Below are positions 1 through 64,000 of a stretch of 64,000 bases of DNA, in pieces. Under the pieces are notes generated by a model. It was given only the letters and a program-made list of their open reading frames with translations. It had not been told where the DNA came from and did not search any database. The translations under genes were made by a program, and so were the position numbers. Positions within the stretch are counted from its first letter, which is position 1; each line of letters begins with the position of its first letter. This DNA comes from Escherichia phage RCS47. The stretch lies in sequence record NC_042128.1. One strand, given 5' to 3'.

Positions 1-17
1 ACATTATACGAAGTTAT
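1..17. other. loxP site, distal part (window starts inside the 34-bp site)
   Basis: ACAT+TATACGAAGTTAT matches the last 4 nt of the loxP spacer plus the 13-bp right arm; cre follows. Confidence 0.8.
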
Positions 18-84
18 CTTAAGGGTTATTGAACATGATCAATTTACCTGTAAATCCATACAGTTCAATACCTTATCAGGTCAA

Positions 85-115
85 ATAGTGATCACTTGAT
101 CATTTGATCAAGGTT
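85..115. promoter_or_regulatory. GATC (Dam site) cluster upstream of cra/cre
   Basis: GATC at 37, 90, 98 and 106, three within 20 bp; the P1 cre promoter region is known to be Dam-sensitive. Confidence 0.4.
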
Positions 116-206
116 GCGCTACGTAAAATCTGTGAAATGTTGGCAGTGTTAGTGCTCCAGATTTCGCGTAGCGCACTTAGCACCACCAATCAATCAGAGG
201 TGAAAA

Positions 207-428
207 ATGGGATATTCAGCTGCTAAAGTGTCCACTCATATTGAGCTTGAGAAAAACCGTGGTTACTGGCGGGCAAAAGGGTTTGATCGTGATAGTTGTC
301 AACTGTCATTATCGCGCGGTGAAGAGAAAATAGAACGCACGCGCGGTCGCTGGCGTTTCTATGACGAGAACCATAAACAGGTAAAGGCAGAGCCGATCCT
401 GTACACTTTACTTAAAACCATTATCTGA
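207..428 (+). CDS. small protein between lox and cre (Cra-like by position)
   Basis: 73-aa ORF with ATG start, ends 8 bp before cre. Confidence 0.4.
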   Translation: MGYSAAKVSTHIELEKNRGYWRAKGFDRDSCQLSLSRGEEKIERTRGRWRFYDENHKQVKAEPILYTLLKTII

Positions 429-435
429 GTGTTAA

Positions 436-1467
436 ATGTCCAATTTACTGACCGTACACCAAAATTTGCCTGCATTACCGGTCGATGCAACGAGTGATGA
501 GGTTCGCAAGAACCTGATGGACATGTTCAGGGATCGCCAGGCGTTTTCTGAGCATACCTGGAAAATGCTTCTGTCCGTTTGCCGATCGTGGGCGGCATGG
601 TGCAAGTTGAATAACCGGAAATGGTTTCCCGCAGAACCTGAAGATGTTCGCGATTACCTTCTATATCTTCAGGCGCGTGGTCTGGCAGTAAAAACTATCC
701 AGCAACATTTGGGCCAGCTAAACATGCTTCATCGTCGGTCCGGGCTGCCACGACCAAGTGACAGCAATGCTGTTTCACTGGTCATGCGACGGATCCGAAA
801 AGAAAACGTTGATGCCGGTGAACGTGCAAAACAGGCTCTAGCGTTCGAACGCACTGATTTCGACCAGGTTCGTTCACTCATGGAAAATAGCGATCGCTGC
901 CAGGATATACGTAATCTGGCATTTCTGGGGATTGCTTATAACACCCTGTTACGTATAGCCGAAATTGCCAGGATCAGGGTTAAAGATATCTCACGTACTG
1001 ACGGTGGGAGAATGTTAATCCATATTGGCAGAACGAAAACGCTGGTTAGTACCGCAGGTGTAGAGAAGGCACTTAGCCTGGGGGTAACTAAACTGGTCGA
1101 GCGATGGATTTCCGTCTCTGGTGTAGCTGATGATCCGAATAACTACCTGTTTTGCCGGGTCAGAAAAAATGGTGTTGCCGCGCCATCATCCACCAGCCAG
1201 CTATCAACTCGCGCCTTGGAAGGGATTTTTGAAGCAACTCACCGATTGATTTACGGGGCAAAAGATGACTCTGGTCAGCGATACCTGGCCTGGTCTGGAC
1301 ATAGTGCCCGTGTCGGTGCCGCGCGAGATATGGCCCGCGCCGGAGTTTCAATACCGGAGATCATGCAAGCTGGTGGCTGGACCAACGTAAATATTGTCAT
1401 GAACTACATTCGTAACCTGGATAGTGAAACGGGGGCAATGGTGCGCCTGCTGGAAGATGGCGACTAG
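436..1467 (+). CDS. cre: Cre tyrosine site-specific recombinase
   Basis: 343-aa product MSNLLTVHQNLPALPVDATSDEVRKNLMDMFRDRQAFSEHTWKML... matches Cre as recalled; adjacent loxP. Confidence 0.97.
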   Translation: MSNLLTVHQNLPALPVDATSDEVRKNLMDMFRDRQAFSEHTWKMLLSVCRSWAAWCKLNNRKWFPAEPEDVRDYLLYLQARGLAVKTIQQHLGQLNMLHRRSGLPRPSDSNAVSLVMRRIRKENVDAGERAKQALAFERTDFDQVRSLMENSDRCQDIRNLAFLGIAYNTLLRIAEIARIRVKDISRTDGGRMLIHIGRTKTLVSTAGVEKALSLGVTKLVERWISVSGVADDPNNYLFCRVRKNGVAAPSSTSQLSTRALEGIFEATHRLIYGAKDDSGQRYLAWSGHSARVGAARDMARAGVSIPEIMQAGGWTNVNIVMNYIRNLDSETGAMVRLLEDGD

Positions 1468-1484
1468 CCGTTTATTTACTCTTG

Positions 1485-1501
1485 ATTGCTCTAATTATTT
1501 G
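1485..1501. promoter_or_regulatory. C1 repressor operator-like site
   Basis: ATTGCTCTAATTATTTG vs P1 operator consensus ATTGCTCTAATAAATTT. Confidence 0.5.
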
Positions 1502-1517
1502 ATATTTATGGTGACAC

Positions 1518-1829
1518 ATGCGGAAGGATTTCAAAATAGACGGAAAATATGTGGTGCTGTCTGTAAGCTCTCAAATTCAGTCACCATCTGTCATTGTCAC
1601 CGTAAAGTTGAGCGATAGGATGCCTGATATCGACTCGATATCTGTTGCGTTCCCCGTTAAAAGTATGCGGAGTGCTGAACATTTTGTGATGAATGCAACG
1701 GAGGAGGAAGCGCGGCGCGGGCTTACTAGAGTGATGGCGGAATTTGGCGAACTCCTGGGTAAGGTAAACAATGCCCTTTCAATCAGTTCAGCAAGATCCA
1801 AAGCGTTAACAGCTTCCATGATGAAATAA
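1518..1829 (+). CDS. hypothetical protein at the c8 position of P1
   Basis: 103-aa ORF between cre and ref; assignment by synteny only. Confidence 0.35.
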   Translation: MRKDFKIDGKYVVLSVSSQIQSPSVIVTVKLSDRMPDIDSISVAFPVKSMRSAEHFVMNATEEEARRGLTRVMAEFGELLGKVNNALSISSARSKALTASMMK

Positions 1830-1960
1830 AAAAAGCCTGGCAAGGAGCCAGGCTGCACAAAAGAGCGGGTTTGTATTCCGCATCCAATCAATCAAGAAGG
1901 AGTATAGCACACAGGTACTGAAGTGAAAAAATGTGATTCGCGATTAACAAAATATCTACC

Positions 1961-1990
1961 ATTGCTCTAATTGATTGCTATAATTAAGCC
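1961..1990. promoter_or_regulatory. tandem overlapping C1 operator-like sites upstream of ref
   Basis: ATTGCTCTAATTGATTG followed by ATTGCTATAATTAAGCC; ref is C1-controlled in P1. Confidence 0.5.
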
Positions 1991-2044
1991 GCAGTTTTTG
2001 TCAACTACGAAGACGTTGCCATTACTTAACTCCTTGACATCATT

Positions 2045-2070
2045 GGCGGCCATTAGGCCGCCTTTTTTTT
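2045..2070 (+). terminator. GC hairpin plus T8 tract immediately upstream of ref ATG (terminator/attenuator-like)
   Basis: GGCGGCC-ATTA-GGCCGCC followed by TTTTTTTT, ends 5 nt before ref start. Confidence 0.5.
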
Positions 2071-2075
2071 GCCAT

Positions 2076-2636
2076 ATGAAAACAATCGAACAAAAACTTG
2101 AACAGCGCCGCGAGTGGCAGAAGGCAGCCAGAGAACGAGCGATCGCTCGGCAACGGGAAAAGTTGGCTGACCCCGCCTGGCGAGAATCGCAATATCAGAA
2201 AATGCGGGATTCTATCGACCGCCGTATCGCTAAACAGAAAGAGCGCCCACCAGCCAGCAAAACGCGGAAAAGTGCGGTAAAGATAAAATCTCGTGGCTTG
2301 AAGGGGCGAACATCGACAGCGGAGGAACGGAGCATCGCCAATGCTCTTGGCGCTCTCCCCTGCATTGCCTGCTACATGCATGGAGTAATATCTGAAGAGG
2401 TATCTCTGCACCATATCTCCGGTCGTACCGCGCCGGGTTGTCACAAAAAGCAATTGCCCCTTTGTAGATGGCACCACCAGCATGCAGCACCGGCTGAAGT
2501 AAGAGAAAAATACCCCTGGCTGGTCCCTGTTCATGCCGATGGTGTGGTTGGAGGCAAGAAAGAATTCACCTTGCTGAACAAGTCAGAGATGGAGTTGCTG
2601 GCTGACGCCTATGAGATGGCAAACATCATGCACTAA
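2076..2636 (+). CDS. ref: Ref recombination enhancement function (HNH endonuclease)
   Basis: 186-aa product from internal ATG of the 221-aa ORF; MKTIEQKLEQRREWQKAARERAIARQ... and Cys/His-rich HNH region. Confidence 0.85.
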   Translation: MKTIEQKLEQRREWQKAARERAIARQREKLADPAWRESQYQKMRDSIDRRIAKQKERPPASKTRKSAVKIKSRGLKGRTSTAEERSIANALGALPCIACYMHGVISEEVSLHHISGRTAPGCHKKQLPLCRWHHQHAAPAEVREKYPWLVPVHADGVVGGKKEFTLLNKSEMELLADAYEMANIMH

Positions 2637-2825
2637 TAAATATATTATTTTTAATCTGAAATAATTGACAACTGACAAGTGACTTCAGTCAGAATCATCA
2701 CATGCCCGGTACGGATGGATCCCTTTTCAAATATTCCATGGACGGCACAGTCTGAGTACCGGGCGCTACCTTCAGTTGTATTGCTAAGCCGCCGCTGGTG
2801 GCTTTTCTTTTTTGTAGGGGGCGCT

Positions 2826-3467
2826 ATGGATAAGAAAATATGCGTTGTTTCAATGAGCGTCGGCAAACCGGCGTCAATGACTGCTGCATGGATCAACAAT
2901 GAGCTGATAATGGCTGAGCGGACCAGCTACCCTGAACGCCGCCGCGATATGGAACTCCAGCTGCTGCGCGAATTGCGAGAAAAAGAGGAAAAGGGTTTTA
3001 TCGTGCTGGTGGAAGAGGAAAACAGCTTTATTACTGGTCGAGTTGGCCAGCGTGTAAGGTTGCGCGATCCCTTCATGAACGGCAGGCCGGTACTGATTGA
3101 AGCAATGCAGATTTACAAGGAGCTGGAACGCCAGAAAGCGATCAAGTTACCGCGCAAGGAATCCGGCAAATACATCCTCCACCAAAGCATCTTCGATTCC
3201 GAACACGATAAAAAAGGCGATGAATTTTTCAACATCAACTGGAGTGAAATAACGACAGAGCATGTTCTGACGTTACTATGTTGCTTTGCGACGGAATACA
3301 ACAACGTTGCCAGCGCCGACTACATCAGGGCAATGGCTGGAGAAGTTGAGGCCCGCCAGGAACCATCGTTACTAAGCCCTCTGATTAACATAATTCGCGG
3401 AACCCAAACACTGGCGCAAAAACAAGTACCACGAGGGGAATTGACGGGTAAAGGTAATTATCTCTGA
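2826..3467 (+). CDS. Mat-like protein (by synteny after ref)
   Basis: ATG at 2826 preceded by GGGGG; 213 aa; position matches P1 mat. Confidence 0.5.
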   Translation: MDKKICVVSMSVGKPASMTAAWINNELIMAERTSYPERRRDMELQLLRELREKEEKGFIVLVEEENSFITGRVGQRVRLRDPFMNGRPVLIEAMQIYKELERQKAIKLPRKESGKYILHQSIFDSEHDKKGDEFFNINWSEITTEHVLTLLCCFATEYNNVASADYIRAMAGEVEARQEPSLLSPLINIIRGTQTLAQKQVPRGELTGKGNYL

Positions 3468-3506
3468 AAGATGCCCGGCGACAGACCGGGCAAAAGGGCG
3501 GAAAGT

Positions 3507-3755
3507 TTAATCAGCATTCAGGAGCAATGCGTTATCTATGATGATCTGCTCCCATTCTTCGAATGCCCGATCGCGGACGCCCTGGGGAACACTGTTAGTT
3601 TTGAAATCGACGACCGTACGCCATTTCCCGTCCGGACGGTACATGCGCAGAGCTTTACTTCCCCCTTCCCTGCGCACCTCAACGTTATGCTTGTCAGCAA
3701 ACTCTTGTAATGCTCGTAGCGTCCCATGCTTTACTGTGTAGTATCGCTTTTTCAA
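3507..3755 (-). CDS. lxc: Lxc/Bof C1 co-repressor
   Basis: 82-aa product MKKRYYTVKHG...; TTG start overlapping upstream stop; last gene of darB-ulx-lxc operon. Confidence 0.6.
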   Translation of the reverse strand: MKKRYYTVKHGTLRALQEFADKHNVEVRREGGSKALRMYRPDGKWRTVVDFKTNSVPQGVRDRAFEEWEQIIIDNALLLNAD

Positions 3756-4192
3756 GTTTTCTCTCCAGCCTGTGCCAAGGCTTCAACTTCCAAATCGTAA
3801 GACTCAAACTCATAGTCCTGGTCGTCAACTTCTTCAGGCACTGGCAGTAAATGCCAGGCTGAGTATATCTGACCATTATCAAAACGCTCCTGGCTGTAGA
3901 GCGTCGCGGCTATGAGTGTTAGCGCCGGGCGGTCATAACGGTAAATTTTGCGAACGTCACGGTCAACGAGACGACCGAAATTACCATAACCGCGCTCCAG
4001 TAATAATTTTTTAATTTCCGGCCAGTATGGGCCATAGCTGCGGTACAGGCGGGGATTTTTCAGTAATCGCCCGCGTAGCCCTGACAGGAAGAAATCAACG
4101 TATTCGTCTTCTGTCTTTCCTAACAATGCCGTACGCAGTACCGCCTCAAGATATGTTTTATTCGGTTTTATTGTATCAGATAGTGTGGCCAT
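3752..4192 (-). CDS. Ulx-like protein (upstream of lxc)
   Basis: 146-aa ORF, ATG start, between darB and lxc. Confidence 0.45.
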   Translation of the reverse strand: MATLSDTIKPNKTYLEAVLRTALLGKTEDEYVDFFLSGLRGRLLKNPRLYRSYGPYWPEIKKLLLERGYGNFGRLVDRDVRKIYRYDRPALTLIAATLYSQERFDNGQIYSAWHLLPVPEEVDDQDYEFESYDLEVEALAQAGEKT

Positions 4193-4225
4193 ATTATGCG
4201 ACGCCCGGCGAACCGGGCGCTCCTG

Positions 4226-7200
4226 TTATGCGTATTGTTGGATGACGGCCAGAACGTCCGCCACGTTGTGTTTTGTCTCGATAATCCACCAGTTACCCGG
4301 GAAATCGCTGTTCTTCGCCTTCGCTGGCAGCCAGCGAGCGCCGAATTTCGCCTTGATTGCGTCTTTCGCACGGAAAAGAACGCCTTTCATGCCTGAGGCT
4401 TCCTGAAGCCCAAATACCTCGCCAGCGGCGAATTTTGGTGCGTACATCATCTTCAGGTCGGCGGTGGATACGCGATAATTCAGACCAAGAGACTGAGCTA
4501 TGCTGGTGGCATCACCCTGTATTGATGATAACTCTTCTTGTTTCTCGTTTCTGGCGGCAATTTCTTCCTCCGTGATGTTGCCAAGGGCCAGGTTTATCCG
4601 ATCAGCGTCGGCCTGTTTCTCTTCATCGGTGCGTCCGGCAAGAACCGTGTTAACTCTCTGCAATATCTCCACATGATTCTTGCGCATGCTGAGCAATTCC
4701 GGCGTAACCTCGTTAAGATCCACCAGCCCAAGGATGGCAAGGTCGGAAAACATTGATACCAGGTTGTAGGTCATGCGATAGCTGAGTTGACCATAGGCTG
4801 ATGGCAACTTCACCGCATCCATTTGATAGGCATCCATAAATTTAGAGCCGTCGTTTACGACATCCGCAATTGCCGGTGTGATTTTTCCTGTGGTGGCGGC
4901 CTCCCTGATTGCTGTTACCCACGATTGAGTCAGCGCGGCGACTGCATGATTCAGATTGGCTTTCCGTTCTGCTGCAATGCGCGCACTTGCTGCGTCCATT
5001 GCCTGCTTGATCTCGTCTTTATTGCTGTAAATGCCAATGGTGCCAAACTGTGCTGTGGTGATCTCATAATCTGACGCCCGGAACTCATTGGTACCGAAAA
5101 TGGCATTGGTGACTTCAAGTTCAGAATCCCCGTTACGAGTAGACCCCTGGCTTGTTTTTTCCGGCATTCTGGCGATCGCATCCGCTATTTTCTCCTGAAT
5201 TGCTTCAGGGGATAGCGTATCTCCGTATGACGCGATTACATCGCCATAATTGGAGCCAAACAATTCAACCAGGAATGTTTCTGCCGAACGGATCTGGCGG
5301 TTATTCCCTTCCGACATCATACCAAGCACCCATTTTGCAATTGACGACTTCAGCGCGCCGTCACGGCGATCCGGGTAAACCGCATGCTTCAGTGGGTCCG
5401 TATAGGTGCCAACAAAATCAATGCTATAGCCTGACTCTGTAGTCTGAACGCCGTATGAGTCAGTGATTTTGATCATGCCGCGCTGCTGGAAACGGTAGAA
5501 ATCGTCACAGGAAATGATGTCGTTAATCCCGGCGATGGAGACGCCACCACTGATTTTCTGCATAACAGCATCTTCATCGGGAGTTACATCCACCTGTTTA
5601 TCCAGCGTCTTCACATCCCAGTTACCCGATTTGGTGCCTTTGAAGGTAAAGATGATCTCCACGTCTGCGCGCGGGCTGTCGAAGTCCAGCGACTTAATGC
5701 GAACGATATCACCGGCACAATCGTAGTATTGGCCTACACGCCATGAGCGATCGCCGATAACAAGGAACTCATTCGCATGGTTAACCAGATCAGGATCAAC
5801 ATCCAGAATGCCTTTATTTATTGCATCCTCCACCAGCGGGCGCAGGCGTTTGATATCCGTCGCGGCCTTCTGAGTACGGTTCAATAATTTCTCATAGCGG
5901 GAGATGGCCTGAGAGATATTAGCCTTGCGCTGAATGGCGCTTTTCAACGACGCGCGATACTGTGCTAACAACGTACGGTCTGTGTGATGGACGCTACCCC
6001 AGCGGGCTTTCCAGTCTGCGTTATCAGCTGCTTTGGCCATTACCGCCTGTTTGAATTTAGCTACCTCGGCGGTGGTCTTTTCAAGTTCCGCTTTGCTTCG
6101 CTCTAATTCAGCGGTAAGTACCTCCGCATCCTCGCCAGCTGCGTGCTGCGCCTTGATGTAGCTCTGAAGGTCGATAGTAGCCTGTTCTTTCTGGCGAGCG
6201 CGTTGCGCGGCTTTCGCCTTATCCATTTGAACCTGCATCATTGCCAGACGTTCGCCGTCATCCTTCGCGGTATACATCTGCATTTCGATCATGTCATTGG
6301 CGTCGGCGTTCTCCATTTCCGACTTATCTGAACGGAGGATATCGGAGATCCAGCCTGCTTTACGCTTCAGCGTCTTCAATCGGTATTCATCGAAAGACCC
6401 CTTGCCGCAGTAGTAGTGAACGCGAACGCTTGCACGGTTGGAGCCAACTCGAGCACCGCGACCGTTACGTTGTGCGATGCTGGCTGGAGTCCACGGCAAC
6501 GTCAGGTGGTGGATATCCGTCGTTCCTCGATGCAGGTTGATACCCACCTCTGCCTTTTTGTTGCAGATGATGATCGGAGTCCGGCCCTCCTGGAAGTCGG
6601 CTGCAATCTTTTCCAGACCGCCCAACGACATTTCATTTTGCTGCGCGATATAGGCGTCATACAGAGCCATTTGCTCGTTGTATTTCGCTATCTGTGCATC
6701 TGTTGGTTCATCCGGTAACTCTTTCGGCGGTTTAACCGCTTTCAGTTTCTTACCGGTTTTACCTGCCTCGGCAACCGTCTGAGCATTCAGGATCCCCACC
6801 TTTGAAGGTTCAAGGTTAAGAGCATTGCAGATAATGCGCTTGAGCTTCTGGTGCTGCGTTTTTTCATCGGTGAAGATGATTTGCTTACCTTCCGGGAAAA
6901 ACTCCTTCAGCGTGGCAATCAGCTTCGCGTATTTGGGCGTAACGGGGTGAGTTACGGTCTGTTCGTCAATGCCAAACCTGGCCAGGCGCTTATTCACTTC
7001 CTGCTCGAACGCTTCCGGAACCTGTAACTGAATAAACTCGCCCTTATCTATCAGGGAGTATTGCGATTGCTGCGTGATTGAATCATCACTGTCGTCGTCT
7101 TCGCTGGTGGCTTGTTTAGGCAAACTGTCCGCCAGCTGCTGCACCGCATCGGCGTACTCCGGCAGGAAACGATAGGTGATCCGGCGATAGTACAGGTCCA

Positions 7201-10200
7201 TGTCAGTACATACGCGGTCCATATCCCTGATTATTGAGAAGATCGGACGGGCCTTCTCGTGCTCAATCACGCCGTCTTCATTGACCGAGGTCGTTACGCC
7301 ATTGTTGGCTTTTGCTGTCGCTTCCGCCTGCTGACGCAATTCTTCATACGCCGCCAGTTGTTCTTCAGTAAGTGGTGCATCCTGCTGGTGTTCGTCCAGT
7401 GCCGGGATCTCCACGGTATCCTTAACGTCTTCCGCCGTTTTAAGCGTTGTCCAGCGATGGAATATGCCGCGCAGCGCATCAAGGTTTTCAAAGCCCACCA
7501 GCGCCATTTTTTCTTCAACTTCACCGCTGATTTTCTGTACCGTTTCCAGCCTGGTCTTGCCGAAGAATTTAACGAAGTCATCAGGACCGTAGATCCCCAT
7601 CTTCTGCCAGTATTCCTTCGGCAGAACATGAGAAAGCATGTTGTATGCATCGATCGGGGTGTTAACGACTGGCGTTGCAGTCAGGAGAACCGGTCCGCGC
7701 CCGCCATTCTTTTTCATCAGGTACGCGTTTTTGATTGCCATATCTCGCGCCGATTGCGCTACCGCGCTGGTGGGCAGATAGGCCAGCTGTGACGCTTCGC
7801 GACCATTTTTATAGCTATTGCGGTAGTTGTGGCCTTCGTCGGCGATCACGCTGTCGAAGCCCATATCCTCAAAGTACGGATACTTCTCTGCTTTTTCGGT
7901 ACCGGTATCTGAATACTCCGACAATACCCGGCGACGCGCCGCCTCTTTGCGATGGGAATCGGAATCCATTGCGCTGGCTACGCGCCCAGCGGCAACGAAG
8001 TCATAAAGCATATCCTGTGCATGCTCATCTACGGTGTCATCACGTAGCGGAATGCGGGCGTATTGTTCTTTGGTAAACACGACTGCACGGTAATTTGAGT
8101 GCGGGATCGCGTTCATCCGCGCCGTGATAGTGGCTTCATCTGCCAGCTTAAGAGCATCGCGCATAACTGGAGTGCCATCAGTACCAAGAACTGGTTTACC
8201 GTTCTCATCGAGCACCGGCACCTGGCGAATCTGATCGCCATCCATCAGCACATCAAGACCGACGAACAGGTAGTTACTGAATGCCTCTTCACTCAGGAAT
8301 TCTTTTGCTTCGTAATACCAGTTTTCCAGCACTGATTTAGGCACTACATACGCAGTACGGGTGGAGCGACCGTTCTCATAGTTGAACGCCTCAAGCGCCA
8401 GTGCGGTCGTTGTTTTACCCAGCCCGGTGCCGAAGCCCAGGATGCCGCGCCCATCTTCGGACAGTCGGCGCACCTCGCTATTCTGGTAATCAAATGGCTG
8501 GCGCTTACCGCTTAATCCCTTCAACCCAAGCGGATCGCCAGAGTGTTCATACGGGATATTGCTATTGAACACATCGTTGTATTTGGCAACCAGCTCATCG
8601 TAGCGATCGTGCGTCTTGATCCACTTATTGAACTGGTCCTCAAGCAGTGCCATCTGCTCGCGGTAGCCGTTCGCCGTCGCGCTATCTTTGCCACCGATAC
8701 GCGCACCATTGAGATACTTTTCCAGCTGTGCCGGGAACCCGGTCGCGTTTTCACCTGATTTACGGTCCCACTCGTAGCGGATCTCGCCTGTTTCTTTATC
8801 CTTACGCTGGACGACACCGTATCGCTGCCCGACGAACAGGCCATCACCACCGTGATAGGTGTCAGAAACCATTTCGTCGCCTTCCAACTGCACTGACTGC
8901 ACATAGCGCAGATCCGGATAGCCGTTTTCCTGCAAAAACTCCAGAATGACGGAACGGTCGAACCAACGGCTATTGAGCTTAAAGCGGATATTCTCTGCTG
9001 GCGTCTTGATGCGCTTCTCTTCGATCGCTGCCAGCTGATTAAGGACGTTGTTCTTTACTGGACCGTCGGGGAGCGTGGCGAGGAATTCCTGTTTTGGAGC
9101 CACTATCTCGTTAATGTCGCCGCTGGTGGCGCGGGCGAACGGAACAATCCCGCCATACGGTGAAACCGCAATGCCAGGGGTGCTGGCCAATAAATTAAGC
9201 AACTCGTCATCACTGGCTGGCAGTTCGCCGGTAAACGCAAGGCGGAAATCATCGAGCTGGATTGGATCGCGAGTGAGATCACTGTAGAGATAACGCAGGG
9301 TGTCCTGATAGCTGGTGGAGTCATAACTGGCGCTGGAATCATGCGTAACCAGTTTTCCTGTCAGCTCGTCAGAAATAGTGCCATCCAGCTTAATTGCACC
9401 ACGGAAAGCAAACCAGGCGCGCGCACCGCTCCCCGATAATTTCGCTATCGGACCGCGACCGGGGTTACCAAAACGGTCAATCTCTGCCTGCAAACGGGAT
9501 ACCAGAGAAAGGCGCTGCTGTTCGATTTGTTCAGCACTATGCCCGGCGGCCTTCATGTCCTGATATTCAATTAACATCCGGCCAATCATCGCCCCGCGAT
9601 ACAAGCGTTCACGGTATTTTTCAGGCTGACTGTTAATCCAGTCCACCAGCTGCACCATATCGTCGCTGATTGATGTGGTGTACTTATCGCGGACATTTGC
9701 CATCTGGGTAAATGTCATACCGAGACGGCCTTCTGTTGTAGTCAGGTTACGCTGAAGAGCCTCCCAGCTATCCGCGCCATAACTGGCAGCATCAATCTTA
9801 AGCTCCTTACCAGCATCAGCTTCAATCCAGCGGCCACCAGCATATTTTTGCCATACGCCATTAATCAGGCGCATTTCCCCTTCACCAACAACGTCTGCGG
9901 TCGGTGACGGTTCAGCCATATCGAGCAAAGACCAGTCGATACGGCTTTCGAAACGATGAATCAGCTTCGCTTTAAGAGCCTGGTTATCAATCTGACCGTT
10001 GGCACGAACCTCAATACGCCCCCGGAAGCCCTTTTCCTGGGTGCCATGAACAAACCGGCGGCCATCCTTTTCAAACCACTTGCCAGAAATAAACGTTGGC
10101 CAAAGCATATTTGCCGATTCAAGAGTGCTTTCATCCACCAGGGGGATTTTCTCAGCCATCTCTGCCGGATGTTTGCGCATCAGCACCACATCTACGACCG

Positions 10201-10993
10201 TACTGGTCCCGTTTGCGTCAAAAGTACCGGTAGGCAAGCGGTGGGCACCAAGAAATTCAGCTTTACGGGATAGGCGCAGGCGTAACCGCTTCATGTTTGA
10301 ACCTGAAACAATGGACGGCGGCACAATCACGCACATGAATCCGCCTGGCTTTATCTTGTCCAGCATGCGGAGCATGAAGTAAGAACCCATGTCCATTTCT
10401 TCTGCGTAAGGCTTATCGATGTTGCGTGTGTTATCACGACCGCCGAACGGAACGTTACCCACAACATGGTCGAATGAATCATTAGGTGTGCTTATAGCCA
10501 GCTGTTCGAACGGGGAAATCTGTACGCTGTCTTCCGGGTGTAACAGCTGGTTTATACGACCGGAAACACTGCTGATCTCAGTCGCGGTAATCACCGTACC
10601 AACCGGTTTTGTCTCATTAAAAACGCCGGTGCCCGCCGATGGTTCCAGAGTGTTACCTACGTCCGCGCCGTAGAGCTTCATGATCTCCCAGACACCTTCA
10701 GCGATCGGCTTTGGTGTGTAATATTCGGAGACGGACCCGCCAATGCCGCCTTCACCGGTGTACCCAGCCAGGATCTGGCGCTGTTCATCTGTCAGTGTCG
10801 CGCCGTCCACCAGCGAATTAAGCAAATCTATCGCCTTCTGATTCGCCTCCCGGCGCAGTCGGTCATAGCTTTTGCCTTCCACCTTTTCCACGCCGTATCT
10901 AATCGGCGCTCGGTGAGATGTTATTGCCCTAATGTATTTCAATATTTCGCTGACACTTGAACAGCGAAACACCCCCATAGATAGCTTTTTCAT
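4226..10993 (-). CDS. darB: DarB antirestriction protein (methyltransferase plus helicase domains)
   Basis: single 2255-aa ORF; contains helicase-like motifs (GTGLGKTTTA, DEGHNYRN); size equals P1 DarB. Confidence 0.85.
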   Translation of the reverse strand: MKKLSMGVFRCSSVSEILKYIRAITSHRAPIRYGVEKVEGKSYDRLRREANQKAIDLLNSLVDGATLTDEQRQILAGYTGEGGIGGSVSEYYTPKPIAEGVWEIMKLYGADVGNTLEPSAGTGVFNETKPVGTVITATEISSVSGRINQLLHPEDSVQISPFEQLAISTPNDSFDHVVGNVPFGGRDNTRNIDKPYAEEMDMGSYFMLRMLDKIKPGGFMCVIVPPSIVSGSNMKRLRLRLSRKAEFLGAHRLPTGTFDANGTSTVVDVVLMRKHPAEMAEKIPLVDESTLESANMLWPTFISGKWFEKDGRRFVHGTQEKGFRGRIEVRANGQIDNQALKAKLIHRFESRIDWSLLDMAEPSPTADVVGEGEMRLINGVWQKYAGGRWIEADAGKELKIDAASYGADSWEALQRNLTTTEGRLGMTFTQMANVRDKYTTSISDDMVQLVDWINSQPEKYRERLYRGAMIGRMLIEYQDMKAAGHSAEQIEQQRLSLVSRLQAEIDRFGNPGRGPIAKLSGSGARAWFAFRGAIKLDGTISDELTGKLVTHDSSASYDSTSYQDTLRYLYSDLTRDPIQLDDFRLAFTGELPASDDELLNLLASTPGIAVSPYGGIVPFARATSGDINEIVAPKQEFLATLPDGPVKNNVLNQLAAIEEKRIKTPAENIRFKLNSRWFDRSVILEFLQENGYPDLRYVQSVQLEGDEMVSDTYHGGDGLFVGQRYGVVQRKDKETGEIRYEWDRKSGENATGFPAQLEKYLNGARIGGKDSATANGYREQMALLEDQFNKWIKTHDRYDELVAKYNDVFNSNIPYEHSGDPLGLKGLSGKRQPFDYQNSEVRRLSEDGRGILGFGTGLGKTTTALALEAFNYENGRSTRTAYVVPKSVLENWYYEAKEFLSEEAFSNYLFVGLDVLMDGDQIRQVPVLDENGKPVLGTDGTPVMRDALKLADEATITARMNAIPHSNYRAVVFTKEQYARIPLRDDTVDEHAQDMLYDFVAAGRVASAMDSDSHRKEAARRRVLSEYSDTGTEKAEKYPYFEDMGFDSVIADEGHNYRNSYKNGREASQLAYLPTSAVAQSARDMAIKNAYLMKKNGGRGPVLLTATPVVNTPIDAYNMLSHVLPKEYWQKMGIYGPDDFVKFFGKTRLETVQKISGEVEEKMALVGFENLDALRGIFHRWTTLKTAEDVKDTVEIPALDEHQQDAPLTEEQLAAYEELRQQAEATAKANNGVTTSVNEDGVIEHEKARPIFSIIRDMDRVCTDMDLYYRRITYRFLPEYADAVQQLADSLPKQATSEDDDSDDSITQQSQYSLIDKGEFIQLQVPEAFEQEVNKRLARFGIDEQTVTHPVTPKYAKLIATLKEFFPEGKQIIFTDEKTQHQKLKRIICNALNLEPSKVGILNAQTVAEAGKTGKKLKAVKPPKELPDEPTDAQIAKYNEQMALYDAYIAQQNEMSLGGLEKIAADFQEGRTPIIICNKKAEVGINLHRGTTDIHHLTLPWTPASIAQRNGRGARVGSNRASVRVHYYCGKGSFDEYRLKTLKRKAGWISDILRSDKSEMENADANDMIEMQMYTAKDDGERLAMMQVQMDKAKAAQRARQKEQATIDLQSYIKAQHAAGEDAEVLTAELERSKAELEKTTAEVAKFKQAVMAKAADNADWKARWGSVHHTDRTLLAQYRASLKSAIQRKANISQAISRYEKLLNRTQKAATDIKRLRPLVEDAINKGILDVDPDLVNHANEFLVIGDRSWRVGQYYDCAGDIVRIKSLDFDSPRADVEIIFTFKGTKSGNWDVKTLDKQVDVTPDEDAVMQKISGGVSIAGINDIISCDDFYRFQQRGMIKITDSYGVQTTESGYSIDFVGTYTDPLKHAVYPDRRDGALKSSIAKWVLGMMSEGNNRQIRSAETFLVELFGSNYGDVIASYGDTLSPEAIQEKIADAIARMPEKTSQGSTRNGDSELEVTNAIFGTNEFRASDYEITTAQFGTIGIYSNKDEIKQAMDAASARIAAERKANLNHAVAALTQSWVTAIREAATTGKITPAIADVVNDGSKFMDAYQMDAVKLPSAYGQLSYRMTYNLVSMFSDLAILGLVDLNEVTPELLSMRKNHVEILQRVNTVLAGRTDEEKQADADRINLALGNITEEEIAARNEKQEELSSIQGDATSIAQSLGLNYRVSTADLKMMYAPKFAAGEVFGLQEASGMKGVLFRAKDAIKAKFGARWLPAKAKNSDFPGNWWIIETKHNVADVLAVIQQYA

Positions 10994-11059
10994 TGGTAAT
11001 CCTTAACAAGTGACTAGTGTTAAATTCCGTTGAAACACGATGCGAATTATTCTAATTAA

Positions 11060-13790
<2,731 letters not shown>

Positions 13791-13795
13791 CCATC

Positions 13796-13828
13796 AAAAA
13801 TAACCCCGGCGGCTGCCGGGGTTCTCGT
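13796..13828. terminator. bidirectional hairpin terminator between pro and lyz operons
   Basis: CCCCGGC-GGCT-GCCGGGG flanked by A5 and TTCTCGTT. Confidence 0.5.
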
Positions 13829-13834
13829 TAACTA

Positions 13835-14089
13835 TTATCGCCTTCGTCTGCGTGCCATATATTTGCGCACCGCGCGACGTGGGCAATCTGAAGCGGTTTC
13901 TTTCTGCTGCATCAATCTTGCAGCCATGCTCAAAAATGTCAGGCACAGCCGAAGCCCGGCATATAATAGCGGTTCCAGTGGCCACGTCTCATTGAGCACA
14001 TATACCGCCATGAAAATCGAGTCGAAAACTATCGCCGCGAGCGATAACTTCATTGTCGAAAGTCGGCGGAGCTGCCGGAGTTTATTCAT
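13835..14089 (-). CDS. small membrane protein translationally coupled to lyz
   Basis: 84 aa, two hydrophobic segments and Arg-rich C-terminus; ATG overlaps lyz stop. Confidence 0.35.
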   Translation of the reverse strand: MNKLRQLRRLSTMKLSLAAIVFDSIFMAVYVLNETWPLEPLLYAGLRLCLTFLSMAARLMQQKETASDCPRRAVRKYMARRRRR

Positions 14090-14639
14090 TGACCAGTCCC
14101 GTCAGGCAAAGCTGGCGTTCTTTTTCACGGCGAATCTTTAAACCTCGCAGGGGCACGCCGTTACTGTTCACGAAATCAGGGAGATGGTTACACATATTCA
14201 CCCATTCCCCTTTCTGCGCCCACTTGTGGATGGACGTTTCTACTCGCATGCCTCGCGCTTTGCTGTAGTAGGTCCGTAAGCTATTGCATCCCATATTGAA
14301 TGCCGCGCTTGTCATTGCACTGAAGGCATTATCGGGCATGTCTTTGCCCCGGAAGTGCTGATTAATACAGCGTTCAGCGATCAGGATATTCTTTTCCCAA
14401 TCAGCGGCGATTTGCTGGTCGGTTTTTCGCACACCCGGCGTTACCCCGTGTGTATTACCGATCCCGTCAGTCCATACCCCCGCCGGGCACATGTATGGAT
14501 CACGTCGGCAACCTTCAGCGTTACCAATCAGCTCAAGCCCCGCCTGGTTGGTTCGCACATTGCCATTACCCATCACGATGGTAATCATCACCGCGATAGC
14601 GCAAATTGCACCGCCTCCTGCGGCTGTTTTTCCCTTCAT
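14082..14639 (-). CDS. lyz: Lyz endolysin with N-terminal signal-anchor-release domain
   Basis: 185 aa from ATG at 14637-14639; MKGKTAAGGGAICAIAVMITIVMGNG... followed by lysozyme-like sequence. Confidence 0.85.
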   Translation of the reverse strand: MKGKTAAGGGAICAIAVMITIVMGNGNVRTNQAGLELIGNAEGCRRDPYMCPAGVWTDGIGNTHGVTPGVRKTDQQIAADWEKNILIAERCINQHFRGKDMPDNAFSAMTSAAFNMGCNSLRTYYSKARGMRVETSIHKWAQKGEWVNMCNHLPDFVNSNGVPLRGLKIRREKERQLCLTGLVNE

Positions 14640-14772
14640 AAAGACCTCATAAGCGAATTTTTTACGCTCCAGGACAAACACTCATTCACAGCCAATACCG
14701 ACTGACTCGATCCCTTTAGAAGGCACAGGATAATGCAAATCACTTGTTAGCCACGTTTCAAAGATATACATT

Positions 14773-14789
14773 ATTGCTCTAATTAATTT
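14773..14789. promoter_or_regulatory. C1 operator-like site upstream of ssb
   Basis: ATTGCTCTAATTAATTT, 20 bp upstream of ssb start. Confidence 0.55.
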
Positions 14790-14808
14790 ATTTTATTAGG
14801 TAAGAAAA

Positions 14809-15297
14809 GTGGCACAACGCGGTGTAAACAAAGTCATCCTGATTGGTACCCTGGGGCAAGACCCGGAGATCAGGTATATACCAAATGGCGGCGCAGTCGG
14901 AAGACTCAGCATCGCAACGAATGAATCATGGCGCGATAAGCAAACGGGCCAACAGAAAGAGCAAACAGAATGGCATAAAGTCGTTTTGTTCGGAAAACTT
15001 GCTGAAATTGCGAGTGAGTATTTACGAAAAGGTTCTCAGGTCTACATCGAAGGGAAACTTAAAACCCGTAAGTGGACTGATGACGCCGGTGTAGAACGTT
15101 ACACGACGGAAATTATCGTCAGCCAGGGCGGCACCATGCAAATGATCGGCACTCGCCGCGACGATTCACAGTCCTCAAATGGCTGGGGGCAGTCAAACCA
15201 ACCTCAAAACCACCAGCAATACAGCGGTGGCGGCAAACCTCAGAGCAGCGCCAATAACGAACCTCCAATGGACTTTGACGACGATATTCCGTTTTGA
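14809..15297 (+). CDS. ssb: single-stranded DNA-binding protein
   Basis: 162 aa, GTG start; OB-fold region plus Gly/Gln-rich tail ending DFDDDIPF. Confidence 0.9.
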
Positions 15298-15494
15298 ATG
15301 TGTAAAAAACGACTGAAAGAAAAGCGGTGGTCCAGACGCCGACAAAAGCACGAACTCGCAAACAAACGCCAAAGTTGGCAATGGCACACGCTTTTCACGA
15401 AAAGAACACCCCGAGATATTGCGTTCGCTGGTGGGAAAACATTCCTGCCCCACCTGAAGGCGCAATACATCAGGTTTTAAGCAGAGGAAAGACT

Positions 15495-15946
15495 ATGAAT
15501 AACATGACAACGAAAGAGCTTTTGACGGCACTTCCAAAATACAAAAGCCATAAAACAGTTCGCGCCTCAAAAATCAAAGATATCGAAATTATCGCCCTAA
15601 TGGATGTGGTCCTTTTTTGCAACATCGAAGTCGTTGAGCCAGAAGGGGTAAAAGTCCATGTTGATAAAATATTTTTGCAAAAACACCGACCAGAAATTGG
15701 CGGATATCTGGTCGCTTATGAGGACGGATCTCTGTCCTATTCACCAGAAAAAACATTTGAAGAAGGCTTTAGTCGGACTAACGACTTCTTCGAAAATGGG
15801 GTATCGCTCAGCATTGAAGGTCACAATGGGGTGACATTCATTACAGCCAGGGACGTAACTATTTCTGCTGGCGGTATCGCTACTCTACAAGAAGAAATCG
15901 ACCTTGAAGCAGCCGACTTTTCTGACGCGCTGATGTGGCTGAAGGA
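15495..15946 (+). pseudogene. 5' part of a phage gene interrupted by the IS26 unit
   Basis: ORF from ATG 15495 runs in frame into the IS26 left end; its continuation is found after the second IS26 at 25584. Confidence 0.65.
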
Positions 15947-16766
15947 GGCACTGTTGCAAATAGTCGGTGGTGATAAACTTATCATCCCCTTTTGCTGATG
16001 GAGCTGCACATGAACCCATTCAAAGGCCGGCATTTTCAGCGTGACATCATTCTGTGGGCCGTACGCTGGTACTGCAAATACGGCATCAGTTACCGTGAGC
16101 TGCAGGAGATGCTGGCTGAACGCGGAGTGAATGTCGATCACTCCACGATTTACCGCTGGGTTCAGCGTTATGCGCCTGAAATGGAAAAACGGCTGCGCTG
16201 GTACTGGCGTAACCCTTCCGATCTTTGCCCGTGGCACATGGATGAAACCTACGTGAAGGTCAATGGCCGCTGGGCGTATCTGTACCGGGCCGTCGACAGC
16301 CGGGGCCGCACTGTCGATTTTTATCTCTCCTCCCGTCGTAACAGCAAAGCTGCATACCGGTTTCTGGGTAAAATCCTCAACAACGTGAAGAAGTGGCAGA
16401 TCCCGCGATTCATCAACACGGATAAAGCGCCCGCCTATGGTCGCGCGCTTGCTCTGCTCAAACGCGAAGGCCGGTGCCCGTCTGACGTTGAACACCGACA
16501 GATTAAGTACCGGAACAACGTGATTGAATGCGATCATGGCAAACTGAAACGGATAATCGGCGCCACGCTGGGATTTAAATCCATGAAGACGGCTTACGCC
16601 ACCATCAAAGGTATTGAGGTGATGCGTGCACTACGCAAAGGCCAGGCCTCAGCATTTTATTATGGTGATCCCCTGGGCGAAATGCGCCTGGTAAGCAGAG
16701 TTTTTGAAATGTAAGGCCTTTGAATAAGACAAAAGGCTGCCTCATCGCTAACTTTGCAACAGTGCC
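15947..16766 (+). mobile_element. IS26 copy 1
   Basis: 820 bp, ends GGCACTGTTGCAAA ... TTTGCAACAGTGCC. Confidence 0.92.
16010..16714 (+). CDS. tnpA: IS26 transposase
   Basis: 234 aa [35 protein letters not shown]... Confidence 0.95.
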
Positions 16767-17421
16767 TTTCGCCCTCATCCGGTTCATGACGGTCGGGCAG
16801 GGAGGCAATCTGAATATGGCGATACTGGCCGGCATATTCGGTAATAAGATGGCTTAAATTGCCGTCCACCTTCTGCGCGTGAAACAGATCTAACTGCACC
16901 GCCAGGTTCGGCCTGTCGACCCGTTTCACCATCGCCAGCGTCTGATATTGACTGTGGTAGAGATAGCCCGGTTTGGTCTGCGGATTCAGCGCTTCGATGA
17001 GTATCCGCTTGTCGTGGCGGGCAAAGCACTCCGCCGCGTAGCGCAGATTATCGATAAGCACGGCCTCGCAGGCTGCGCGATCCGCTCCCGGCGGCACCAC
17101 GCCGGCCATGATATGCACCTGCGGGCAACCGAGCTGGCAGGCATACTCCAGCGCCAGCTCAATATCGCGTCGGGCCTCCGCGCTTCTCCCGGGGATGGCG
17201 GCGAGCCCCCATTCTCCGGCGTTGACGTCGCCGGGTGGGGTATTGAACAGCACCAGCTGCAGCTGGTTCTCCTGCAGGCGCTGTCTGATTTCCCCGGCGG
17301 CATACTCATAGGGAAACAGAAACTCAACGGCTTCAAATCCCGCCCGGGCAGCGGCGGCAAAGCGTTCCAGGAACGGCAGTTCGGTAAACAGCATGGATAA
17401 ATTTGCAGCGAATTTTGGCAT
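16767..17421 (-). pseudogene. ygbM: ygbM-like hydroxypyruvate isomerase family gene, 3' end truncated by IS26
   Basis: N-terminal ~218 aa intact, reading frame continues into IS26. Confidence 0.65.
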
Positions 17422-17425
17422 GGTT

Positions 17426-18046
17426 TTATCTCAGTTCTTTTACTTCGTCAGCGGTCAGGTAGCGGATCTCGCGGTTGCCGAGGGTAAATATCAGCCGTGC
17501 GGTCTCTTCCAGTTCCTCGGTATTGTTGGTGGCTTCGCGCAGCGATGAGCCAGTAACCACCGGTCCGTGGTTGGCCAGTAAAAAGGCGTTATAGCGGGGC
17601 GCCAGCCCGGCCAGCGCCTGGGCAATACGGTCATCGCCCGGCCGGTAGTAGGGAACCACCGGGACGTCGCCGACGCGCATCACCACATAGGGGGTAAAGG
17701 GGCGGATACAGTTGTGCGGATCGAGCCCCTGCAGGCAGGAGAGCGCGGTCAGATAGTGGCTGTGCAAGTGGACGATCGCCTTGCAGGCCGGGTTGTGCAA
17801 ATAGACTGCCCGGTGAAAAGTGACCTCTTTCGACGGTTTGTCGCCGGAGATCCATTCTCCTTGCAGCGTCACCACCGACAACCGCTGAGCCTGCAGTTCG
17901 CCGAGGCAGGCGCCGGTCGGCGTCGCCAGCAGGTTGCCGTCCGGCAGCAGCAGCGACAGATTGCCAGCGGAGCCGGTGGCATAGCCGCGGCTAAATAACG
18001 AGGCGCCAATCTGCACCATTTCCTCTCGCAGTTGTTGCTCAGTCAT
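17426..18046 (-). CDS. ygbL: class II aldolase/adducin family protein (YgbL-like)
   Basis: 206 aa from ATG 18046; part of ygbJKLM-type operon. Confidence 0.65.
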
Positions 18047-19304
18047 GACGAAACTCCTGCTGGGCACGGGCAAAGAACTGGATATCGCCGAAGTTACCTG
18101 ACTTCAGCGCCAGGGAGAGCGGCTGGCGGGTGTCACGCACCCAGGGCACGCCAGGGGAGATGGTCGGCCCAATATGGAACGCCTCAACCCCCAGGGTCTG
18201 CGCCACAATGCTCGACGTTTCCCCTCCGGCCACAATAAAGCGGGTAAATCCTTTCGCCTTCAGGGCGGCGGCAAGAGCGGCAAACAGCTGTTCCACCCGT
18301 TCGCTGCTGGCCTTGTCGCCATACTGCGCCTGGATCCGCTGCAGCGTTTGCGGCTCGGTGGTGGCATAGATCATCGGCGCCAGCGGCGCATCGCGCTGCG
18401 CGTCCACCCAGTCAGTCAGCGTCCTGACGTAGCTCTCCAGATCGGTAAAGCAGGCGCTTAAGTCGACGGCGCGGGCGGGGGCCTGTTGACGATAGGCCGC
18501 CACCTGGCTGTTGGTCATCACCGAGCAGGAGCCCGAGAGCACCACCGCCGGGCCGACCAGCGGCATGCCGGCCTGAGCGCTTTCACCCCGGGCGCCATGG
18601 CGCTGCGCCAAGTCGCGGGCGAGGCCGATGGCGAGGCCGGAACCGCCGGAGACCAGCTTCATCTCCCGCAGCGCCACGCCCTGGGTGAGCAGATCCTGTT
18701 CGCTGAGGGCGTCGAGCACCACATAGCGCACCGCCGGATCGTTGACTGCCGCCAGCGCGGCGGCGACCGCCTCCGGCCCCCGGGCGACAATCGGCCAGGC
18801 AATCAGCGCGGCTTTTCCGCGCCCCTGGCGCTCAATTAAGCGGCCCAGGTGCGCATCCTCCATCGGCGTCACCGGATGGTGGCGCATCCCGGACTCATTC
18901 AGCAGTTGCTCGCCGACGAACAGATATCCCTGATAGACCGTGCGGCCGTTAACCGGCAGCGCCGGGGAAATCACCGTCCGCGTCTCACCCAGCTCGGCCA
19001 GCAGGGCATCCAGCACCGGGCCAATGTTGCCCTGCGCGGTGCTGTCGAAAGTGGAACAGTACTTGAAATAAAACTGCTGACAGCCCTGGGCCTGCAGCCA
19101 GCGCAGGGCCGCCAGCGACTGGCTGACGGCCATTTCCGCCGGGCAGGAGCGAGTTTTCAGGCTGATGACCACCGCCTCGCTGGTCAGCGGAAGATCGCGG
19201 GTCGGCACGCCATTCAGTTGCACCGTCGGCATGCCGTTGCGCACGAGGAAGCTGGCAATATCCGTGGCGCCGGTGAAGTCATCGGCAATGACACCAAGCT
19301 GCAT
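18039..19304 (-). CDS. ygbK: four-carbon acid sugar kinase family protein (YgbK-like)
   Basis: ~421 aa; operon context. Confidence 0.6.
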   Translation of the reverse strand: MQLGVIADDFTGATDIASFLVRNGMPTVQLNGVPTRDLPLTSEAVVISLKTRSCPAEMAVSQSLAALRWLQAQGCQQFYFKYCSTFDSTAQGNIGPVLDALLAELGETRTVISPALPVNGRTVYQGYLFVGEQLLNESGMRHHPVTPMEDAHLGRLIERQGRGKAALIAWPIVARGPEAVAAALAAVNDPAVRYVVLDALSEQDLLTQGVALREMKLVSGGSGLAIGLARDLAQRHGARGESAQAGMPLVGPAVVLSGSCSVMTNSQVAAYRQQAPARAVDLSACFTDLESYVRTLTDWVDAQRDAPLAPMIYATTEPQTLQRIQAQYGDKASSERVEQLFAALAAALKAKGFTRFIVAGGETSSIVAQTLGVEAFHIGPTISPGVPWVRDTRQPLSLALKSGNFGDIQFFARAQQEFRHD

Positions 19305-19315
19305 GTTGTCTCTCC

Positions 19316-20218
19316 TCACTGTTTATGGCCCGGCAGGGTGATGCCGTTGAAAATCTTGATCACCGCGCTGTCATCTTCCCGACCGAATCCGGCATTACTG
19401 GCGGAGGTGAACATATTCAGCGCGGTGGTAGCGAGCGGCAGCGGGAAGGTCAGCGCCCGGGCAGTGTCATTCACCAGCCCGAGATCTTTGACAAAAATAT
19501 CGACAGCGGATTTTGGCGAGTAATCGCCATCCAGGACGTGCTGCATGCGATTCTCAAACATCCATGAATTACCCGCCGCGTGGGTGACCACGTCATACAT
19601 CGTTTCGAGTGGGATCCCGGCGCGGGCGGCAAGCGCCATCGCTTCGGCGGCAACGGCGATGTGCACCCCGGCCAGCAGCTGATGGATAATTTTTACCGTC
19701 GAGCCAAGACCAATGTCGCTCCCTATGCGGTAGACTTTGCCGGCCACGGCGTCCAGCACCGGCGCGAGGCGGGCAAAGGCGGCATCGCTCCCGGAGGCCA
19801 TCACCGTCATGTCGCCGGCGGCCGCTTTCACGGCGCCGCCCGATACCGGCGCGTCGAGCATCAATAGCTGGTACTCCGCCAGCGCCTCGGCAATGGCCTG
19901 AGCATCGGCGGAAGCGATGGTGGACGACACCATCACGACGGTGCCCGGCTTCAGATGGGCGGCGAGGCCGCTCTCGCCGAACAGGATCCCCCGCACCTGG
20001 GCGGCATTGACCACCAGCAGCACAACTGCATCCAGTTCCGCGGCGAACGGCACCGCGCTGGGGCCCGCGCCATTGGCGCCCGCCGCCAGCAGTGCGCGAC
20101 AGTTGTCGGGATTGATGTCAACGCCCCAGGTGTTCAGGCCCGCCTGCAGGCAGGCGCGGGCGGCGCCCATGCCCATTGAACCCAGTCCAATCACGCAGAC
20201 GTTAGTGTGTGCAGCCAT
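19316..20218 (-). CDS. ygbJ: NAD-dependent 3-hydroxyisobutyrate dehydrogenase family protein (YgbJ-like)
   Basis: 300 aa; N-terminal GLGSMG Rossmann motif. Confidence 0.7.
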   Translation of the reverse strand: MAAHTNVCVIGLGSMGMGAARACLQAGLNTWGVDINPDNCRALLAAGANGAGPSAVPFAAELDAVVLLVVNAAQVRGILFGESGLAAHLKPGTVVMVSSTIASADAQAIAEALAEYQLLMLDAPVSGGAVKAAAGDMTVMASGSDAAFARLAPVLDAVAGKVYRIGSDIGLGSTVKIIHQLLAGVHIAVAAEAMALAARAGIPLETMYDVVTHAAGNSWMFENRMQHVLDGDYSPKSAVDIFVKDLGLVNDTARALTFPLPLATTALNMFTSASNAGFGREDDSAVIKIFNGITLPGHKQ

Positions 20219-20478
20219 GCTGGTCTCCTTGTGAACATTAGTTAATTAATGTGATTTAATGATAGAATAAAGCGTTATCATGTGAATTTATGTGAGAGTT
20301 ATCACGAATAACCCACATGAATATAAAAAATTCACAGGCGGAAAGAGGCTGCACAACGGCGATTCTTGCCCTAAAATAGCGTAAAAACAGCGGCAAAGCG
20401 CGATAACAACACCGGGTGTCGCCAGGGCCGTAGCCTGGGTGGTGACGCCTGGTGTGAAAAAATGGTAAGGGGAGAGCG

Positions 20479-21240
20479 GTGATTCCAATAGAACGACATC
20501 AGCGTATTTTAGCCCTGGTGGAGCAGCGTGGGGCGGTAAGCATTAACGAGCTGACGGAGATCCTCGGCGTGTCCCATATGACCATCCGTCGGGACGTCAG
20601 TAAACTGGAGGAGCAGGGGCTGCTGGTCAGCGTCTCGGGCGGCGTGCGCGCCGTCAGCCGGCTGGCTGCGGAACCCAGTCATCTGGTGAAAAGCACGCTG
20701 CAGAGTGAGGAGAAACAGGCGATCGGCGCGCTGGCGGCGAGTCATATCGCTAAAAACAGTTGCATCTATCTGGATGCCGGGACTACCACCCTGGCGCTGG
20801 CGCGGGCGATCCTCGACCGGAACGATCTCCAGGTGGTCACCAATGATTTTGAGATAACCCAGCTGCTGATCGATGCCAGCCAGTGCGGCGTGATCCACAC
20901 CGGCGGCACTCTGTGCCGGGAGAACCGCTCCTGCGTGGGCGAATCGGCGGCGCGTACGTTACGCCACCTGGCTATCGATACGGCCTTTATCTCCGCCAGC
21001 GGCTGGGACAGTCGCGGGATATTCACCCCTGATGAGAACAAGGTTACCGTCAAGGAGACCGTCAGCCAGGTCAGCGCGAGAAGCATCCTGCTGTGCGACA
21101 GTTCGAAATACAATCAGGTGGCCACGTTTATGGCGTTACCTTTGACCCGGTTCACCACCATCATTACCGACCGGCATCTTTCCGATGCCGCCGCCAGTCA
21201 TATCGCCCGGCACGCCTGCGAGGTGCTGCGGGCCGGATAA
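20479..21240 (+). CDS. ygbI: DeoR family transcriptional regulator (YgbI-like)
   Basis: 253 aa; N-terminal HTH then sugar-binding domain; divergent from ygbJ. Confidence 0.7.
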   Translation: MIPIERHQRILALVEQRGAVSINELTEILGVSHMTIRRDVSKLEEQGLLVSVSGGVRAVSRLAAEPSHLVKSTLQSEEKQAIGALAASHIAKNSCIYLDAGTTTLALARAILDRNDLQVVTNDFEITQLLIDASQCGVIHTGGTLCRENRSCVGESAARTLRHLAIDTAFISASGWDSRGIFTPDENKVTVKETVSQVSARSILLCDSSKYNQVATFMALPLTRFTTIITDRHLSDAAASHIARHACEVLRAG

Positions 21241-21260
21241 CGCGCGCGGCCACCGCCGGG

Positions 21261-22121
21261 TTAGCGTTGCCAGTGCTCGATCAGCGCCGCGCCGATCCCG
21301 GCGATTTGCTGATTTCGCTCGGCCATGCTCGCCGGGGTATCCCGCAGATAAATCACCACAATGCGCTCTGCTTTGTTATTCGGGCCAAGCAGGGCGACAA
21401 TCCCGCGCGCACCCCGCTCGCTAGCTCCGGTCTTATCGGCGATAAACCAGCCCGCCGGCAGCACGGAGCGGATCAACGGTCCGGCGACCCGATCGTCCAC
21501 CATCCACTGCAGCAGCTGCCGTTGCGAACGGGCGCTCAGACGCTGGCTGGTCAGCAGCTTGCGCAGGGTCGCGGCCATGCTGGCCGGGGTAGTGGTGTCG
21601 CGGGCGTCGCCGGGAAGCGCCTCATTCAGTTCCGTTTCCCAGCGGTCAAGGCGGGTGACGTTGTCGCCGATCTGGCGCAAAAAGGCAGTCAATCCTGCGG
21701 GGCCGCCGACGGTGGCCAGTAGCAGATTGGCGGCGCTGTTATCGCTCATGGTAATGGCGGCGGCGCAGAGTTCGCCGACCGTCATGCCGTCGGCAAGGTG
21801 TTTTTCGCTGACCGGCGAGTAGTCCACCAGATCCTGCTGGCGATAGTGGATCTTTCGCTCCAGCTGTTCGTCACCGGCATCCACCCGCGCCAGCACTGCG
21901 CCGCAGAGCACTACTTTAAAGGTGCTCATCATGGGAAAGCGTTCATCGGCGCGCCAGGCGGTCAGCGTGCGGCCGCTGGCCAGATCCATTTCTATCATGC
22001 CTACGCGGCCCGACAGCTGGCTTTCGCTTAGTTTAATTTGCTCAAGCGGCTGCGGGCTGGCGTGTACCGCCAGCGGCAGGGTGGCTAACAGGGAGATAAT
22101 ACACAGGCGAATATAACGCAT
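21261..22121 (-). CDS. blaSHV: SHV class A beta-lactamase, Ser238 variant (SHV-2-like, extended-spectrum)
   Basis: 286 aa [21 protein letters not shown]...; [11 protein letters not shown] with AGC (Ser) codon at Ambler 238, Glu240, Leu35. Confidence 0.93.
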
Positions 22122-22397
22122 AACCACAATACATCCTTGAGTGAGGGCCGATAAAGGCGAGTAAAGAAGCGACAAATAAGAATAACCCGGCGTTTTGCTG
22201 ATTCACAATTCCTCTTTTTTCCTTCATCATTTTTCATCTTTTATTTCGAATAATCAATATCTAGCCCTGCCTAAGCACGCTATTTTTTGACTCAAGGCCG
22301 TGATGAACTATAAGAAAGTACTAAATACCGCACTCTGTCGGGCGTCGCTGTTTGCCGATCACCACGCCCGCCGGTCCCTGCGGTTCGCCAACGCTAT

Positions 22398-22679
22398 ATG
22401 CCATCCCGGGAGGAACTGGTGCACCCGATAATTAAGGTCATGCTGGTGGGCGGTAAGGCGGACGGGCTGTTGGTCAGCGTCGCCGATGACGCGACCGAAG
22501 TCTCGGTGACGCCTGCGCAGTACGGTGCGCTATCCGGGCAATCGTTGAGCTACCGAATTGTTAGCCAAACCATTGACGATGAACGCTATTTTTTTGGCGT
22601 TTTCAGCGACGCCCATCAGGATAGCGATAAGCTGACGCGGGTCGCCCTGACCCGTGGAATGAAAAAAATGTTCTGTTAA
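22398..22679 (+). CDS. hypothetical small protein upstream of recF-like ATPase
   Basis: 93-aa ORF, no recognisable motif. Confidence 0.3.
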   Translation: MPSREELVHPIIKVMLVGGKADGLLVSVADDATEVSVTPAQYGALSGQSLSYRIVSQTIDDERYFFGVFSDAHQDSDKLTRVALTRGMKKMFC

Positions 22680-22765
22680 ACCCTGCCCGAAAGGGGGCGT
22701 AAGAGGGTATGCCGGGCGCCGCTGTGCTACTGTGGCAGCCTTCTATTTCCAGGGCCGGACGCATA

Positions 22766-23854
22766 ATGATTCAGTACATTCGTATTCAAAATTTTCGCTC
22801 AGTAAAGGATATCGCGCTGGAGCTCGGGCCGCTGAACATTGTCTTCGGCCCTAACGGCTGCGGTAAATCCAATATTTATAACGCCATCCACCTGCTGACC
22901 GCTGCCGCTGAGGGCAGGCTTTCGGGGTTTATCAGCGAAGAGGGCGGTCTGGAGAATATGATGTGGTCCGGGGAGCGTTCGCCCCTCGATCGTCACCCCC
23001 GCCGGCTGCAAATCGCCTGCCGGACCGACAGCTTCGATTATGAACTGCAGATAGGCTTCCCTGAAAAATTGCCCTATCCGACGCAATTCATGCTCGATCC
23101 TATCGTTAAAGAAGAGAATATCTGGCTGGCCGGCTACTCCCGCCGGCCTTCCTCCCGCGTACTGCAGCGCAAGAATCAGGCGGCGTTTCTCGTCGATGTC
23201 ACCGGGGAGAAAAGTACTTTCACCGAGAGTATTTATGAAAATGAGTCGGTGTTCGGTCAGCTTGGCGAGCCGCACCGTTTTCCCGAAGTATCGCGAGTGC
23301 GGGAGACGCTGCGCCGTTGGCGGTTTTATCATGAATTCGCGATTGGCCGTCATTCGCCACTGCGTCAGCCGGCCGTGGGTTACCGTTCGCCAGTCCTCGA
23401 CAGCGATGGCCAGAATCTCGCCGCCGCCTTTCAGACCATTGTCGAGATCGGCGCGGAGGAGATTTTGCATGAAATCCTTGCCGACGCCTTTCCCGGCTGC
23501 CAGTTTTATTGTGAAAACGAGCACTCGCGTTTCGCTCTGAAAATGCGTCGCGAAGGGATCCGCCGCCCGCTGCTGGCGGCGGAGATGTCCGACGGTACGC
23601 TGCGCTTTTTGTGCCTCGCCGTCGCGCTGCTCAGTCCGCGCCCGCCGGCGTTTCTGGCGATCAATGAACCGGAGAACAGCCTGCATCGCGACATGTTGCC
23701 CGCGCTGGCCCGGCTGATTATCGAGGCCTCGCGCTACAGCCAGATCTGGCTGACCAGCCACTCGGCGGAGCTGGCGGAGCTTATCGCCGCCGGGGCGCCT
23801 TGTCAGCGCTATGCGCTGGAGAATCGCGGCGGTGAGACGCGGATTGTCGAGTGA
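22766..23854 (+). CDS. RecF-like AAA family ATPase
   Basis: 362 aa from ATG 22766; MIQYIRIQNFRS, Walker A GPNGCGKSN, C-terminal LAINEPENSLH. Confidence 0.7.
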   Translation: MIQYIRIQNFRSVKDIALELGPLNIVFGPNGCGKSNIYNAIHLLTAAAEGRLSGFISEEGGLENMMWSGERSPLDRHPRRLQIACRTDSFDYELQIGFPEKLPYPTQFMLDPIVKEENIWLAGYSRRPSSRVLQRKNQAAFLVDVTGEKSTFTESIYENESVFGQLGEPHRFPEVSRVRETLRRWRFYHEFAIGRHSPLRQPAVGYRSPVLDSDGQNLAAAFQTIVEIGAEEILHEILADAFPGCQFYCENEHSRFALKMRREGIRRPLLAAEMSDGTLRFLCLAVALLSPRPPAFLAINEPENSLHRDMLPALARLIIEASRYSQIWLTSHSAELAELIAAGAPCQRYALENRGGETRIVE

Positions 23855-23884
23855 AGCCCGTCATCCCTGACGGGGGCGCTGGAG

Positions 23885-24763
23885 TCAGGCGGGGCTCTGC
23901 GTCTCTGCGGTCGGCAGCAGACGGTTGCCGCCGCGTAGGGTGACGAACGAGAGCAGGGTGAAGCTCAGGGTTATGCAGCCGAGGATCAGATAGGCCTGAT
24001 GGAAGCCGACGGTGTCGTACATCCGGCCCACCCAGGCGGAAAGCACCACCCCGGACAGCTGTTTTGACAGATTAAAACCGATCAGGAACAGGGTGGCCGA
24101 GAGGCGCGGGTTAAAGGCGGAAGAGATATATTTAAAAGTTCCCACCAGCAGGAAGGGGATCTCAAACATATGCAGCATCTTGAGGATCACCACCTCGACT
24201 GCCGATGAGGCGAAGGACGACCCGAGAATACGCACCGACATGATCATCCCCGCGGTCAGCAGGGCGTTTTTGGCGCCGATGCGGTTAACGATGGCCGGCG
24301 CGCAGAACATGATCAGCGCGTTGAGCAACTCGCCGCCGGTGGTGACGAAGCCAAACACTTCGGTACCGCGCTGCGGACTGGCGAAAAAGCTTTTGAAAAA
24401 GTTGGCGAACTGCTGGTCAAACACGTCGTAGACGCTGGCGACACCCACCACATAGACGATAAAGCCCCAGAAGCGCGGCATACGCAGCAGCTCTGCCGCC
24501 GTACGCAGCGAAAAGGCCTGGCGATTGGCGCCCAGCGCCTCGATAACCTGGGCGCTGTTGCTGCTTTCCGGCCGCGACAGCCAGAGCAGCAGACCGAGCA
24601 CCAGCGCAAAGCCGGAGGCGATCCAGAAGGTGATATTGGGATCGATGCCGAACAGCACGCCGGTTATCGAGGCGCATAGCGCCCAGCCGACGCAGCCTGC
24701 GACCCGCACTTTGCCATATTCAAAGCGGTTGGCCCGGCTGACGCGTTCGATATAAGCTTCCAC
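23885..24763 (-). pseudogene. lacY: lacY lactose permease, 5' end truncated by IS26
   Basis: C-terminal ~290 aa of an MFS permease colinear with LacY (...FEYGKVRVAGCVGWALCAS...); frame continues into IS26. Confidence 0.8.
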
Positions 24764-25583
24764 GGCACTGTTGCAAATAGTCGGTGGTGATAAACTTATC
24801 ATCCCCTTTTGCTGATGGAGCTGCACATGAACCCATTCAAAGGCCGGCATTTTCAGCGTGACATCATTCTGTGGGCCGTACGCTGGTACTGCAAATACGG
24901 CATCAGTTACCGTGAGCTGCAGGAGATGCTGGCTGAACGCGGAGTGAATGTCGATCACTCCACGATTTACCGCTGGGTTCAGCGTTATGCGCCTGAAATG
25001 GAAAAACGGCTGCGCTGGTACTGGCGTAACCCTTCCGATCTTTGCCCGTGGCACATGGATGAAACCTACGTGAAGGTCAATGGCCGCTGGGCGTATCTGT
25101 ACCGGGCCGTCGACAGCCGGGGCCGCACTGTCGATTTTTATCTCTCCTCCCGTCGTAACAGCAAAGCTGCATACCGGTTTCTGGGTAAAATCCTCAACAA
25201 CGTGAAGAAGTGGCAGATCCCGCGATTCATCAACACGGATAAAGCGCCCGCCTATGGTCGCGCGCTTGCTCTGCTCAAACGCGAAGGCCGGTGCCCGTCT
25301 GACGTTGAACACCGACAGATTAAGTACCGGAACAACGTGATTGAATGCGATCATGGCAAACTGAAACGGATAATCGGCGCCACGCTGGGATTTAAATCCA
25401 TGAAGACGGCTTACGCCACCATCAAAGGTATTGAGGTGATGCGTGCACTACGCAAAGGCCAGGCCTCAGCATTTTATTATGGTGATCCCCTGGGCGAAAT
25501 GCGCCTGGTAAGCAGAGTTTTTGAAATGTAAGGCCTTTGAATAAGACAAAAGGCTGCCTCATCGCTAACTTTGCAACAGTGCC
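24764..25583 (+). mobile_element. IS26 copy 2 (direct orientation)
   Basis: 820 bp with same terminal IRs and identical transposase ORF. Confidence 0.92.
24827..25531 (+). CDS. tnpA: IS26 transposase
   Basis: identical 234-aa product. Confidence 0.95.
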   Translation: MNPFKGRHFQRDIILWAVRWYCKYGISYRELQEMLAERGVNVDHSTIYRWVQRYAPEMEKRLRWYWRNPSDLCPWHMDETYVKVNGRWAYLYRAVDSRGRTVDFYLSSRRNSKAAYRFLGKILNNVKKWQIPRFINTDKAPAYGRALALLKREGRCPSDVEHRQIKYRNNVIECDHGKLKRIIGATLGFKSMKTAYATIKGIEVMRALRKGQASAFYYGDPLGEMRLVSRVFEM

Positions 25584-25816
25584 TGAAGGATGGCAAGAAA
25601 GTTGCTCGACGCGGGTGGAACGGCGAAAACCAATTCTGCTGGCTGGTTCCTGAAGGACAGTACCCGGCACGAATGGAAGCCATTAAGGGATATTTCCCCG
25701 GCGACCTCGTTCCGTATGGTGCTTATTTCGCCTTAAAAAATGCACAAGGTGTAGTTGTTCCGTGGGTTCCTTCTGTAGGCGACTTACTGGCATGTGACTG
25801 GTTTGTAGTGGAGTGA
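25584..25816 (+). pseudogene. 3' part of the interrupted phage gene; DUF2829/Tad2-like domain
   Basis: (K)DGKKVARRGWNGENQFCWLV...PWVPSVGDLLACDWFVVE, in frame with 15495-15946 after removal of the IS26 unit. Confidence 0.6.
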
Positions 25817-25822
25817 TTTAAC

Positions 25823-26605
25823 GTGGAAAATACTAAAGCAATTCAATACCGCCTGCGTAATGGCCAGAGTGTCGAAGTGACCATCAATAATGATGGAGTA
25901 CCTGGCGAAAAGGTTTCTATCTCTGATCTGGCTATCGAAAAAACCATCATGTGCCACCTTGGCTTTACTGAAGAAGTGAGCAAAAAGCATGGTGTAGCAA
26001 TCTGGAGCGCAATGGATACTGGTATGCGCAAATTCATTACTGCTCGTACCCCAGGGATGACCATGATGGACCTCATGCAGATTGCGCCGCTGTTTGAATG
26101 TGAGCCTTTAGATGTATTCAGCAATCCAGCTATCTGCCAGCAGTTATATGGTGAGATGAAACTCGCGGTTACCCCCATTGTGCTGCATGAAGGATCGCTT
26201 GCTGGCGTGTGGAAAGTAGAGCGTATTTCAAGCTACATGCCTTTCCATGTCAACGGCGTAATCACTGGTGAAAATCAACCTGTTTCCGTTATAAAGTCAG
26301 ACCTCAAGCGCGCAATTCTTGAAGCAAGTTGTCGAGTTGTCGGCCTGGGCAAACAGTCTTATGTTTCCTTCCCGGCTGGCCCTGAAGGCCCGGCAGAAAT
26401 TCTGATCATGGATGCCGATCTGCTATGGCAAATACAGTTTCTGATTGGCAAAAGCATCATCCGCGCTGAAGAACTCGATCAGTACATTACCTGCACGATG
26501 ACGGATGAAGTCAAAAGTGTAGCTATAGCCAATGCCCGGAACCTATGTCGTGCTGCATTAACAGAATTGCAAGAAAACACCACGGAAGAAGTGGAAAGCG
26601 ATTAA
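25823..26605 (+). CDS. hypothetical phage protein
   Basis: 260-aa ORF, GTG start after GGAG. Confidence 0.45.
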   Translation: MENTKAIQYRLRNGQSVEVTINNDGVPGEKVSISDLAIEKTIMCHLGFTEEVSKKHGVAIWSAMDTGMRKFITARTPGMTMMDLMQIAPLFECEPLDVFSNPAICQQLYGEMKLAVTPIVLHEGSLAGVWKVERISSYMPFHVNGVITGENQPVSVIKSDLKRAILEASCRVVGLGKQSYVSFPAGPEGPAEILIMDADLLWQIQFLIGKSIIRAEELDQYITCTMTDEVKSVAIANARNLCRAALTELQENTTEEVESD

Positions 26606-26616
26606 ATGTATTAGCT

Positions 26617-27800
26617 CAGACCTGATCTGACAGTTACCGGTTATTTATACAGGTATCTGTCAGATTACATCTGGCTTAAATTTTTCTCGGCCCAGATGCG
26701 TTTTCCATCAAGTAACGTTTCCATTGGCGTACGCCCACAGCACATTTTTCCCTGATGAGTTCGCTCATTATTGTAATGCCACAACCACTTGTCCAGATCC
26801 ATTTGCAGGCTTTCCAGGTTTGTATATAGCTTTTTACGGAACGTAACCTGATAAAACTCCTGCAAAATGGTCTTATGGAAGCGCTCGCAGATGCCGTTCG
26901 TCTGCGGAGACATCGCCTTCGTTTTCGTATGGTCAATGTCGTTGATAGCCAGATACAACTGATAATCATGCTGCTCAACTTTACCACAGTACTCTGTTCC
27001 CCTATCGGTCATGATTCTCAGCATCGGCAGCCCCTGAGACTCGTAGAACGGCAGTACACGATCATTGAGCAAATCAGCTGCGGTGATCGGCGTTTTACTC
27101 GTATATAGTTTGCAGTGTGCCACTTTCGAGTACGTATCCACGAACGTCTGCTGATAGATACGGCCAACACCTTTCAGGTTGCCCACGTAGAAGGTGTCCT
27201 GTGACCCCAGATACCCCGGATGTGCCGTTTCGATTTCACCGTTGGCCTCATCATCCTGGGCTTTCTTTTCTAGCGCTGCGATTTGAGCGTCAGTGAGTAC
27301 GATCCCTTCTCTGGCGACTTTTTCTTCAAGTGCTTTCAGACGTTTACGGAAGTTCTCCAGGTCGTGTCGTTGCCAGATGGAGCGTACGCCGCTGCCGGAG
27401 ATAAATACGCCTTTCTTACGCAGTTCATTACTGGTCCGGTGCTGCCCATGAGCCGGAAACTCAATTGCGTACTCAACAACTGCACGTTCAGTCGCTTCAT
27501 CGACACGGTTCTTTATGTTCGGGACTCTGCGGTTCTGATTAACCAAAGCATCAATACCGCCTTCCTCAGCCAGTTCCTGATAGCGGTAAAATGTGTCGCG
27601 TGACACCCCCATGATTTTACAGGCTTTTGATACGTTACCGAGTTCTTCGGCGAGGTTGAGCAGACCGACTTTGTGTTTGATGATGGGATTGTTAGTATGA
27701 AGCATGAGAGTTACCTCGTGTTTTGTATAAGGATTAGACACCCATATCAAAACCGGTAACTCTCAACCTTTCAAGGCTCAGTGTCAGATCAAGTCGCGAC
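26617..27800 (-). mobile_element. IS481-family insertion sequence (boundaries approximate)
   Basis: single transposase ORF flanked by imperfect inverted repeats containing TGATCTGACA and GTTACCGGTT. Confidence 0.6.
26665..27705 (-). CDS. IS481-family DDE transposase (HTH plus rve integrase core)
   Basis: 346 aa from ATG 27705 after GAGGT; C-terminal ...SPQTNGICERFHKTILQEFY... integrase-core signature. Confidence 0.7.
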   Translation of the reverse strand: MLHTNNPIIKHKVGLLNLAEELGNVSKACKIMGVSRDTFYRYQELAEEGGIDALVNQNRRVPNIKNRVDEATERAVVEYAIEFPAHGQHRTSNELRKKGVFISGSGVRSIWQRHDLENFRKRLKALEEKVAREGIVLTDAQIAALEKKAQDDEANGEIETAHPGYLGSQDTFYVGNLKGVGRIYQQTFVDTYSKVAHCKLYTSKTPITAADLLNDRVLPFYESQGLPMLRIMTDRGTEYCGKVEQHDYQLYLAINDIDHTKTKAMSPQTNGICERFHKTILQEFYQVTFRKKLYTNLESLQMDLDKWLWHYNNERTHQGKMCCGRTPMETLLDGKRIWAEKNLSQM

Positions 27801-27811
27801 TAATACAGATT

Positions 27812-27837
27812 AAAAAAATCCCGCCGATTGGCGGGAT
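27812..27837 (-). terminator. rho-independent terminator ending the dar operon
   Basis: ATCCCGCC-GATT-GGCGGGAT followed on the minus strand by T7. Confidence 0.6.
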
Positions 27838-27841
27838 TTCT

Positions 27842-28153
27842 TCAATATACGATCTGGTCTACATGATCACCAAAATCATCGTCGTCGTCGTCCTCATCGC
27901 CACCATCTACTGCTGGCCAATCAACAAACCAGCCAGCGTAAAGATGCAGCGTTCGGAGAACATCACTTGCGGGAGCATCAAGGGTGTTAACGAATCCCAT
28001 ATAGCTATTGGGATTTGCCCCAGCTATGGCTTCAGCGATCATGTCCTCGGTAATGTCACCGGAGATAATGCTTAAACGCCCGGAAACTTCTTCATTATCA
28101 TCAAATTCGATAATGGCATCTCCGCCTAATGGCGCTGCGATTTTAATCTGCAT
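27842..28153 (-). CDS. highly acidic small protein, last gene of dar operon
   Basis: 103 aa, overlaps ddrB stop; GGDEDDDDDDFGDH acidic tract. Confidence 0.5.
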   Translation of the reverse strand: MQIKIAAPLGGDAIIEFDDNEEVSGRLSIISGDITEDMIAEAIAGANPNSYMGFVNTLDAPASDVLRTLHLYAGWFVDWPAVDGGDEDDDDDDFGDHVDQIVY

Positions 28154-31130
28154 TATTTAGCTCCTTTGCCACACCTAATAACAGTTCCAGCAATCCGTCA
28201 CCATTCATCAGTGATGCGGCAGCGGCCTCTTTGTCATGATACAACTGAAGAGCCATAGAGAATACTTCCGTTGCTGACGTTTTGGAAATAGTCGGTGATT
28301 TCTGCCGAATTTTCCCTGAGTTACTCACTGAGACTGGCGGGTATACCTTCGCCATATAAATATTACTCAATCGAGATCTGAAGCACCATTCAGGCTTGCC
28401 ACGCCCACCGATATTGACGAAAGATGGCTTATCCCCTTCAACATTGGCCTTCAGGAATGACCGGGCTTTCTCTAACAAACCAGGGTTACTGTACTCAAGA
28501 TGATGACCCAGCTCGTGCCACAGTGCATTTGCATTTTCATCGTGCAAATCGACAGCAACAACACCATTAAGATTTGCATACGCCCTACCCTGGTGGTGAA
28601 CTACCTTTGATAAGGTCGATATTTTCCCGCCGGTCAGGCGATAAATATCAGCAAGTTCCTTGCGCAGGTCTATCCCACCATTCTGTCCAGCGCGGGCTTC
28701 TTCCACTTCTTCCGTGATAAAAGAGTCGGCCCACTCAAGAGCTTTTTCTTCTGATACAGATGAGTTGGCGATCGCACTGTTCATGGCAGATAACACTTTC
28801 TCGTAGACCGAATCCATACTTCGCTGATTCATTTGCCAGCGTGTCTGCGGGTTATATGAGAATCGCTTAAGTAGTTGGTCAAGCTGCTCAAGTTCTTCTT
28901 CACTGACATACTTTTTAGCCTCACCAATAATGCCAGGGAGAATATTGCCGTTAGGATTAAACGCTCGCGAAAGGAAGAGTTTCAGCGCCCCCATGCCCTC
29001 CGATGCTTCAATATCACCAATAACCCGGTTAACAATGGCCGCACTCTTCGGATTAGCATCCGCCAACGCTCTGGCTACGATTTGCAGGGACGATACGACC
29101 TCACGCTGCATATCAGTCCTGATCTCATCAATAAACTCTGGCGTTATGCCGTGCTCTTTAAGGATATCCCGGCCTTCCGCCGTTACCCCATCGATATCAC
29201 CGACATGTTTATTAACACGACTTTGCAATGCCTTAAATGCCTTCAGAATTCCACGGGAATCATCCGCTTTACTAACGGCCTTCCTGAATGCTGGCAAGAA
29301 GTCTGAGTTAACCTCATTTTGTTGATCGGCCCACTGAATGGAGGCTTCTTTCATCTCGTCCAGAGTCAGATCACCCAACGCGGTATGGTCTGTGAATATG
29401 AGCGACAACCTCTGAACCATTTCTGCCAATGGTGATGCCGAATGCGCCGCGCTAAGGAATGCTTTCACCCTGGTTGGGCGAATGGAAAACCAGTCAATAG
29501 CTGGTGGCATATCTCCGTTTTGTATCGCCTGCGCTATCTCATCAAAGCCATCGCGCCCAAGGGAAGATGCGTGATTTAACAATCCGCGAAGTAACGAATT
29601 GCTGATACCGAATAATCGGCACCATTTATTCACGTCGGCAACAGGCATTCGAACAAAATGCGCAAGCACTTGTACAAGCTGTTCATCCTGGGGATCTGTG
29701 CGGGAAAGCAGCCTGATCAGATGAATAATGTCTTTGATGCCGGATGCCCGATGTAATAGCAAACTGGTATACGGAGCAACACCGTTGTAACTACCGCCGG
29801 AAACGGACTCGAAAAGACCGCCGGATATCCCTTGCATGCCTTCGTTTTCCAGTTCCTGAGACACCTGGCGAAGGATATCCTGTAACGACACATCGCCGCC
29901 GCCAAACATATCCCCGAGCGCCTGGCCCTGGTGCTGTAACTCATCATTGATACGTTGCGCCATCAACTTAAAGGCGGTGGCCATACGCTTCGCGCTACGG
30001 TTATTCGCGACGATGAACAACGCGAGTGCTTTCACTTCCGGGGCCGTTTCGCTGAACATATCCCCCTGAGCAATAACATCGGTAATATGCTGGCCTAACT
30101 CCTTCGATTGCCTTACCAGGTCTACCGCATCTTTCAATGCCGCCAGCGCCTTTTTATCGAGGCTATCCGCTGTCTCAATGCCATCAACAATAGTTGTCAC
30201 AGCCTGCTTGTGCGCTTCTCCTGACAAAGCCTGCATCTGGACAAAATCATTGGCTGCCGCATTAAGCGCCGTCAGAACATTACGCATATCCGGATCAGGT
30301 TCTTCTGCAACCATCCTTACCAGGCGCGCATCCTTATATGCCTTGGCAAAGATCGCGTTTTGTATACGGTCTACAAGTTGCCGTGTTGGTCGCCCATCTT
30401 CAGTTACAAGGCCAGCCGCCTGTGTGGCACCAACTTGCGTCATAAATCCGCGAATAAACGTGTCATTACTGCGGCTAAGCAGATCTCCGCTTTCTGACGG
30501 GTTAAAAAGCGCCATCATCGCCGGTGTTATGCTGTCGGCATCAACAAAAGCCTTTTCACTGGCTGCCATTTCCTGAAGATCAGAAATATTTGAGTCCTTG
30601 GCAAACTGAACGCGGTCAACCTTAGTTAACCGGCGGCGCACCAGTACCGGAGCCGTCATTGATTCAACCTTTTCAGGTCGTATGCCGAATTCGGTCGCAT
30701 GATCAATCAGGTACTCACGATACCGATCCGCATTGCCGTCCTGATAGGCTTTAATGATCCCCATGGTCCGTCCATTACCTGACTCAACGGCATTGTCCTC
30801 ACCAATTATCGGCGCGCCATGGCTGGATAGACCGGAATCGGTAAGCTGAGCAGGCCGCAAATCCTTGGATATCTGGTTAACCTGAAGAAGGCTGGATGCG
30901 CGGGTCCGGTCGCGCGGTTGAAGTTCCTGGGGATAGTCAGGATTAATTTTCCCATCCAGAGTATTGGATACCAAAAGAGCTGAGGCATCGACGATATCAA
31001 ACGCTGTTTTTACCTCGTCTCCCTTCGCTGTCACCACATACGAAACCCGCCCATAATCGGGCAGGTTCTTTAGCAGCTCGATCAGCGTTTCTATGCTGGT
31101 GGCCATTACCACCTGATCGCTTAAGCTCAT
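28143..31130 (-). CDS. DdrB-like antirestriction accessory protein
   Basis: 995-aa ORF with ATG start; position downstream of darA/ddrA as in P1. Confidence 0.55.
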   Translation of the reverse strand: MSLSDQVVMATSIETLIELLKNLPDYGRVSYVVTAKGDEVKTAFDIVDASALLVSNTLDGKINPDYPQELQPRDRTRASSLLQVNQISKDLRPAQLTDSGLSSHGAPIIGEDNAVESGNGRTMGIIKAYQDGNADRYREYLIDHATEFGIRPEKVESMTAPVLVRRRLTKVDRVQFAKDSNISDLQEMAASEKAFVDADSITPAMMALFNPSESGDLLSRSNDTFIRGFMTQVGATQAAGLVTEDGRPTRQLVDRIQNAIFAKAYKDARLVRMVAEEPDPDMRNVLTALNAAANDFVQMQALSGEAHKQAVTTIVDGIETADSLDKKALAALKDAVDLVRQSKELGQHITDVIAQGDMFSETAPEVKALALFIVANNRSAKRMATAFKLMAQRINDELQHQGQALGDMFGGGDVSLQDILRQVSQELENEGMQGISGGLFESVSGGSYNGVAPYTSLLLHRASGIKDIIHLIRLLSRTDPQDEQLVQVLAHFVRMPVADVNKWCRLFGISNSLLRGLLNHASSLGRDGFDEIAQAIQNGDMPPAIDWFSIRPTRVKAFLSAAHSASPLAEMVQRLSLIFTDHTALGDLTLDEMKEASIQWADQQNEVNSDFLPAFRKAVSKADDSRGILKAFKALQSRVNKHVGDIDGVTAEGRDILKEHGITPEFIDEIRTDMQREVVSSLQIVARALADANPKSAAIVNRVIGDIEASEGMGALKLFLSRAFNPNGNILPGIIGEAKKYVSEEELEQLDQLLKRFSYNPQTRWQMNQRSMDSVYEKVLSAMNSAIANSSVSEEKALEWADSFITEEVEEARAGQNGGIDLRKELADIYRLTGGKISTLSKVVHHQGRAYANLNGVVAVDLHDENANALWHELGHHLEYSNPGLLEKARSFLKANVEGDKPSFVNIGGRGKPEWCFRSRLSNIYMAKVYPPVSVSNSGKIRQKSPTISKTSATEVFSMALQLYHDKEAAAASLMNGDGLLELLLGVAKELNNAD

Positions 31131-31139
31131 CCCTGTTAC

Positions 31140-32477
31140 GCCTTATCCAATGTGCCGCCCCCTACGCTCCTCATAGTGGGGATATAAGGCACAGTTTTCC
31201 TCCCGGCTATTTTTGCTTAAAATAGTGACATGAAACAACAGGTGTCATTCAAATTCCGGTTAAAACCAGATGGTCAACAGGAGCGTCAAATGAGGCGCTT
31301 TGCCGGAGCTTGTCGTTTCGTTTTCAACCGTGCTCTGGCGCTTCAGAATGAGAATCATGAGGCCGGTAAAAAATACATCCCTTACACGAAAATGGCTTCC
31401 TGGTTGGTTGAGTGGAAAAAAGACACTGAAACCGAATGGCTTAAAGATTCTCCCTCACAGCCATTGCAACAGTCACTGAAAGACCTTGAGCGGGCTTACA
31501 AAAACTTCTTCCAGAATCGGGCAGCTTTTCCCCGATTCAAAAAGCGGGGACAGAATGATGCATTCCGCTACCCGCAGGGTGTTAAGCTCGATCAGGAAAA
31601 CAGCCGTATTTTTCTGCCGAAACTTGGCTGGATGCGCTACCGGAATAGCCGTCAGGTCACGGGTATTGTGAAAAATGTTACTGTCAGCCAGTCCTGCGGT
31701 AAGTGGTACATCAGTATTCAGACAGAAAGAGAGGTATCCACTCCTGTTCACCCTTCAGCATCAATGGTCGGACTGGATGCTGGCGTGGCTAAACTCGCCA
31801 CGCTGTCAGATGGCACAGTCTTTGAACCTGTAAATAGTTTTCAGAAAAACCAGAAGAAGCTGGCGAGACTTCAGCGACAGTTAAGCCGCAAGGTCAAATT
31901 CAGCAACAACTGGCAGAAGCAGAAACGCAAAATACAGCGACTGCATTCCCGTATCGCAAATATCCGCAGGGACTACCTTCACAAAGTCACAACGACCGTC
32001 AGCAAAAACCACGCAATGATTGTCATTGAGGATTTGAAGGTTAAATACATGTCAAAGTCAGCGGCGGGAACGATAAGTCATCCGGGTCGCAATGTCCGGG
32101 CAAAATCAGGTTTAAACCGTTCGATACTGGATCAGGGCTGGTATGAAATGCGCCGCCAGCTTGAGTACAAGCAGCTCTGGCGTGGCGGTCAGGTGCTTGC
32201 TGTTCCGCCAGCGTACACAAGCCAGCGTTGCGCGTGCTGTGGTCATACAGCGAAAGAAAATCGCCTGTCACAAAGTAAATTCAGATGCCAGGTATGTGGA
32301 TATACAGCGAACGCCGATGTAAACGGCGCTCGTAACATTTTAGCGGCGGGGCACGCCGTACTTGCCTGTGGAGGGATGGTGCAGTCAGGCCGCCCGTTGA
32401 AGCAGGAACCCACCGAAATGATTCAGGCGACAGCCTGAACGTAGCAGGAATCCACGCCCTTCGGGGCGTGGAGGATG
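31140..32477 (+). mobile_element. TnpB-only IS200/IS605-family element (boundaries approximate)
   Basis: tnpB ORF plus 3' hairpin CCACGCCC-TTCG-GGGCGTGG at 32452-32471; fills the ddrA-ddrB junction. Confidence 0.6.
31230..32438 (+). CDS. tnpB: TnpB RNA-guided endonuclease family protein
   Basis: 402 aa; [36 protein letters not shown]..., RuvC-like motifs and CxxC...CxxC zinc finger. Confidence 0.85.
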
Positions 32478-32843
32478 TCACGCTGCCTCTTTAATGTTGG
32501 CGGCTATCCATGCCGCCGTGTGCTGTTTAACCTGGTCCAGGTCGATGTATGTGCCAACATATTGACTCAAGTCCTGTAACGTACCGATAAATGCATCAGT
32601 GCTCTGATCGACGAATTTATCAGCCAGGAAATCAGCAACCAGTTTTGGCACACCATCATGTACCGAAGGTTGTTTTTCCTCGCCACTACTGCCGCCGGAC
32701 GCGCCGTACCCCATCTGTTGCATGATCTGGTCAATTTCATCGCTGATATCCAGCAACTCCATGCCACTCGCGGTAGCCGCTTTGGACATCAGAGCATCCA
32801 ACTTATCGCTGAGGTCCATTAACTCAATAGCTGATAGTGTCAT
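32478..32843 (-). CDS. DdrA-like protein
   Basis: 121 aa, immediately downstream of darA. Confidence 0.5.
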   Translation of the reverse strand: MTLSAIELMDLSDKLDALMSKAATASGMELLDISDEIDQIMQQMGYGASGGSSGEEKQPSVHDGVPKLVADFLADKFVDQSTDAFIGTLQDLSQYVGTYIDLDQVKQHTAAWIAANIKEAA

Positions 32844-34759
32844 GCCGCTACCCCCGCTTTCTGGATTGCTACCAGCAGATCAGCCAGGTGGCGAGCAGCG
32901 CCATTAACCAGCTCTTCGTTTTCCTCAAAACGTCCGGCAGCCTGAAGGGCTGCAATCGCTTCCCGGACATTGCCCCGGGCGTTACGGATCTCCGCCATGT
33001 CAGTGCTTTGCATATCCATCACGTTATTGAGATATTCAATGGCTTTATTAGCCTCTGCATCTGCTTCGCTAACCGTTTCATCAGGCTGTGCCGGGGCCGG
33101 TTCTGGCTGAGTAATCTCACCGACTTCGGCCTGCAATGCATTGATCATGCTCTGCACCATTTTCTCGGTGCCAGCGCCCCCCGGAAACGCAATATTGGGG
33201 AAAGTTTTTTGAAACTGAGTCTTCAGCATTACTCGGAACTCGTCTGGTGAGCTGGTGGCCAGCTCCAGAGCTTTTTGTGCATATTTGCCAAACGGACCAT
33301 TAGTAAGTGTCTTCGCCAGGAAGTCGAAAGAATCCTCGCGAGGCAATAACTTCAGGTCGTACTCACTCATTTGCTGATCAGAAAGCGGGGTATCGTAAGT
33401 AGCAATGCCGTAGCGTGCATATTCATAATACGGGTCACCTTCATCAGGGCGCGGCAGAATTGCTTTGTTACCTTCAGGTATTGCGCCAGGGGCCGCCGGA
33501 CGCATTTGCAGGGCATATCGATATGCACCTACAGAGACTTCTGGTTCAGGCGAAGAGCTACCGGTATCCTCCGCTGGTTCAGGTTCGACGTTTTCCGGTT
33601 TATGTTCTTCTGGTTGGACCAGGTATTCCGATACATTACCCGCTTTATAGGCTTTAAACAGCTTGCCGATCGCATCTGCCATGTCCACACCCTGTATGGA
33701 TTTAGCCTTGATCATGTACACGCTGCCATCCGAATCGGTTAACTGGATATACCCTTCACCGTCCTCAATGAATTGCTTCATTGATGCACCATTACTGAGC
33801 GTCACTTCCCCGTTCATATGCATACGATTTTTGATACTTGCAAGGCGATCCGTCATCGCGCGAGAGTGTCCACCAGTCATCCCCGCAGGAGCAATGGTTT
33901 CGCGCCCACCAGTGCGATTGAGCTGATCAATCTCCGTCTGCAAACGCTCATTCTCTTCATAAAGAGAATCCGCTTCCGATGCAACAGCGTTAATTTTCTG
34001 CTCCAGATCTGCCTTCTGCCCTTCTACCGCTGCCACCTGATCCGCGAGGTCGCTCATGGCATCCTCTTTCTGGTCACTGTCAGCCTGTAGTTGGGTTATT
34101 TCATCAACAAGGGCTTTTTTCTTCTTCTGCGCACGCTGGAATTTTGCCGAGTTTTTCTCTGCAAGGTTGGCAAGTTTCATGGTGACCTGCGCCAGCGTCA
34201 TATCACGTCCACTCATCGGAGCAACGGTGTGAGTAACGTCTTTTTTATTCAGTAAGAACTGGAAAGCAACCAGCGTATCGCTATTGGTGATCCGGTTTTC
34301 CGCTGTCGGGCTATGAAACAGAATGCTGATAGTCTGACCATCACTGAGCGGAATAATGGCAGGCAGGACTGGCAGCCCGTTAACGTTACGTGCCCGGCCA
34401 ATTTCAGCGCCGCCGATCGCGCGCGCGCCGCTCTGGGCCACATCCCCCGTTTTATCACTCCCCGCAGAGATTCCGGTACCATTCAGCTTCTGGTTCAATG
34501 CCCGGACAAATGCCTGCATGGTCCGGTGTAACTGCAAACGAGTAGAACTAATCGCCTCCAGTAAATCCGTAGCACACCAGTGGATCGGCGTGTCATAGAA
34601 GAACGTAGCCTCGATTTCCTCCAGGGTGTTGGATTCCGTCATCAGATAGCGGCCCTCACCGGCCATTAATGCGCGATATTCATCATCAGTCACTGGCGGG
34701 GGAAGCACGTCAAGCCCAGGTTTGATCGTCACCCCTTTATTGATATTGAACTGTTCCAT
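32840..34759 (-). CDS. darA: DarA-like antirestriction / capsid internal protein
   Basis: 639 aa, size and position match P1 DarA; coiled-coil middle region. Confidence 0.6.
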   Translation of the reverse strand: MEQFNINKGVTIKPGLDVLPPPVTDDEYRALMAGEGRYLMTESNTLEEIEATFFYDTPIHWCATDLLEAISSTRLQLHRTMQAFVRALNQKLNGTGISAGSDKTGDVAQSGARAIGGAEIGRARNVNGLPVLPAIIPLSDGQTISILFHSPTAENRITNSDTLVAFQFLLNKKDVTHTVAPMSGRDMTLAQVTMKLANLAEKNSAKFQRAQKKKKALVDEITQLQADSDQKEDAMSDLADQVAAVEGQKADLEQKINAVASEADSLYEENERLQTEIDQLNRTGGRETIAPAGMTGGHSRAMTDRLASIKNRMHMNGEVTLSNGASMKQFIEDGEGYIQLTDSDGSVYMIKAKSIQGVDMADAIGKLFKAYKAGNVSEYLVQPEEHKPENVEPEPAEDTGSSSPEPEVSVGAYRYALQMRPAAPGAIPEGNKAILPRPDEGDPYYEYARYGIATYDTPLSDQQMSEYDLKLLPREDSFDFLAKTLTNGPFGKYAQKALELATSSPDEFRVMLKTQFQKTFPNIAFPGGAGTEKMVQSMINALQAEVGEITQPEPAPAQPDETVSEADAEANKAIEYLNNVMDMQSTDMAEIRNARGNVREAIAALQAAGRFEENEELVNGAARHLADLLVAIQKAGVAA

Positions 34760-34760
34760 G

Positions 34761-35372
34761 TTAATTTCCTGCTTTCAGTTGCTTAAGACGGCGTTTGAGT
34801 TCGCCATTTCGGGCCTTTTCGTTATTGAGTCGGCCTGTCTCCTTATCCAGCTTCGCCCGCAAATCAGTGATCTGCTGTTGATTGAAAGACACCGAGTTCT
34901 GCGCTGATTTATAAGCGGCAACCACCTGAGCATTCCGCTGTTTTGCCTCTTGCAGGCGCTGAAAGTTGGATTTTACTGCCGGTTTCTTGTCTACCGGATT
35001 GGCAACACGTTTCGCTTTGGCGATCAGTGATTTCTGGAATTTTGCGGAGTTTTTGCGGGCCGCTTGCCCCATGACGGTACCAAGCGTCTTGATATCCGGC
35101 GACTGAGCGTTAGGAATAGCTTTTCCATTCAGCCTCACAGACGATATATCGCCAGTATCGTTTACCTGTATGGCAAGAATTTGTCCGTCGTTAAGAACCA
35201 GCTTTGCGGTTTTAACTTTAACGCCATCTTTCGTTGTTGCGCGGTTGCTGGAGTCAACCTCAATTACCGTAACACCGGTTTTATTGATCGCCGCGATAAG
35301 GGATTTCAGCCCCTTTTCATTAACCTGGTCAAAATCGACCGTTGCATACTTATTTCTCGTCATCTGACACAT
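34761..35372 (-). CDS. Hdf-like protein
   Basis: 203 aa immediately upstream of darA. Confidence 0.45.
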   Translation of the reverse strand: MCQMTRNKYATVDFDQVNEKGLKSLIAAINKTGVTVIEVDSSNRATTKDGVKVKTAKLVLNDGQILAIQVNDTGDISSVRLNGKAIPNAQSPDIKTLGTVMGQAARKNSAKFQKSLIAKAKRVANPVDKKPAVKSNFQRLQEAKQRNAQVVAAYKSAQNSVSFNQQQITDLRAKLDKETGRLNNEKARNGELKRRLKQLKAGN

Positions 35373-35793
35373 CCTGTGCGAGATTTATTACGTAACTTCT
35401 GCGGATTTGCTGAGTAACAGGGAAAATCCGATACAACGGGTTAATGAACGAGTCGCCATGCGTAACCATGACGTTGAAATGCCACAGCCGTTCTCCTTTA
35501 CCCATATATTCAGTGGGTATGTACAACCATTCACTGTTTTCGCCCTGTTCAGCCGACGTCAGACAACGTTGTTCGCCTTCAATCACTGTCGTTGGCTTCT
35601 GAACATCGCGGATCCAATATCTGACCGTTGCGCCGCGCAAAAACGGGAATTTAGACCGGTATTTGAACGGCACCCGGATGAAACCCGGTTTAATTTCCAC
35701 ATCACCAAGTTCTAAATGCGTGATGTCCTTGCGTTTTAGCAAATAGCGATCGGCTAAGGCTAACGCAAGAACGCATACACCCCAGCCAATCAT
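35350..35793 (-). CDS. LydB-like antiholin
   Basis: 147 aa, overlaps upstream holin gene. Confidence 0.45.
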   Translation of the reverse strand: MIGWGVCVLALALADRYLLKRKDITHLELGDVEIKPGFIRVPFKYRSKFPFLRGATVRYWIRDVQKPTTVIEGEQRCLTSAEQGENSEWLYIPTEYMGKGERLWHFNVMVTHGDSFINPLYRIFPVTQQIRRSYVINLAQDVSDDEK

Positions 35794-36119
35794 TTCCCGC
35801 CTCCCTTTTTCACCAAACTTGTAAGAACATTCAGAATGCTATCGATATTCACTCGTTTCATCCCTGAAATCACCTCATGACCGTTATTGCTGGCTATCGT
35901 TACCATTAAGTACGTAATTGATAACTCCCAGCCCTCGTGTTGCCCCAATAGGTACGCCACCGCGCCAGCTGTCACTGCAACAAAGATCTCCGTAACCAAT
36001 CCCAACAAATTGCCAGACTGGCGACCGTCTCGGACATCCATCAGGAACGTGCCTATCCCACCAATTACTGAAAGCAGGAGCGCAATAGCAACTGGAGCTA
36101 ATTCCTGTGTGTCAAGCAC
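35790..36119 (-). CDS. LydA-like holin
   Basis: 109 aa with three hydrophobic segments and Lys-rich C-terminus. Confidence 0.55.
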   Translation of the reverse strand: MLDTQELAPVAIALLLSVIGGIGTFLMDVRDGRQSGNLLGLVTEIFVAVTAGAVAYLLGQHEGWELSITYLMVTIASNNGHEVISGMKRVNIDSILNVLTSLVKKGGGK

Positions 36120-36179
36120 AAGTTCCCTCCTACGTTGTCAGGAGGTAATGGTATGCAAAGTAACTTCTCATCTGGTTGT

Positions 36180-36464
36180 TCATAATTTGCCAATACATTC
36201 GTAAATCAAGTGAAAAACCCATATTTTGGTTATTCTTAATACAAAATGGCTATTCCAACTACATATCAAAAAAGCAACCACATCCAAAAATGAGTTTCCC
36301 CACTGAACTTCTGCAAGACAAAAACCAACAAAACCACCTTTTATGGCAAGCAGCCATGCTTCAAGCCAATGTAAAAAACATGGCTTATAAGCTCCACGCC
36401 TAACTCCAGTAAGAAATAAATAGGTTCCACTAATAATGGACATTAAAAAAATCAAAATCTGCAT
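36180..36464 (-). CDS. small membrane protein
   Basis: 94 aa, ATG preceded by GGGAGGAG, three hydrophobic segments; AT-rich. Confidence 0.4.
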   Translation of the reverse strand: MQILIFLMSIISGTYLFLTGVRRGAYKPCFLHWLEAWLLAIKGGFVGFCLAEVQWGNSFLDVVAFLICSWNSHFVLRITKIWVFHLIYECIGKL

Positions 36465-36585
36465 AAGCTCCTCCCGGATCTAACAAAAATCAAGCAGGAA
36501 CCTATTCAGATTGTTATTTCTGTGCATAACGCTTTGTTCTTTAAAATTCGCAGACTCATAAGAACAACGCATTAGAGTAAAAATC

Positions 36586-37147
36586 ATGCTGATCGGCTAT
36601 GTACGCGTATCAACAAATGAACAAAACACTGCTTTGCAACGAAATGCCCTTGAAAGCGCAGGATGTGAGCTAATTTTTGAGGATAAGGCGAGCGGCAAAC
36701 AGACTGAACGCCCTGGGCTAAAAAAGGTTTTGCGTATGCTTTCCAGAGGTGACACCCTGGTCGTATGGAAGTTAGATCGTCTTGGGCGCAGCATGCGTCA
36801 CTTGGTTGTGCTGGTGGAAGAGCTGCGTGACAGAGGAATTAATTTCCGGAGTCTCACTGACTCTATCGACACCAGTACACCAATGGGGCGCTTTTTCTTT
36901 CACGTAATGGGGGCGCTGGCAGAAATGGAACGTGAGCTTATCGTTGAACGTACACGCGCTGGACGTGATGCAGCTCGCGCAGAAGGTCGTAATAGGTGGG
37001 CGTCGGCCTAAATACCAAGAAGAAACATGGCAGCAAATGCGGCGATTGCTGGAGAATGGCATCCCCCGTAAGCAGGTTGCAATCATCTATGATGTGGCTG
37101 TTTCCACGCTTTATAAGAAGTTTCCGGCGTCGTCATTTCAATCCTAA
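36586..37147 (+). pseudogene. cin: cin DNA invertase with +1 frameshift
   Basis: N-terminal 135 aa of a serine invertase then frame breaks at 36991; C-terminal ...GGRRPKYQEETW...IYDVAVSTLYKK... continues in the +1 frame to 37147. Confidence 0.8.
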
Positions 37148-37164
37148 ACCTTGGTTTAAGAGAA
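37139..37164. other. cixL invertase crossover site
   Basis: CAATCCTAAACC-TT-GGTTTAAGAGAA, hix/gix-like 26-bp site overlapping cin stop. Confidence 0.6.
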
Positions 37165-37194
37165 CTCGGTACCAGCGGTGAAAAGATCCCCCTG

Positions 37195-38496
37195 TTGAGC
37201 ACGGCTAACACATGGAGTGCGCGCCAGACTTTCAACGGAGGGATCACCGGGGCACTGACAGGGAACGCCGACACCGCGACGAAATTGAAAACAGCACGCA
37301 CTATTGGCGGTGTGGCATTTGATGGTACTGCGAATATTAATTTACCTGGTGTTAACGTTGCGGGTAATCAGAATACATCCGGTAACGCGGCTACAGCGAC
37401 CAAGTTGCAGACAGCATGTACTATCAACGGCGTCTCGTTTGATGGTTCTAAAAATATTGAGCTAACGGCGGAAGATTTAAATCTACAGGAATTTATTAAT
37501 AAAGCAAATAATGCCGTTCAGCGTTCAGGCGATATCTTGTCCGGCGGACTTACTTTTGAAAACGGCTCAATCCTTGCCTGGATTCGAAATACTGACTGGG
37601 CAAAGATTGGATTTAAAAATGATGCCGACAGCGACACAGATTCATACATGTGGTTTGAAACAGGCGACAACGGCAATGAATATTTCAAATGGAGAAGCAA
37701 ACAAAGCACCACAACAAAAGACCTGATGAATCTTAAATGGGATGCTTTGTCTGTTCTTGTTAAAGCCCTTTTCAGCAGTGAAGTAAAAATATCGACAGTC
37801 AATGCACTGAGGATATTTAATTCATCTTTTGGTGCCATTTTTCGCCGTTCTGAAGAATGCCTGCATATCATCCCTACACGAGAGAATGAGGGGGAAAATG
37901 GTGATATAGGGCCACTACGTCCCTTTACGCTTAATCTCAGAACTGGCCGCATAACTATGGGGCATGGTCTGGATGTTACAGGAGATATAACAACTAACGC
38001 CTGGGTGTATGCAAACAGGTTTGCTATTAATAGTGGCTCAACCTCATGGATTGATATGCGAAACCAGAATGTCATTTTTGGTAGAAACGCAGTATCAACA
38101 AGTTCTGCGCAGGCTTTGTTAAGACAAGACCATGCAGAACGCAAATTTTTTGTCGGTGGACTTGGTAACTACCAGTTTGGTTTTTACATGATTAATAACT
38201 CAAGGACAGCCAATGGCACCGATGGTCAGGCGTACATGGATAATAACGGTAACTGGCTTTGTGGCTCGCAAGTTATTCCTGGCAACTATGGCAATTTTGA
38301 TTCCAGATATGTGAGAGATGTTCGCCTGGGTACGCGAGTTGTTCAATTGATGGCGCGTGGTGGTCGTTATGAAAAAGCCGGACACGTAATTACCGGATTA
38401 AGAATCATTGGTGAAGTAGATGGCGATGATGAAGCCATCTTCAGGCCAATACAAAAATACATCAATGGCACATGGTATAACGTCGCACAGGTGTAA
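37195..38496 (+). CDS. Sv' alternative tail-fibre C-terminal segment (silent in this orientation)
   Basis: shares the STANTWSARQTFNGGITGALTGNADTATKLKTA segment with S across the inverted repeat. Confidence 0.6.
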   Translation: MSTANTWSARQTFNGGITGALTGNADTATKLKTARTIGGVAFDGTANINLPGVNVAGNQNTSGNAATATKLQTACTINGVSFDGSKNIELTAEDLNLQEFINKANNAVQRSGDILSGGLTFENGSILAWIRNTDWAKIGFKNDADSDTDSYMWFETGDNGNEYFKWRSKQSTTTKDLMNLKWDALSVLVKALFSSEVKISTVNALRIFNSSFGAIFRRSEECLHIIPTRENEGENGDIGPLRPFTLNLRTGRITMGHGLDVTGDITTNAWVYANRFAINSGSTSWIDMRNQNVIFGRNAVSTSSAQALLRQDHAERKFFVGGLGNYQFGFYMINNSRTANGTDGQAYMDNNGNWLCGSQVIPGNYGNFDSRYVRDVRLGTRVVQLMARGGRYEKAGHVITGLRIIGEVDGDDEAIFRPIQKYINGTWYNVAQV

Positions 38497-39027
38497 ATGA
38501 TGCAGCATTTAAAAAATATTAAGTCTGGAAATCCTAAAACGAAAGAACAATATCAGCTAACAAAGAATTTTGATGTTATCTGGTTATGGTCCGAAGACGA
38601 TAAAAACTGGTATGAGGAAGTGAAAAACTTTCAGCCAGACACAATAAAGATTGTTTACGATGCAAATAATATTATTGTCGCCATCACTAAAGATGCCTCC
38701 ACGCTTAACCCTGAAGGTTTTAGCGTCGTTGAGGTTCCTGATATTACAGCCAACCGCCGCGCTGATGATTCAGGAAAGTGGATGTTTAAGGATGGAGCTG
38801 TAGTTAAACGGATTTATACGGCAGACGAACAGCAACAACAGGCCGAATCACAAAAGGCCGCATTGCTTTCCGAAGCTGAATCAGTCATCCAGCCGCTGGA
38901 ACGCGCTGTCAGGCTGAATATGGCAACAGACGAGGAACGCACACGACTGGAAGCATGGGAACGCTACAGTGTTCTGGTCAGCCGTGTGGATACGGCAAAT
39001 CCTGAATGGCCACAAAAGCCTGAATAA
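38497..39027 (+). CDS. U' alternative tail-fibre assembly chaperone
   Basis: 176 aa, paralogous to U ([23 protein letters not shown]...). Confidence 0.65.
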
Positions 39028-39032
39028 AAATT

Positions 39033-39052
39033 AAGGCCCGCTATCGGGCCTT
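39033..39052. terminator. bidirectional hairpin between convergent U' and U
   Basis: AAGGCCCG-CTAT-CGGGCCTT. Confidence 0.55.
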
Positions 39053-39055
39053 GTC

Positions 39056-39589
39056 TCATTCAGGTTGTTCGGGAAATGTTACTGGCAGGCTGGAGGTGTC
39101 TGTAGATTCGACTTTCTGCGCATAGAGCATCCACTCAGTTAATTTTTGTTTATTCTCGTCGGAAATGATGCCCAGCCGTAGCTGTGAGTCCCATAGCTGG
39201 GTTTTATCCCTGACAAGTTGCAACAGGCTTTGTTTTTCATTCTCTGCCTGCTGCCTTTGTTCCTCCTCGGTATAAGTTCGCTTTATCACTACGCCATCTT
39301 TGAACATCCATTTACCCGAAATATCAGCCCGGCGATTTGCTGTAATATCAGGAACCTCAACGACGCTTGCGCCTTCTGGATTAATTGCTGAAACATCCTT
39401 TTCAATACAAATAATAACGTCGTTGTGGTCATAGACCATTTTCAACGTATCAGGCTGAAAGTTCTTTTGTTCCTCATACCAGTTTTTCCCATCCTCTGTA
39501 TAAAGCCATTTGATGTTAAATTGTTTCGTTAGCTGGTATTGCTCTTTTGTTTTAGGGTTGCCAGCAGTAATGTTTTTTAAGTGCATCAT
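39056..39589 (-). CDS. U tail-fibre assembly chaperone
   Basis: 177 aa [22 protein letters not shown]... Confidence 0.7.
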   Translation of the reverse strand: MMHLKNITAGNPKTKEQYQLTKQFNIKWLYTEDGKNWYEEQKNFQPDTLKMVYDHNDVIICIEKDVSAINPEGASVVEVPDITANRRADISGKWMFKDGVVIKRTYTEEEQRQQAENEKQSLLQLVRDKTQLWDSQLRLGIISDENKQKLTEWMLYAQKVESTDTSSLPVTFPEQPE

Positions 39590-39591
39590 CG

Positions 39592-51336: not shown

Positions 51337-51876
51337 CTACCACCAACTGCTAGCTTTCTTCTCTCTAGCTTTTCCTTCGCTTTGCAGTAAATCTTTACTT
51401 CCTGTAGAAATATTTCTATTTGCATCAGCCTCAGACTGAATTACATCTGTCTTAGCTGCTCTCTCCTTCAACTCCTGCTCTATAAAATCGTTTTCTCGCT
51501 GGACACGAGCCGCTTTTGCTTGCAGTTCGAGTTTCATGCTTTCGAGTTGCAGCTTGCGAAGCTCATCCTCATAAGCTTGATCTCGCTTCTTGTCATTTGC
51601 TAGCTCGGCTTCTCGTTTTGCTCTACGTTCATTTTCTGCAGCAACACGCTGTTTTTCGCGTGCAGCAGCGGCAGATGCTGCTTTTTCTCTTCTAATACGT
51701 TCAGCTTGTGCTTGTTGGCGAATAAGTTCTTTTCTGGCATCCTCAGCTTGCTGCTCTTTAGCTCGCCCTTCATTTTCCGCTTGAGCAATAGCAGCAATTT
51801 GACTTTGCAACGAGTTAGCCAAGGCAGTGCCTACACTAAACGTAGAAAAGATTAGAAATAAAATAATTTTATTCAT
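51337..51876 (-). CDS. secreted coiled-coil protein
   Basis: 179 aa; signal peptide MNKIILFLIFSTFSVGTALA; Ala/Glu/Arg/Lys-rich; AT-rich codons. Confidence 0.5.
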   Translation of the reverse strand: MNKIILFLIFSTFSVGTALANSLQSQIAAIAQAENEGRAKEQQAEDARKELIRQQAQAERIRREKAASAAAAREKQRVAAENERRAKREAELANDKKRDQAYEDELRKLQLESMKLELQAKAARVQRENDFIEQELKERAAKTDVIQSEADANRNISTGSKDLLQSEGKAREKKASSWW

Positions 51877-51879
51877 AAA

Positions 51880-52392
51880 TTATTTCTTTTCTGGACAAGT
51901 AGCATTTGGCTGAATTCGAGTTTCATTATCTTTAGTTGAAATAAGCACAGCAAGCCCCGTTGTAAACTGGCATGCTTTACCAACTTGAGTTGAAGTGAAC
52001 ACCTTAGTTCCTTCTTTATAAGTCAGTGAAACACCTTCAACAATTGTTTTATCACTAACCAAAGAACCAGCCGCTGCACCAAGAGCCGCACCACCAGTAC
52101 CGCCAGCTACAGCACCCAGTGTCGATGTGCCTTTAACATTATAACCGGCAACGCCCCCAGCAACAGCTCCCAGTACCGCACCAAATGTCTGTGCCGCTTC
52201 TTTATTAGCTTTATTATCAACTTTCACTTTAGCTGGAAGCACAGAGATAATATTGACTGTCTTTGTTTCCTGCTTCGAATTCAATTGAGCGGTATCATAA
52301 ACATCGGCAGCATAATCAGCACCGCTAGATTGACACCCAGAAAGAAGAATTGCAGATACAACAAGAGCGCATAAAGTATACTTTTTAGACAT
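51880..52392 (-). CDS. glycine-zipper lipoprotein
   Basis: lipobox LLSGC after signal peptide; GAVLGAVAGGVAGY...GAVAGGTGGAALGAAAG glycine zipper. Confidence 0.55.
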   Translation of the reverse strand: MSKKYTLCALVVSAILLSGCQSSGADYAADVYDTAQLNSKQETKTVNIISVLPAKVKVDNKANKEAAQTFGAVLGAVAGGVAGYNVKGTSTLGAVAGGTGGAALGAAAGSLVSDKTIVEGVSLTYKEGTKVFTSTQVGKACQFTTGLAVLISTKDNETRIQPNATCPEKK

Positions 52393-52683
52393 AAGAATCA
52401 TCCAAGAAAAACAAAAACCGGCGAGAAGTTACCACGAGAACGGAAAGTAAACAAGAATACTCCCATTGACTTATATCAATTAATCAACTTTTTATAAGCA
52501 ACCCCTAACTTATTGTGTATAGCTGAAAAGTCAGAGACAAGTTCACCATCTGCATTATTTCTTAAGTTAATAGTTTATTGCTAACTTAATTTATGTATCG
52601 ACTATTGATATCCATCTTAAAGTAACAATATCCCTCTGCATTATTTTTCATCACAAATAATACTTCTATTGCACGACACTCAT

Positions 52684-52699
52684 CTGCTCTAATAAATTT
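52684..52699. promoter_or_regulatory. C1 operator-like site upstream of immI
   Basis: CTGCTCTAATAAATTT. Confidence 0.55.
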
Positions 52700-53013
52700 G
52701 TATTTTTAAGTCGTGAATGCTATCTTTTCGCATCATATTGACCTTTTAATCGTTCAGGCTTATAGTTTCGCCGTCGTAGCAAATTCTGCGACCGGGTTTA
52801 GCAGCCTGAATGATTGTGCGGACAGCCGCAGATATCCGATATTGCGGTATTTTTGTGTCCGTAAAACCGCGTTACGCCCAAATTATGGTGGGGCGTGATG
52901 GGGAGGCTTCGGCCTGCTGGTTTCACAATCGCCAGTCTGCTAACCCCGTCACGTCCTGCCACCTGTTTAGCAGCGGGTAGCAGGTTGTTAAACCTGATTG
53001 TGAGGCCGTAACT

Positions 53014-53235
53014 ATGGTTAATGCCAATCCTTGCGCACGCCAAGAATTCATCTGGCGTTTCTATTCCTGTAAAAAACACCACTATCACTTCGTTATCGCA
53101 GCAACAGAAGACGAAGCACGCTCTCAATTGCCTGATGGCCCCTGCATTTTTACTGCCCGTTTTTCAACTAACTCGCGCAATTCACTTAGTTACTGGAGCC
53201 TCCCCTTCTCTGCCGACGTTCAGGGGGGTTTATGA
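53014..53235 (+). CDS. icd: Icd-like cell division inhibitor
   Basis: 73 aa, ATG after TGAGG, overlaps ant start by 4 nt as in P1. Confidence 0.55.
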   Translation: MVNANPCARQEFIWRFYSCKKHHYHFVIAATEDEARSQLPDGPCIFTARFSTNSRNSLSYWSLPFSADVQGGL

Positions 53236-54266
53236 AAACACCTCTCGTCACCCGTAATGAAATAGCCGAAGCGATCGCCTTGCATACAATCTGTATGCCG
53301 ACACGGGAGATCCCCGGCGCAATTGCCAACTATTTCATGATAACCAGGCGTTTTTATACCCGAACAGATAAGGCTGTGATCAACAGGCTACTGATAGCCG
53401 AGATCAGGGATTATTTGATTGAACAAGGACGTCTACGTTACGCAACAGTGGCAGCAGAAATGAGAAAGGAGGCACATAGAATGACCGGTAATAATTTAAA
53501 TGTTGAAAAACCAGCACCTGTTGCTTCAGCTACGCCAGCACCAGCCCTGAATGTCATCCCCAACACCGGAGACACAATCGACAGCCAAACATTGTTGAAG
53601 ATGGTCAATGAGGCACGGAAATTATGTAGCGAAAAACCAGTTCGCAACAATGATTTCATTGCCAGAGTTAAGGATGAGCTTGAAGGAGAAACCTACGAAA
53701 TTTTCGTAGGTCAAAAAAACGGCGCAGAAATAGATATTATAACCATGACCTACAAACAAGCCCTGCGAGTTGCCGCGCGCGAGTCAAAAGCGGTCCGCCG
53801 TTCGCTGATCGACAAACTGGAAGAATTACAGCAGGCAAACTCCCCTACCCCATCGATCCCCCAGACATTACCAGAAGCCCTACGCCTGGCTGCCGAGTTA
53901 GCAGAACAGAAAATGCAGTTGGAACAACAGCTGGTGGCCGCAGCCCCTAAAGTCGATTTTGCCGACCGGGTATCAGTGGCCAATGGAATCCTGATCGGGA
54001 ACTTTGCAAAGGTCGTTGGACTTAAGCAAAACGCCCTTTTCTCATGGTTGCGCCAGAATGGCATTCTCATGGCTTTTGGAGCGCGCAAAAACGTACCGCG
54101 CCAACAGTACATCAACGCCGGGTATTTCACGTTGAAAGAAGTGGTGCTGGATGATGAAAATGGCTACCAGATACGGCTGACGCCCCAATTAACGGGTAAA
54201 GGCCAGCAGTGGTTAACTCGCAAGCTACTTGATGCTGGTTTGTTAAAACCAGTAGCAATAGGTTAA
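53232..54266 (+). CDS. ant: Ant antirepressor
   Basis: 344 aa; C-terminal antirepressor domain shared with KilA (...GNFAKVVGLKQNALFSWLRQNGIL...). Confidence 0.75.
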   Translation: MKTPLVTRNEIAEAIALHTICMPTREIPGAIANYFMITRRFYTRTDKAVINRLLIAEIRDYLIEQGRLRYATVAAEMRKEAHRMTGNNLNVEKPAPVASATPAPALNVIPNTGDTIDSQTLLKMVNEARKLCSEKPVRNNDFIARVKDELEGETYEIFVGQKNGAEIDIITMTYKQALRVAARESKAVRRSLIDKLEELQQANSPTPSIPQTLPEALRLAAELAEQKMQLEQQLVAAAPKVDFADRVSVANGILIGNFAKVVGLKQNALFSWLRQNGILMAFGARKNVPRQQYINAGYFTLKEVVLDDENGYQIRLTPQLTGKGQQWLTRKLLDAGLLKPVAIG

Positions 54267-54276
54267 CAAAAGAAAA

Positions 54277-54303
54277 AACCTGCCAGCAAACTGGCAGGTT
54301 TCT
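54277..54303 (+). terminator. rho-independent terminator after ant
   Basis: AACCTGCCAG-CAAA-CTGGCAGGTT followed by TCT. Confidence 0.6.
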
Positions 54304-54343
54304 GAGCAGATCGACCAACCCGATCTGGATCGAGTCAGAAAAA

Positions 54344-54360
54344 TTTGCTCTAATAAATTT
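54344..54360. promoter_or_regulatory. C1 operator-like site upstream of kilA-repL
   Basis: TTTGCTCTAATAAATTT. Confidence 0.6.
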
Positions 54361-54429
54361 CGTTTTCTAAGTGCAAAGAATCACCATTTCGAGCTGGTGA
54401 TTGAAGGTTGATGCAAATTTGGAGAAAAA

Positions 54430-55230
54430 ATGCAACAAACATTCAATGCGGATATGAATATATCAAACCTTCATCAAAATGTCGATCCTTCAACCACTCT
54501 GCCCGTTATTTGTGGTGTTGAAATTACGACCGACCGCGCTGGCCGTTACAACCTTAATGCTCTACACAGAGCGAGCGGACTCGGTGCCCATAAAGCGCCA
54601 GCTCAATGGCTAAGAACGCTGTCAGCTAAACAGCTCATCGAAGAGCTTGAAAAAGAAACTATGCAGAATTGCATAGTTTCGTTCGAAGGCCGTGGCGGCG
54701 GCACTTTTGCCCATGAATTGCTCGCAGTGGAGTACGCTGGTTGGATTTCTCCCGCGTTTCGGCTGAAGGTAAACCAGACATTTATCGACTATCGAGCCGG
54801 AAGATTACAACCTGCTATTCCGCAGAGTCTCCCTGAAGCTCTCCGTTTGGCTGCCGACCTGGCAGAGCAAAAGCAACGGCTGGAACAAAAAATGCTTATG
54901 GATGCACCTAAAGTCGAATTCGCCGAACGCGTTGCTACCGCCAGCGGGGTTCTAATCGGCAACTATGCCAAAGTGCTCGGTCTGGGCCAAAACTATCTCT
55001 TCACCTGGTTGCGTGATAACGGAATTCTGATCGCAACCGGTGAACGCAGGAACGTCCCCAAACAAGAATACATATCCCGTGGGTATTTCACCCTTAAAGA
55101 AACCGTGATCGATACAAGCAATGGAAGCAGGATTTCTTTCACGACTCGTATAACCGGCAAAGGTCAGCAGTGGCTGATGAAGCGATTGCTTGATACTGGT
55201 GTGCTGGTACCTGTCGCGGCAACGCGCTAA
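54430..55230 (+). CDS. kilA: KilA
   Basis: 266 aa; N-terminal KilA-N-like region plus C-terminal domain paralogous to Ant. Confidence 0.7.
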   Translation: MQQTFNADMNISNLHQNVDPSTTLPVICGVEITTDRAGRYNLNALHRASGLGAHKAPAQWLRTLSAKQLIEELEKETMQNCIVSFEGRGGGTFAHELLAVEYAGWISPAFRLKVNQTFIDYRAGRLQPAIPQSLPEALRLAADLAEQKQRLEQKMLMDAPKVEFAERVATASGVLIGNYAKVLGLGQNYLFTWLRDNGILIATGERRNVPKQEYISRGYFTLKETVIDTSNGSRISFTTRITGKGQQWLMKRLLDTGVLVPVAATR

Positions 55231-55259
55231 CAGACGTAGTAAGAACCACCAGCATTGTA

Positions 55260-56105
55260 ATGCTGGCTAAAGTCACTTTCCTGAGCTGTATAACGATGAG
55301 CGATTTTACTTTTTCTGGCTATGAATTGGCCTGCTTTGTAACACACTCCGGTCTATCCCGTAGCGCCGGGCATATCCTGTCGCAATGTGCAAATCTCGCG
55401 GCAACAACCAGTGAATACTTCATTCACAAGCCTCACCGCCTGATCGCGGCAGAAACTGGTTATAGCCAATCAACCGTCGTTCGTGCATTCCGTGAAGCTG
55501 TAAACAAAGGAATCCTGTCTGTAGAGATTGTTATCGGCGATCACCGTGAACGTCGCGCTAACCTGTACCGGTTTACACCATCCTTTTTGGCCTTCGCACA
55601 ACAAGCCAAAAATGCGCTGATTGAAAGCAAATTAAAGATCTCTTCAGCGGCAACCAAGGTTAAAGCTGTTCTCGCTAAGACATTGGCTTTATTTAATTTT
55701 TTATCCACATCCCCATGTCAAAATGATACCCCCTCCCCCTGTCAGGATGACGTGGCAATAAAGAATAAGAAGTCACAAGTTAAAAAAACAAAAAGATCAG
55801 TTTCCGACGGTGCCGGAACGTCCAGACTCAAAAAATTGACTTCGTGGATCGCTGAGGCAAAAGCAAAAGCTGACAATCTGCGGTTATCCAAAAAACGCGC
55901 TCAAAAACATGAGTTCAAGCAGAAAGTAGAGGCGGCAGCGCGGAAATATGCTTACCTGAAGAACAAGCGTTCTCCTGATATTGGCGGGATATCAAACTTC
56001 GATAATCTGCCGCATTGCATGACGGTAAACGAAGCTCTTAATGCGGTTTTAGCCAAAAATAAAGATAACGAACAATGGGGTATACCGGCAGGATTCAGAG
56101 GGTGA
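55260..56105 (+). CDS. repL: RepL lytic replication initiator
   Basis: 281 aa directly after kilA. Confidence 0.65.
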   Translation: MLAKVTFLSCITMSDFTFSGYELACFVTHSGLSRSAGHILSQCANLAATTSEYFIHKPHRLIAAETGYSQSTVVRAFREAVNKGILSVEIVIGDHRERRANLYRFTPSFLAFAQQAKNALIESKLKISSAATKVKAVLAKTLALFNFLSTSPCQNDTPSPCQDDVAIKNKKSQVKKTKRSVSDGAGTSRLKKLTSWIAEAKAKADNLRLSKKRAQKHEFKQKVEAAARKYAYLKNKRSPDIGGISNFDNLPHCMTVNEALNAVLAKNKDNEQWGIPAGFRG

Positions 56106-56139
56106 TAGATTGCTCTAATCTGGAGTCACCTGGCGTTTT

Positions 56140-57470
56140 CAGCGAAAAACCGCCGAGAACCCTCGCCCAATGCGGGCGGGGAGGAAAGGCGGAAAAGCCC
56201 GAAGGGCTTTAAAAATATTATTACGGTGTTAGCATAAAAACCTGTACCAATGAGCGGTGACTATGTTAAGAGCAACAAAAGTACGCATCTACCCGACACC
56301 AGAACAGGCTGAATTTATCAACGCCCAGTTCGGTGCAGTGCGTTTTGTGTACAACAAAGCTCTGCATATCAAGAAACATTCTTACCAGCGGCACCGCGTA
56401 AATTTAAACCCGCGTAAAGACCTCAAACCACTGCTTGCAGTGGCGAAGAAATCCCGCCGGTATGGATGGCTTAAAGAATATGATTCTATTGCGTTGCAGC
56501 AGGCGGTAATTAACCTCGACGTGGCTTTTTCTAACTTTTTCAATCCGAAACTGAAAGCAGGTAAACCTACCTTTAAAAGTAAACACGGCAGACAATCTAG
56601 CTATCATTGTGTTGGCATAAAAGTCCTTGATGGTGCGATAAAAATACCGAAAATCTTGCCGATTGAAGCGCGTTTACATCGTGAAATTACGGGAATGCTG
56701 AAAAGTATCACGTTGAGCCGCAGCGCAACCGGGAAATACTACGCGTCGTTACTCTGTGACGACGGGATGGAAGCGCCGGCAAAGCCCGCACTGATATCAA
56801 ATGTGACAGGGCTGGATATGGGGCTGGCGCATTTTGTCATCAAATCGGACGGCAATAAAATTGCCAGTCCCCGCCACCTAATCAATGCAAGTCGCAACCT
56901 GCGCCGGAAGCAGAAAGCACTGTCCCGTAAGAAAAAAGGGAGCGCAAACAGGCGCAAAGCCAGAATACAACTTGCAGCCGTTCACGAACGGGTAGCCAGT
57001 GCCCGTGCCGATTTCCAGCACAAGTTATCTCGCGCAATTGTTGACGAAAACCAAGCGGTAATTGTCGAAACATTGAAAACGGCAAATATGATGAAAAATC
57101 ACCATCTGGCTCGTGCGATAGGCGATGCTGGATGGTCTGGATTCATCACAAAACTGGAATACAAAGCAACAGAGAAAGGTGTGCATCTGGTGAAACTGGA
57201 TCAATGGTTCGCCAGTTCGAAAACCTGCCACTGCTGCGGTCACAAAATGTCGGAGATGCCATTACATAAGCGCATCTGGCAGTGTCCAGAGTGTGGAGTT
57301 GAACATGACCGCGATATCAATGCGGCGCTCAACATCAAACGCAAGGGCATACTGGAATTACAAGCGGCGGGACTCGTCGTTTCTGCCCATGGAGGCCAGC
57401 GTAAATCCGTCACACAGACGGTTGCGGCTTAAGAAGTGGGAAGCCTCGCCCGACAGGGCGGGGAGCAGTC
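56140..57470 (+). mobile_element. second TnpB-only IS200/IS605-family element (boundaries approximate)
   Basis: near-identical hairpins CTCGCCC-N5/4-GGGCGGG at 56162-56180 and 57445-57462 bracket the tnpB ORF. Confidence 0.6.
56263..57432 (+). CDS. tnpB: TnpB RNA-guided endonuclease family protein (different subfamily from 31230-32438)
   Basis: 389 aa from ATG 56263; MLRATKVRIYPTPEQ..., C-terminal CHCCGH...CPECG zinc finger. Confidence 0.85.
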   Translation: MLRATKVRIYPTPEQAEFINAQFGAVRFVYNKALHIKKHSYQRHRVNLNPRKDLKPLLAVAKKSRRYGWLKEYDSIALQQAVINLDVAFSNFFNPKLKAGKPTFKSKHGRQSSYHCVGIKVLDGAIKIPKILPIEARLHREITGMLKSITLSRSATGKYYASLLCDDGMEAPAKPALISNVTGLDMGLAHFVIKSDGNKIASPRHLINASRNLRRKQKALSRKKKGSANRRKARIQLAAVHERVASARADFQHKLSRAIVDENQAVIVETLKTANMMKNHHLARAIGDAGWSGFITKLEYKATEKGVHLVKLDQWFASSKTCHCCGHKMSEMPLHKRIWQCPECGVEHDRDINAALNIKRKGILELQAAGLVVSAHGGQRKSVTQTVAA

Positions 57471-57770
57471 ACTATGGATTTTCTTTGGCGCGGTCTGGCC
57501 ATTAGGGGTCATGTTTGCTGCAACGTTTCTTCTGATGTGGATATTCACCCTTCCAGGTGATTTCTATAGAAAAAAAGCCAGACATTGATACACCCGCTGC
57601 GGTGTGCTTGAGGCTATCTGCTTCAGGCATTCCCCGAAAAGCAGATAGAAGAAAGCCCCAGTAAACATTATGCGTCCCGCACAACGCTTAACATTAACCG
57701 GGGCCATACCTATGCTTAGCGTGCTTAGATTAATCCTCTCCTCTGTCAAGGAGCAAGGAATTTTTTACTG

Positions 57771-58403
57771 CTATGCCGCCTTTCCAGTTATGGATTCAGC
57801 GACCAGAACAACCCCATGCTTACTTCGATCTGGGTGTTCACTCCATATCTCGGATTCAGGAATACTTACCCCGTCATAGCAAACACGTTCGCCGTCAAAC
57901 GGGTAATACTGAGCGGCATCGGTGTCGAGGATAAACACTTTTAGCTCGGAAGAGCGACGGGCGATATGTTGCCAAAGAGCTTTTCCACCTTCGTATTGCT
58001 CATTATCACTGAGCAAAACAACACCAGCTTTTGAGGCTACGGTTTCGTAAACAAAAGTAGCTAAACCGACATCCCGGACAGTTCCATCAACCACGATACC
58101 TTCAATCTGGGCAACATCGCTATCCTCCCAGAACTTCCTTACCAGTACGCCTTCAAGCTGCGGGCGACGTTGAAGTTCAAGAGTAGCGACAACCTTATGC
58201 CGCATATCACCATCGATAACAGAAGGCGCAGCCTCTATTACAGCTGCAAATGGGGTTTTGGAATCCCATATAACCTGGTAAAGCACACCCTGGATGGTAA
58301 CTCCGTCCAGGATCGAAAATCGACGAGCGACAGTACCCGGGGAGTACGACATTGGAATCACAGCCATTTTAGAGTCCCCCTTTAACAGTACAGGCACAAA
58401 CAT
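57771..58403 (-). CDS. hypothetical phage protein (PmgF position)
   Basis: 210-aa ORF; synteny only. Confidence 0.35.
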   Translation of the reverse strand: MFVPVLLKGDSKMAVIPMSYSPGTVARRFSILDGVTIQGVLYQVIWDSKTPFAAVIEAAPSVIDGDMRHKVVATLELQRRPQLEGVLVRKFWEDSDVAQIEGIVVDGTVRDVGLATFVYETVASKAGVVLLSDNEQYEGGKALWQHIARRSSELKVFILDTDAAQYYPFDGERVCYDGVSIPESEIWSEHPDRSKHGVVLVAESITGKAA

Positions 58404-58538
58404 CTACCTCAATAATTGTAGTTTATTAGAACATTAATAATCTAACATAAAACTCCAGACAATGTTATCGATGCATTTTTATATAAAATAGTTATAAAAA
58501 AAGCTCCCGAAGGAGCTTTAAAATACAAGGGATGACTC

Positions 58539-59048
58539 TTAATCCCACTCAATCCAGTTGTAGACGATACGAAGTGACGGGCGCACAGCGGCAGTCACAT
58601 CTTCGGTACTAAAGTCGATTGCATCACTGTAGATTTTGCAGTCCAACATTTCAATTGTTGTAGCAGCTTTTGTCACAGCGTTAACCCCGGAAGATTTGGA
58701 TTCAGGGGTAGCAGCCATCGTGATATCAACATAGTCCTTCGCCGCAATGCGATCCTTAATGAACTGAAGAATATCGCCTTCGATAGTCTCCACGCACTGG
58801 ACCTGGATTTCCCCAGAGTTTCGAATTGGTCCGTGCTGGTTGAACTTCACACCATTCGGACCATAGTCCTCCACATCCTCGCGAGTCATTTCAGGGATTT
58901 GCGACGTACGAACAAGTACACTGATATCTTCATAGCCTGCAAAAGTGAGCTGGAATTCAGAAGATACCAGTCGTTCGCCTTTGGCCGCGTTGGCAGTATA
59001 GCGGCCCTTAATAAATTTACGGTTTCCCTTAGTGTTATTGTGCCCCAT
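58539..59048 (-). CDS. late structural protein (BplB position)
   Basis: 169 aa; synteny only. Confidence 0.35.
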   Translation of the reverse strand: MGHNNTKGNRKFIKGRYTANAAKGERLVSSEFQLTFAGYEDISVLVRTSQIPEMTREDVEDYGPNGVKFNQHGPIRNSGEIQVQCVETIEGDILQFIKDRIAAKDYVDITMAATPESKSSGVNAVTKAATTIEMLDCKIYSDAIDFSTEDVTAAVRPSLRIVYNWIEWD

Positions 59049-59059
59049 ATAAAATCCTT

Positions 59060-59641
59060 TTACTGGAACGCCCGAACAATATCGGAGCTGTTATATATCG
59101 AAGAACCGGTCAACTGGAGGTTGACGGTGTTTTTCAGGAAATATCCATTACTGTCCCTTGGCGCATCGAGATCAAAACTTAAGTCCTGGATAGCGACATC
59201 GGTGATGTTGATCCGGCGACCAATGTTTAGCGTCACACGTTCCGGGATTCGACCACCAACATTGGCCGCTTTTAGTTCCGGGCTAATCATGGCTGTCAAC
59301 GCGGCGATAGCGCCTGAAACTTCAATGAATGGATTGTTCAAAGCAATGAAAGTTACGGGCAGCGTGAACGTCGGCGGTGTCCCCCCTTCCCAAACCATTA
59401 AGCTGTTCCAACGGGCAACCGACGTTGTTTCAGTACCTACTTGCACAAACCCCCCCAGAGCGCCAGAAACAGACCCCATGGACATACCAGTAAACGGTGC
59501 TTCCCAATTCTGGGCCATGTTCATTGCCGCCCCCTGGCTGATATATCCGGTAACCTGGTACTGAGAGTTCGTTAAAGTAACTTTCAGAAATGGCGATACA
59601 CCATCAGCCTGGCTGTAAACCCCATAAGGTATAGGTGCCAT
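59060..59641 (-). CDS. late structural protein (PmgG position)
   Basis: 193 aa; synteny only. Confidence 0.35.
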   Translation of the reverse strand: MAPIPYGVYSQADGVSPFLKVTLTNSQYQVTGYISQGAAMNMAQNWEAPFTGMSMGSVSGALGGFVQVGTETTSVARWNSLMVWEGGTPPTFTLPVTFIALNNPFIEVSGAIAALTAMISPELKAANVGGRIPERVTLNIGRRINITDVAIQDLSFDLDAPRDSNGYFLKNTVNLQLTGSSIYNSSDIVRAFQ

Positions 59642-59676
59642 TCAAGTTAAAGGCCGGAGTTCTCCGGCCTCCTCCT

Positions 59677-60492
59677 TTAGCCAAGGCGCTTACGGCGCAG
59701 TTTCATTGACTTTTTGCGGGCAAGTTTTGCCGCACCGGTCTGGGCTTTTCGACGCGCTTTTTTCAGCGCCGATTTTTGAGCCGCAGTCAGACGTTTTTTA
59801 CGCAGGCGTTTACGGATGAGTTTGATCTCACCGTTACGAACAACCTTCTTAAATGCTTCAGTCAGCATTTCATCAGAAGTGCCAGCAACAACAAACGCCG
59901 CTTCCAGTTCGTCACGATCGTCGCTATCTAAACCAGCGATAGAGGCACCAACATCAGCAGCTGCGTCGTCGTCTTCATCGTCAGCCAGTGCTTCGATCAG
60001 GTCATCATCTACACCGCATGCTGCGAGGAAGTCAGCAACATTTGCCCATGCTTCGTTATAGGCATCGTCCTGTTCTTCTGTAACTTCGGAGTCGTCGTCA
60101 TCAGAGATACCAGCGATAGCCTGAACGAAACCATCAAGGGAGTCGAAAGTCAGATCACCGCTATCAGCCCAGGCGAAAACGGCGTCGGCCGCATCACTCA
60201 ACGCATTCTGCATAGCACTTCGATTTGCAGCTTCCAGAATCATCTGGTGCGCCTGTTCAACGGTCCATTCTTTACCTTCTTTCCCTTCCAGGATTTGCCC
60301 AGGAGCCTGGTCAGGTTGAACGTTCTCGTTAATCTGTGCCGCCGGTTCCGGATTATTATTAATAACCGGATCTGTTGGCGGTTCGGCGCTTGCCCGGGCA
60401 GACTCCATCAGCTGCACAGGATCAGAATTCAAAGCGAAACGGGACAGTCCATTCCCCAAAAATGCCCCGGATTGAAAAAAGTTTTTGCTCAT
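59677..60492 (-). CDS. late protein with acidic core and basic C-terminus (gene 21 position)
   Basis: 271 aa; synteny only. Confidence 0.35.
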   Translation of the reverse strand: MSKNFFQSGAFLGNGLSRFALNSDPVQLMESARASAEPPTDPVINNNPEPAAQINENVQPDQAPGQILEGKEGKEWTVEQAHQMILEAANRSAMQNALSDAADAVFAWADSGDLTFDSLDGFVQAIAGISDDDDSEVTEEQDDAYNEAWANVADFLAACGVDDDLIEALADDEDDDAAADVGASIAGLDSDDRDELEAAFVVAGTSDEMLTEAFKKVVRNGEIKLIRKRLRKKRLTAAQKSALKKARRKAQTGAAKLARKKSMKLRRKRLG

Positions 60493-60501
60493 TGTATTCC
60501 C

Positions 60502-62091
60502 TTACTTAATAAGCAGCGGTACGCCCTGGATACGACGGGCTACGCCAGTCGGGCAGCAGGCCCAGACTACTTCCCATTTATCGAATTCCGCCTGCGTAAC
60601 TTTCAGCACATACGGTTCTGTACCGTCAGCATCAGGATCACGAGGAGCCACCAGAGCGCCGGAGGCGACAAAGCGATCTAAAAGTTTGGTCATCCCTTTA
60701 GTCAGGCCAGCCGCAGTAATACCGTCCGGGCTATGCTTCATCTGTCGGGCTAACTGGACAAAGAAACGGCTGATTGCATTCATCAGGGATGGGACGTGCT
60801 GGAAGTGCAGATAGTTATCCTGCGTGCAGCAAGTTAAAGCATCGTCGATGATCATCTGGCCAGAGGTGCCAACAGATACTTTATTGAGACGGCCCTTGAC
60901 CATTGCTTCTTCGTCCGGGGTATCTTCCGGATACAGCGGTTGAATTGACGCACGAGCAATGACGGCACGTTCTTCACCAGCCGGTGAGTAATGCCAACCG
61001 CCGACATCAGAGTTTTTCTTGACGCCACGAGCTTTCGCCGCATACGCCACGCCAGACAGACCAAAGACCACACGGGATTGGGTCCATTTGTCTTTGCAGG
61101 AGAACGGGTAGTGATAGACAGCACAGCTTACATAATCGGTACCAAGTAAACCGGTATCTTCAACAGCAGAGATCGCTTCCGTGTACGTCAATGTCGGTTT
61201 GACATCAAAGAAGCCATCAATCAGGCGATCTGCACAGATTTTACCTAATGCGGTGATAGCCGCATTGTCATAGCAGCCCAGGCCAAGAACAGCGGTGTAC
61301 ATGTACGGCGCATTATTCAGCACTTTAACCGCACGCAGGTACGCAGCGGTTGAGATTTTCGACTGATCGCCGTTGGTACCGCCAGTGAACGCCAACGATT
61401 TTTTGTTTGTTACTTTCGCTGTCGAAATCAGCTCTTCATTAACAACCGCGCGCAGATATTTAGAACGGGCTTCCAGAGCCGTAGGCAGATAACACAAGCG
61501 GCCCATGTCATCTTTCGCTTCTTCCGCCAAAGACACAGTGTGTGTCTCCAGGGTCGTTACCACGCCGAGCGAAGTCGTCTGGGTCAGTTTTAAGAGGAAG
61601 CGTTCATTACCCGCGCTGTCCGCTGTTGCCGTTTCGATGGTTAACTCACGGGTAGGTGAAATACACGGATCACCATCATCAACGTAGATAGCAAAGGCTT
61701 CGCCACTATCAAGTTCAATTTCAGAACCGTATGGCAACGCACTGTAAGCCGGTTCGCCTGATTCATCGAACATAATAATCGGGAACTTCGCATCATCCGG
61801 AACAGCGCGAACAACATAACCAGACGTTTGCTGAATAGCTTCGTATACATGGCGAATTGGTTCGAACTGTGAGCCGGAAGACGGCTTCAGCGGTTCGCCG
61901 AGAACATCTTCGTAATTGGACTCAGTAACCGCAAGAACAGTAAACGGCTTGCCACGCGCAAATACGCCAATACCAGCCCATAAGCTGCTATTTAATGCAA
62001 CACCGGTAGATAACGTCGCATCGGCATTGATCGGGCTAACCGCGACGCCGGATGCATTACCTAATGACTGTTGAATTGAATATTGAGACAT
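60502..62091 (-). CDS. putative tail sheath protein (P1 gene 22-like)
   Basis: 529 aa (~58 kDa) in the position of P1 gene 22. Confidence 0.5.
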   Translation of the reverse strand: MSQYSIQQSLGNASGVAVSPINADATLSTGVALNSSLWAGIGVFARGKPFTVLAVTESNYEDVLGEPLKPSSGSQFEPIRHVYEAIQQTSGYVVRAVPDDAKFPIIMFDESGEPAYSALPYGSEIELDSGEAFAIYVDDGDPCISPTRELTIETATADSAGNERFLLKLTQTTSLGVVTTLETHTVSLAEEAKDDMGRLCYLPTALEARSKYLRAVVNEELISTAKVTNKKSLAFTGGTNGDQSKISTAAYLRAVKVLNNAPYMYTAVLGLGCYDNAAITALGKICADRLIDGFFDVKPTLTYTEAISAVEDTGLLGTDYVSCAVYHYPFSCKDKWTQSRVVFGLSGVAYAAKARGVKKNSDVGGWHYSPAGEERAVIARASIQPLYPEDTPDEEAMVKGRLNKVSVGTSGQMIIDDALTCCTQDNYLHFQHVPSLMNAISRFFVQLARQMKHSPDGITAAGLTKGMTKLLDRFVASGALVAPRDPDADGTEPYVLKVTQAEFDKWEVVWACCPTGVARRIQGVPLLIK

Positions 62092-62151
62092 AACTTTCCC
62101 TGTTATGCGCCCCGCACGGGGGCGCTATGTTAAACGGAGAACTTCCCCTGA

Positions 62152-63879
62152 TTACTCAGAGTCACCGGCATCAATCGTGTCGCCGCTAATGAAGTTAAGC
62201 CCGCCTTTTTTGGCCATTGTCAGCGTTACACGAGTGAAGTAATCAGCGCCGTTGCGTGGGTGCATATCGTTGATAGCCGAACCCCACAGCGTGGTACGGT
62301 TGACCAGCGCCGGAGTGGTCGGATGCTGGAACGGGATGGCCGGGACAGCATCACCAGTCACGAAGCCTGCTTTACCCGGATTTTCATCACGGACGTAGCA
62401 CAGCACATCCATCGAGCTGAACTGAATGTTCTCTGTCGTTAAGTTCTTACAAATACCAGCAGGTACTTCGTACACTTTCACGTTACCGAACAGGGTACCG
62501 ATGTAGTGAACATACGGAGTCTGGATATAGTCTTCGGCTGGCTGGAAGAAATCCTTCGGCAACTGTTTGAAGAAAGATGCTGCATCAGCACCAGCAAACA
62601 TCCCCATCGCACCAGAAGATTTAACGCGCTCAATAATGTCGCGATATACAGTCTGGAATTTGCCACGAATGATGGTTGCCCATACATCAAAGGACTGGTT
62701 AACCGGCAGAGCGATGTCAAAGGTGTCGGTCGCAAGAGTACGCCAGATCATGATGCGAAGACGCAGCATATCCTGTTCATGAGACAGGTATTCCTTCAGG
62801 GTGCGGAACTGTAGGGAACCCAGGTCCAGACCAAATTCACGCTGTGCTTCATACGCCGCCTGTACCGTGTGCTCAGCCGCGATAACGAACTGGCTTGGGA
62901 ACAGGGTGTATTTCTTCATTTCGTGGTTGATCAGCGGGATCAGCTCAGGAGCGGCTTCAATATTGATTTCCGTCTCAATTGCGATCTCAGTGCCTTTATC
63001 CGGCGCTTTGGAGAACGACAGGGCAATCTGACCAATGTTGTAGTTCAGAGAGCAGGTAACAGTGATTTGCTCACCAGCAGCATTAGTAAACGAGTGAAGT
63101 AGGCTGCCGGAACCGTTATCAACAACAGACTTAATACGGTTAACGTAGATGTTAGTACGACCTTTTCGGATTGGTACATTCTGGCCTTCGAAGTCTTCCA
63201 TCTTGAAGGTTGCGGTTTTGCTGGTGCCATCGGAGCTTGCCACCAGCACATAGCGGCGGCGTAACTGGCTGTACACACCGACGGATTGCATGTCCAGAAC
63301 ATCACCAGCAGCATAAGAACCAAAAGAGGAACCTGCCACGTTAAAGACTTCATAGATGTCGGACTGGTCACGCGTAACCGGAATGAAGGTACACGCATCA
63401 GCGGTAGCTGCCCCCAACTGAACAGGCAGGATCATCGCGAGGAATAAAGGCAGACGCATAACACCGTCAGAAACGCTCATCATCTCTGCTGCGACGGATT
63501 CCAGCATCGCTTTATTAGTGGCATCCATGCTATTGCGGGTGGACTCAATCAGGCAGTTTTCCAGCGTCTGGTGGCAGGAGGCCAGAATTTCCGGACGCGG
63601 CATAGATTTATGTGCTGCGGCGTAGTCAGCCAGTGCACTTGCCCACGCTGTAGCGATTTGAGCGGTGGCATTATCAGAGATACCCGCAAAAACCGGGTCT
63701 TTACGTGCAGCTTCAAGGATAGATGCGGCACGCGCGGCATCATCTTTAATGAATTGGTTATCAGTACCGAACTGCGCAGTGCTTGCCCAGCCAAGCACAG
63801 CTTTAGAGCGTTTTGCGATATCTGCAATACGATTCTGGTATTCGCGTAAGTTACTCAATTTACTCTTCCTTAAACACAA
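62152..63879 (-). CDS. putative major capsid protein precursor (P1 gene 23-like)
   Basis: 575 aa (~63 kDa), TTG start in track; position of P1 gene 23. Confidence 0.45.
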   Translation of the reverse strand: MCLRKSKLSNLREYQNRIADIAKRSKAVLGWASTAQFGTDNQFIKDDAARAASILEAARKDPVFAGISDNATAQIATAWASALADYAAAHKSMPRPEILASCHQTLENCLIESTRNSMDATNKAMLESVAAEMMSVSDGVMRLPLFLAMILPVQLGAATADACTFIPVTRDQSDIYEVFNVAGSSFGSYAAGDVLDMQSVGVYSQLRRRYVLVASSDGTSKTATFKMEDFEGQNVPIRKGRTNIYVNRIKSVVDNGSGSLLHSFTNAAGEQITVTCSLNYNIGQIALSFSKAPDKGTEIAIETEINIEAAPELIPLINHEMKKYTLFPSQFVIAAEHTVQAAYEAQREFGLDLGSLQFRTLKEYLSHEQDMLRLRIMIWRTLATDTFDIALPVNQSFDVWATIIRGKFQTVYRDIIERVKSSGAMGMFAGADAASFFKQLPKDFFQPAEDYIQTPYVHYIGTLFGNVKVYEVPAGICKNLTTENIQFSSMDVLCYVRDENPGKAGFVTGDAVPAIPFQHPTTPALVNRTTLWGSAINDMHPRNGADYFTRVTLTMAKKGGLNFISGDTIDAGDSE

Positions 63880-64000
63880 GGCACTTGTGTGAATCCCTTT
63901 TCGGAAGAGATTTTATTGAAAGTCACTTGTTGACTTTCTCGTGACAAGCAATTTTTTTATTTTTTCGGGAGGAGGGGAGGAAGGTAAAATCCAAGGTGAA

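Follow-up and report, generated by a model that had tools for sequence, protein, structure and literature searches.

The analysed window comprises the first 64 kb, counted from lox, of a phage-plasmid related to P1 (genus Punavirus), which shares ~97-98% identity with P1, P7, JL22 and 673R5 and in which c8, ref, mat, ssb, kilA and repL are all intact. Its right part harbors the c4 RNA (52881-52966), icd (53014-53235), ant1 (53232-54266), kilA (54430-55230) and repL (55260-56105), followed by a TnpB-only transposable element. The repressor gene c1 is located to the left of lox, beyond the edge of the window, and CP088789.1 was used as a proxy for checking the repressor. This record is the closest plasmid match found (99.8% across the first 5 kb of the window); its C1 differs from P1 C1.100 by one residue (283 of 284 positions identical, over 283 residues plus the stop), and it also carries Oc1 operators together with the same c8, ref and mat sites as the window. 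Another record, CP099080.1, is 100% identical to window positions 55900-58700, and elsewhere it is 98% identical and not colinear with the window.

In P1, C1 acts at sites scattered over the genome that overlap sigma-70 promoters or border on them, and in this way holds early and lytic functions off in the lysogen; its action is opposed by Ant1/2. Lxc is a corepressor that aids C1, Coi opposes C1, and the C1 operator consensus is ATTGCTCTAATAAATTT, an asymmetric sequence of 17 bp (PMC8546580). An operator matrix was built from the P1 record AF234172, with its 20 annotated C1 sites as the training set, and at a threshold of at least 20 bits it recovered six sites in the window (1485, 1961, 2627, 14773, 52683 and 54344; range 21.4-27.1 bits), against a chance expectation of 0.037 from dinucleotide shuffles or 0.013 from the exact i.i.d. 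distribution. All six are on the + strand and upstream of the expected genes. Moreover, ATTGCTCTAATAAATTT with up to three mismatches is found six times in the window vs 0.22 expected, and the exact 11-base operator core occurs in four copies, all on the + strand, vs ~0.03 expected; in P1 there are 11 exact ATTGCTCTAAT cores, every one of which is an annotated operator. The orthologous sites cannot draw independent support from their high scores, as their counterparts in P1 were part of the training set. No additional operator above 12.5 bits was detected by the matrix in the window-specific DNA (15499-25826, 51309-52684 and 56120-58496).

Five of the six strong sites (1961, 2627, 14773, 52683 and 54344; Table 1) correspond base for base, in the aligned sequences, to orthologous operators in the P1 or P7 annotation. 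The consensus and the gene-relative positions are the same as in P1 AF234172, and the 17-mers of Oref, Omat, Ossb and OrepL are identical to those of P1. Oc4 is of the P7 type: its first two bases are TC instead of the AA found in P1, its entire upstream flank differs from P1, and the 17-mer matches P7 Op(c4). Downstream of Oc4, the Rfam matches C4 and c4-a1b1 were obtained. The promoter overlap of the five orthologues is carried over from the P1 promoter annotation, in which, for example, the TCTAAT within OrepL is the annotated -10 of PkilA/P53.

Table 1. C1 operators, operator-like matches and the neighbouring TnpB element in the window.
Feature	Position	Strand	Sequence	Score (bits)	Counterpart and context
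Candidate C1 operator 'Oc8'	1485-1501	+	ATTGCTCTAATTATTTG	23.0	0.0016 expected per window
Oref (former Op2a) orthologue	1961-1977	+		21.7	P1 Oref 1962-1978; upstream of ref (2076-2636)
Weak second ref copy	1974-1990	+	ATTGCTATAATTAAGCC	12.9 (10.0 in P1)	~0.8-1.6 expected by chance
Omat (former Op2b) orthologue	2627-2643	+	CATGCACTAATAAATAT	21.4	P1 2628-2644; at ref 3' end, upstream of mat (2715-3467)
Moderate operator-like match	10923-10939	+	ATTGCCCTAATGTATTT	16.7	~0.1-0.37 expected by chance
Ossb (former Op21) orthologue	14773-14789	+		27.1	P1 21015-21031; upstream of ssb (14809-15297)
Oc4 (former Op51) orthologue, P7 type	52683-52699	+	TCTGCTCTAATAAATTT	21.5	Same 17-mer annotated in P7 as Op(c4); precedes c4 RNA, icd and ant1
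OrepL (former Op53) orthologue	54344-54360	+		25.1	P1 49810-49826; precedes kilA and repL
Orlf/Op55-derived site	56109-56125	+	ATTGCTCTAATCTGGAG	3.1	Exact 11-bp core (56109-56119) plus non-consensus tail CTGGAG
TnpB-only IS200/IS605-type element	56143-57472	+			tnpB 56257-57432

The original prediction had proposed that six C1 operator-like sites mark the immunity regulon. Their assignment as C1-type operators, in a regulon for immunity and early lytic functions like that of P1, was borne out, four of the sites being positional orthologues of annotated P1/P7 operators. All of the quoted sequences do exist in the window, with two spans in need of correction: the site before immI, given as 52684-52699, is a 17-mer at 52683-52699, and the one at the 3' end of repL, given as 56108-56124, is at 56109-56125. 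The count of six was less accurate, as Omat had been overlooked and the second member of a supposed tandem before ref is weak. Scores no better than background in a matrix built from verified P1 operators had been named as grounds for abandoning the claim; the sites at 1485, 1961, 14773, 52683 and 54344 all score at least 20 bits, and the repL-3' 17-mer stands at background and thus has to be given up as a full operator match on that test.

The weak second copy before ref contains TATAAT, and P1 annotates the -10 of P2ref there (P1 1980-1985); it probably belongs to the promoter and is not an operator in its own right, and for this match, as for the one at 58419-58435, a chance occurrence remains the default explanation. 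The moderate match at 10923-10939 lies within the 5' coding end of darB, upstream of prt, and is identical in P1 (17166-17182), where it is unannotated.

The sixth strong site follows the cre stop (1467) and precedes the start (1518) of c8, a little-studied gene for the establishment of lysogeny. No operator feature is annotated at this position in P1 or P7, both of which carry ATTGCTATAAT there; by a C7A change, the two reference phages possess TGCTATAAT, which is a perfect extended -10 (TGnTATAAT). Conservation of the site was followed across IMG/VR, where 96 contigs were anchored in cre. Of these, 86 have ATTGCTCTAAT as the core, and minor alleles have a mean frequency of 0.008 there; the 17 nt directly upstream (1468-1484) form a hypervariable patch, with a mean of 0.26. 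The conservation begins sharply at operator position 1, upstream of any -10, and the stretch from the site to the c8 start codon is likewise conserved. In addition, the C at position 7 is kept in 90/96 contigs, and C is found there in 19 of the 20 P1 operators. The sequence evidence makes this site a credible candidate for a real, unannotated C1 operator, of which a text search of the literature other than the P1 genome paper (Lobocka et al. 2004) returned no mention.

The same site may double as an extended -10 (TGnTCTAAT), in the way that the OrepL core does for PkilA. PkilA (P53)/OrepL of P1 shares TGCTCTAAT, comprising TGn and the -10 TCTAAT, with both the c8 site and the repL-3' site, and we infer from PkilA that the cores of these two sites could serve as -10 elements. 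No good -35 was found for the c8 site, and a generic promoter scan gave no call there. If the site is operator and extended -10 at once, C1 would repress c8 in natural elements of the P1 type. It is conceivable, with a likelihood that we place somewhat under one half, that this is the state of the wild lineage, and that in P1 and P7 the C7A change breaks the core, creates the perfect TGnTATAAT and leaves c8 unrepressed.

The motif might instead be only a promoter -10 or another conserved signal that C1 does not bind, which we regard as rather unlikely. Such a role agrees with the perfect extended -10 of P1 and P7, with the absence of an operator call by their curators and with a conservation that reaches down to the c8 start codon; however, the C at position 7 would weaken a -10 and is nevertheless retained among contigs and operators alike, the 23-bit match has an acceptable tail, and the conservation sets in at the first operator position, ahead of any -10. 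An operator upstream of c8 is the reading that we prefer.

The site at the 3' end of repL is of a different nature. Its core, ATTGCTCTAAT, equals the left part of P1 Orlf/Op55, which reads ATTGCTCTAATTATAAC at P1 51575-51591, 3 nt past the repL stop and ahead of rlfA-rlfB, and the P7 record has Op(rap) in the equivalent position. Location and 11-bp core are shared with both P1 Orlf and P7 Op(rap), and the left flank in the window is of the P7 type, GGGTGATAG. Homology to P1 and P7 stops right after the core, the blastn alignment ending at window 56119, which corresponds to P1 51585: in place of the P1 tail TATAAC the window has CTGGAG, and rlfA-rlfB(-pmgF) is missing. Taken as a 17-mer, the site reaches 3.1 bits, a score for which ~49 matches are expected, with the core contributing +19.9 and the tail -16.8; positions 14 and 15 of the tail are both G, in contrast to the A or T present there in each of the 20 P1 sites. 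The earlier description of this site as overlapping the repL stop does not hold, because the TGA occupies 56103-56105, a TAG comes next and the site begins at 56109.

The hybrid sequence is not peculiar to the window. Among 64 relatives anchored on the repL end, the 17-mer with the CTGGAG tail is found in 57 and is the majority allele. Moreover, ATTGCTCTAATCTGGAGTCACCTGGCGTTTTCAG, which extends the 17-mer by 17 more bases, is present in TnpB-free relatives, among them pLH10-b-1-B, phage 673R5 and ~70 IMG/VR contigs. A donor of the tail was sought in IMG/VR and none was identified, since all 80 occurrences of the tail there are located after repL. These observations indicate that the rlfA-rlfB-pmgF module was swapped for another cassette in the whole lineage, with a breakpoint just past the 11-bp core, and that the core has thereby persisted with a foreign CTGGAG tail. 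The replacement cassette consists of a small membrane ORF of 81 aa, a hok/sok-like region and an ORF of 210 aa on the opposite strand.

Whether such a core-only remnant could still function as a C1 operator and/or as an extended -10 (TGnTCTAAT) is doubtful, judging from its sequence, but there are points in favor of this idea. The 11-bp core is exact, and the P1 annotation has an operator at each exact core, even where the tail is poor, as in Orlf and Olpa. The core is invariant in 57/57 contigs of the CTGGAG type, and the same core also supplies the -10 of PkilA. In addition, C1 is reported to bind more strongly with Lxc (PMC8546580). A working hybrid would control the replacement cassette in the relatives and point into the TnpB element in the window. 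The background-level score of the 17-mer, its strongly negative tail and the two G residues that are unseen in the 20 sites stand against it; moreover, the conservation is not significant, with 0/11 core columns varying vs 7/28 flank columns (p ~0.08) among relatives too uniform (8 distinct sequences) to reveal constraint, and in the window the TnpB element has removed the 5' half of the downstream ORF. The role of P1 Orlf itself is not clear-cut either, since the predicted PrlfA is ~94 nt downstream of it.

The TnpB element gave the Pfam matches HTH_OrfB_IS605, OrfB_IS605 and Cas12f1-like TNB. It possesses RuvC and Zn-ribbon TNB domains, shows no target duplication and has subterminal hairpins, and it resembles TnpB-only elements of the IS200/IS605 family in this domain set, in the existence of an empty allele and in its ends. 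The same hairpin, CCTCGCCC-loop-GGGCGGGG, is found near both ends, and tnpA is absent from the element (56143-57472). At the DNA level there is no second copy in the window, where the other tnpB (31251-32390) shares just 29% protein identity with this one; the ends of the element were therefore set from empty-site alleles. A precise empty allele, ...TTTTCAG directly followed by TATGGATTTTC..., occurs in 8 IMG/VR contigs, with a TTTTCAG/TATGGAT junction that lacks any duplication.

The original prediction placed the repL-3' site at the left edge of this element and considered it as the possibly orphaned operator of an operon displaced by that element. The underlying idea of an operator left behind by a lost operon is right, as the site matches Orlf/Op(rap) of an rlf operon that is indeed absent; the TnpB element, however, was not the displacer. 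It is most improbable that the element inserted into the repL-3' operator, displaced its operon and left an orphan half-operator at its left edge. The site is near the element, and the P1-type remainder of Orlf, rlfA, rlfB and pmgF is missing to the right; yet the element starts at 56143, 17 nt beyond the 17-mer, and ATTGCTCTAATCTGGAGTCACCTGGCGTTTTCAG followed by non-TnpB DNA is encountered in 59 IMG/VR contigs, pLH10-b-1-B and 673R5. The CTGGAG...TTTTCAG stretch was seen at no other insertion site, as would be expected of a terminal part of the IS family, since its 80 IMG/VR occurrences are all after repL. About 70 TnpB-free relatives share the 17-mer, so the CTGGAG tail is not TnpB DNA; as a majority allele it is not a product of the insertion, and the empty site is precise. 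The TnpB element lies beside the operators without belonging to them, and it did not give rise to the odd tail. It landed later, inside the replacement cassette, 17 nt past the end of the 17-mer.

The idea that an AT-rich word produced all of these matches by chance can be practically dismissed: the weak ones (6-13 bits), with which those at 1974 and 58419 and the 17-mer at 56109 are classed, are no commoner than chance, but the sites of at least 20 bits far exceed their expected number, are all on the + strand before the expected genes and in five cases occupy orthologous positions of annotated operators. The sequence comparison thus very probably reveals the C1 operators of a P1-like phage-plasmid, including an Orlf core with a swapped tail beside which the TnpB element arrived later, and an Oc8 that is most likely real. 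The operons under C1 here would be ref, mat, ssb, c4-icd-ant and kilA-repL. As a weaker corollary, exchanged modules may have their exact edges marked by invariant operator cores, as such edges coincide with the left edge of Oc4, with the core/tail junction of Orlf and with the left edge of Oc8.

The regulon is already known, and among its sites only the c8-upstream one is missing from the reference annotations. The understanding of P1 immunity is unchanged by these sites, and the annotation of the window can carry the labels Oref, Omat, Ossb, Oc4, OrepL and Orlf-derived remnant. Meanwhile, the reference phages P1 and P7 appear to be atypical at the c8-upstream site, and the regulation of c8 is poorly understood. 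In most natural relatives, the repL-3' operator retains only the core, as a hybrid that precedes a different cassette; this amounts to a natural experiment on the portion of the 17-bp site that C1 requires.

Starting at lox (window 1 = P1 1), the window follows P1 (AF234172) colinearly in a blastn map, apart from several replaced modules, and P1, P7, JL22, 673R5, SJ46 and other Punavirus records match both ends of the originally flagged span at 97-98% identity (megablast). Together these results mark the sequence as the opening 64 kb of a P1-like phage-plasmid. The operator consensus, ATTGCTCTAATAAATTT, has been described along with the functions of C1, Lxc and Coi (PMC8546580). The entire P1 annotation lists 20 monovalent "phage repressor C1" binding sites, of which two pairs make up bivalent operators; all 20 were extracted and converted into a log-odds matrix, against which all operator scores are given in bits. 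The consensus with at most three mismatches gave 6 matches in the window versus 0.22 expected, while the matrix scan, which had been proposed with the original prediction, placed six sites at or above 20 bits, the expectation being 0.037 by 300 dinucleotide shuffles and 0.013 by the exact score distribution.

Known and candidate C1 operators scoring at least 20 bits, and the cargo beta-lactamase gene
Feature	Position	Strand	Score (bits)	Relation
c8 site, candidate operator	1485-1501	+	23.0	between cre and c8
Oref orthologue	1961	+	21.7	identical to P1 Oref (direct alignment)
Omat (Op2b) orthologue	2627-2643	+	21.4	CATGCACTAATAAATAT, identical to P1 Omat (direct alignment)
Ossb orthologue	14773	+	27.1	identical to P1 Ossb (direct alignment)
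Oc4-type operator	52683	+	21.5	identical to annotated P7 Op(c4)
OrepL orthologue	54344	+	25.1	identical to P1 OrepL (direct alignment)
Class A beta-lactamase	21261-22175	-		within cargo 15499-25826

Because the matrix was trained on the P1 counterparts, the scores of the orthologous sites are not independent evidence, and the real support for them is orthology rather than score. The genes downstream of the sites are intact (c8, ref, mat, ssb, kilA, repL, icd and ant1), and the C4 antisense RNA with its a1b1 targets lies a short way downstream of the Oc4-type operator (Rfam). Five of the six sites originally listed are real, and reading them as C1 operators is well supported, though already known; the sixth, after repL, scores 3.1 bits, and Omat had been missed, whose sequence CATGCACTAATAAATAT reads on the plus strand and is wrongly placed on the minus strand in the P1 record. 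The tandem second operator claimed before ref is weak: 1974-1990 reaches only 12.9 bits and includes the TATAAT annotated in P1 as the P2ref -10, and it is treated as a promoter element. The repressor gene c1 lies outside the window. Among the relatives available, CP088789.1 is the closest (99.8% identity across the first 5 kb); its C1 equals P1 C1.100 at 283/284 positions (283 residues plus stop), and it has Oc1a, Oc1c, Oc1d and Oc1e as well as the sites that the window carries at c8, ref and mat.

Several module differences from P1 accompany these operators. About 77 bp at 3423-3499 stand in place of the EcoP1 res-mod region and IS5 (P1 3424-9742), followed by lxc, the C1 corepressor gene, at ~3507-3755 (-) by homology mapping. 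Unrelated DNA at 51309-52684 replaces the P1 sim (superimmunity) region, and the flank adjoining Oc4 is P7-like, not P1-like. Besides the beta-lactamase, the ~10 kb cargo at 15499-25826, without counterpart in P1, encodes a DeoR regulator, sugar-acid metabolism, a LacY fragment and an AAA_21 ATPase. These genes are bracketed by a repeated IS, with one copy at ~16.7 kb and the other at ~25.5 kb, and the whole has the appearance of a blaSHV module of Klebsiella origin flanked by IS26, in which it resembles the P1-like phage RCS47. The first TnpB element (31147-32481; tnpB ~31251-32390), with 29% protein identity to the second TnpB, sits exactly between P1 27545 and 27546, at the ddrB/ddrA junction.

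The site after repL is a hybrid form of the known Orlf/Op55. The repL TGA lies at 56103-56105 and is followed by TAG, so that the site, whose true span is 56109-56125 (+) rather than 56108-56124, is clear of the stop that it was said to overlap. The suggestion that it was the operator of a missing operon was right, because the P1 annotation has Orlf, formerly Op55 (ATTGCTCTAATTATAAC), in precisely this position, between the repL stop (3 nt away) and rlfA-rlfB, and that of P7 has Op(rap) there. P1 homology stops at 56119, the final base of the core (the first 11 bp), and restarts at 58497 near bplB (blastn). As a 17-mer the site combines +19.9 bits for the core with -16.8 for the tail (positions 12-17), about 49 matches of this score being expected by chance, and it carries G at positions 14 and 15, which are A or T in every one of the 20 P1 sites. 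This hybrid form is probably weakened, and retained C1 binding is less likely than not; in favour of binding, all 11 exact cores in P1, poor-tailed ones included, are annotated operators. The core was invariant in 57/57 contigs, although with relatives this similar the contrast in varying columns (0/11 core versus 7/28 flank) reaches only p ~0.08.

The second TnpB element, which in the original prediction may have displaced the operon of this operator, was rejected as the cause of the odd tail: it starts only at 56143, and TnpB-free relatives carry CTGGAG within ATTGCTCTAATCTGGAGTCACCTGGCGTTTTCAG. The plasmid pLH10-b-1-B and the phage 673R5 are without the element, yet ATTGCTCTAATCTGGAGTCACCTGGCGTTTTCAG is unchanged in both. 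When IMG/VR contigs were chosen for having the repL end and core, 66 of the 80 had CTGGAG and 14 the P1 tail (TATAAC), and an anchor excluding the operator gave 57 versus 7. No donor context for the CTGGAG variant was found, all 80 IMG/VR occurrences lying after repL. Beyond TTTTCAG, a 155-bp stretch followed in 59 IMG/VR contigs, TATGGATTTTC directly in 8, and the TnpB left end in only 3. The 8 contigs represent the precise empty allele of the window, which therefore delimits the element as 56143-57472 without target duplication. TnpB was confirmed there by Pfam, a hairpin CCTCGCCC-loop-GGGCGGGG occurs near both ends, and the element is TnpB-only of the IS200/IS605 type. Under a model of RNA-guided homing, the guide would target the right flank beginning TATGGATTTTC, and the TAM would be the end of the left flank (TTCAG or TCAG).

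The relatives' tail and junction alleles indicate that the rlfA-rlfB-pmgF module was first swapped for another cassette, with the breakpoint at the Orlf core/tail junction, and that TnpB later inserted within the replacement; most natural relatives have the exchanged form. In most of them, as in pLH10-b-1-B 542-697 (junction = window 56142/56143), the 155-bp TTTGAGG...CTTAG lies between the same flanks, so that this stretch, the empty site and TnpB are three alleles sharing one junction. An 81-aa two-helix membrane ORF starts in the stretch and has its 5' half there; of this ORF the window keeps only the 3' part (~57476-57588). A sok antitoxin RNA at 57602-57775 (+) (Rfam, 68.5 bits) suggests a hok/sok-type locus in the cassette replacing rlfA-rlfB; no Hok ORF was clearly identified. 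The place of pmgF is occupied by a 210-aa ORF (57771-58403, -) without a Pfam match, 16 nt upstream of which lies a weak operator-like AATGTTCTAATAAACTA at 58419-58435 (-) with a chance-level 12.5 bits.

Another match, ATTGCCCTAATGTATTT at 10923-10939 (+; 16.7 bits), falls inside the first darB codons, with the late promoter LPpro and prt ~85 nt downstream; P1 has the identical sequence, unannotated, at 17166-17182, and either a weak operator or coincidence could explain it. Three boundaries at which conserved sequence gives way to replaced or hypervariable sequence fall exactly at core edges, namely 1484/1485 (c8-site left edge), 52684/52685 (Oc4 left edge) and 56119/56120 (Orlf core/tail junction). 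They may only reflect selection on the cores, and operators could also act as module junctions.

The c8 site is the only strong site without a counterpart in P1 or P7 annotation, both phages having ATTGCTATAAT, with a core mismatch at position 7 that yields a perfect extended -10, TGnTATAAT. Among 96 IMG/VR contigs anchored inside cre, and thus unbiased as to the site, the core was ATTGCTCTAAT in 86, ATTGCTATAAT in 6 (3 matching P1 and 3 matching P7 over this stretch) and otherwise singly changed in 4. The 17 nt upstream (1468-1484) are hypervariable, with a mean minor-allele frequency of 0.26 over distinct sequences, which shifts abruptly at operator position 1 to 0.008 over the 11 core columns. 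C at position 7 weakens a -10 and yet is found in 19/20 operators, which argues for selection on C1 binding beyond promoter strength alone. A generic promoter scan made no call at this site; by analogy with the mapped P1 PkilA/P53 promoter, whose -10 TCTAAT lies inside OrepL, it could be both promoter and operator. What is modestly new is a conserved, operator-grade site upstream of c8 that the reference phages lack.

Follow-up and report, generated by a model that had tools for sequence, protein, structure and literature searches.

A Recurring Motif before the Late Operons of Escherichia Phage RCS47 Matches the -22 Box of Bacteriophage P1 Late Promoters

A short word, ACAAGTGAC, recurs ahead of late genes in a stretch of 64,000 nucleotides from Escherichia phage RCS47 (NC_042128.1; this whole stretch is referred to as the window), which raises the question of whether the copies are promoter elements, parts of another control system, or chance occurrences. 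The recurring motif corresponds to an element described before, the "-22 box" of the late promoters of bacteriophage P1, and it lies at P1's own positions. We are highly confident in the explanation as a whole, in which the motif forms the upstream half of a P1-type late promoter that is predicted to depend on Lpa and SspA. The first-pass annotation of this DNA, which had suggested a P1 late-promoter box, was therefore right in its identification, but the element was already known.

The window comes from a P1-like phage-plasmid, starts at lox, is approximately 98% identical to P1, P7, and JL22, and is collinear with P1 from coordinate 1 in our window-to-P1 coordinate map. Compared with P1, the element is without res/mod, contains an IS26-blaSHV module, has other genes in place of sim, and carries the C segment in inverted orientation. 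None of these differences affects the late promoters.

The motif lies at annotated P1 late promoters

All five sites cited in the first-pass annotation exist in the orientation claimed. Exact copies of ACAAGTGAC are found at 2675-2683 (+), 11006-11014 (+), and 63922-63930 (-), and one-mismatch variants occur at 14739-14747 (-; ACAAGTGAT) and 43008-43016 (-; ACAAGTTAC). The coordinates given earlier are slightly off for the latter two (14740-14748 and 43005-43015). The motif had also been placed 45 to 150 bp upstream of gene starts, a range that needs correction to 40 to 108 nt when P1-equivalent start codons are used (approximately 40 nt for mat, 63 for prt, 108 for lyz, 51 for R, and 72 for gene 23). 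A nearby one-mismatch match at 63880-63888 belongs to a leader hairpin and was rejected as a promoter.

The P1 record AF234172 bears out the proposed -22 element, with features labeled "late promoter," "-22 region," and "-10" at the orthologous positions of all five cited sites and of two further sites, LPdar and LPsit, which were absent from an earlier list that was otherwise right about its five late promoters. The same record contains four more late promoters beyond the range of the window, giving 11 in P1 (LPmat, LPpro, LPlyz, LPdar, LPs/Ps, LPsit, LP23, LP26, LPpmgL, LPhot, and LPpac), in agreement with a published description in which all 11 P1 late promoters contain a conserved inverted repeat of 9 bp as the Lpa-binding site (PMC10695390). 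The originally reported 9-mer corresponds to the 9-bp "-22 region" annotated there, shifted two bases upstream with a 7-bp overlap, and the two bases that it adds upstream of the annotated box are a conserved AC. LPdar (AGAAGTTAC) carries two mismatches to this 9-mer, and LPsit reads ACAAATGAC.

Seven late promoters share one architecture

The consensus box, AAGTGACTT (AAGT-N-ACTT type), is a 9-bp imperfect inverted repeat at approximately -25 to -17 and is usually preceded by AC. It is a perfect palindrome in four of the seven promoters (LPmat, LPdar, LPs, and LP23), has one mismatch in LPpro and LPlyz, and has three in LPsit. The spacer between the box and a sigma-70-type -10 hexamer (TANNNT) is 4 bp at all seven sites. 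When a -35 element was sought at a spacing of 16 to 18 bp, the best match to TTGACA was at most three of six positions in all seven promoters. The promoters are co-oriented with mat, prt-pro, lyz, lydA-darA, R-S-U, pmgC-sit-16, and 23-22-21, with start codons 20 to 88 nt past the -10 hexamer. This anatomy and the placement before seven late operons are direct observations, and they yield a rule for annotating P1-like elements: AC, AAGTGACTT, 4 bp, and TANNNT, without a -35 element.

Two of the promoters lie on the plus strand. LPmat (2675..2695; P1 LPmat, 2678-2696 in AF234172) consists of AC at 2675-2676, the box AAGTGACTT at 2677-2685, the 4-bp spacer, and a -10 hexamer, CAGAAT, at 2690-2695, followed by the mat ATG at 2715. 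It is the only one of the seven with TTGACA at a spacing of 19 bp upstream of the -10 hexamer, which corresponds to a separate, overlapping sigma-70 promoter annotated in P1 as Pmat. LPpro (11006..11026; P1 LPpro, 17251-17269 in AF234172) has the box AAGTGACTA at 11008-11016 and TAAATT at 11021-11026, ahead of the TTG start of the portal gene prt at 11069, and it is kept in Cronobacter phage JK004 as well as in a relative that has a 73%-identical portal protein.

The remaining five are on the minus strand. LPlyz (14727..14747; P1 LPlyz, 20969-20987 in AF234172) has the box AAGTGATTT at 14745-14737 and TATCCT at 14732-14727, with the lyz ATG at 14639. LPdar (36148..36168; P1 LPdar, 31212-31230 in AF234172) is flanked by AG, not AC, has the box AAGTTACTT at 36166-36158 and TACCAT at 36153-36148, and precedes the operon lydA-lydB-hdf-darA. 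LPs (42996..43016; P1 LPs, 38318-38336, the previously identified Ps) has the box AAGTTACTT at 43014-43006 and TACAAT at 43001-42996, and it precedes the tail-fiber operon R-S-U, with the R ATG at 42965. Late promoters that are phage-specific and homologous to each other serve the tail-fiber and dar operons according to Guidolin 1989, as that work is cited in PMC9025707. LPsit (51288..51308; P1 LPsit, 46608-46626 in AF234172) has the box AAATGACAA at 51306-51298 and TAGAAT at 51293-51288, and it heads the operon pmgC-tub-pmgB-sit-pmgA-bplA-16, with the pmgC ATG at 51256. Homology to P1 stops precisely at the upstream edge of LPsit in the window. LP23 (63910..63930; P1 LP23, 58825-58843 in AF234172) has the box AAGTGACTT at 63928-63920 and TAAAAT at 63915-63910, ahead of the TTG start of the major capsid gene 23 at 63858. 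A 25-bp block at LP23, GTCAACAAGTGACTTTCAATAAAAT, is identical in a relative with an 80%-identical capsid protein, and its flanks differ.

The orthology to P1 can likewise be read off directly, as positions, downstream operons, and architecture (9-bp box, 4-bp spacer, -10 hexamer, and no -35) are the same at all seven sites, and the 21-mers are identical at six of them. LPsit differs by one box substitution (AAATGACAA versus AAATGACTA in P1) and in its upstream flank.

Chance, other control systems, and intragenic copies

Short words recur by chance, and the copies could in principle be background occurrences in 64 kb with no common function. In its one-mismatch form the 9-mer behaves in this way: the window contains 14 such matches where 10.8 are expected, a count reached in 16 of 100 shuffles, and eight of the 14 are background, so that this form is not enriched. 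The exact 9-mer is enriched, however (3 against 0.34 expected), as are the perfect palindrome AAGTNACTT (7 against 0.75) and the pattern of box, 4 bp, and -10 hexamer (8 against 0.23, a fitted test because the pattern was composed after the sites were seen). None of 100 shuffles reached the window count for any of these three, an excess over chance that is observed directly. Together with the fixed 4-bp spacing to the -10 hexamer, the co-oriented late genes, the annotated P1 promoters at the cited sites, and sharp footprints conserved in a relative whose nucleotide identity is 72%, these counts leave chance with next to no credence.

Further scans differ in what they can add. A scoring matrix based on the seven P1 sites gave the seven window sites 18.8 to 27.2 bits and everything else 15.3 bits or less, but window scores from both the matrix and the degenerate pattern are partly circular because both derive from P1 orthologs. 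An unbiased test of 7-mer enrichment in noncoding DNA, which has low power with seven sites, ranked AAGTGAC (6 of 10 copies noncoding) approximately 13th of 7,963 (p = 5e-4), a value that loses significance after correction. In a viral contig collection, ACAAGTGACTTNNNNTANAAT hit mostly P1-like LP23 copies among the matches listed; other matches are uninformative because its 16 specified bases lead to tens of expected chance matches (a rough estimate for ~1e11 bases).

The top noncoding 7-mer was CTCTAAT, the core of the C1 operator, which bears on whether the motif could be part of a different control system of P1, for example C1 operators or the terminator hairpins of upstream operons. In P1, a C1 operator, Omat, does precede LPmat by approximately 35 bp, and a GC-rich hairpin precedes LPs. 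C1 operators nevertheless differ from the box in sequence and are annotated apart from the P1 late promoters, and a 9-bp box is too short for a terminator stem, making such an origin very improbable.

Three perfect boxes fall inside genes, at 46090 (sit), 55270 (the first codons of repL), and 59575 (pmgG), and none is annotated as a promoter. We rejected them as new promoters: all are in coding DNA, two encode K-V-T, and the AC flank is present in none of the three. Only the box at 55270 (minus strand) has a hexamer, CAGCAT, at the correct spacing, and the pmgG box is lost at the DNA level in JK004 while the peptide KVTL is kept. Although their number is in mild excess (3 against 0.75 expected), these boxes are probably chance occurrences or coding by-products. 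Hairpins sequestering the Shine-Dalgarno sequence were also rejected as a general trait of late leaders, as only one of six folded leaders, that of LPsit with its inverted repeat (z = -6.3), was significant and the others were at background.

Conservation in P1-like phages

P7, SJ46, JL22, and JK004 carry the box and -10 hexamer ahead of the orthologous late operons. In JK004, which has 72% nucleotide identity to the window, 12 of 13 matrix matches (at least 12 bits) precede a co-oriented annotated gene by 13 to 147 nt, and these genes include the orthologs of R, gene 23, prt, lyz, pmgC, lydA, gene 26, and pacA. Ungapped alignment of six orthologous promoters between the window and JK004 directly reveals a footprint in which conservation is limited to the segment from AC through the end of the -10 hexamer (-27 to -7). 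The left half of the box drifts in JK004 (AAGCGACTT, AAGGGACTT, and ACATGACAA), whereas AC and GAC are kept. In relatives with portal proteins of only 51 to 55% identity, prt is preceded by CA-AAGTGAACA-tttg-ATAGAT.

Lpa and the reading of the box

The link to the activator Lpa proposed in the first-pass annotation agrees with the literature, in which Lpa binds a conserved sequence centered at -22 and requires host SspA (PMC3152322, PMC1891329). P1 Lpa matches the Pfam family PF25716 (BPP1_LPA) and has a homolog in JK004 with 67% identity. Since P1 lpa lies at 89,991-90,443, beyond the span of the 64-kb window, Lpa is presumed to be present in this element by analogy with its relatives. A two-sequence Lpa alignment scanned against genome contigs returned three loci only and was of no use for analyzing coevolution. 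Following the published work on P1, the host RNA polymerase holoenzyme alone would be unable to use these late promoters. Lpa (gp10), expected to be produced from a C1-repressed early promoter, would bind the box and, with RNA polymerase-associated SspA, stand in for the missing -35 contact, so that the morphogenesis, lysis, and packaging operons would be turned on late in lytic growth.

Alternatively, the box might be contacted by sigma-70 or by an RNA polymerase remodeled by Lpa and SspA and not serve primarily as a site for free Lpa, an arrangement likened to sigma appropriation at T4 middle promoters in which the TGAC core would be a displaced -35-like element. The box at -27 to -17 lies in the zone that RNA polymerase normally covers, and its core, GTGACT, is similar to TTGACA. 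All six orthologous pairs retain the AC flank and GAC, only three of the six retain box position 4, and symmetric spacer positions are unconserved, an asymmetry not expected if the site bound a symmetric dimer. We counted against this arrangement the accounts of Hansen et al. summarized in PMC1891329 and PMC3152322, and the divergent P1 promoters LP26 and LPpmgL share one annotated box, which fits a symmetric factor site. Primary contact by the polymerase is thus unlikely, and we retain the box as a predicted Lpa site.

How Lpa would read that site is less certain. It is possible, though we hold this only tentatively, that the recognized element is not the symmetric 9-bp repeat but an asymmetric site of approximately 13 bp, Y-N-A-C-A-A-G-T-G-A-C-T-T, at -29 to -17. 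Across 22 sites from the window, P1, and JK004 (with P1's LPsit left out), the -29 position is a pyrimidine in all 22, in a column that played no part in site finding, and P1 LPsit, outside this set, has G there. T occurs at -28 in none of the 22 sites, AC occupies -27/-26 in 20, and the mirror-image spacer positions hold no information; between orthologs, box position 4 has the lowest conservation. An alternative description of the same 13-bp site is a pair of YNAC/TGAC direct half-sites spaced by 7 bp. If the extended site is real, Lpa, or Lpa together with RNA polymerase and SspA, would read it directionally, which would explain the near-universal one-way firing of the boxes. The upstream extension of the box may already have been described in the literature.

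Significance and comparison with other systems

These results hold little new biology; the late-transcription circuitry of P1 is retained in full across the window of a phage-plasmid that carries drug resistance. Seven intact Lpa-type promoters before seven late operons argue for a functional phage and not a decayed plasmid. The asymmetry of the box and its upstream extension are the only forward-looking point and could help to direct mutagenesis or structural studies of Lpa.

Further parallels lie in other activator-dependent promoters. As in T4 middle promoters, a phage activator recognizes an upstream element that replaces the -35 while the sigma-70 -10 is kept, although the proteins are unrelated, the element itself differs, the MotA box is at -30, compared with -22 for the P1 box, and the T4 cofactor AsiA acts on sigma-70, compared with the RNA polymerase-associated SspA of P1. 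Mu late promoters also rely on a single phage DNA-binding activator, C, for late operons with a poor -35 (PMC3152322), but C is positioned at -30 to -55, upstream of RNA polymerase, whereas the P1 box lies between -35 and -10. P1 Lpa/SspA has itself been cited as a precedent for virulence gene activation by Francisella MglA-SspA-PigR (PMC1891329), in which an RNA polymerase-bound SspA-family protein is likewise the target of a DNA-bound activator, although the Francisella system controls a cellular regulon through an activator and a DNA element unrelated to those of P1.

Identity of the motif with the P1 late promoters

A 10-kb piece of the window is 97.5 to 98.3% identical to P1, P7, JL22, SJ46, and related Punavirus records. 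Mapping by megablast onto the P1 GenBank record AF234172 shows collinearity from coordinate 1, the lox site, so P1 annotation can be transferred by position. AF234172 contains explicit features named "late promoter," "-22 region," and "-10 signal," at LPmat (P1 2678-2696), LPpro (17251-17269), LPlyz (20969-20987), LPdar (31212-31230), LPs (38318-38336), LPsit (46608-46626), and LP23 (58825-58843). Four more lie outside the range of the window (LP26, LPpmgL, LPhot, and LPpac), with one box common to LP26 and LPpmgL, and the total agrees with the 11 late promoters reported for P1 (PMC10695390).

We made a weight matrix from the seven P1 sites and scanned the window, which yielded exactly seven strong sites (18.8 to 27.2 bits; next best, 15.3). 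All of them lie upstream of a late operon and are oriented toward it: LPmat (2675-2695, plus strand; mat), LPpro (11006-11026, plus; prt-pro), LPlyz (14727-14747, minus; lyz), LPdar (36148-36168, minus; lydA-darA), LPs (42996-43016, minus; R-S-U), LPsit (51288-51308, minus; pmgC-sit-16), and LP23 (63910-63930, minus; 23-22-21). The five sites at which the first-pass annotation had proposed ACAAGTGAC as a candidate late-promoter box are real and match annotated P1 late promoters, all correctly oriented, although two coordinate pairs were off by 1 to 3 bases and LPdar and LPsit had been missed. The 9-mer is exact at 2675-2683 (plus), 11006-11014 (plus), and 63922-63930 (minus), with one mismatch at 14739-14747 (minus) and 43008-43016 (minus). 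Aligned late-promoter sites read AC-AAGTGACTT-N4-TANNNT; therefore, ACAAGTGAC is the annotated 9-bp box shifted two bases upstream. Its proposed identity with the P1 -22 element is confirmed by the late-promoter annotations at the corresponding positions, and the motif is a rediscovered, well-characterized, database-annotated regulatory element, already known, at its expected positions. At spacings of 16 to 18 bp, the seven window sites match the -35 consensus at 3 of 6 positions at most, and the TTGACA at 19 bp in LPmat is a separate sigma-70 promoter, Pmat, in the P1 annotation.

In P1, the activator Lpa binds the conserved sequence centered at -22 and requires the host coactivator SspA (PMC3152322). 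According to a passage of PMC1891329 citing Hansen et al. 2003, Lpa binds DNA in a sequence-specific manner and is believed to contact RNA polymerase-bound SspA; SspA itself does not bind late-promoter DNA. The promoter anatomy is from this analysis and the mechanism from the literature; because lpa lies outside the window, we infer that the late promoters of this element are Lpa dependent.

Enrichment and perfect boxes inside genes

Enrichment of the motif in the window held for the exact 9-mer (3 copies versus 0.34 expected; 0/100 shuffles) but not for the form with at most one mismatch (14 matches versus 10.8 expected, equaled in 16 of 100 shuffles). One such match, at 63880-63888, was rejected as belonging to the small hairpin CACAAG-tgc-CTTGTG, which lies in the leader of gene 23, the major capsid gene. 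The perfect palindrome AAGTNACTT occurs 7 times versus 0.75 expected (0/100 shuffles), and a degenerate pattern of box, N4, and -10, fitted after the fact, occurs 8 times versus 0.23 expected.

Three perfect AAGTNACTT boxes are intragenic, a mild excess over the roughly 0.75 expected: 46090-46098 inside sit, 55270-55278 in the first codons of repL, and 59575-59583 inside pmgG. All are common to P1. None has the AC flank, and the repL box alone is followed at 4 bp by a hexamer (CAGCAT); this box reads AAGTGACTT-tagc-CAGCAT-TACAAT on the minus strand and would be directed into kilA in antisense. In Cronobacter phage JK004, a diverged relative, the peptide at the pmgG box is conserved and the DNA is not. 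The intragenic boxes are probably not promoters. Two of the three encode K-V-T, and the repL box is probably a by-product of those codons.

The 7-mer most enriched in noncoding DNA of the whole window is CTCTAAT/ATTAGAG (7 of 8 copies noncoding), the C1 repressor operator core; sequence statistics alone therefore reveal both the early (C1) and the late (Lpa) regulon.

Apparent asymmetry of the box

We compiled 22 sites, drawn from the window, P1, and JK004 and leaving out P1's own LPsit. The two bases preceding the box are AC in 20 sites, position -29 (a column outside the matrix) is a pyrimidine in all 22, and T never occurs at -28; the omitted P1 LPsit has G at -29. Spacer positions mirroring this upstream flank hold no information, and conservation between orthologs is lowest at box position 4. 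Taken together, these constraints make the conserved element look asymmetric and about 13 bp long, a post hoc reading of orthologous sites that are not independent.

Exchanged cassettes and the LPsit neighborhood

Cassettes have been exchanged relative to P1 at several places in the window. A block of ~10.3 kb between ssb and isaA (15498-25827), absent from P1, is 99.9 to 100% identical to a widespread blaSHV extended-spectrum beta-lactamase module of Klebsiella, Enterobacter, and Citrobacter plasmids. The module also contains otnK, ltnD, and a lacY fragment and is presumably flanked by IS26. Its class A beta-lactamase open reading frame (21261-22175, minus; Pfam) makes the window that of a resistance-carrying P1-like phage-plasmid, which resembles the SHV-2 phage RCS47. 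Missing from the window are res and mod of the EcoP1 type III restriction-modification system, together with the IS5 of P1 (~6.3 kb in AF234172), and mat lies nearly adjacent to lxc (3422-3500). Two genes for TnpB/IS605 OrfB, both encoding a Cas12f1-like TNB domain, are present, one inserted between ddrB and ddrA (31230-32438, plus) and the other at 56257-57432 (plus), the latter within a segment (56119-58497) that stands in place of the rlfA-rlfB-pmgF region of P1. The invertible C segment (37141-41169), which contains the variable part of the tail fiber and the U/U' genes, is oriented opposite to the P1 reference and only ~89% identical to it.

P1 homology stops precisely where LPsit begins on its upstream side (region 51308-52685), and genes for a DUF5384 protein (51337-51876, minus) and a weakly TraT-like protein (51880-52401, minus; below the Pfam cutoff) take the place of the P1 superimmunity genes simA, simB, and simC. 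A strong inverted repeat, CTCGTAGAATC...GATTCTACGAG (51262-51296, minus; -19.4 kcal/mol as RNA, z = -6.3), holds the LPsit -10 hexamer in its 5' arm and the pmgC Shine-Dalgarno sequence GAGG in its 3' arm. The repeat carries no annotation in P1 and is retained in JK004, where a compensatory change pairs TAAAAT with GATTTTACGAG. A transcript starting at LPsit would contain only the 3' arm, and read-through from upstream would form a hairpin over the pmgC ribosome-binding site. The repeat could be a device restricting pmgC translation to late transcripts, or a terminator.

Conservation of late promoters in relatives

Diverged relatives support the assignment independently. JK004 has 72% nucleotide identity and encodes an Lpa homolog (67% identity); Pfam family PF25716 is typified by P1 Lpa. 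When the whole JK004 genome was scanned with the P1 matrix, 12 of the 13 matches of at least 12 bits preceded a co-oriented annotated gene by 13 to 147 nt, the genes including orthologs of R, gene 23, prt, lyz, pmgC, lydA, gene 26, and pacA; the sole exception is antisense within a gene. When six pairs of orthologous promoters from the window and JK004 were aligned without gaps, conservation was restricted to the stretch from AC through the end of the -10 (flanks, ~2 to 3 of 6), with identity per position of 6-6-6-5-5-3-4-6-6-5-6 across ACAAGTGACTT and 6-6-2-4-5-6 across the -10 hexamer.

In a viral contig with an 80%-identical capsid protein, the 25-bp block GTCAACAAGTGACTTTCAATAAAAT upstream of the capsid gene is unchanged and both flanks have diverged. 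LPpro is kept as AC-AAGTAACCA-gtga-TAAATT in a relative with a 73%-identical protein encoded by the portal gene prt. In three P1-like plasmids, from Nissabacter, Enterobacter soli, and Pantoea (portal identity, 51 to 55%), CA-AAGTGAACA-tttg-ATAGAT/ATAAAT/CTACGT lies ~60 nt upstream of prt; the architecture and 4-bp spacing are the same, drift has altered the right half of the box, and the element looks like a diverged late-promoter box.

Follow-up and report, generated by a model that had tools for sequence, protein, structure and literature searches.

A putative Tad2-type sponge gene with a Dec-like N-terminal module is split by an IS26-bounded blaSHV unit in the P1-like phage-plasmid RCS47

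Introduction

The Tad2 proteins are the closest described relatives of the gene that we discuss in this work. The founding type I Thoeris sponge, Tad2 of phage SPO1 (Gp34.65; PDB 8SME, 8SMF and 8SMG), tetramerises through helix alpha1, and its ligand pockets, which lie between non-dimeric protomers, are formed only in the tetramer. A second member, ModTad2 (or MoTad2), comes from a Myroides odoratus prophage (8V3E, apo; 9EIB, with His-ADPR). It sequesters His-ADPR, the signal of type II Thoeris, and cUMP/cCMP, those of Pycsar. The ligands of Tad2 homologues vary widely, e.g. 3'cADPR, His-ADPR, N7-cADPR, cyclic dinucleotides and cUMP/cCMP, and some single homologues inhibit several defence systems. 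Tad2 is also found fused to other modules, as in the Acb4-Tad2 protein of Pasteurella phage Pm86 and in Tad2-Sequestin (PF21825).

The element that hosts our gene is a P1-like phage-plasmid. Billard-Pomares and colleagues reportedly described it in 2014 as the P1-like phage RCS47, with blaSHV-2 between two IS26 copies. Among P1-like elements the interval between ssb and hxr is known to be variable and to be a hot spot of integration. In the papers on these elements that we consulted, we found no link between the RCS47 insertion and a Tad2-like gene.

The interrupted gene

The window that we analysed is a stretch of 64,000 nucleotides of Escherichia phage RCS47 (NC_042128.1; the GenBank record we take to be FO818745). 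In it, a 9.6 kb IS26-flanked block with an SHV beta-lactamase gene splits a phage gene that lies between ssb and isaA. The parts of the gene and the insertion are as follows:

15495..15946, plus strand, 5' part of the gene (codons 1-150 and 2 nt), 99.5% identical to the gene of phage vB_EcoM-Ro157c2YLVW
15495..15998, plus strand, the truncated ORF of today: 167 aa, of which residues 1-150 are the gene's own and 17 are IS26-encoded; the Dec-like module is whole
15940..15946, target duplication, left copy, TGAAGGA
15947..16766, plus strand, IS26 copy 1 (820 bp; tnp26 at 16010-16714)
16767..24763, cargo, GC-rich
24764..25583, plus strand, IS26 copy 2 (820 bp), with the sequence and orientation of copy 1
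25584..25590, target duplication, right copy, TGAAGGA
25591..25816, plus strand, 3' part of the gene: last base of codon 151, codons 152-225 and stop

The initial annotation had joined 15495-15946 to 25584-25816 and proposed a single in-frame ORF of about 228 aa. That the two halves belong to one ORF holds, but the literal join is 685 nt long and frameshifted. With one 7-bp TGAAGGA dropped (15495-15946 and 25591-25816) the gene has 678 nt and encodes 225 aa, in agreement with the uninterrupted ...ATGTGGCTGAAGGATGGCAAG... of phages vB_EcoM-Ro157c2YLVW and SJ46. The rebuilt gene differs at just one of its 678 nt from the intact gene of the E. coli plasmid NZ_LR890336.1 and at two from that of Ro157c2YLVW, all of these differences being synonymous, and therefore we are dealing with a real and recent interruption rather than a chance ORF. 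Its protein is identical to the products of intact genes in several P1-like plasmids, and the 3' part alone is 99-100% identical to intact plasmid genes. WP_001376650.1 is an example of the intact protein.

Related phages have the two halves joined in one ORF, and so do many P1-like plasmids. About 300 plasmid records in PLSDB match the gene, at least 236 of them at a coverage of at least 80%; the latter are almost all non-mobilizable, from Escherichia or Salmonella, and about 90-100 kb in size. Within the window there is no second intact copy.

The neighbours of the gene are those of other P1-like elements:

14773..14789, plus strand, Ossb, a C1 repressor operator in the ssb promoter region, 5' of ssb
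14809..15297, plus strand, ssb, the upstream neighbour (162-aa ORF); P1, SJ46 and Ro157c2YLVW have an annotated ssb in this place
25823..26605, plus strand, isaA-like gene, the conserved downstream partner (260 aa), 94% identical to P1 IsaA

Over positions 14660-14830 the window shares 99% identity with P1, in whose annotation this region holds P2ssb/P1ssb and Ossb. We found no plus-strand terminator-like site between ssb and the gene, and a GAGGA Shine–Dalgarno sequence lies 7 nt 5' of its ATG. The gene is probably co-transcribed with ssb, and as part of the ssb operon it is probably under the control of Ossb. The product of the isaA-like gene belongs to PHROG 2326, of the "unknown function" class, and has no match in Pfam, NCBIfam or PDB.

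Phage P1 itself offers a useful comparison. Its isaA-IS1-isaB region occupies the same locus 3' of ssb, yet it lacks any Tad2-like gene and ssb is followed directly by isaA. The similarity between P1 and the window ends at the ATG of the interrupted gene, where P1 runs into isaA. As P1 does without it, the gene is dispensable.

The C-terminal domain

It had been proposed that the C-terminus of the rebuilt protein is a DUF2829/Tad2 domain, and this assignment is strongly significant in Pfam, in a sequence search of the PDB and in a fold search. Residues 141-224 match PF11195 (Tad2-like, formerly DUF2829) with E=1.6e-22 and 80.2 bits, above the gathering threshold (cutoff 25), and the match covers profile positions 2-73 of 73. 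In the PDB the best sequence matches are ModTad2 (9EIB/8V3E, E about 6e-20), HgmTad2/AcrIIA7 (4e-10) and SPO1 Tad2 (7e-9), while the top 24 Foldseek matches are all structures of the Tad2 family, with ModTad2 first. An AF2 monomer model of residues 141-225 has a helix at 142-150, five strands and a helix at 213-217; pLDDT is mostly about 86-93, with lower values, of about 62-81, for the beta2-alpha2 loop region (about 161-190).

The pocket residues W25, N26, W73, S76 and D79 of SPO1 Tad2 align to W160, N161, W209, S212 and D215, all of which are encoded by the 3' part of the gene, where the Tad2-like domain runs from beta1 on. In 53 homologues W160, W209 and D215 never vary and S212 hardly does; N161 is kept in the rebuilt protein and lies outside the columns reported as invariant. 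In helix alpha1, F142, A145, L146 and K150 are invariant among the homologues. The contacts on the adenine side of the SPO1 pocket are altered, with T65 replaced by N201, D67 by Q203, H71 by V207 and T78 by G214.

In pairwise comparison the domain is closer to ModTad2 (45% identity) than to SPO1 Tad2 (33-35%), and by this measure ModTad2 is its nearest characterised relative. The alignment with ModTad2, a member of the same Pfam family and the top match by both sequence and fold, spans all 88 aa of the domain and needs just one gap, of 1 residue. Both proteins have the motifs WNG, W-x-P-S-x-x-D and DW, and the beta2-alpha2 region, the site of the extra pocket of ModTad2, is equal in length. 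The two differ at the pocket-lining positions N201, Q203, V207 and G214. SPO1 Tad2 shares the fold and the core ligand contacts, but it is without the extended beta2-alpha2 region and its adenine-side contacts are not kept here. A further difference is one of architecture. Characterised Tad2 proteins are stand-alone tetramers of about 90 aa, and ModTad2 has 88, whereas the domain here ends a protein of 225 aa, the first 135 of which form another module.

By analogy with its relatives, the domain is probably a sponge that soaks up bacterial immune signals, and like the solved Tad2 proteins it would form tetramers. Since ModTad2 is the closest characterised relative, the domain would most likely bind His-ADPR, the signal of type II Thoeris. 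Our search of the literature found no experiments on the rebuilt protein, a close homologue or any P1-like Tad2. The Tad2 assignment is correct, but it adds just one more ordinary member to a family already known.

The N-terminal domain

The Dec-like N-domain is newly recognised here, and is a more novel lead than the Tad2 finding. The N-terminal part of about 150 aa had been thought to be free of motifs. Its family has no Pfam model. The region shows homology to the OB-fold of Dec, the decoration protein of phage L (PDB 6E3C). A profile of the module matches Dec residues 13-122 with E=1.9e-7 (2e-5 for the OB part alone), and in Foldseek Dec is the sole match with E<=1e-3 (E=4.8e-4). The 5' part of the gene encodes the OB-fold (about 11-96), a beta-rich linker (about 98-135, low confidence) and alpha1. 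In the AF2 model the OB core has a pLDDT of about 90; the profile match extends into the spike region, to Dec residue 122, although residues 98-135 remain below 55 in the monomer model. Judged by these profiles, the N-terminal 135 residues are a Dec-homologous module made of an OB-fold and a beta-rich segment, which may be trimeric.

The two proteins share the motif PE(V/I)GGYL...G.L.Y....FE..(Y/F), and in both a beta-rich segment, here of low model confidence, comes after the OB-fold. Dec, however, has 134 aa and is a structural protein, made late, which sits as a trimer on P22-like capsids, whereas our module is encoded in an early operon, in a phage-plasmid of the myovirus type, is fused to a predicted sponge domain and has an additional conserved (C/S)HK..(R)A.KI motif.

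The family of the N-domain is very large, with 5,583 clusters at 50% identity. Most members stand alone and are 83-130 aa long, and the polar motif (C)HK.V.A.KI ... P..GGY.V.Y.DGY.S.SP..FE.GY is strikingly conserved. The domain is recurrently fused to Tad2, Sequestin, Acb4, an Acb2/Tad1 hairpin domain and Lockin, and in every fusion protein that we inspected, whether with one sponge or with several, it forms the N-terminus. Four close relatives of our C-terminal domain carry a C-terminal Sequestin. The known sponge fusions join Tad2 to another module as well, but the partner here, a Dec-like OB domain, is not a recognised sponge. These fusions raise the tentative idea that the N-domain is itself an anti-defence module, either a new family of signal-binding sponges or a head domain that sponge arrays cannot do without. 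Sequestin was found by the same guilt-by-fusion logic. Membership of the Lockin sponge family was considered and rejected (hhalign probability 0.5% against LockinA).

The effect of the insertion

The insertion had been placed at the start of the DUF2829-like domain, and indeed it follows K150, some ten residues past the start of the Pfam match. This is the end of the predicted helix alpha1 (142-150), before strand beta1. Because IS26 stands directly after the helix that is needed for Tad2 tetramers, the sponge domain is almost certainly inactive.

We give a probability of about 75% to the following reading as a whole: that this is an accessory Tad2-type sponge gene with a Dec-like N-module, whose sponge was killed by the IS26-blaSHV insertion. 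The 225-aa gene would be a dispensable accessory at the ssb-isaA position of many P1-like elements. The ssb promoter, which C1 represses, probably drives its expression soon after infection or induction. The last 85 residues of the product would assemble into a homotetramer with inter-protomer pockets, as in the solved Tad2 proteins. By trapping immune signals, either derived from ADP-ribose or cyclic nucleotides, these pockets would prevent any activation of Thoeris-type effectors, and possibly of those of Pycsar. We propose that the entry of the IS26-bounded blaSHV unit after codon 150, between alpha1 and beta1, left an N fragment, in which 17 residues encoded by IS26 follow the Dec-like module and alpha1, and a C-terminal remnant that would be untranslatable and lacks the tetramerisation helix, and that sponge function was therefore lost.

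Other readings of the locus have to be weighed against this one. The sponge might have a different target from that of ModTad2, e.g. 3'cADPR (type I), N7-cADPR (type IV), the cyclic dinucleotides of CBASS, or cUMP/cCMP of Pycsar only. The breadth of Tad2 ligands and the ability of single homologues to block several systems leave room for this, as do the adenine-side residues, which resemble neither SPO1 Tad2 nor ModTad2; Q203 in particular is nearly invariant in the P1-like group, while both references have Asp. ModTad2 is nonetheless clearly the nearest characterised sequence and has a beta2-alpha2 region of the same length, and we consider another target possible but doubtful. A non-sponge role for the DUF2829 domain, such as an AcrIIA7-like anti-CRISPR, is extremely improbable. 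AcrIIA7/HgmTad2 does belong to the same family and is matched in the PDB, but the sequence is nearer to ModTad2, and type II CRISPR-Cas is not known as a usual E. coli system. The authors of the Tad2 work have also argued that proteins with DUF2829 act as sponges against Thoeris and do not bind Cas9, such binding never having been shown.

The match to Dec invites the suggestion of a protein that is mainly structural, a virion or decoration-type trimer of OB-fold and beta-helix that displays DUF2829 on the capsid or elsewhere on the phage surface and sequesters no signal. The profile spans the Dec OB-fold and part of the spike, no other fold match is significant, and one homologue carries a tail-fibre repeat. 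We regard this as quite improbable, since the gene lies in the early, C1-controlled ssb operon and not in a late morphogenetic one, and is absent from P1, whose virions are normal and which is reported to have no decoration proteins. Moreover, the same OB domain is fused to the intracellular sponges Tad2, Sequestin, Acb4 and Lockin, and the Tad2 pocket residues are kept. Lastly, the interruption could be without consequence, either because the remnant is still made, from a hybrid IS26 promoter and a TTG at 25571, or because the gene was already irrelevant in a permissive hot spot. An 81-aa ORF is present at 25571-25816 with this TTG in frame, the ssb-hxr interval is a recognised site of integration in P1-like elements, P1 has its IS1 there and a second IS lies in the window at about 26.6-27.8 kb. 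But we found neither a good start codon nor a Shine–Dalgarno sequence for the remnant, which has also lost alpha1 with the invariant F142, A145, L146 and K150, and a hot spot accounts for the tolerance of the insertion and not for survival of the Tad2 domain. This reading is very unlikely to be correct.

If the sponge reading is right, RCS47 is a concrete case of a phage-plasmid that gained resistance cargo at the cost of a counter-defence gene, and accessory anti-defence loci may be soft spots for the arrival of such cargo. Where the host has type II Thoeris or Pycsar, an element interrupted in this way should be at a disadvantage. The PLSDB matches suggest that sponge genes of the ModTad2 clade are common, yet overlooked, in the P1-like phage-plasmids of E. 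coli and Salmonella, laboratory P1 being without the gene. The Dec-like OB domain ties a huge unannotated family of phage proteins to the network of immune-signal sponges, and is a cheap and specific candidate for a new anti-defence family. Were the N-domain indeed an anti-defence module, the IS26 insertion would have spared one of two such activities.

The IS26 unit and its cargo

The two IS26 copies are 100% identical and in direct orientation, 8817 bp apart from start to start, with 14-bp ends GGCACTGTTGCAAA and TTTGCAACAGTGCC and a transposase ORF that matches the IS6 family transposase of NCBIfam. Two direct copies around a cargo make this a pseudo-compound transposon. The papers that we consulted describe RCS47 as a P1-like element in which blaSHV-2, with an IS26 on either side, is inserted in the isaA/IS1 hot spot, and this layout is the arrangement in the window.

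The flanks share just 7 bp (TGAAGGA) and not the canonical 8-bp IS26 target-site duplication. A duplication of 8 bp, CTGAAGGA, would require an extra C after the IS26 end GTGCC; the difference could stem from a homopolymer miscall or from a real loss of 1 bp.

The enclosed DNA has a GC content of 58-66%, against 46-49% in the flanks, and is identical to DNA on Klebsiella plasmids. Two of its genes are listed here:

21261..22121, minus strand, blaSHV, an SHV-family beta-lactamase (666 bits, cutoff 640)
22709-23854, AAA_21 ATPase, within the cargo

By its GASERG motif, which means Ser238, the beta-lactamase is of the SHV-2 type. The cargo also holds a DeoR-like regulator and genes of sugar-acid metabolism, and a truncated permease adjoins IS26 copy 2.

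Reconstruction of the interrupted gene

The interruption of this Tad2-like gene involves the following features.

15947-16766, IS26 copy 1, 820 bp, in the same orientation as copy 2
21261-22121, minus strand, SHV-family class A beta-lactamase gene (666 bits, cutoff 640)
22709-23854, plus strand, AAA_21/AbiEii-like ATPase of 381 aa, inside the IS26 cargo (Pfam E=2e-29)
24764-25583, IS26 copy 2, 820 bp, 100% identical to copy 1
25823-26605, isaA-like gene, 260 aa (P1 IsaA is 94% identical)
about 26610-27810, second IS, between isaA and hxr, with an ORF at 26665-27750 (minus strand) for a 361-aa transposase

The left ORF has its ATG at 15495, with a GAGGA ribosome-binding site ahead of it, and reads into IS26. 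To the right of the unit the same frame resumes and ends with the stop codon 25814-25816. The initial annotation proposed that the two halves had formed one in-frame ORF of about 228 aa. A single ORF is indeed recovered, but not by the literal join of 15495-15946 to 25584-25816, which we rejected as it is 685 nt long and frameshifted. Both flanks share the 7 bp TGAAGGA (15940-15946 and 25584-25590), and removing one copy gives a 678-nt ORF of 225 aa. Alignment with the uninterrupted locus of phages vB_EcoM-Ro157c2YLVW and SJ46 gives ...ATGTGGCTGAAGGATGGCAAG... as the pre-insertion sequence. The halves occur as one ORF in these related phages, and also in PLSDB plasmids.

The rebuilt gene has one difference, synonymous, from the intact gene of the E. 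coli plasmid NZ_LR890336.1, and two base differences, likewise synonymous, from the Ro157c2YLVW gene. Because it is so nearly identical to intact genes, the insertion is, judged from sequence, recent, and the gene halves are without decay. No second intact copy lies within the window. Searches of the phage collection, 5,426 complete E. coli genomes and IMG/VR recovered no copy of the junction between the gene and IS26, and it is also absent among the 5,000 PLSDB matches listed. The intact genes already carry the RefSeq annotation 'DUF2829 domain-containing protein'.

The canonical IS26 target duplication is 8 bp. Here 7 bp are seen; for an 8-bp duplication, CTGAAGGA, the IS26 end ...GTGCC would have to be followed by a third C. 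The shorter repeat reflects either a miscalled homopolymer or the true loss of 1 bp.

The IS26 unit and its setting

Both IS26 copies have canonical 14-bp terminal inverted repeats, and NCBIfam assigns the transposase ORF to the IS6 family. The 8.0 kb between them has a GC content of 58-66%, compared with 46-49% in the flanks, and is 99.9-100% identical to DNA of many Klebsiella plasmids. The GASERG motif of the blaSHV gene contains Ser238 in SHV numbering, which indicates an SHV-2-type enzyme. A DeoR-type regulator and sugar-acid metabolism genes are also encoded, and the AAA_21/AbiEii-like ATPase shares this one cargo with blaSHV. As ATPases of this type are found in abortive-infection and defence systems, the cargo may bring in a defence-like gene at the same time as it destroys one for anti-defence.

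The gene order is ssb, interrupted gene, isaA-like gene, second IS, hxr and ddrB. Between lyz and ssb, the window is 99% identical to phage P1; this intergenic region holds the ssb promoters as annotated and the C1 operator Ossb. Scanning 14600-16100 for promoters gave no consensus sigma-70 site; the ssb promoters annotated in P1 are conserved in the window, but fall below the scan threshold. Since this regulatory region is conserved and no plus-strand terminator-like site lies between ssb and the gene, the gene probably belonged to a C1-repressed early operon.

In the literature, the isaA-IS1-isaB interval is a variable region and integration hot spot, and the blaSHV-2 insertion of RCS47 is placed there. 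The arrangement in the window fits this published insertion, so that the element has apparently been described already; the Tad2-like family is itself a known one. In the isaA-hxr interval P1 carries IS1/isaB, whereas the window has the second IS, whose transposase has HTH and rve integrase-core domains; this interval has therefore been hit independently several times.

The C-terminal Tad2 domain

The initial annotation assigned the C-terminal part to DUF2829/Tad2, and this is borne out by both sequence and fold. Residues 141-224 match Pfam PF11195 (Tad2-like) with E=1.6e-22 (80 bits, cutoff 25). An AF2 model, for which 53 homologues were used, gives the domain a pLDDT of mostly about 86-93, and lower values in the beta2-alpha2 loop region. 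The top 24 Foldseek matches of this model are all Tad2-family proteins, the first being ModTad2, from a Myroides odoratus prophage. An NCBIfam search of the protein gave no match. A homologue on plasmid NZ_CP031917.1 is labelled 'MW1434 family type I TA system toxin', which conflicts with a Tad2-like assignment; NCBIfam did not reproduce this label for the protein studied.

The proposed likeness to the Thoeris anti-defence protein holds at the level of the family, but the domain is placed by sequence comparison in the ModTad2 clade, not in the type I Thoeris group. The best matches among solved structures are ModTad2 9EIB and 8V3E (E about 6e-20), followed by HgmTad2/AcrIIA7 (4e-10), SPO1 Tad2 (7e-9) and SptTad2 (5e-8). 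ModTad2 aligns at 45% identity with one 1-residue gap. ModTad2 sequesters His-ADPR, the signal of type II Thoeris; it is reported also to take cUMP/cCMP in a second pocket and to inhibit Pycsar, and not to inhibit type IV Thoeris.

In SPO1 Tad2, the founding type I Thoeris sponge (a protein that sequesters immune-signal nucleotides), the ADP-ribose portion of the ligand is contacted mainly by W25, N26, W73, S76 and D79. These align with W160, N161, W209, S212 and D215. Homologues show no variation at W160, W209 and D215, and almost none at S212. The adenine-side residues of SPO1 Tad2 are replaced here, by N201, Q203, V207 and G214. The predicted ligand pocket is intact, and relatedness makes His-ADPR our best guess for the ligand.

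Consequence of the insertion

The last complete codon before IS26 is 150, and helix alpha1 is predicted to end there (142-150, AF2 model). The upstream fragment now consists of residues 1-150 and 17 IS26-derived residues (167 aa). The downstream remnant is without alpha1, including the invariant F142, A145, L146 and K150, and its only in-frame start is a TTG within the IS26 end, which has no ribosome-binding site. The SPO1 Tad2 tetramer arises from two V-shaped dimers that interlock along alpha1, and its binding pockets lie only between protomers of the tetramer. Because the remnant has neither the helix that builds this tetramer nor a ribosome-binding site, the sponge function was very likely lost through the insertion. 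Overall, the observation and interpretation of the initial annotation are supported, with four corrections.

An OB domain embedded in sponge fusions

The main new lead concerns the N-terminal module. It had been described as without a recognisable motif, and there is indeed no Pfam match, alone or across 137 family members, and no NCBIfam match. A profile of 23 N-terminal regions nevertheless matches Dec, the capsid decoration protein of phage L (6E3C). The match spans Dec residues 13-122 with E=1.9e-7, and E=2e-5 is obtained with the OB part alone. In Foldseek, Dec is the only significant match for the N-module model (E=4.8e-4) and the first non-Tad2 match for the full-length model. Dec is built from an OB-fold (residues 10-77) and a helix, and ends in a trimeric beta-helix spike. 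In the AF2 model of the protein studied, the OB-fold (residues 11-96) is confident, with a pLDDT of about 90; a beta-rich segment comes next, and is poorly modelled as a monomer.

The OB profile, run against 1.84 billion representative proteins, matched 5,583 clusters at E<=1e-3, 2,970 of them at E<=1e-10. Among the top matches, stand-alone proteins of 83-130 aa predominate. A Pfam scan of 137 top matches found fusions to Tad2-like domains (13), PF21825 (13), PF13876 (4) and the Acb2/Tad1 hairpin domain (1); the OB domain itself is covered by no Pfam family in these matches. In the longer fusions inspected, OB stands at or near the N-terminus, before Tad2 and Sequestin. Four phage proteins of 330-360 aa (P0129, P0132, P0141 and P0145) combine OB, a helical domain, and Tad2 and/or Sequestin, sometimes with a further small beta-barrel, and look like multi-sponge polyproteins with an OB head.

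According to a 2025 preprint, PF21825 is the Sequestin and PF13876 the Acb4 sponge family, and Sequestin was found precisely through its fusion to Tad2 and Acb4. The tables of this preprint include OB-Sequestin fusions and a triple OB/Acb4-like/Lockin fusion. The sponge families listed in 2026 are Tad1, Tad2, Acb2, Acb4, Sequestin, Lockin and TadIV-1, and the OB domain is not among them. As a candidate Lockin the OB domain was rejected (hhalign probability 0.5%).

P1/D6-like elements also have a nearly identical Tad2 domain fused to a dUTPase (P0056) or to a tail-fibre repeat (P0023); the dUTPase fusion, of 241 aa, is found in some P1/D6-like plasmids. In phage D6 the Tad2 domain follows the beta-rich segment only, the OB-fold having been lost by internal deletion. 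There, next to cre, lie a dUTPase gene, a short DUF2829 gene (146 aa) and an isaA-like gene (D6 record, L004 2085-3817). The sequence EIDLEAADFSDALMWLK is a recurrent joint at which domains are shuffled. Dec is a trimer, as are dUTPases and tail fibres, so oligomerisation may be what the N-terminal partner provides. The OB domain can thus be read either as an accessory, oligomerising head or as itself a ligand-binding anti-defence domain.

Distribution and the isaA-like partner

The protein was found by tblastn in 300 PLSDB records, 236 of them at >=80% coverage. These 300 records include 198 from Escherichia, 296 are non-mobilizable, and most are 90-100 kb in size, a profile that is the signature of P1-like phage-plasmids. 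P1 differs in having no Tad2-like gene: its similarity to the window stops at the ATG, and the P1 sequence goes straight on into isaA. As P1 lacks it, the gene is dispensable.

The annotated IsaA of P1 (P1 record, L002 4028-4990) has 320 aa. Its start is a GTG further upstream, and the frame runs across the stretch that serves other P1-like elements as leader and start codon for the Tad2-like gene (window 15327-15498). Since the conserved body of P1 IsaA corresponds to the 260-aa ORF of the window (25823-26605), the start annotated in P1 is probably over-extended.

The IsaA-like gene belongs to PHROG 2326 and has no known domain or PDB relative; an NCBIfam search of its protein gave no match. 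It lies directly after the Tad2-like gene in P1-like elements (the window, and L001 3880-4662 in another compared record), and also directly follows it in D6 (L004 3041-3817), at a different genomic position. That an isaA-like gene follows a Tad2-like gene at two genomic positions suggests that the pair is a two-gene module.

Follow-up and report, generated by a model that had tools for sequence, protein, structure and literature searches.

The 64,000-nt stretch of NC_042128.1 that was analysed (the window) contains two directly oriented copies of IS26 that bracket a run of genes including blaSHV (Table 1). Each copy is exactly 820 bp long, the two are 100% identical to each other, and each has perfect 14-bp terminal inverted repeats (GGCACTGTTGCAAA). 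Their 234-aa transposases matched the NCBIfam model transpos_IS6 with 275.6 bits (cut-off 125) and the Pfam family DDE_Tnp_IS240, as for the single DDE transposase of the IS6 family. At the DNA level the copies are the same as the annotated IS26 of plasmid RCS70_p, and no further IS26 fragments were found in the 64-kb window. Two direct 820-bp copies with identical ends and transposases had been noted in a preliminary description made from the sequence alone, and our coordinates agree with it. The whole unit measures 9,637 bp, of which 7,997 bp are cargo. With a direct IS26 pair around passenger DNA and a target-site duplication outside the pair, it is an IS26-bounded pseudo-compound transposon with the order IS26-(truncated ygbM)-ygbL-ygbK-ygbJ-ygbI-blaSHV-2-orf-AAA ATPase-(truncated lacY)-IS26.

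Table 1. Features of the IS26-bounded unit and its insertion site (window coordinates).
Feature	Position	Strand	Details
5' part of interrupted gene (codons 1-206)	15327..15946	+	at P1 isaA position
Left target-site duplication	15939..15946		CTGAAGGA, 8 bp
IS26 copy 1	15947..16766	+	tnp26 16010-16714; IS6-family transposase; 100% identical to copy 2
Truncated ygbM/otnI (2-oxo-tetronate isomerase)	16767..17421	-	first 655 of 783 nt; NCBIfam OxoTetrIsom residues 1-220
ygbL/otnC (3-oxo-tetronate 4-phosphate decarboxylase, class II aldolase fold)	17426..18046	-	NCBIfam NF043034, 328 bits (cut-off 250)
ygbK/otnK (3-oxo-tetronate kinase)	18039..19304	-	NCBIfam NF043035, 589.8 bits (cut-off 350)
ygbJ/ltnD (L-threonate dehydrogenase)	19316..20218	-	NCBIfam NF043037, 472.9 bits (cut-off 350)
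ygbI (DeoR-family repressor)	20479..21240	+	top NCBIfam model YgbI, 379.6 bits, slightly under cut-off of 400
blaSHV-2 (286 aa, G238S Ambler)	21261..22121	-	NCBIfam NF000285 SHV, 666.4 bits (cut-off 640)
Native chromosomal upstream region of blaSHV-2	22122-22397		276 nt; 1 position differs from chromosomal locus L084
86-aa hypothetical ORF	22419..22679	+	annotated in RCS70_p; called in 8 of 8 chromosomal loci
AAA_21/AAA_15 ATPase	22766..23854	+	Pfam AAA_21, 103.9 bits; best PADLOC family HEC-01A
lacY fragment	23885..24763	-	3' 879 of 1,266 nt; first 387 nt gone; homology stops at inner IS26 end
IS26 copy 2	24764..25583	+	tnp26 24827-25531
Right target-site duplication	25584..25590		TGAAGGA, 7 nt
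3' part of interrupted gene	25584..25816	+	bears most of Tad2-like domain

Gene content of the unit

The genes between the IS26 copies, from ygbM/otnI to the lacY fragment and including the 86-aa ORF, are those listed in the preliminary description, apart from the label given to the ATPase. The IS26 termini mark the exact points at which the two end genes are cut, as had been proposed. Chromosomal ygbM encodes 260 aa and the homology of the cargo copy stops exactly at the inner IS26 end; intact chromosomal lacY encodes 421 aa and is the next gene after lacZ. An exact copy of the YgbL/OtnC protein is present in Klebsiella-type chromosomal contigs, and the ygbI counterpart in RCS70_p is annotated as a DeoR/GlpR regulator. 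Pfam and PADLOC searches gave no match for the 86-aa ORF. The ATPase gene had been called recF-like, a label that does not hold: the RecF model scored 36 bits, below its cut-off of 172, and this identity was rejected. The product is an AAA_21/AAA_15 ATPase whose best PADLOC match is the candidate-defence family HEC-01A (E = 4.5e-54). The cargo is richer in GC than the phage backbone, in line with the earlier impression (60.7% compared to 48.6% in the remainder of the window), and no 8-kb backbone window exceeds 52.5%.

The bla allele is assigned from its predicted product as SHV-2, with G238S only. Relative to SHV-1, the product has a single change, at precursor residue 234, where Gly is replaced by Ser. 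The SHV-1 gene of RCS70_p, typed by AMRFinder, differs from blaSHV-2 at one coding nucleotide, position 21422, which corresponds to this residue. At this position the chromosomal loci compared are wild-type for residue 238, and the best plasmid matches are typed as SHV-2.

Chromosomal and plasmid relatives of the cargo

We compared the cargo with K. pneumoniae chromosomes and with IS26-blaSHV plasmids, and both matched. Eight large chromosomal contigs align with the 7,997 bp colinearly and without gaps at 99.3-99.5% identity, differing at 41-54 nt. One of them, CP052569.1 (5.26 Mb), is 99.56% identical to the locus of the K. pneumoniae type strain ATCC 13883, which provides a species anchor for the Klebsiella-type chromosomal neighbourhood suggested earlier. 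In gene order and sequence the cargo matches the K. pneumoniae locus lacZ-lacY-(AAA ATPase)-blaSHV-ygbIJKLM-gntP. Unlike the phage unit, the chromosomal locus is without IS26, has complete ygbM and lacY genes bordered by gntP and lacZ, and carries a bla that is wild-type at residue 238. Among chromosomal matches no better source outside Klebsiella was seen, and the next-best chromosomal bla relatives share at most 74% protein identity. These comparisons show that the passenger is 8 kb of K. pneumoniae chromosomal DNA, with IS26 cutting it at either end.

The full 9,637-bp unit corresponds to positions 1-9637 of RCS70_p, an E. coli IncF plasmid, with 2 mismatches. In PLSDB the full-length cargo was found in 62 plasmids, mostly of Klebsiella, and many plasmids span the cargo from position 1 to 7997 with identities of about 100%. 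Plasmid copies of the unit differ from the phage copy by 1-2 nt and both breakpoints agree to the nucleotide. RCS70_p (LT985275, SHV-1) and p1658/97 (NC_004998, SHV-5) share the 9.6-kb unit, the ygbM and lacY breakpoints and the gene order. They differ from the present case in that such units are carried by IncF or other conjugative plasmids rather than by a phage-plasmid, and in that their alleles are distinguished by ESBL point mutations. A unit with identical boundaries circulates on enterobacterial plasmids.

Backbone and insertion site

The left 16 kb of the window is 98-98.8% identical to hundreds of E. coli phage-plasmids of ~90-100 kb, and its P1-like matches are annotated with portal, head-processing, DarB-type methylase and integrase/Cre genes. 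The right 24 kb holds tail, transglycosylase and related genes. The sequences on either side of the unit adjoin each other in Salmonella phage SJ46 (98.6%) and in P1 (95%). These identities and the synteny of structural, lysis and anti-restriction genes uphold the earlier proposal of a P1-family backbone. On the evidence of the 64-kb window, with repA/parAB expected beyond position 64,000, the host replicon can be classed as a P1-family (Punavirus) phage-plasmid.

By its neighbours, the unit is placed in the isaA-IS1 variable region. The gene it interrupts begins 29 nt after ssb, like isaA in P1. Removing the unit and 7 nt in silico gives a 281-aa ORF, the DNA of which is 99.4% identical to J46_0048 of SJ46. 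Residues 197-280 of the restored protein matched Pfam PF11195 (Tad2-like) with 79.6 bits (cut-off 25; profile positions 2-73 of 73), and the domain resembles the solved Tad2 proteins 9eib and 8v3e over the whole chain (E about 1e-19). The interrupted gene is therefore predicted to encode a Tad2-like (anti-Thoeris) domain. Stand-alone Tad2 proteins measure ~90 aa, whereas in the restored product the domain makes up the C-terminal third of 281 aa; a role in gcADPR sequestration and Thoeris inhibition is putative. The gene for this domain is damaged independently in other P1 relatives. In P1 itself, a 684-bp deletion takes out the point equivalent to the IS26 insertion site. The IS1 of P1 at isaA/isaB occupies the same plastic locus just 3' of ssb, about 100 bp past isaA, but it is a different IS, brings no passenger genes and is accompanied by the deletion over the IS26 site. 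Past the interrupted gene, a 260-aa gene occupies 25823-26605, and a rare IS481-family element lies 1 kb downstream of the insertion in the window.

The unit is flanked by a target-site duplication, a feature that went unmentioned in the preliminary description. The empty site in SJ46 reads GTGGCTGAAGGATGGCAAG. At the right junction of the window GTGCC is followed by TGAAGGA. Two related assemblies, L099 (GCA_965259255.1) and L101 (ERR14867558), have GTGCC followed by CTGAAGGA, with IS26 at the same nucleotide and an 8-bp duplication. Since both show the full 8 bp, the window is short of one C at the right repeat, either through a sequence error or through a true 1-nt deletion.

Assembly, route of arrival and transmission

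An IS26-blaSHV-2-IS26 unit with a K. pneumoniae passenger has very likely inserted in the isaA/IS1 region of a P1-family phage-plasmid, most probably RCS47 or a near-identical element. Had the phage-plasmid held a single IS26, a bla unit from a co-resident IS26 plasmid might have been threaded between collapsed copies during assembly. IS26 is an exact 820-bp repeat, IS26-blaSHV units are common on plasmids, and the 1-nt disagreement at the right junction is a hint that the sequence is of imperfect quality. L099 and L101, which are short-read relatives, both end inside IS26; what lies beyond is unseen in them, so these independent assemblies support the two IS26/backbone junctions and not the cargo between the copies. 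Such a misassembly is nonetheless very improbable, because the duplication brackets the entire unit as for a real IS26-bounded insertion, the window is free of join artefact signals, and the published structure of RCS47, with bla phage-borne between two IS26 copies, agrees. The duplication, the ORF restored by deletion and the independently assembled junctions bear out the earlier reading of an insertion in a P1-like backbone rather than a chimera. A genuine insertion could also have arisen by direct capture, in which a phage-plasmid resident in Klebsiella took the segment from a K. pneumoniae chromosome where IS26 flanked bla. The near-identity of those chromosomes to the cargo would fit this, as would the few P1-like plasmids from Klebsiella hosts (9 of the 832 plasmid records matching the backbone). 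Against it, 744 of these records are from Escherichia and a backbone of this kind belongs overwhelmingly to Escherichia/Salmonella; moreover, the complete unit with both IS26 copies is already present on many plasmids at a distance of 1-2 nt, compared to 41-54 nt for the chromosomes. We therefore give direct capture hardly any weight. The 2-nt difference from the RCS70_p unit points to a plasmid source, and the unit probably arrived from a plasmid and not directly from Klebsiella. It may have moved from a co-resident plasmid to the phage by IS26 action, through a copy-in cointegrate followed by recombination between IS26 copies. Alternatively, a lone IS26 may have inserted first and an IS26-plus-cargo translocatable unit then joined beside it by the conservative IS26-targeted route. 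The observed structure is compatible with both, because each would yield it.

The unit might also be inert cargo in a defective, non-inducible P1 remnant that acts only as a plasmid, with no phage-mediated spread. The window has at least five insertions of mobile-element type (two IS26, one IS481-family element and two TnpB ORFs), which add about 13 kb to a headful-packaged genome whose total size and late genes lie past the 64 kb. This reading is unlikely: within the window the backbone ORFs are long and intact, with 98% identity to functional relatives, and the interrupted gene, which is non-essential, is already deleted in infectious P1. In addition, the literature, including PMC12217456, calls RCS47 a phage that spreads resistance through lysogenic infection.

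A functional phage-plasmid would take bla along each time it is packaged and then lysogenises another host. The bla gene is probably transcribed from the promoter that it has in the chromosome, opposite in strand to the ssb operon controlled by C1, and a lysogen would therefore become cephalosporin-resistant.

Relation to published phage-plasmids

The element is already known, most probably as the published RCS47 (FO818745 / NC_042128), which was reportedly isolated from E. coli (Billard-Pomares et al., AAC 2014), or else is its sibling with the same insertion. SHV-2, the two IS26 copies, the P1-like backbone and the isaA-IS1 locus, compared by description, all match the window with no demonstrable difference, and the published account supports our interpretation. 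PMC5011133 and PMC12217456 describe a P1-like phage, RCS47, in which blaSHV-2 lies between two IS26, and PMC9603915 locates the insertion at the isaA-IS1 hot spot. Our additions to this account are minor, namely the Tad2-like target gene, the IS481-family element and the HEC-01A-type ATPase.

In P1-type phage-plasmids, IS6/IS26 elements adjoin most resistance genes, according to PMC9600943. SJ46 (blaCTX-M-27), pTZ20_1P (a 40-kb IS26-bounded MDR region) and JL22 (blaCTX-M-55) likewise combine P1-family backbones with resistance borne on transposable elements, often IS26. The P1-family element MH445380 has blaSHV beside IS26, in the arrangement bla-deoR-IS26 near ref/mat within a larger multiresistance region. 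In all four, the insertion sites and the cargo are unlike those of the present unit.

Structure and gene content of the IS26-bounded unit

The two 820-bp IS26 copies bracketing the cargo lay in direct orientation, as the preliminary description had claimed, and were identical at every base. Each copy terminates in the perfect 14-bp inverted repeat GGCACTGTTGCAAA, codes for a 234-aa IS6-family transposase and matches at every base the annotated IS26 of RCS70_p (LT985275), an E. coli IncF plasmid bearing an SHV-1 form of the unit. No further IS26 fragments were detected in the 64-kb window. The GC content of the cargo was 60.7% compared to 48.6% in the remaining window, bearing out the earlier remark that the cargo is GC-rich, and never rose above 52.5% in 8-kb stretches of the backbone. 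The gene list given previously was also correct, the order being truncated ygbM/otnI, ygbL/otnC, ygbK/otnK, ygbJ/ltnD, ygbI, blaSHV, an 86-aa ORF, an AAA ATPase and a lacY fragment. The bla gene encodes SHV-2, whose sole change is Gly-to-Ser at precursor residue 234 (Ambler 238); the underlying nucleotide is one of just two positions at which the unit departs from its SHV-1-bearing counterpart on RCS70_p. Coordinates are collected in the table.

Features of the window and their coordinates
Feature	Position	Strand	Remarks
343-aa ORF	436-1467		Presumably where cre lies in P1; the window start seems to resemble the P1 reference record
281-aa backbone ORF, split by the unit	15327-15946 and 25584-25816		Directly after ssb
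IS26, first copy	15947-16766		820 bp
Cargo	16767-24763		7,997 bp
SHV-2 substitution	21422		
86-aa ORF, then HEC-01A-like AAA_21/AAA_15 ATPase	22419-23854		Both from the K. pneumoniae chromosome
IS26, second copy	24764-25583		820 bp
Start of 81-aa ORF	25571		TTG, in the IS26 end
IS481-family element	26607-27807	- (transposase ORF)	1,201 bp; 361-aa transposase ORF; 26-nt imperfect inverted repeats; 7-bp duplication GATTAAA
Poly-A after the IS481-family element	27808-27830		
TnpB-type ORF (IS605 OrfB / Cas12f-like)	31230-32438	+	Probable; TnpB was called on L099 (GCA_965259255.1 contig), 99.98% identical
TnpB-type ORF (IS605 OrfB / Cas12f-like)	56257-57432	+	Pfam; just after kilA/repL-sized ORFs

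The ATPase had been called 'recF-like', and this assignment did not hold: it scored 36 bits against a RecF cut-off of 172. It is an AAA_21/AAA_15 protein whose top match was the PADLOC candidate-defence family HEC-01A (E 4.5e-54). The neighbouring 86-aa ORF gave no family match. The two genes may form a candidate defence module that travels with blaSHV on every unit-bearing replicon.

Chromosomal origin of the cargo and immediate source of the unit

Chromosomal loci were retrieved by an exact-protein look-up of the cargo aldolase, which returned large chromosomal contigs with the order lacZ-lacY-AAA ATPase-86-aa ORF-bla-deoR/ygbI-ltnD-otnK-aldolase-ygbM-gntP. The cargo aligned in the same gene order and over its full length to eight of these contigs at 99.3-99.5% identity, without gaps in five and with a single gap in three, which upholds the earlier recognition of the K. 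pneumoniae blaSHV neighbourhood. One of the eight, CP052569.1 (5.26 Mb), was 99.56% identical to the locus in ATCC 13883, the K. pneumoniae type strain. The 41-54 mismatches between the cargo and the eight chromosomes were spread evenly across all genes, as expected for within-species divergence. Homology to all eight contigs stopped precisely at both inner IS26 ends, in agreement with the claim that the end genes are cut exactly at the IS26 termini; 655 of the 783 nt of ygbM are kept, and lacY has lost the first 387 of its 1,266 nt. The preliminary description would have been refuted by a source outside Klebsiella; after Klebsiella, the closest chromosomal relatives of bla came from Raoultella, Enterobacter and Citrobacter and reached at most 74% protein identity. 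Judged by sequence, the colinear alignments, the type-strain anchor and the even spread of mismatches confirm that the cargo is of Klebsiella chromosomal origin. A review of SHV enzymes (PMC5011133) treats the IS26-blaSHV module and its K. pneumoniae origin as long established.

The unit could have been captured directly from a Klebsiella chromosome or taken over ready-made from a plasmid. The whole 9,637 bp, including both IS26 copies, differed by 2 nt from positions 1-9637 of RCS70_p, which is an IncFIA/FII plasmid, and 62 PLSDB plasmids, the majority of them from Klebsiella and the classic p1658/97 among them, contained the full-length cargo at about 100% identity. Both unit breakpoints are common to the plasmid copies, from which the unit is 1-2 nt distant compared to 41-54 nt for the eight sampled chromosomes. 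Given this short distance and the common breakpoints, the most probable donor of the unit to the phage-plasmid is a plasmid already bearing the IS26-bounded module, not a Klebsiella chromosome. MN626601 and LT985275, E. coli plasmids of ~91 kb that start with the unit, were considered as P1-like carriers and rejected, LT985275 being an IncFIA/FII conjugative plasmid.

The IS26-bounded unit, with its IS26-type duplication, interrupts a backbone gene. Two routes, both established for IS26, could account for such an acquisition. A copy-in cointegrate with the donor plasmid may have formed and then been resolved by recombination between IS26 copies, or a lone IS26 may have arrived first and been joined by conservative insertion of an adjoining translocatable unit of IS26 and cargo. 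The bla gene keeps its chromosomal upstream region (1 mismatch in 276 nt) and is oriented against the ssb operon, whose P1 counterpart is under C1 control. A promoter scan upstream of bla returned one weak match, on the wrong strand and no better than shuffled sequences. In the proposed mechanism, a lysogen would express bla constitutively from the gene's own promoter, amounting to lysogenic conversion, and bla would spread upon packaging of the phage-plasmid, whose replicon, late genes past 64 kb and total length fall outside the window.

Insertion site and target-site duplication

The backbone belongs to the P1 family, as first described: the sequences flanking the unit adjoin each other in Salmonella phage SJ46 (98.6%) and P1 (95%). 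The left 16 kb of the window matched hundreds of 90-100-kb E. coli phage-plasmids at 98-98.8% identity, and the right 24 kb behaved similarly. The empty site reads GTGGCTGAAGGATGGCAAG. Removing the unit and one repeat copy restores a 281-aa ORF. Its start, 29 nt beyond ssb, corresponds to the place that isaA takes in P1, where the resident IS1 lies about 100 bp past isaA. PMC9603915 describes isaA-IS1-isaB as variable among P1-like elements and as an integration hot spot, and assigns the RCS47 blaSHV-2 acquisition to it.

In the window, the unit is flanked by a direct repeat of 7 nt (TGAAGGA), which is odd for IS26. Other carriers of the insertion were found by look-up of the fusion ORFs made by the IS26/backbone junctions. 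Both junctions were present in GCA_965259255.1, whose contigs break 127 nt inside IS26, and the right junction was present in the Logan assembly of ERR14867558. At the right junction, GTGCC is followed by CTGAAGGA in both assemblies compared to TGAAGGA in the window (25583/25584). Because two independent assemblies show 8 bp here, a genuine 7-bp duplication was rejected, and the true duplication is probably the canonical 8 bp CTGAAGGA, of which the window lacks one C in a CCC run. The missing base is either a sequencing error or a real 1-nt deletion; the reading GTGCCCTGAAGGA at the right junction would indicate an error in the record, and GTGCCTGAAGGA a real deletion. By chance, the missing C sets an 81-aa ORF beginning in the IS26 end in frame with the leftover Tad2-like domain.

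Precisely this site thus carries IS26 in two more public assemblies, whose P1-like backbone has diverged. The left contig of GCA_965259255.1 differed from the window at 26 positions, none within 1 kb of the junction, and was arranged differently upstream; the right contigs of GCA_965259255.1 and ERR14867558 were without the window's 1,201-bp element. The last 1,009 bp before the left junction were identical in the window and its relative, which suggests one ancestral insertion followed by backbone recombination. The right junction was absent from 5,426 complete E. coli genomes and from the best 5,000 PLSDB matches, and was not found in the phage collection or among IMG/VR contigs. This IS26 insertion is therefore rare.

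The interrupted Tad2-like gene

The restored 281-aa protein ends in a full-length Tad2-like domain (Thoeris anti-defence 2 / AcrIIA7, formerly DUF2829), which spans residues 197-280 (PF11195, 79.6 bits). The domain aligned end to end with the solved Tad2 anti-Thoeris proteins 9eib and 8v3e (E about 1e-19). The IS26 cut falls at codon 206 of the 281, ten residues past the start of the domain. In P1 (NC_005856, 3999-4006), a 684-bp deletion fuses the first 57 codons to the downstream gene, giving 'isaA'. Two metagenome/SRA contigs, L095 (5299-6144) and L097 (64-909), have the nonsense change W204*, which lies two codons away from the point of IS26 insertion, and a further P1-family contig, L096 (3522-6144), has an IS200/IS605 insertion (TnpA+TnpB) near codon 228. 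The Tad2-like gene has thus been inactivated independently and recurrently in the P1 family. A 2025 preprint gives Tad2/AcrIIA7 in only 56% of P1-group phage-plasmids.

If the intact protein were a working gcADPR sponge, carriage of blaSHV-2 at this position would cost infection of Thoeris hosts, and the recurrent lesions would point to selection on this anti-defence gene and not just a mutational hot spot. We regard this as a plausible reading of low probability. If it holds, the phage would pay for carrying resistance at this site with an anti-defence gene whose loss recurs in the family.

Relation to earlier descriptions and other elements

RCS47 (FO818745/NC_042128) was reportedly described by Billard-Pomares et al. 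in 2014, in work said to be widely cited, so the blaSHV-2 unit in a P1-like phage is already known and the present result confirms rather than discovers it. With respect to the preliminary description, the observation is confirmed and the interpretation supported. PMC5011133, PMC12217456 and PMC9603915 describe RCS47 as a P1-like phage from clinical E. coli with blaSHV-2 flanked by two IS26 at the isaA/IS1 position. The window shares all four features (SHV-2, the IS26 pair, the P1-like backbone and the isaA/IS1 locus) and is therefore probably RCS47. PMC9600943 presents the link between IS26 and resistance genes in P1-type phage-plasmids as established. Phage-plasmids bearing ESBL genes provide a transfer route for resistance that is independent of conjugation, of which RCS47 is a textbook example. 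Modestly new are the evidence at the nucleotide level that the unit corresponds to the IS26-blaSHV module carried by plasmids, differing from RCS70_p by 2 nt, and is most probably not a fresh chromosomal capture; the occurrence of IS26 at this site in two further assemblies; the nucleotide missing from the window's right junction, a probable error or 1-nt deletion; and the insertion target, a putative anti-defence gene of Tad2-like type that is recurrently inactivated in the P1 family.

The record MH445380.1 (L003, 'P1 isolate transconjugant 2(L-II)', 126.5 kb) also has blaSHV-deoR adjoining IS26, at 12001-14677. In contrast to the window, its blaSHV lies near ref/mat, within a long multiresistance stretch that also holds Tn3-family genes together with a class 1 integron. 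Because of this different site inside a multiresistance region, the shared portion of the Klebsiella segment is best read as having been acquired there independently.

The IS481-family element to the right of the unit sits at the stop codon of a 260-aa gene, just 5' of the gene's terminator hairpin, and was absent from all close relatives. Copies at 100% identity were seen only in E. coli strain MEW (ivory gull) within the collection, other matches reaching at most 84%. The poly-A following the element has 7 A in the window compared to 8 A in relatives (the empty site in the GCA_965259255.1 contig L099), the second place near the junction of a mobile element where homopolymer length differs.

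Follow-up and report, generated by a model that had tools for sequence, protein, structure and literature searches.

The blaSHV-2 gene of Escherichia phage RCS47: a G238S allele with a mobile-type promoter variant on a PTnSHV-L-type IS26 unit in a P1-like backbone

The window analysed here, i.e., the whole stretch of 64,000 nucleotides from Escherichia phage RCS47 (NC_042128.1), carries a beta-lactamase gene of the SHV family on its minus strand, with an ATG start codon at 22121-22119 and 286 codons followed by a TAA stop codon at 21263-21261. The gene lies within a segment of Klebsiella pneumoniae chromosomal origin that is bounded by two directly oriented IS26 copies, and this IS26 unit in turn interrupts a gene of a P1-like backbone (Table 1). 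An upstream TTG start at 22175 (304 aa) in a mechanical list of open reading frames was rejected: both the reference protein and the precursor in PDB use the ATG at 22121 as their start, and AAGGA lies ahead of this codon.

Table 1. Features of the blaSHV-2 locus, the IS26 unit and its insertion site (coordinates of the window)
Feature	Coordinates	Strand	Basis or comment
Interrupted P1-backbone gene, 5' part (product with C-terminal Tad2-like domain)	15495..15946	+	Alignment to uninterrupted pE6474.2 gene
Direct repeat TGAAGGA (7 bp) on either side of the unit	15940..15946 and 25584..25590	+	Single TGAAGGA in uninterrupted target
Whole IS26-bounded unit, PTnSHV-L-type pseudo-compound transposon, 9,637 bp	15947..25583		
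IS26 left copy, 820 bp (tnpA 16010..16714)	15947..16766	+	Terminal inverted repeats; identical to right copy
Segment of K. pneumoniae chromosomal origin, 7,997 bp	16767..24763		Collinear with chromosomal loci
Truncated AP-endonuclease-family gene	16767..17421	-	RefSeq annotation of identical-length unit
Aldolase	17426..18046	-	RefSeq annotation of identical-length unit
otnK	18039..19304	-	RefSeq annotation of identical-length unit
ltnD	19316..20218	-	RefSeq annotation of identical-length unit
DeoR regulator	20479..21240	+	RefSeq annotation of identical-length unit
blaSHV-2 CDS, 286 aa + stop	21261..22121	-	Exact match to SHV-2; NCBIfam NF000285 SHV, 666.4 bits
Codon GAG = Glu, Ambler 240	21417..21419	-	Not Lys, hence neither SHV-5 nor SHV-12
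Codon AGC = Ser, Ambler 238, ESBL-defining substitution	21420..21422	-	GGC in SHV-1 copies of the IS26 unit
Codon CTA = Leu, Ambler 35	22029..22031	-	Not Gln, hence neither SHV-2a nor SHV-12
Signal peptide, residues 1-21	22059..22121	-	Mature chains of PDB 1N9B and 1ONG begin at query residue 22
Shine-Dalgarno-like AAGGA upstream of ATG	22134..22138	-	Predicted
-10 box AAAAAT of blaSHV promoter, up-promoter variant	22229..22234	-	Chromosomal reference ACAAAT
Putative -35 box TTGATT, 17 nt upstream of -10 box	22252..22257	-	Predicted from sequence
Hypothetical protein, 86 aa	22419..22679	+	RefSeq annotation of identical-length unit
AAA ATPase	22766..23854	+	RefSeq annotation of identical-length unit
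lacY, 3' part	23885..24763	-	RefSeq annotation of identical-length unit
IS26 right copy, 820 bp (tnpA 24827..25531)	24764..25583	+	Direct orientation; identical to left copy
Interrupted P1-backbone gene, 3' part (most of Tad2-like domain)	25584..25816	+	PF11195 profile positions 9-73

Ambler positions were set by a script following SHV numbering, in which precursor residue i corresponds to Ambler i+4 and positions 239 and 253 are skipped; the anchors S70, K73, S130, E166 and K234-T235-G236 all fell on the expected residues. The initial annotation had described an SHV allele with serine at position 238, and both this minus-strand AGC codon and the motif of 12 residues quoted around it can be read directly from the sequence and its translation. 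The glutamate at position 240 (codon GAG) and the leucine at position 35 (codon CTA) that it had listed were confirmed as well, so that every coordinate and residue given there is correct. Its statement that the remainder of the protein equals SHV-1 also holds: the encoded protein is identical to the full-length SHV-1 precursor (PDB 3D4F; see also 1SHV) at 285 of 286 positions (E = 3.4e-186), and the sole difference is a change from glycine to serine at precursor residue 234, i.e., Ambler 238, with neither Gly238 nor any extra substitution in the present protein.

An exact-sequence look-up among ca. 15 billion proteins retrieved the entry “extended-spectrum class A beta-lactamase SHV-2” (UniProt BLA2_ECOLX) at 286/286 residues and showed that at least 500 contigs encode this exact protein. 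Its mature form, which comprises residues 22-286 and has SPQPLEQ at the N-terminus, is identical to the solved structure of SHV-2 (PDB 1N9B) over 265/265 residues, i.e., there is no difference from SHV-2 at the protein level. Chance is no concern for this assignment given the E-value of the match to SHV-1 and the exact match to the SHV-2 entry. In addition, the NCBIfam model for SHV (NF000285.3) scored 666.4 bits (cutoff 640), and the sister models for LEN and OKP scored under their own cutoffs. By its sequence, the allele is therefore SHV-2, which turns the earlier call of an SHV-2-like allele defined by G238S alone into an exact one; the IS26 unit and the P1-like phage-plasmid around the gene go beyond that call. 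Mis-assignment of another SHV ESBL allele such as SHV-2a, SHV-5, SHV-12 or an inhibitor-resistant variant has a probability of practically nil; beyond the serine at position 238 that SHV-2a, SHV-5 and SHV-12 have in common with SHV-2, we found no support for it, and it is already refuted by the full-length identity to SHV-2, Leu35 (glutamine in SHV-2a and SHV-12), Glu240 (lysine in SHV-5 and SHV-12) and the wild-type residues at positions 69, 130, 234 and 235.

The encoded protein carries all catalytic motifs of class A enzymes, i.e., S70-x-x-K73, S130-D-N, E166 and K234-T-G, and is a secreted serine beta-lactamase with Ser70 as nucleophile alongside Lys73, Ser130, Glu166 and Lys234-Thr235-Gly236. 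A single G-to-A change in the gene of the SHV-1 penicillinase of K. pneumoniae replaces Gly238 by serine. SHV-1 itself has Gly238 and is not an ESBL, while 238S confers ESBL activity according to a genotype-phenotype study from 2024 (PMC11493186). Structurally, G238S shifts the beta-3 strand so that it lies further from Ser70, and the active site becomes slightly larger (PMC5011133). As a consequence, oxyimino-cephalosporins are hydrolysed, with cefotaxime preferred over ceftazidime, and sensitivity to clavulanate is kept (PMC5011133; PMC11493186). The additional Glu240Lys substitution, which is absent here, turns SHV-5 and SHV-12 into strong ceftazidimases, and SHV-5 (E240K through a change at 21419) shows higher activity on both ceftazidime and aztreonam (PMC5011133). 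Allele identity and the literature together point to ESBL activity (functional group 2be) in the present host, and since SHV-2 is a clinically relevant ESBL, such a host should be reported as an ESBL carrier.

The gene is embedded in a unit whose structure can be observed directly, with terminal inverted repeats GGCACTGTTGCAAA at both IS26 ends. IS26 was annotated by transfer from one of the compared loci (L003), and gene names within the segment between the two copies follow the RefSeq annotation of a unit of identical length. All 7,997 bp of this segment align collinearly, at 99.3-99.7% identity, with each of four loci on K. pneumoniae chromosomes. One end of the segment lies within lacY and the other within the gene that follows the aldolase, and its GC content of 0.607 stands out against the 0.48-0.51 of the backbone flanks. 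By sequence, the whole unit is the published PTnSHV-L, an IS26-flanked element of 9,636 bp (PMC13148056), from which it differs in length by a single base pair (9,637 bp here) while sharing its gene content and its two direct IS26 copies (CP000603; PMC13148056). The examples of PTnSHV-L described in that study carry blaSHV-1 on IncFIB(K) and other plasmids and are often tandem-amplified, whereas the present unit carries blaSHV-2, occurs once and resides on a phage-plasmid.

A unit of the same length is present in thousands of plasmid records (PLSDB), and the sequences of individual copies are extremely similar. One nucleotide separates the present unit from a unit of Klebsiella michiganensis with blaSHV-2, and two nucleotides over 9,637 bp separate it from the unit of K. 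pneumoniae pINF223.2, which carries blaSHV-1 with the same promoter; one of these is position 21422, the codon-238 change, where the plus strand reads T here and C in pINF223.2. The same 9,637-bp unit on plasmid p1658/97 of E. coli (NC_004998) carries blaSHV-5, shares 238S and differs at four nucleotides, among them 21419 (E240K). Position 20381 in the intergenic region between ltnD and the DeoR regulator has a G that is private to the window, with C in three plasmid copies of the unit.

Because a single nucleotide (21422) distinguishes the gene from the SHV-1 version in a nearly identical unit, a base-calling or assembly error could in principle have created Ser238 from what is truly blaSHV-1, a penicillinase without ESBL activity. 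We consider this very improbable: the same nucleotide allele appears in many independent records including plasmid units annotated as blaSHV-2, the exact protein recurs on the contigs counted above, and a published P1-like element of the same architecture is reported as SHV-2. In a unit copy only one intergenic nucleotide away from the present one, the gene is called blaSHV-2 at 100% by RefSeq and AMRFinderPlus. According to the established picture, blaSHV was first mobilised out of the Klebsiella chromosome by IS26, and ESBL point mutations arose later in the mobile copy (PMC11493186; PMC13148056). The comparisons of units fit this order of IS26 mobilisation first and ESBL point mutation afterwards. 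In our reading, IS26 excised a 9.6-kb unit of the PTnSHV-L type from the chromosome of K. pneumoniae, and the ESBL mutation occurred as a point mutation inside the already mobile unit.

Chromosomal copies of blaSHV have ACAAAT as their -10 box, and the variant AAAAAT is consistently found in plasmid-borne copies, where it raises expression (PMC13148056). A generic scan for sigma-70 promoters between 21100 and 22750 returned none on the strand of blaSHV; the combination of TTGATT and AAAAAT matches the consensus at 8 of 12 positions and falls below the threshold of the scan. The promoter was therefore located through the published -10 box and comparison with chromosomal loci, using ten public loci that encode exactly SHV-2. 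The mobile SHV-2 copies among them have A at the variant position of the -10 box, as does the window, and three chromosomal loci of K. pneumoniae (L006, L008 and L010) have C. These three ACAAAT loci also show silent-site differences within the gene (nucleotides 402, 705 and 786), and independent G238S events are suggested as their origin. Four other chromosomal SHV-2 loci of K. pneumoniae have AAAAAT together with a gene that is 0-1 nucleotides away from the mobile allele. In K. pneumoniae, exact SHV-2 was thus also seen at its native locus on the chromosome (loci within L006-L013). An IS26 hybrid promoter was discarded as a candidate because ca. 2.6 kb separate the start codon from the nearest IS26 end upstream. 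We thus propose that blaSHV-2 is transcribed from its own promoter with the AAAAAT up-mutation that is typical of mobilised copies. The gene is apparently intact and functional-looking, with a native promoter that would be strong.

How much resistance would follow from this arrangement can be approached through clinical isolates. Among K. pneumoniae isolates with SHV-2 as their only acquired beta-lactamase, 3/6 were resistant to ceftazidime, 1/2 to cefotaxime and 3/3 to ceftriaxone (PMC11493186), and with these counts the phenotype of SHV-2 can be modest. The MICs conferred by SHV-2 from a single copy on a prophage may therefore be borderline. A more far-reaching reading is that SHV-2 on a single-copy prophage-plasmid is expressed too weakly for clinical resistance, leaving a genotypic ESBL in a susceptible or borderline host. 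Resistance to ceftazidime and cefotaxime in about half of the isolates with SHV-2 alone (PMC11493186) is in line with this, as are the scaling of blaSHV MICs with copy number (PMC13148056) and the low copy number of P1 prophages (PMC9603915), but the AAAAAT up-mutation in the promoter and the ceftriaxone resistance of all three SHV-2 isolates (PMC11493186) argue against it, and we regard it as unlikely. In contrast, we are highly confident in the reading of the locus as SHV-2, a G238S ESBL derivative of SHV-1, with its own AAAAAT promoter on a PTnSHV-L-type unit in a P1-like phage-plasmid.

This backbone, which is not that of an ordinary resistance plasmid, is evident on both sides of the unit. 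Positions 1-15900 match P1-like E. coli plasmids over 100% of their length at 98-99% identity, and positions 25600-50000 match P1-like plasmids with 91% cover at 96% identity. Further downstream, positions 44000-64000 are covered to 88-92% by matches to P1, P7 and SJ46, the last of which is the best phage match in INPHARED. The annotations underlying the matches to these three phages include darB, the portal gene prt, pro, lyz, ssb, ddrB, darA, sit, sheath and baseplate genes. The backbone resembles P1, P7 and SJ46 in nucleotide sequence and gene order across head, tail, lysis and anti-restriction genes, and is on this basis that of a P1-like phage-plasmid (Punavirus). A tyrosine-recombinase ORF lies at 436..1467, and repA, parAB, repL and the c1 repressor gene are probably located beyond the end of the 64-kb window.

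Within this backbone, the unit sits in the gene that directly follows ssb. In pE6474.2, the homologue is intact and encodes 225 aa with a C-terminal Tad2-like domain (Thoeris anti-defence 2-like, Pfam PF11195); the insertion splits the domain near position 8/9 of the PF11195 profile. An ORF of 81 aa (25571..25816) that starts inside the IS26 end still covers most of the Tad2-like domain. Acquisition of the resistance cargo has probably inactivated this putative anti-defence gene. The duplication at the insertion site comprises 7 bp, compared to the 8 bp expected of IS26; an alternative reading with 8 bp, CTGAAGGA, depends on counting the final C of IS26 as part of the repeat. The loss of one base pair or a homopolymer sequencing error at ...GTGCC/TGAAGG could account for the shorter repeat. 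A link to the IS1 of P1 as a second insertion in the same Tad2-like gene was rejected as unsupported since neither P1 IsaA nor IsaB had a Pfam match.

Junction-spanning searches of PLSDB, the INPHARED phages and 5,426 complete E. coli genomes yielded no record that shares the phage::IS26 junction, and an exact search for the junction in IMG/VR viral contigs gave 0 matches. The chimeric ORF at the right junction is not on record. For the chimeric ORF at the left junction, a single further contig is known, CBDGWB010000081.1 (3.5 kb; GCA_965259255.1), which has IS26 at the identical position of the Tad2-like gene (contig positions 2940..3518) and terminates inside IS26 before any cargo. Its lyz-ssb backbone shares only 98.9% identity with the window, and the initial 1.2 kb of the contig are a 94% match to the TnpB region of the window in a different arrangement. 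With this degree of backbone identity and the different arrangement, the contig represents a different P1-like element that shares the IS26 junction. It is tempting, though rather doubtful, to go further and propose that a second and independent P1-like phage-plasmid other than RCS47 acquired PTnSHV-L and that the Tad2-like gene is a recurrent landing site of IS26. If true, P1-like elements would repeatedly gain resistance cargo at the expense of a putative anti-Thoeris gene.

For the window itself, we propose that the unit landed in the Tad2-like gene of an Escherichia P1-like phage-plasmid and that the ESBL gene would since have been kept on a low-copy prophage-plasmid. Lysogenic conversion by a presumably infectious phage could in principle spread it. 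The allele and its arrangement are already known, having been published years ago as phage RCS47 (FO818745/NC_042128), which is described as having a P1-like backbone with blaSHV-2 and two flanking IS26 copies. The IS26 fragment of RCS47 was reportedly given as 9,636 bp by Billard-Pomares et al. in 2014. The value of the present analysis thus lies in annotation and surveillance, not in discovery. True phage genomes seldom carry resistance genes, and the phage-plasmid context adds some interest: a recent survey lists blaSHV-2 on RCS47 as the only case of a resistance gene among phage-plasmids classed as phages (PMC12217456). SJ46 with blaCTX-M-27 and JL22 with blaCTX-M-55 belong to the same P1-like backbone family, but their resistance genes, transposons and insertion sites are all different from those found here.

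Some further features of the backbone set the window apart from P1 or vary among its relatives. The darB-like ORF is found at 4226..10993 compared to 10469..17236 in P1, i.e., ca. 6.2 kb nearer to the start of the record, and because of this earlier start the res/mod region of P1 seems to be absent (region 1467..4226). The res-mod region is variable in published surveys of P1-like phages. Between the ddrB-like and darA-like genes, a plus-strand ORF of 402 aa (31230..32438) encodes IS605 OrfB/TnpB (Cas12f-like) domains and represents an insertion of the IS200/IS605 type that is present in some but not all P1-like relatives. Finally, a pair of inverted repeats of 351 nt (38496..38846 and 39243..39593; 70% complementary and 396 nt apart) adjoins a large tail-fibre ORF and is probably the invertible tail-fibre region (cin/C-segment) of P1-like phages.

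Follow-up and report, generated by a model that had tools for sequence, protein, structure and literature searches.

What is the 346-aa open reading frame that lies between isaA and the terminator hairpin of the dar region in Escherichia phage RCS47: a gene of the phage backbone or a mobile element, and, if mobile, of which family and at what cost to its neighbours? The window analysed here is a stretch of 64,000 nucleotides of RCS47 (NC_042128.1), and positions refer to that window. Almost certainly, the gene is the transposase of an autonomous 1,201-bp insertion sequence (IS) of the IS481 family, complete from 26607 to 27807 with the transposase on the minus strand, that transposed into a P1-like (SJ46/RCS47-type) phage-plasmid. 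Both the transposase and the element are already known, as the protein was annotated previously in phage RCS47 and in RefSeq.

The transposase gene (27705-26665, minus strand; stop codon at 26665-26667) encodes 346 aa plus a stop from an ATG that has a GAGG Shine-Dalgarno sequence 8 nt upstream. The list of open reading frames also gives a longer reading of 361 aa from a TTG. An N-terminal helix-turn-helix (HTH) and a C-terminal integrase core, described in the initial annotation, were both recovered by Pfam profiles, the former as a winged HTH (HTH_29, E = 2.8e-19, residues 11-73) and the latter as rve (E = 4.8e-7, residues 162-267) and rve_3 (E = 2.2e-11, residues 256-319). The IS481 family, also proposed there, proved correct: the protein passes the NCBIfam equivalog model NF033577 (transpos_IS481) with 289.2 bits against a cutoff of 224, residues 12-330 matching profile positions 2-283 of 284, and inverted repeats and a target duplication are present. 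Catalytic motifs were identified (GSQDTFYV, IMTDRGTEY and TNGICERFH, with a D-D spacing of 64 and a D-E spacing of 40). From their positions in these motifs, D170 (27196-27198), D234 (27004-27006) and E274 (26884-26886; all minus strand) probably form the DDE triad of an RNase-H-like core. The reading frame is uninterrupted and the element has no programmed frameshift arrangement. In public databases, the exact 346-aa protein is CDN90769.1, an 'ISSod13 family transposase' of Escherichia phage RCS47, and in RefSeq it is WP_023352515.1, an IS481 family transposase.

The 1,201 bp include 1,041 bp of transposase gene (with its stop) and no other gene. A repeat finder identified 26-nt terminal inverted repeats, IRR on the transposase 3' side (26607-26632, TGTATTAGCTCAGACCTGATCTGACA) and IRL on the 5' side (27782-27807, TGTCAGATCAAGTCGCGACTAATACA), which are 81% complementary (21 of 26 matches). 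Their tips are perfect, TGTATTAG at one end and CTAATACA at the other, and start with TGT. A 7-bp repeat, GATTAAA, directly abuts both tips and flanks exactly 26607-27807; the left copy (26600-26606) includes the isaA stop codon TAA and the right copy is at 27808-27814. The initial annotation had put the element at 26617-27800 and considered these ends approximate, as they were: the element in fact extends 10 bp further to the left and 7 bp further to the right. It had also reported that no clean target duplication was visible, which does not hold; the duplication was missed because the ends had been placed too far inward. Two motifs described as shared by the inverted repeats are indeed present in inverted orientation, but only TGATCTGACA (26623-26632, complement at 27782-27791) is within the terminal inverted repeat. 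The other, GTTACCGGTT, is subterminal (26633-26642, inverted copy at 27751-27760; a 15-nt pair scored at 93% in the repeat finder) and is not collinear with the terminal repeat, its copy at the transposase 5' end being shifted 21 nt inward. Alignments of element ends show both copies of GTTACCGGTT kept in relatives.

The site without the element was reconstructed by joining both flanks with a single copy of GATTAAA, and this sequence was used for searches. It matches Salmonella phage SJ46 in one piece (98.8%), and base-level alignment shows that SJ46 and pSCEC128 continue across the junction uninterrupted. The empty site in these two reads ...GGAAAGCGATTAAAAAAAATCCCGCC... and, as shown in the alignment, ...GGAAAGCGATTAAAAAAAATCCCGCCGA..., with a one-base homopolymer difference (A8 in SJ46 and pSCEC128; the window reconstructs to A7). 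Alignment with an uninterrupted relative had been recommended in the initial annotation as a way to define the ends and the target duplication. A PLSDB search gave 279 plasmids with coverage of the reconstructed site of 80% or more, mostly E. coli P1-like phage-plasmids with identities of at most 99.3%; some match unbroken and others in two pieces with an extra ORF of ~1.09 kb between them. No PLSDB plasmid carries the junction of IS and flank seen in the window, and a query of the IS plus its flanks found no covering match among 5,426 complete E. coli genomes. The absence of the junction from these plasmids and genomes indicates that the insertion is private to the lineage of the window. PLSDB also contains no full-length match to the IS above 90.5% identity.

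The interval from isaA to hxr is a variable slot in punaviruses (L001 3599-3629; L002 2092-3162; L019 1533-3244). It is empty in the SJ46 type, and in the vB_EcoM-813R1 type it holds an ORF of ~1.07 kb (356 aa) that some records label as terminase large subunit. In P1 it holds IS1 plus isaB. Like the element in RCS47, the IS1 of P1 is thus resident in this interval of a punavirus, between isaA and isaB, but it belongs to the IS1 family, occupies another site and breaks up an additional ORF, one absent from the SJ46/RCS47-type backbone.

Related and identical copies of the element occur outside this phage. More than 100 records align over exactly positions 1-1201 with 83-90% identity and are annotated 'IS481 family transposase', including plasmids of Serratia, Erwinia tracheiphila, Salmonella, Klebsiella, Yersinia and E. 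albertii, and E. coli chromosomes. The alignment of a Pantoea stewartii copy starts only at position 5, its left tip having diverged. The plasmid relatives in Serratia, E. tracheiphila, Salmonella, Klebsiella, Pantoea and Yersinia, at 83-90% identity, have the same inverted repeat tips and 7-bp duplications, and for several relatives in this identity range the latter were read as TTTTATT, CATTAGA, CCTGATT, TATGATG and CATTATA. E. coli MEW, a strain from an ivory gull, has copies 100% identical to the window element at six chromosomal and two plasmid places, and further such copies were recovered from other assemblies via the exact protein sequence. These enterobacterial elements (WP_023352515.1, E. 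coli) differ from that of the window in insertion site. Flanks extracted for identical copies at 12 further distinct sites show a perfect 7-bp duplication at each: CCTGCTG, ACTAAGC, CATTAAC, AATAAAT, TTTAAAG, AATATAG, TCTGATA, ACTGAAC, GATTTAC, AATGAAT, CTTAATG and CATAAAA. With the window (26600-27814), identical copies are therefore known from 13 distinct sites (the others being L020-L029, L005 and L006), from which the element has apparently been active recently.

Duplications were compared in the orientation of the IS for these 13 copies and a 90%-identical relative from Serratia proteamaculans (L012; n = 14). All 14 have T at position 3, 11 of them have A at position 5, and 13 have A or T at position 6. 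This pattern suggests that the IS lineage prefers an AT-rich target with a central T-N-A.

Decayed forms of the lineage were also identified. The phage collection contains no copy of the IS, only a 51-bp match in phage Evi, which has a solo remnant of ~66 bp of the IRR hairpin end (L018 1492-1553). The ylbG gene of K-12 (NZ_CP064680.1 525140-525574) is a 435-bp remnant with 81% identity that comprises the IRL end and the HTH-coding part. A match is present in 3,427 of the 5,426 E. coli genomes, and ylbG accounts for most matches in a sample spread across them. Partial matches also occur in many F-type and Salmonella virulence plasmids, and a truncated IS481-family tnpA has been described at PSLT044 of pSLT (PMC11047700).

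Three other readings of the locus were weighed against that of a transposed IS481-family element. The variability of the isaA-to-hxr interval among punaviruses, and its capacity to hold other genes, could suggest that the ORF is a domesticated integrase-like backbone gene of P1-like phages. The initial annotation had named conservation of the ORF at this site in all relatives as the outcome that would speak for a backbone gene, and the site is in fact empty in SJ46 and pSCEC128. Many other P1-like plasmids and phages also lack the element, its junction with the flanks is absent from the PLSDB plasmids and complete E. coli genomes, and identical 1,201-bp copies are present elsewhere on chromosomes and plasmids, at unrelated sites that all show a separate 7-bp duplication. 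The empty sites refute a backbone gene, and we give this reading essentially no weight. Placement in another DDE family, such as IS3, is extremely unlikely. The IS3 and IS481 families are related, sharing a similar DDE/rve core and an HTH, and the IS3 model NF033516 gives a secondary match of 83.9 bits. However, the cutoff of that model is 160, whereas that of the IS481 model is exceeded, and the transposase falls far under every cutoff of the NCBIfam models for IS3, ISNCY, IS630 and IS21. The single 346-aa ORF also differs from the two-ORF (orfA/orfB) layout with a -1 frameshift that is typical of IS3.

The remaining reading, which we regard as very improbable, replaces a simple transposition: the element would be a dead relic brought in by recombination with flanking DNA, or a component of the neighbouring IS26-blaSHV composite unit. 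Such relics are frequent in this IS lineage (examples are E. coli ylbG and the 66-bp solo end in phage Evi), and an IS26 ends 1,023 bp to the left of the element, at 25583. Against this reading, the 7-bp duplication directly abuts the IS481-family element itself, and SJ46 is collinear both with the DNA between IS26 and the IS and with that beyond the right end of the IS. The ORF is also intact, and the 100% identity to copies at 12 other sites indicates recent activity. We thus retain the interpretation of an autonomous IS481-family element that inserted by transposition.

Other mobile DNA is present in the window. A Klebsiella-type chromosomal segment is enclosed by two IS26 copies in the same orientation (15947-16766 and 24764-25583; 15947-25583 overall). 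Between them are genes for 2-oxo-tetronate isomerase/kinase (ygb sugar-acid) functions, L-threonate dehydrogenase, the YgbI repressor, an SHV beta-lactamase (21261-22175, minus strand), an AAA ATPase and a truncated permease. Upstream of isaA, a DUF2829 gene is cut short at 25583/25584 by the right-hand IS26. RCS47 has been described as a P1-like phage with blaSHV-2 that is close to SJ46 (PMC5241659), and the IS26-bounded SHV module of the window matches the blaSHV-2 module described for it. Adjoining ddrB is a gene for a TnpB-type RNA-guided endonuclease of the IS200/IS605 type (31230-32438; NCBIfam guided_TnpB, 393 bits). SJ46 and pSCEC128 have such a gene in the corresponding position under the name insQ, so that it seems to be a fixed passenger of this backbone.

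The genes on both sides of the IS are intact. To the left is isaA (25823-26605, plus strand, 260 aa), 99% identical to the isaA region of SJ46; to the right are hxr (27842-28153, minus strand, 103 aa) and, upstream of it, ddrB (28143-31130, minus strand). These names were taken from the SJ46, P1 and JL22 annotations beneath matching DNA. Between the IS and hxr is an intact inverted repeat (27812-27839) that constitutes a bidirectional terminator hairpin for isaA on the plus strand and hxr-ddrB on the minus strand. The hairpin proper spans 27818-27837. On the minus strand it folds with -24 kcal/mol (z = -6.9), followed by UUUUUUUAAUC, and a U7 run is retained on the hxr side. A consensus terminator scan did not list the minus-strand hxr terminator; direct folding did reveal the hairpin. 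The location first given for the element, between a 260-aa phage ORF and a dar terminator hairpin, is therefore accurate: the ORF is IsaA, the hairpin folds stably, and it belongs to the hxr-ddrB end of the dar region.

The insertion does not destroy any gene or terminator of the phage. IsaA is unchanged, because the isaA stop codon TAA sits within the duplicated GATTAAA. The hairpin and its A/U run are still beside hxr, so the hxr-ddrB unit should terminate normally. isaA no longer has direct access to the terminator, and its transcripts must enter the IS antisense to the transposase gene.

These features combine into a very probable course of the insertion. The transposase recognises the 26-nt terminal inverted repeats with their TGTATTAG tips, and the element entered the A-run that separates the isaA stop codon from the bidirectional isaA/hxr terminator. 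A 7-bp staggered cut at this AT-rich target, with its central T-N-A, duplicated GATTAAA, which regenerates the isaA stop codon. The chemistry may be of the copy-out-paste-in kind, by analogy with IS3/IS481-type elements; the IS3 family is presumed to share this mechanism.

Both ends of the IS have predicted RNA structures. A stable terminal hairpin (26613-26677; -30.6 kcal/mol, z = -7.5) covers IRR and the transposase stop codon. Transcripts coming from isaA meet it ~10 nt into the IS; in the plus-strand fold TTAAATTTTTCTC comes next, and a consensus scan places a terminator-like site within it (26659-26675, plus strand). Based on folding, this hairpin and its T-rich tract may stop isaA transcripts that enter the IS. 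At the other end, a stem in the 5'-UTR of the transposase gene (27700-27770, minus strand) pairs the Shine-Dalgarno and start region, GAGGTAACTCTCATG, with upstream TTGAGAGTTACC. In the sense of the mRNA, TTGAGAGTTACC pairs with GGTAACTCTCATG, covering the Shine-Dalgarno sequence and the start codon, with a minimum free energy of -32.9 kcal/mol (z = -2.5). The predicted stem may damp translation of read-through transcripts. It resembles the fold-back inhibition of read-through transcripts for which other insertion sequences are known.

The IRR hairpin region is 95% conserved among relatives and the region of the 5'-UTR stem is nearly invariant. Among 11 relatives, the two hairpin regions are 95-97% conserved, and the few substitutions, found in decayed copies, break pairs without compensation. 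Covariation is uninformative for both hairpins because the regions are too conserved. More generally, relatives share 95-100% identity over the 58-nt 3' end and the 102-nt 5' end (95-99% for the 102-nt non-coding 5' end alone), against 81-90% over the coding sequence. Conserved ends with a diverged coding sequence are the pattern that would be expected of transposase-binding and regulatory ends. An extreme case is a copy on an E. albertii plasmid (NZ_CP099872.1; L017 301-1501), with ends 99-100% identical to those of the window element and only 81% identity in the coding part. The contrast points either to ends under very strong constraint or to recombination between IS variants that left a mosaic.

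A consensus scan of the 5' end identified no convincing sigma-70 promoter for the transposase gene. Two candidates seen by eye, TTGAAA-N18-TTGATA and TTGATA-N15-TATACA, are weak and are not claimed as promoters. Inspection by eye for a promoter at a circle junction, with an outward -35 in IRR and an inward -10 in IRL, revealed nothing convincing.

The type element of the family is IS481 of Bordetella pertussis, and ISSod13 is from Shewanella oneidensis. Compared by family profile and features rather than by sequence alignment, the window element resembles the IS481 family in its single transposase with an HTH and an rve DDE core, in its length (~1-1.3 kb in the family), in its TGT inverted repeats and in a short duplication of a quasi-palindromic target. 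Thus, profile, single ORF, domain arrangement, repeat tips, duplication and length (within ~0.95-1.3 kb) all agree with the family assignment. The target differs from that of IS481 itself, which makes a 6-bp NCTAGN duplication, whereas the duplication here is 7 bp with a central T-N-A. A literature search for a name of the element returned only ISKpn28 and generic uses of 'ISSod13'. ISKpn28 of Klebsiella pneumoniae is an IS481-family element of ~1,100 bp with inverted repeats ATATTGCAATT / AATTGCAATAT (PMC6101004); the different repeats and length rule it out as the identity of the window element.

Identical copies of the IS were also identified in other phage-plasmids. A 95-kb P1-like contig (GCA_009790285.1; L021) carries the same IS beside a HipA-like kinase gene; here too it lies in the isaA-to-hxr interval, but at another site, with the duplication TTTAAAG. 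A 102-kb P1-like contig (GCA_964044855.1; L027 and L028) has two copies, one near c1/ant and the other near the res/ref/cre genes. The 161-kb plasmid of E. coli MEW (NZ_JCATIJ010000003.1) contains two identical, directly oriented copies (L004 6001-7201 and L007 6001-7201) with swapped flanks: GATTATC/IS/TTTAATG at the first and TTTAATG/IS/GATTATC at the second. One side of each copy has P1-like genes (a DarB-like methylase, Ref and a Cre-like integrase), and the other side has genes taken as SSU5-like (primase, DnaB-like helicase, tape measure and TipJ). This arrangement is the signature expected when two phage-plasmids have fused at the IS into a cointegrate, be it through replicative cointegration or through recombination of two IS copies.

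Taken jointly, the observations raise the possibility that this lineage has its own 7-bp T-N-A target, that it has colonised P1-like phage-plasmids repeatedly, and that its terminal hairpins both insulate it from read-through transcription and terminate such transcripts. We put this combined proposal forward as speculative and consider it rather unlikely to be right in all its parts. The part on repeated colonisation draws on the window, the 95-kb contig, the two copies of the 102-kb contig and the MEW cointegrate. If true, phage particles would be vehicles for the IS, and the IS would be a fusion point between phage-plasmids.

In itself, the element matters little, as it is a routine and already annotated IS. 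The practical value of the analysis is an exact annotation of the ends, the duplication, the intact isaA and hxr and the terminator. The insertion can serve as a strain marker, as it appears to be unique to the RCS47-like lineage. A minor wider point is illustrated by the distribution of the element: several phage-plasmids of the P1 type carry this IS, and it occupies the two junctions of a P1-like/SSU5-like cointegrate, an example of how insertion sequences remodel and fuse phage-plasmids.
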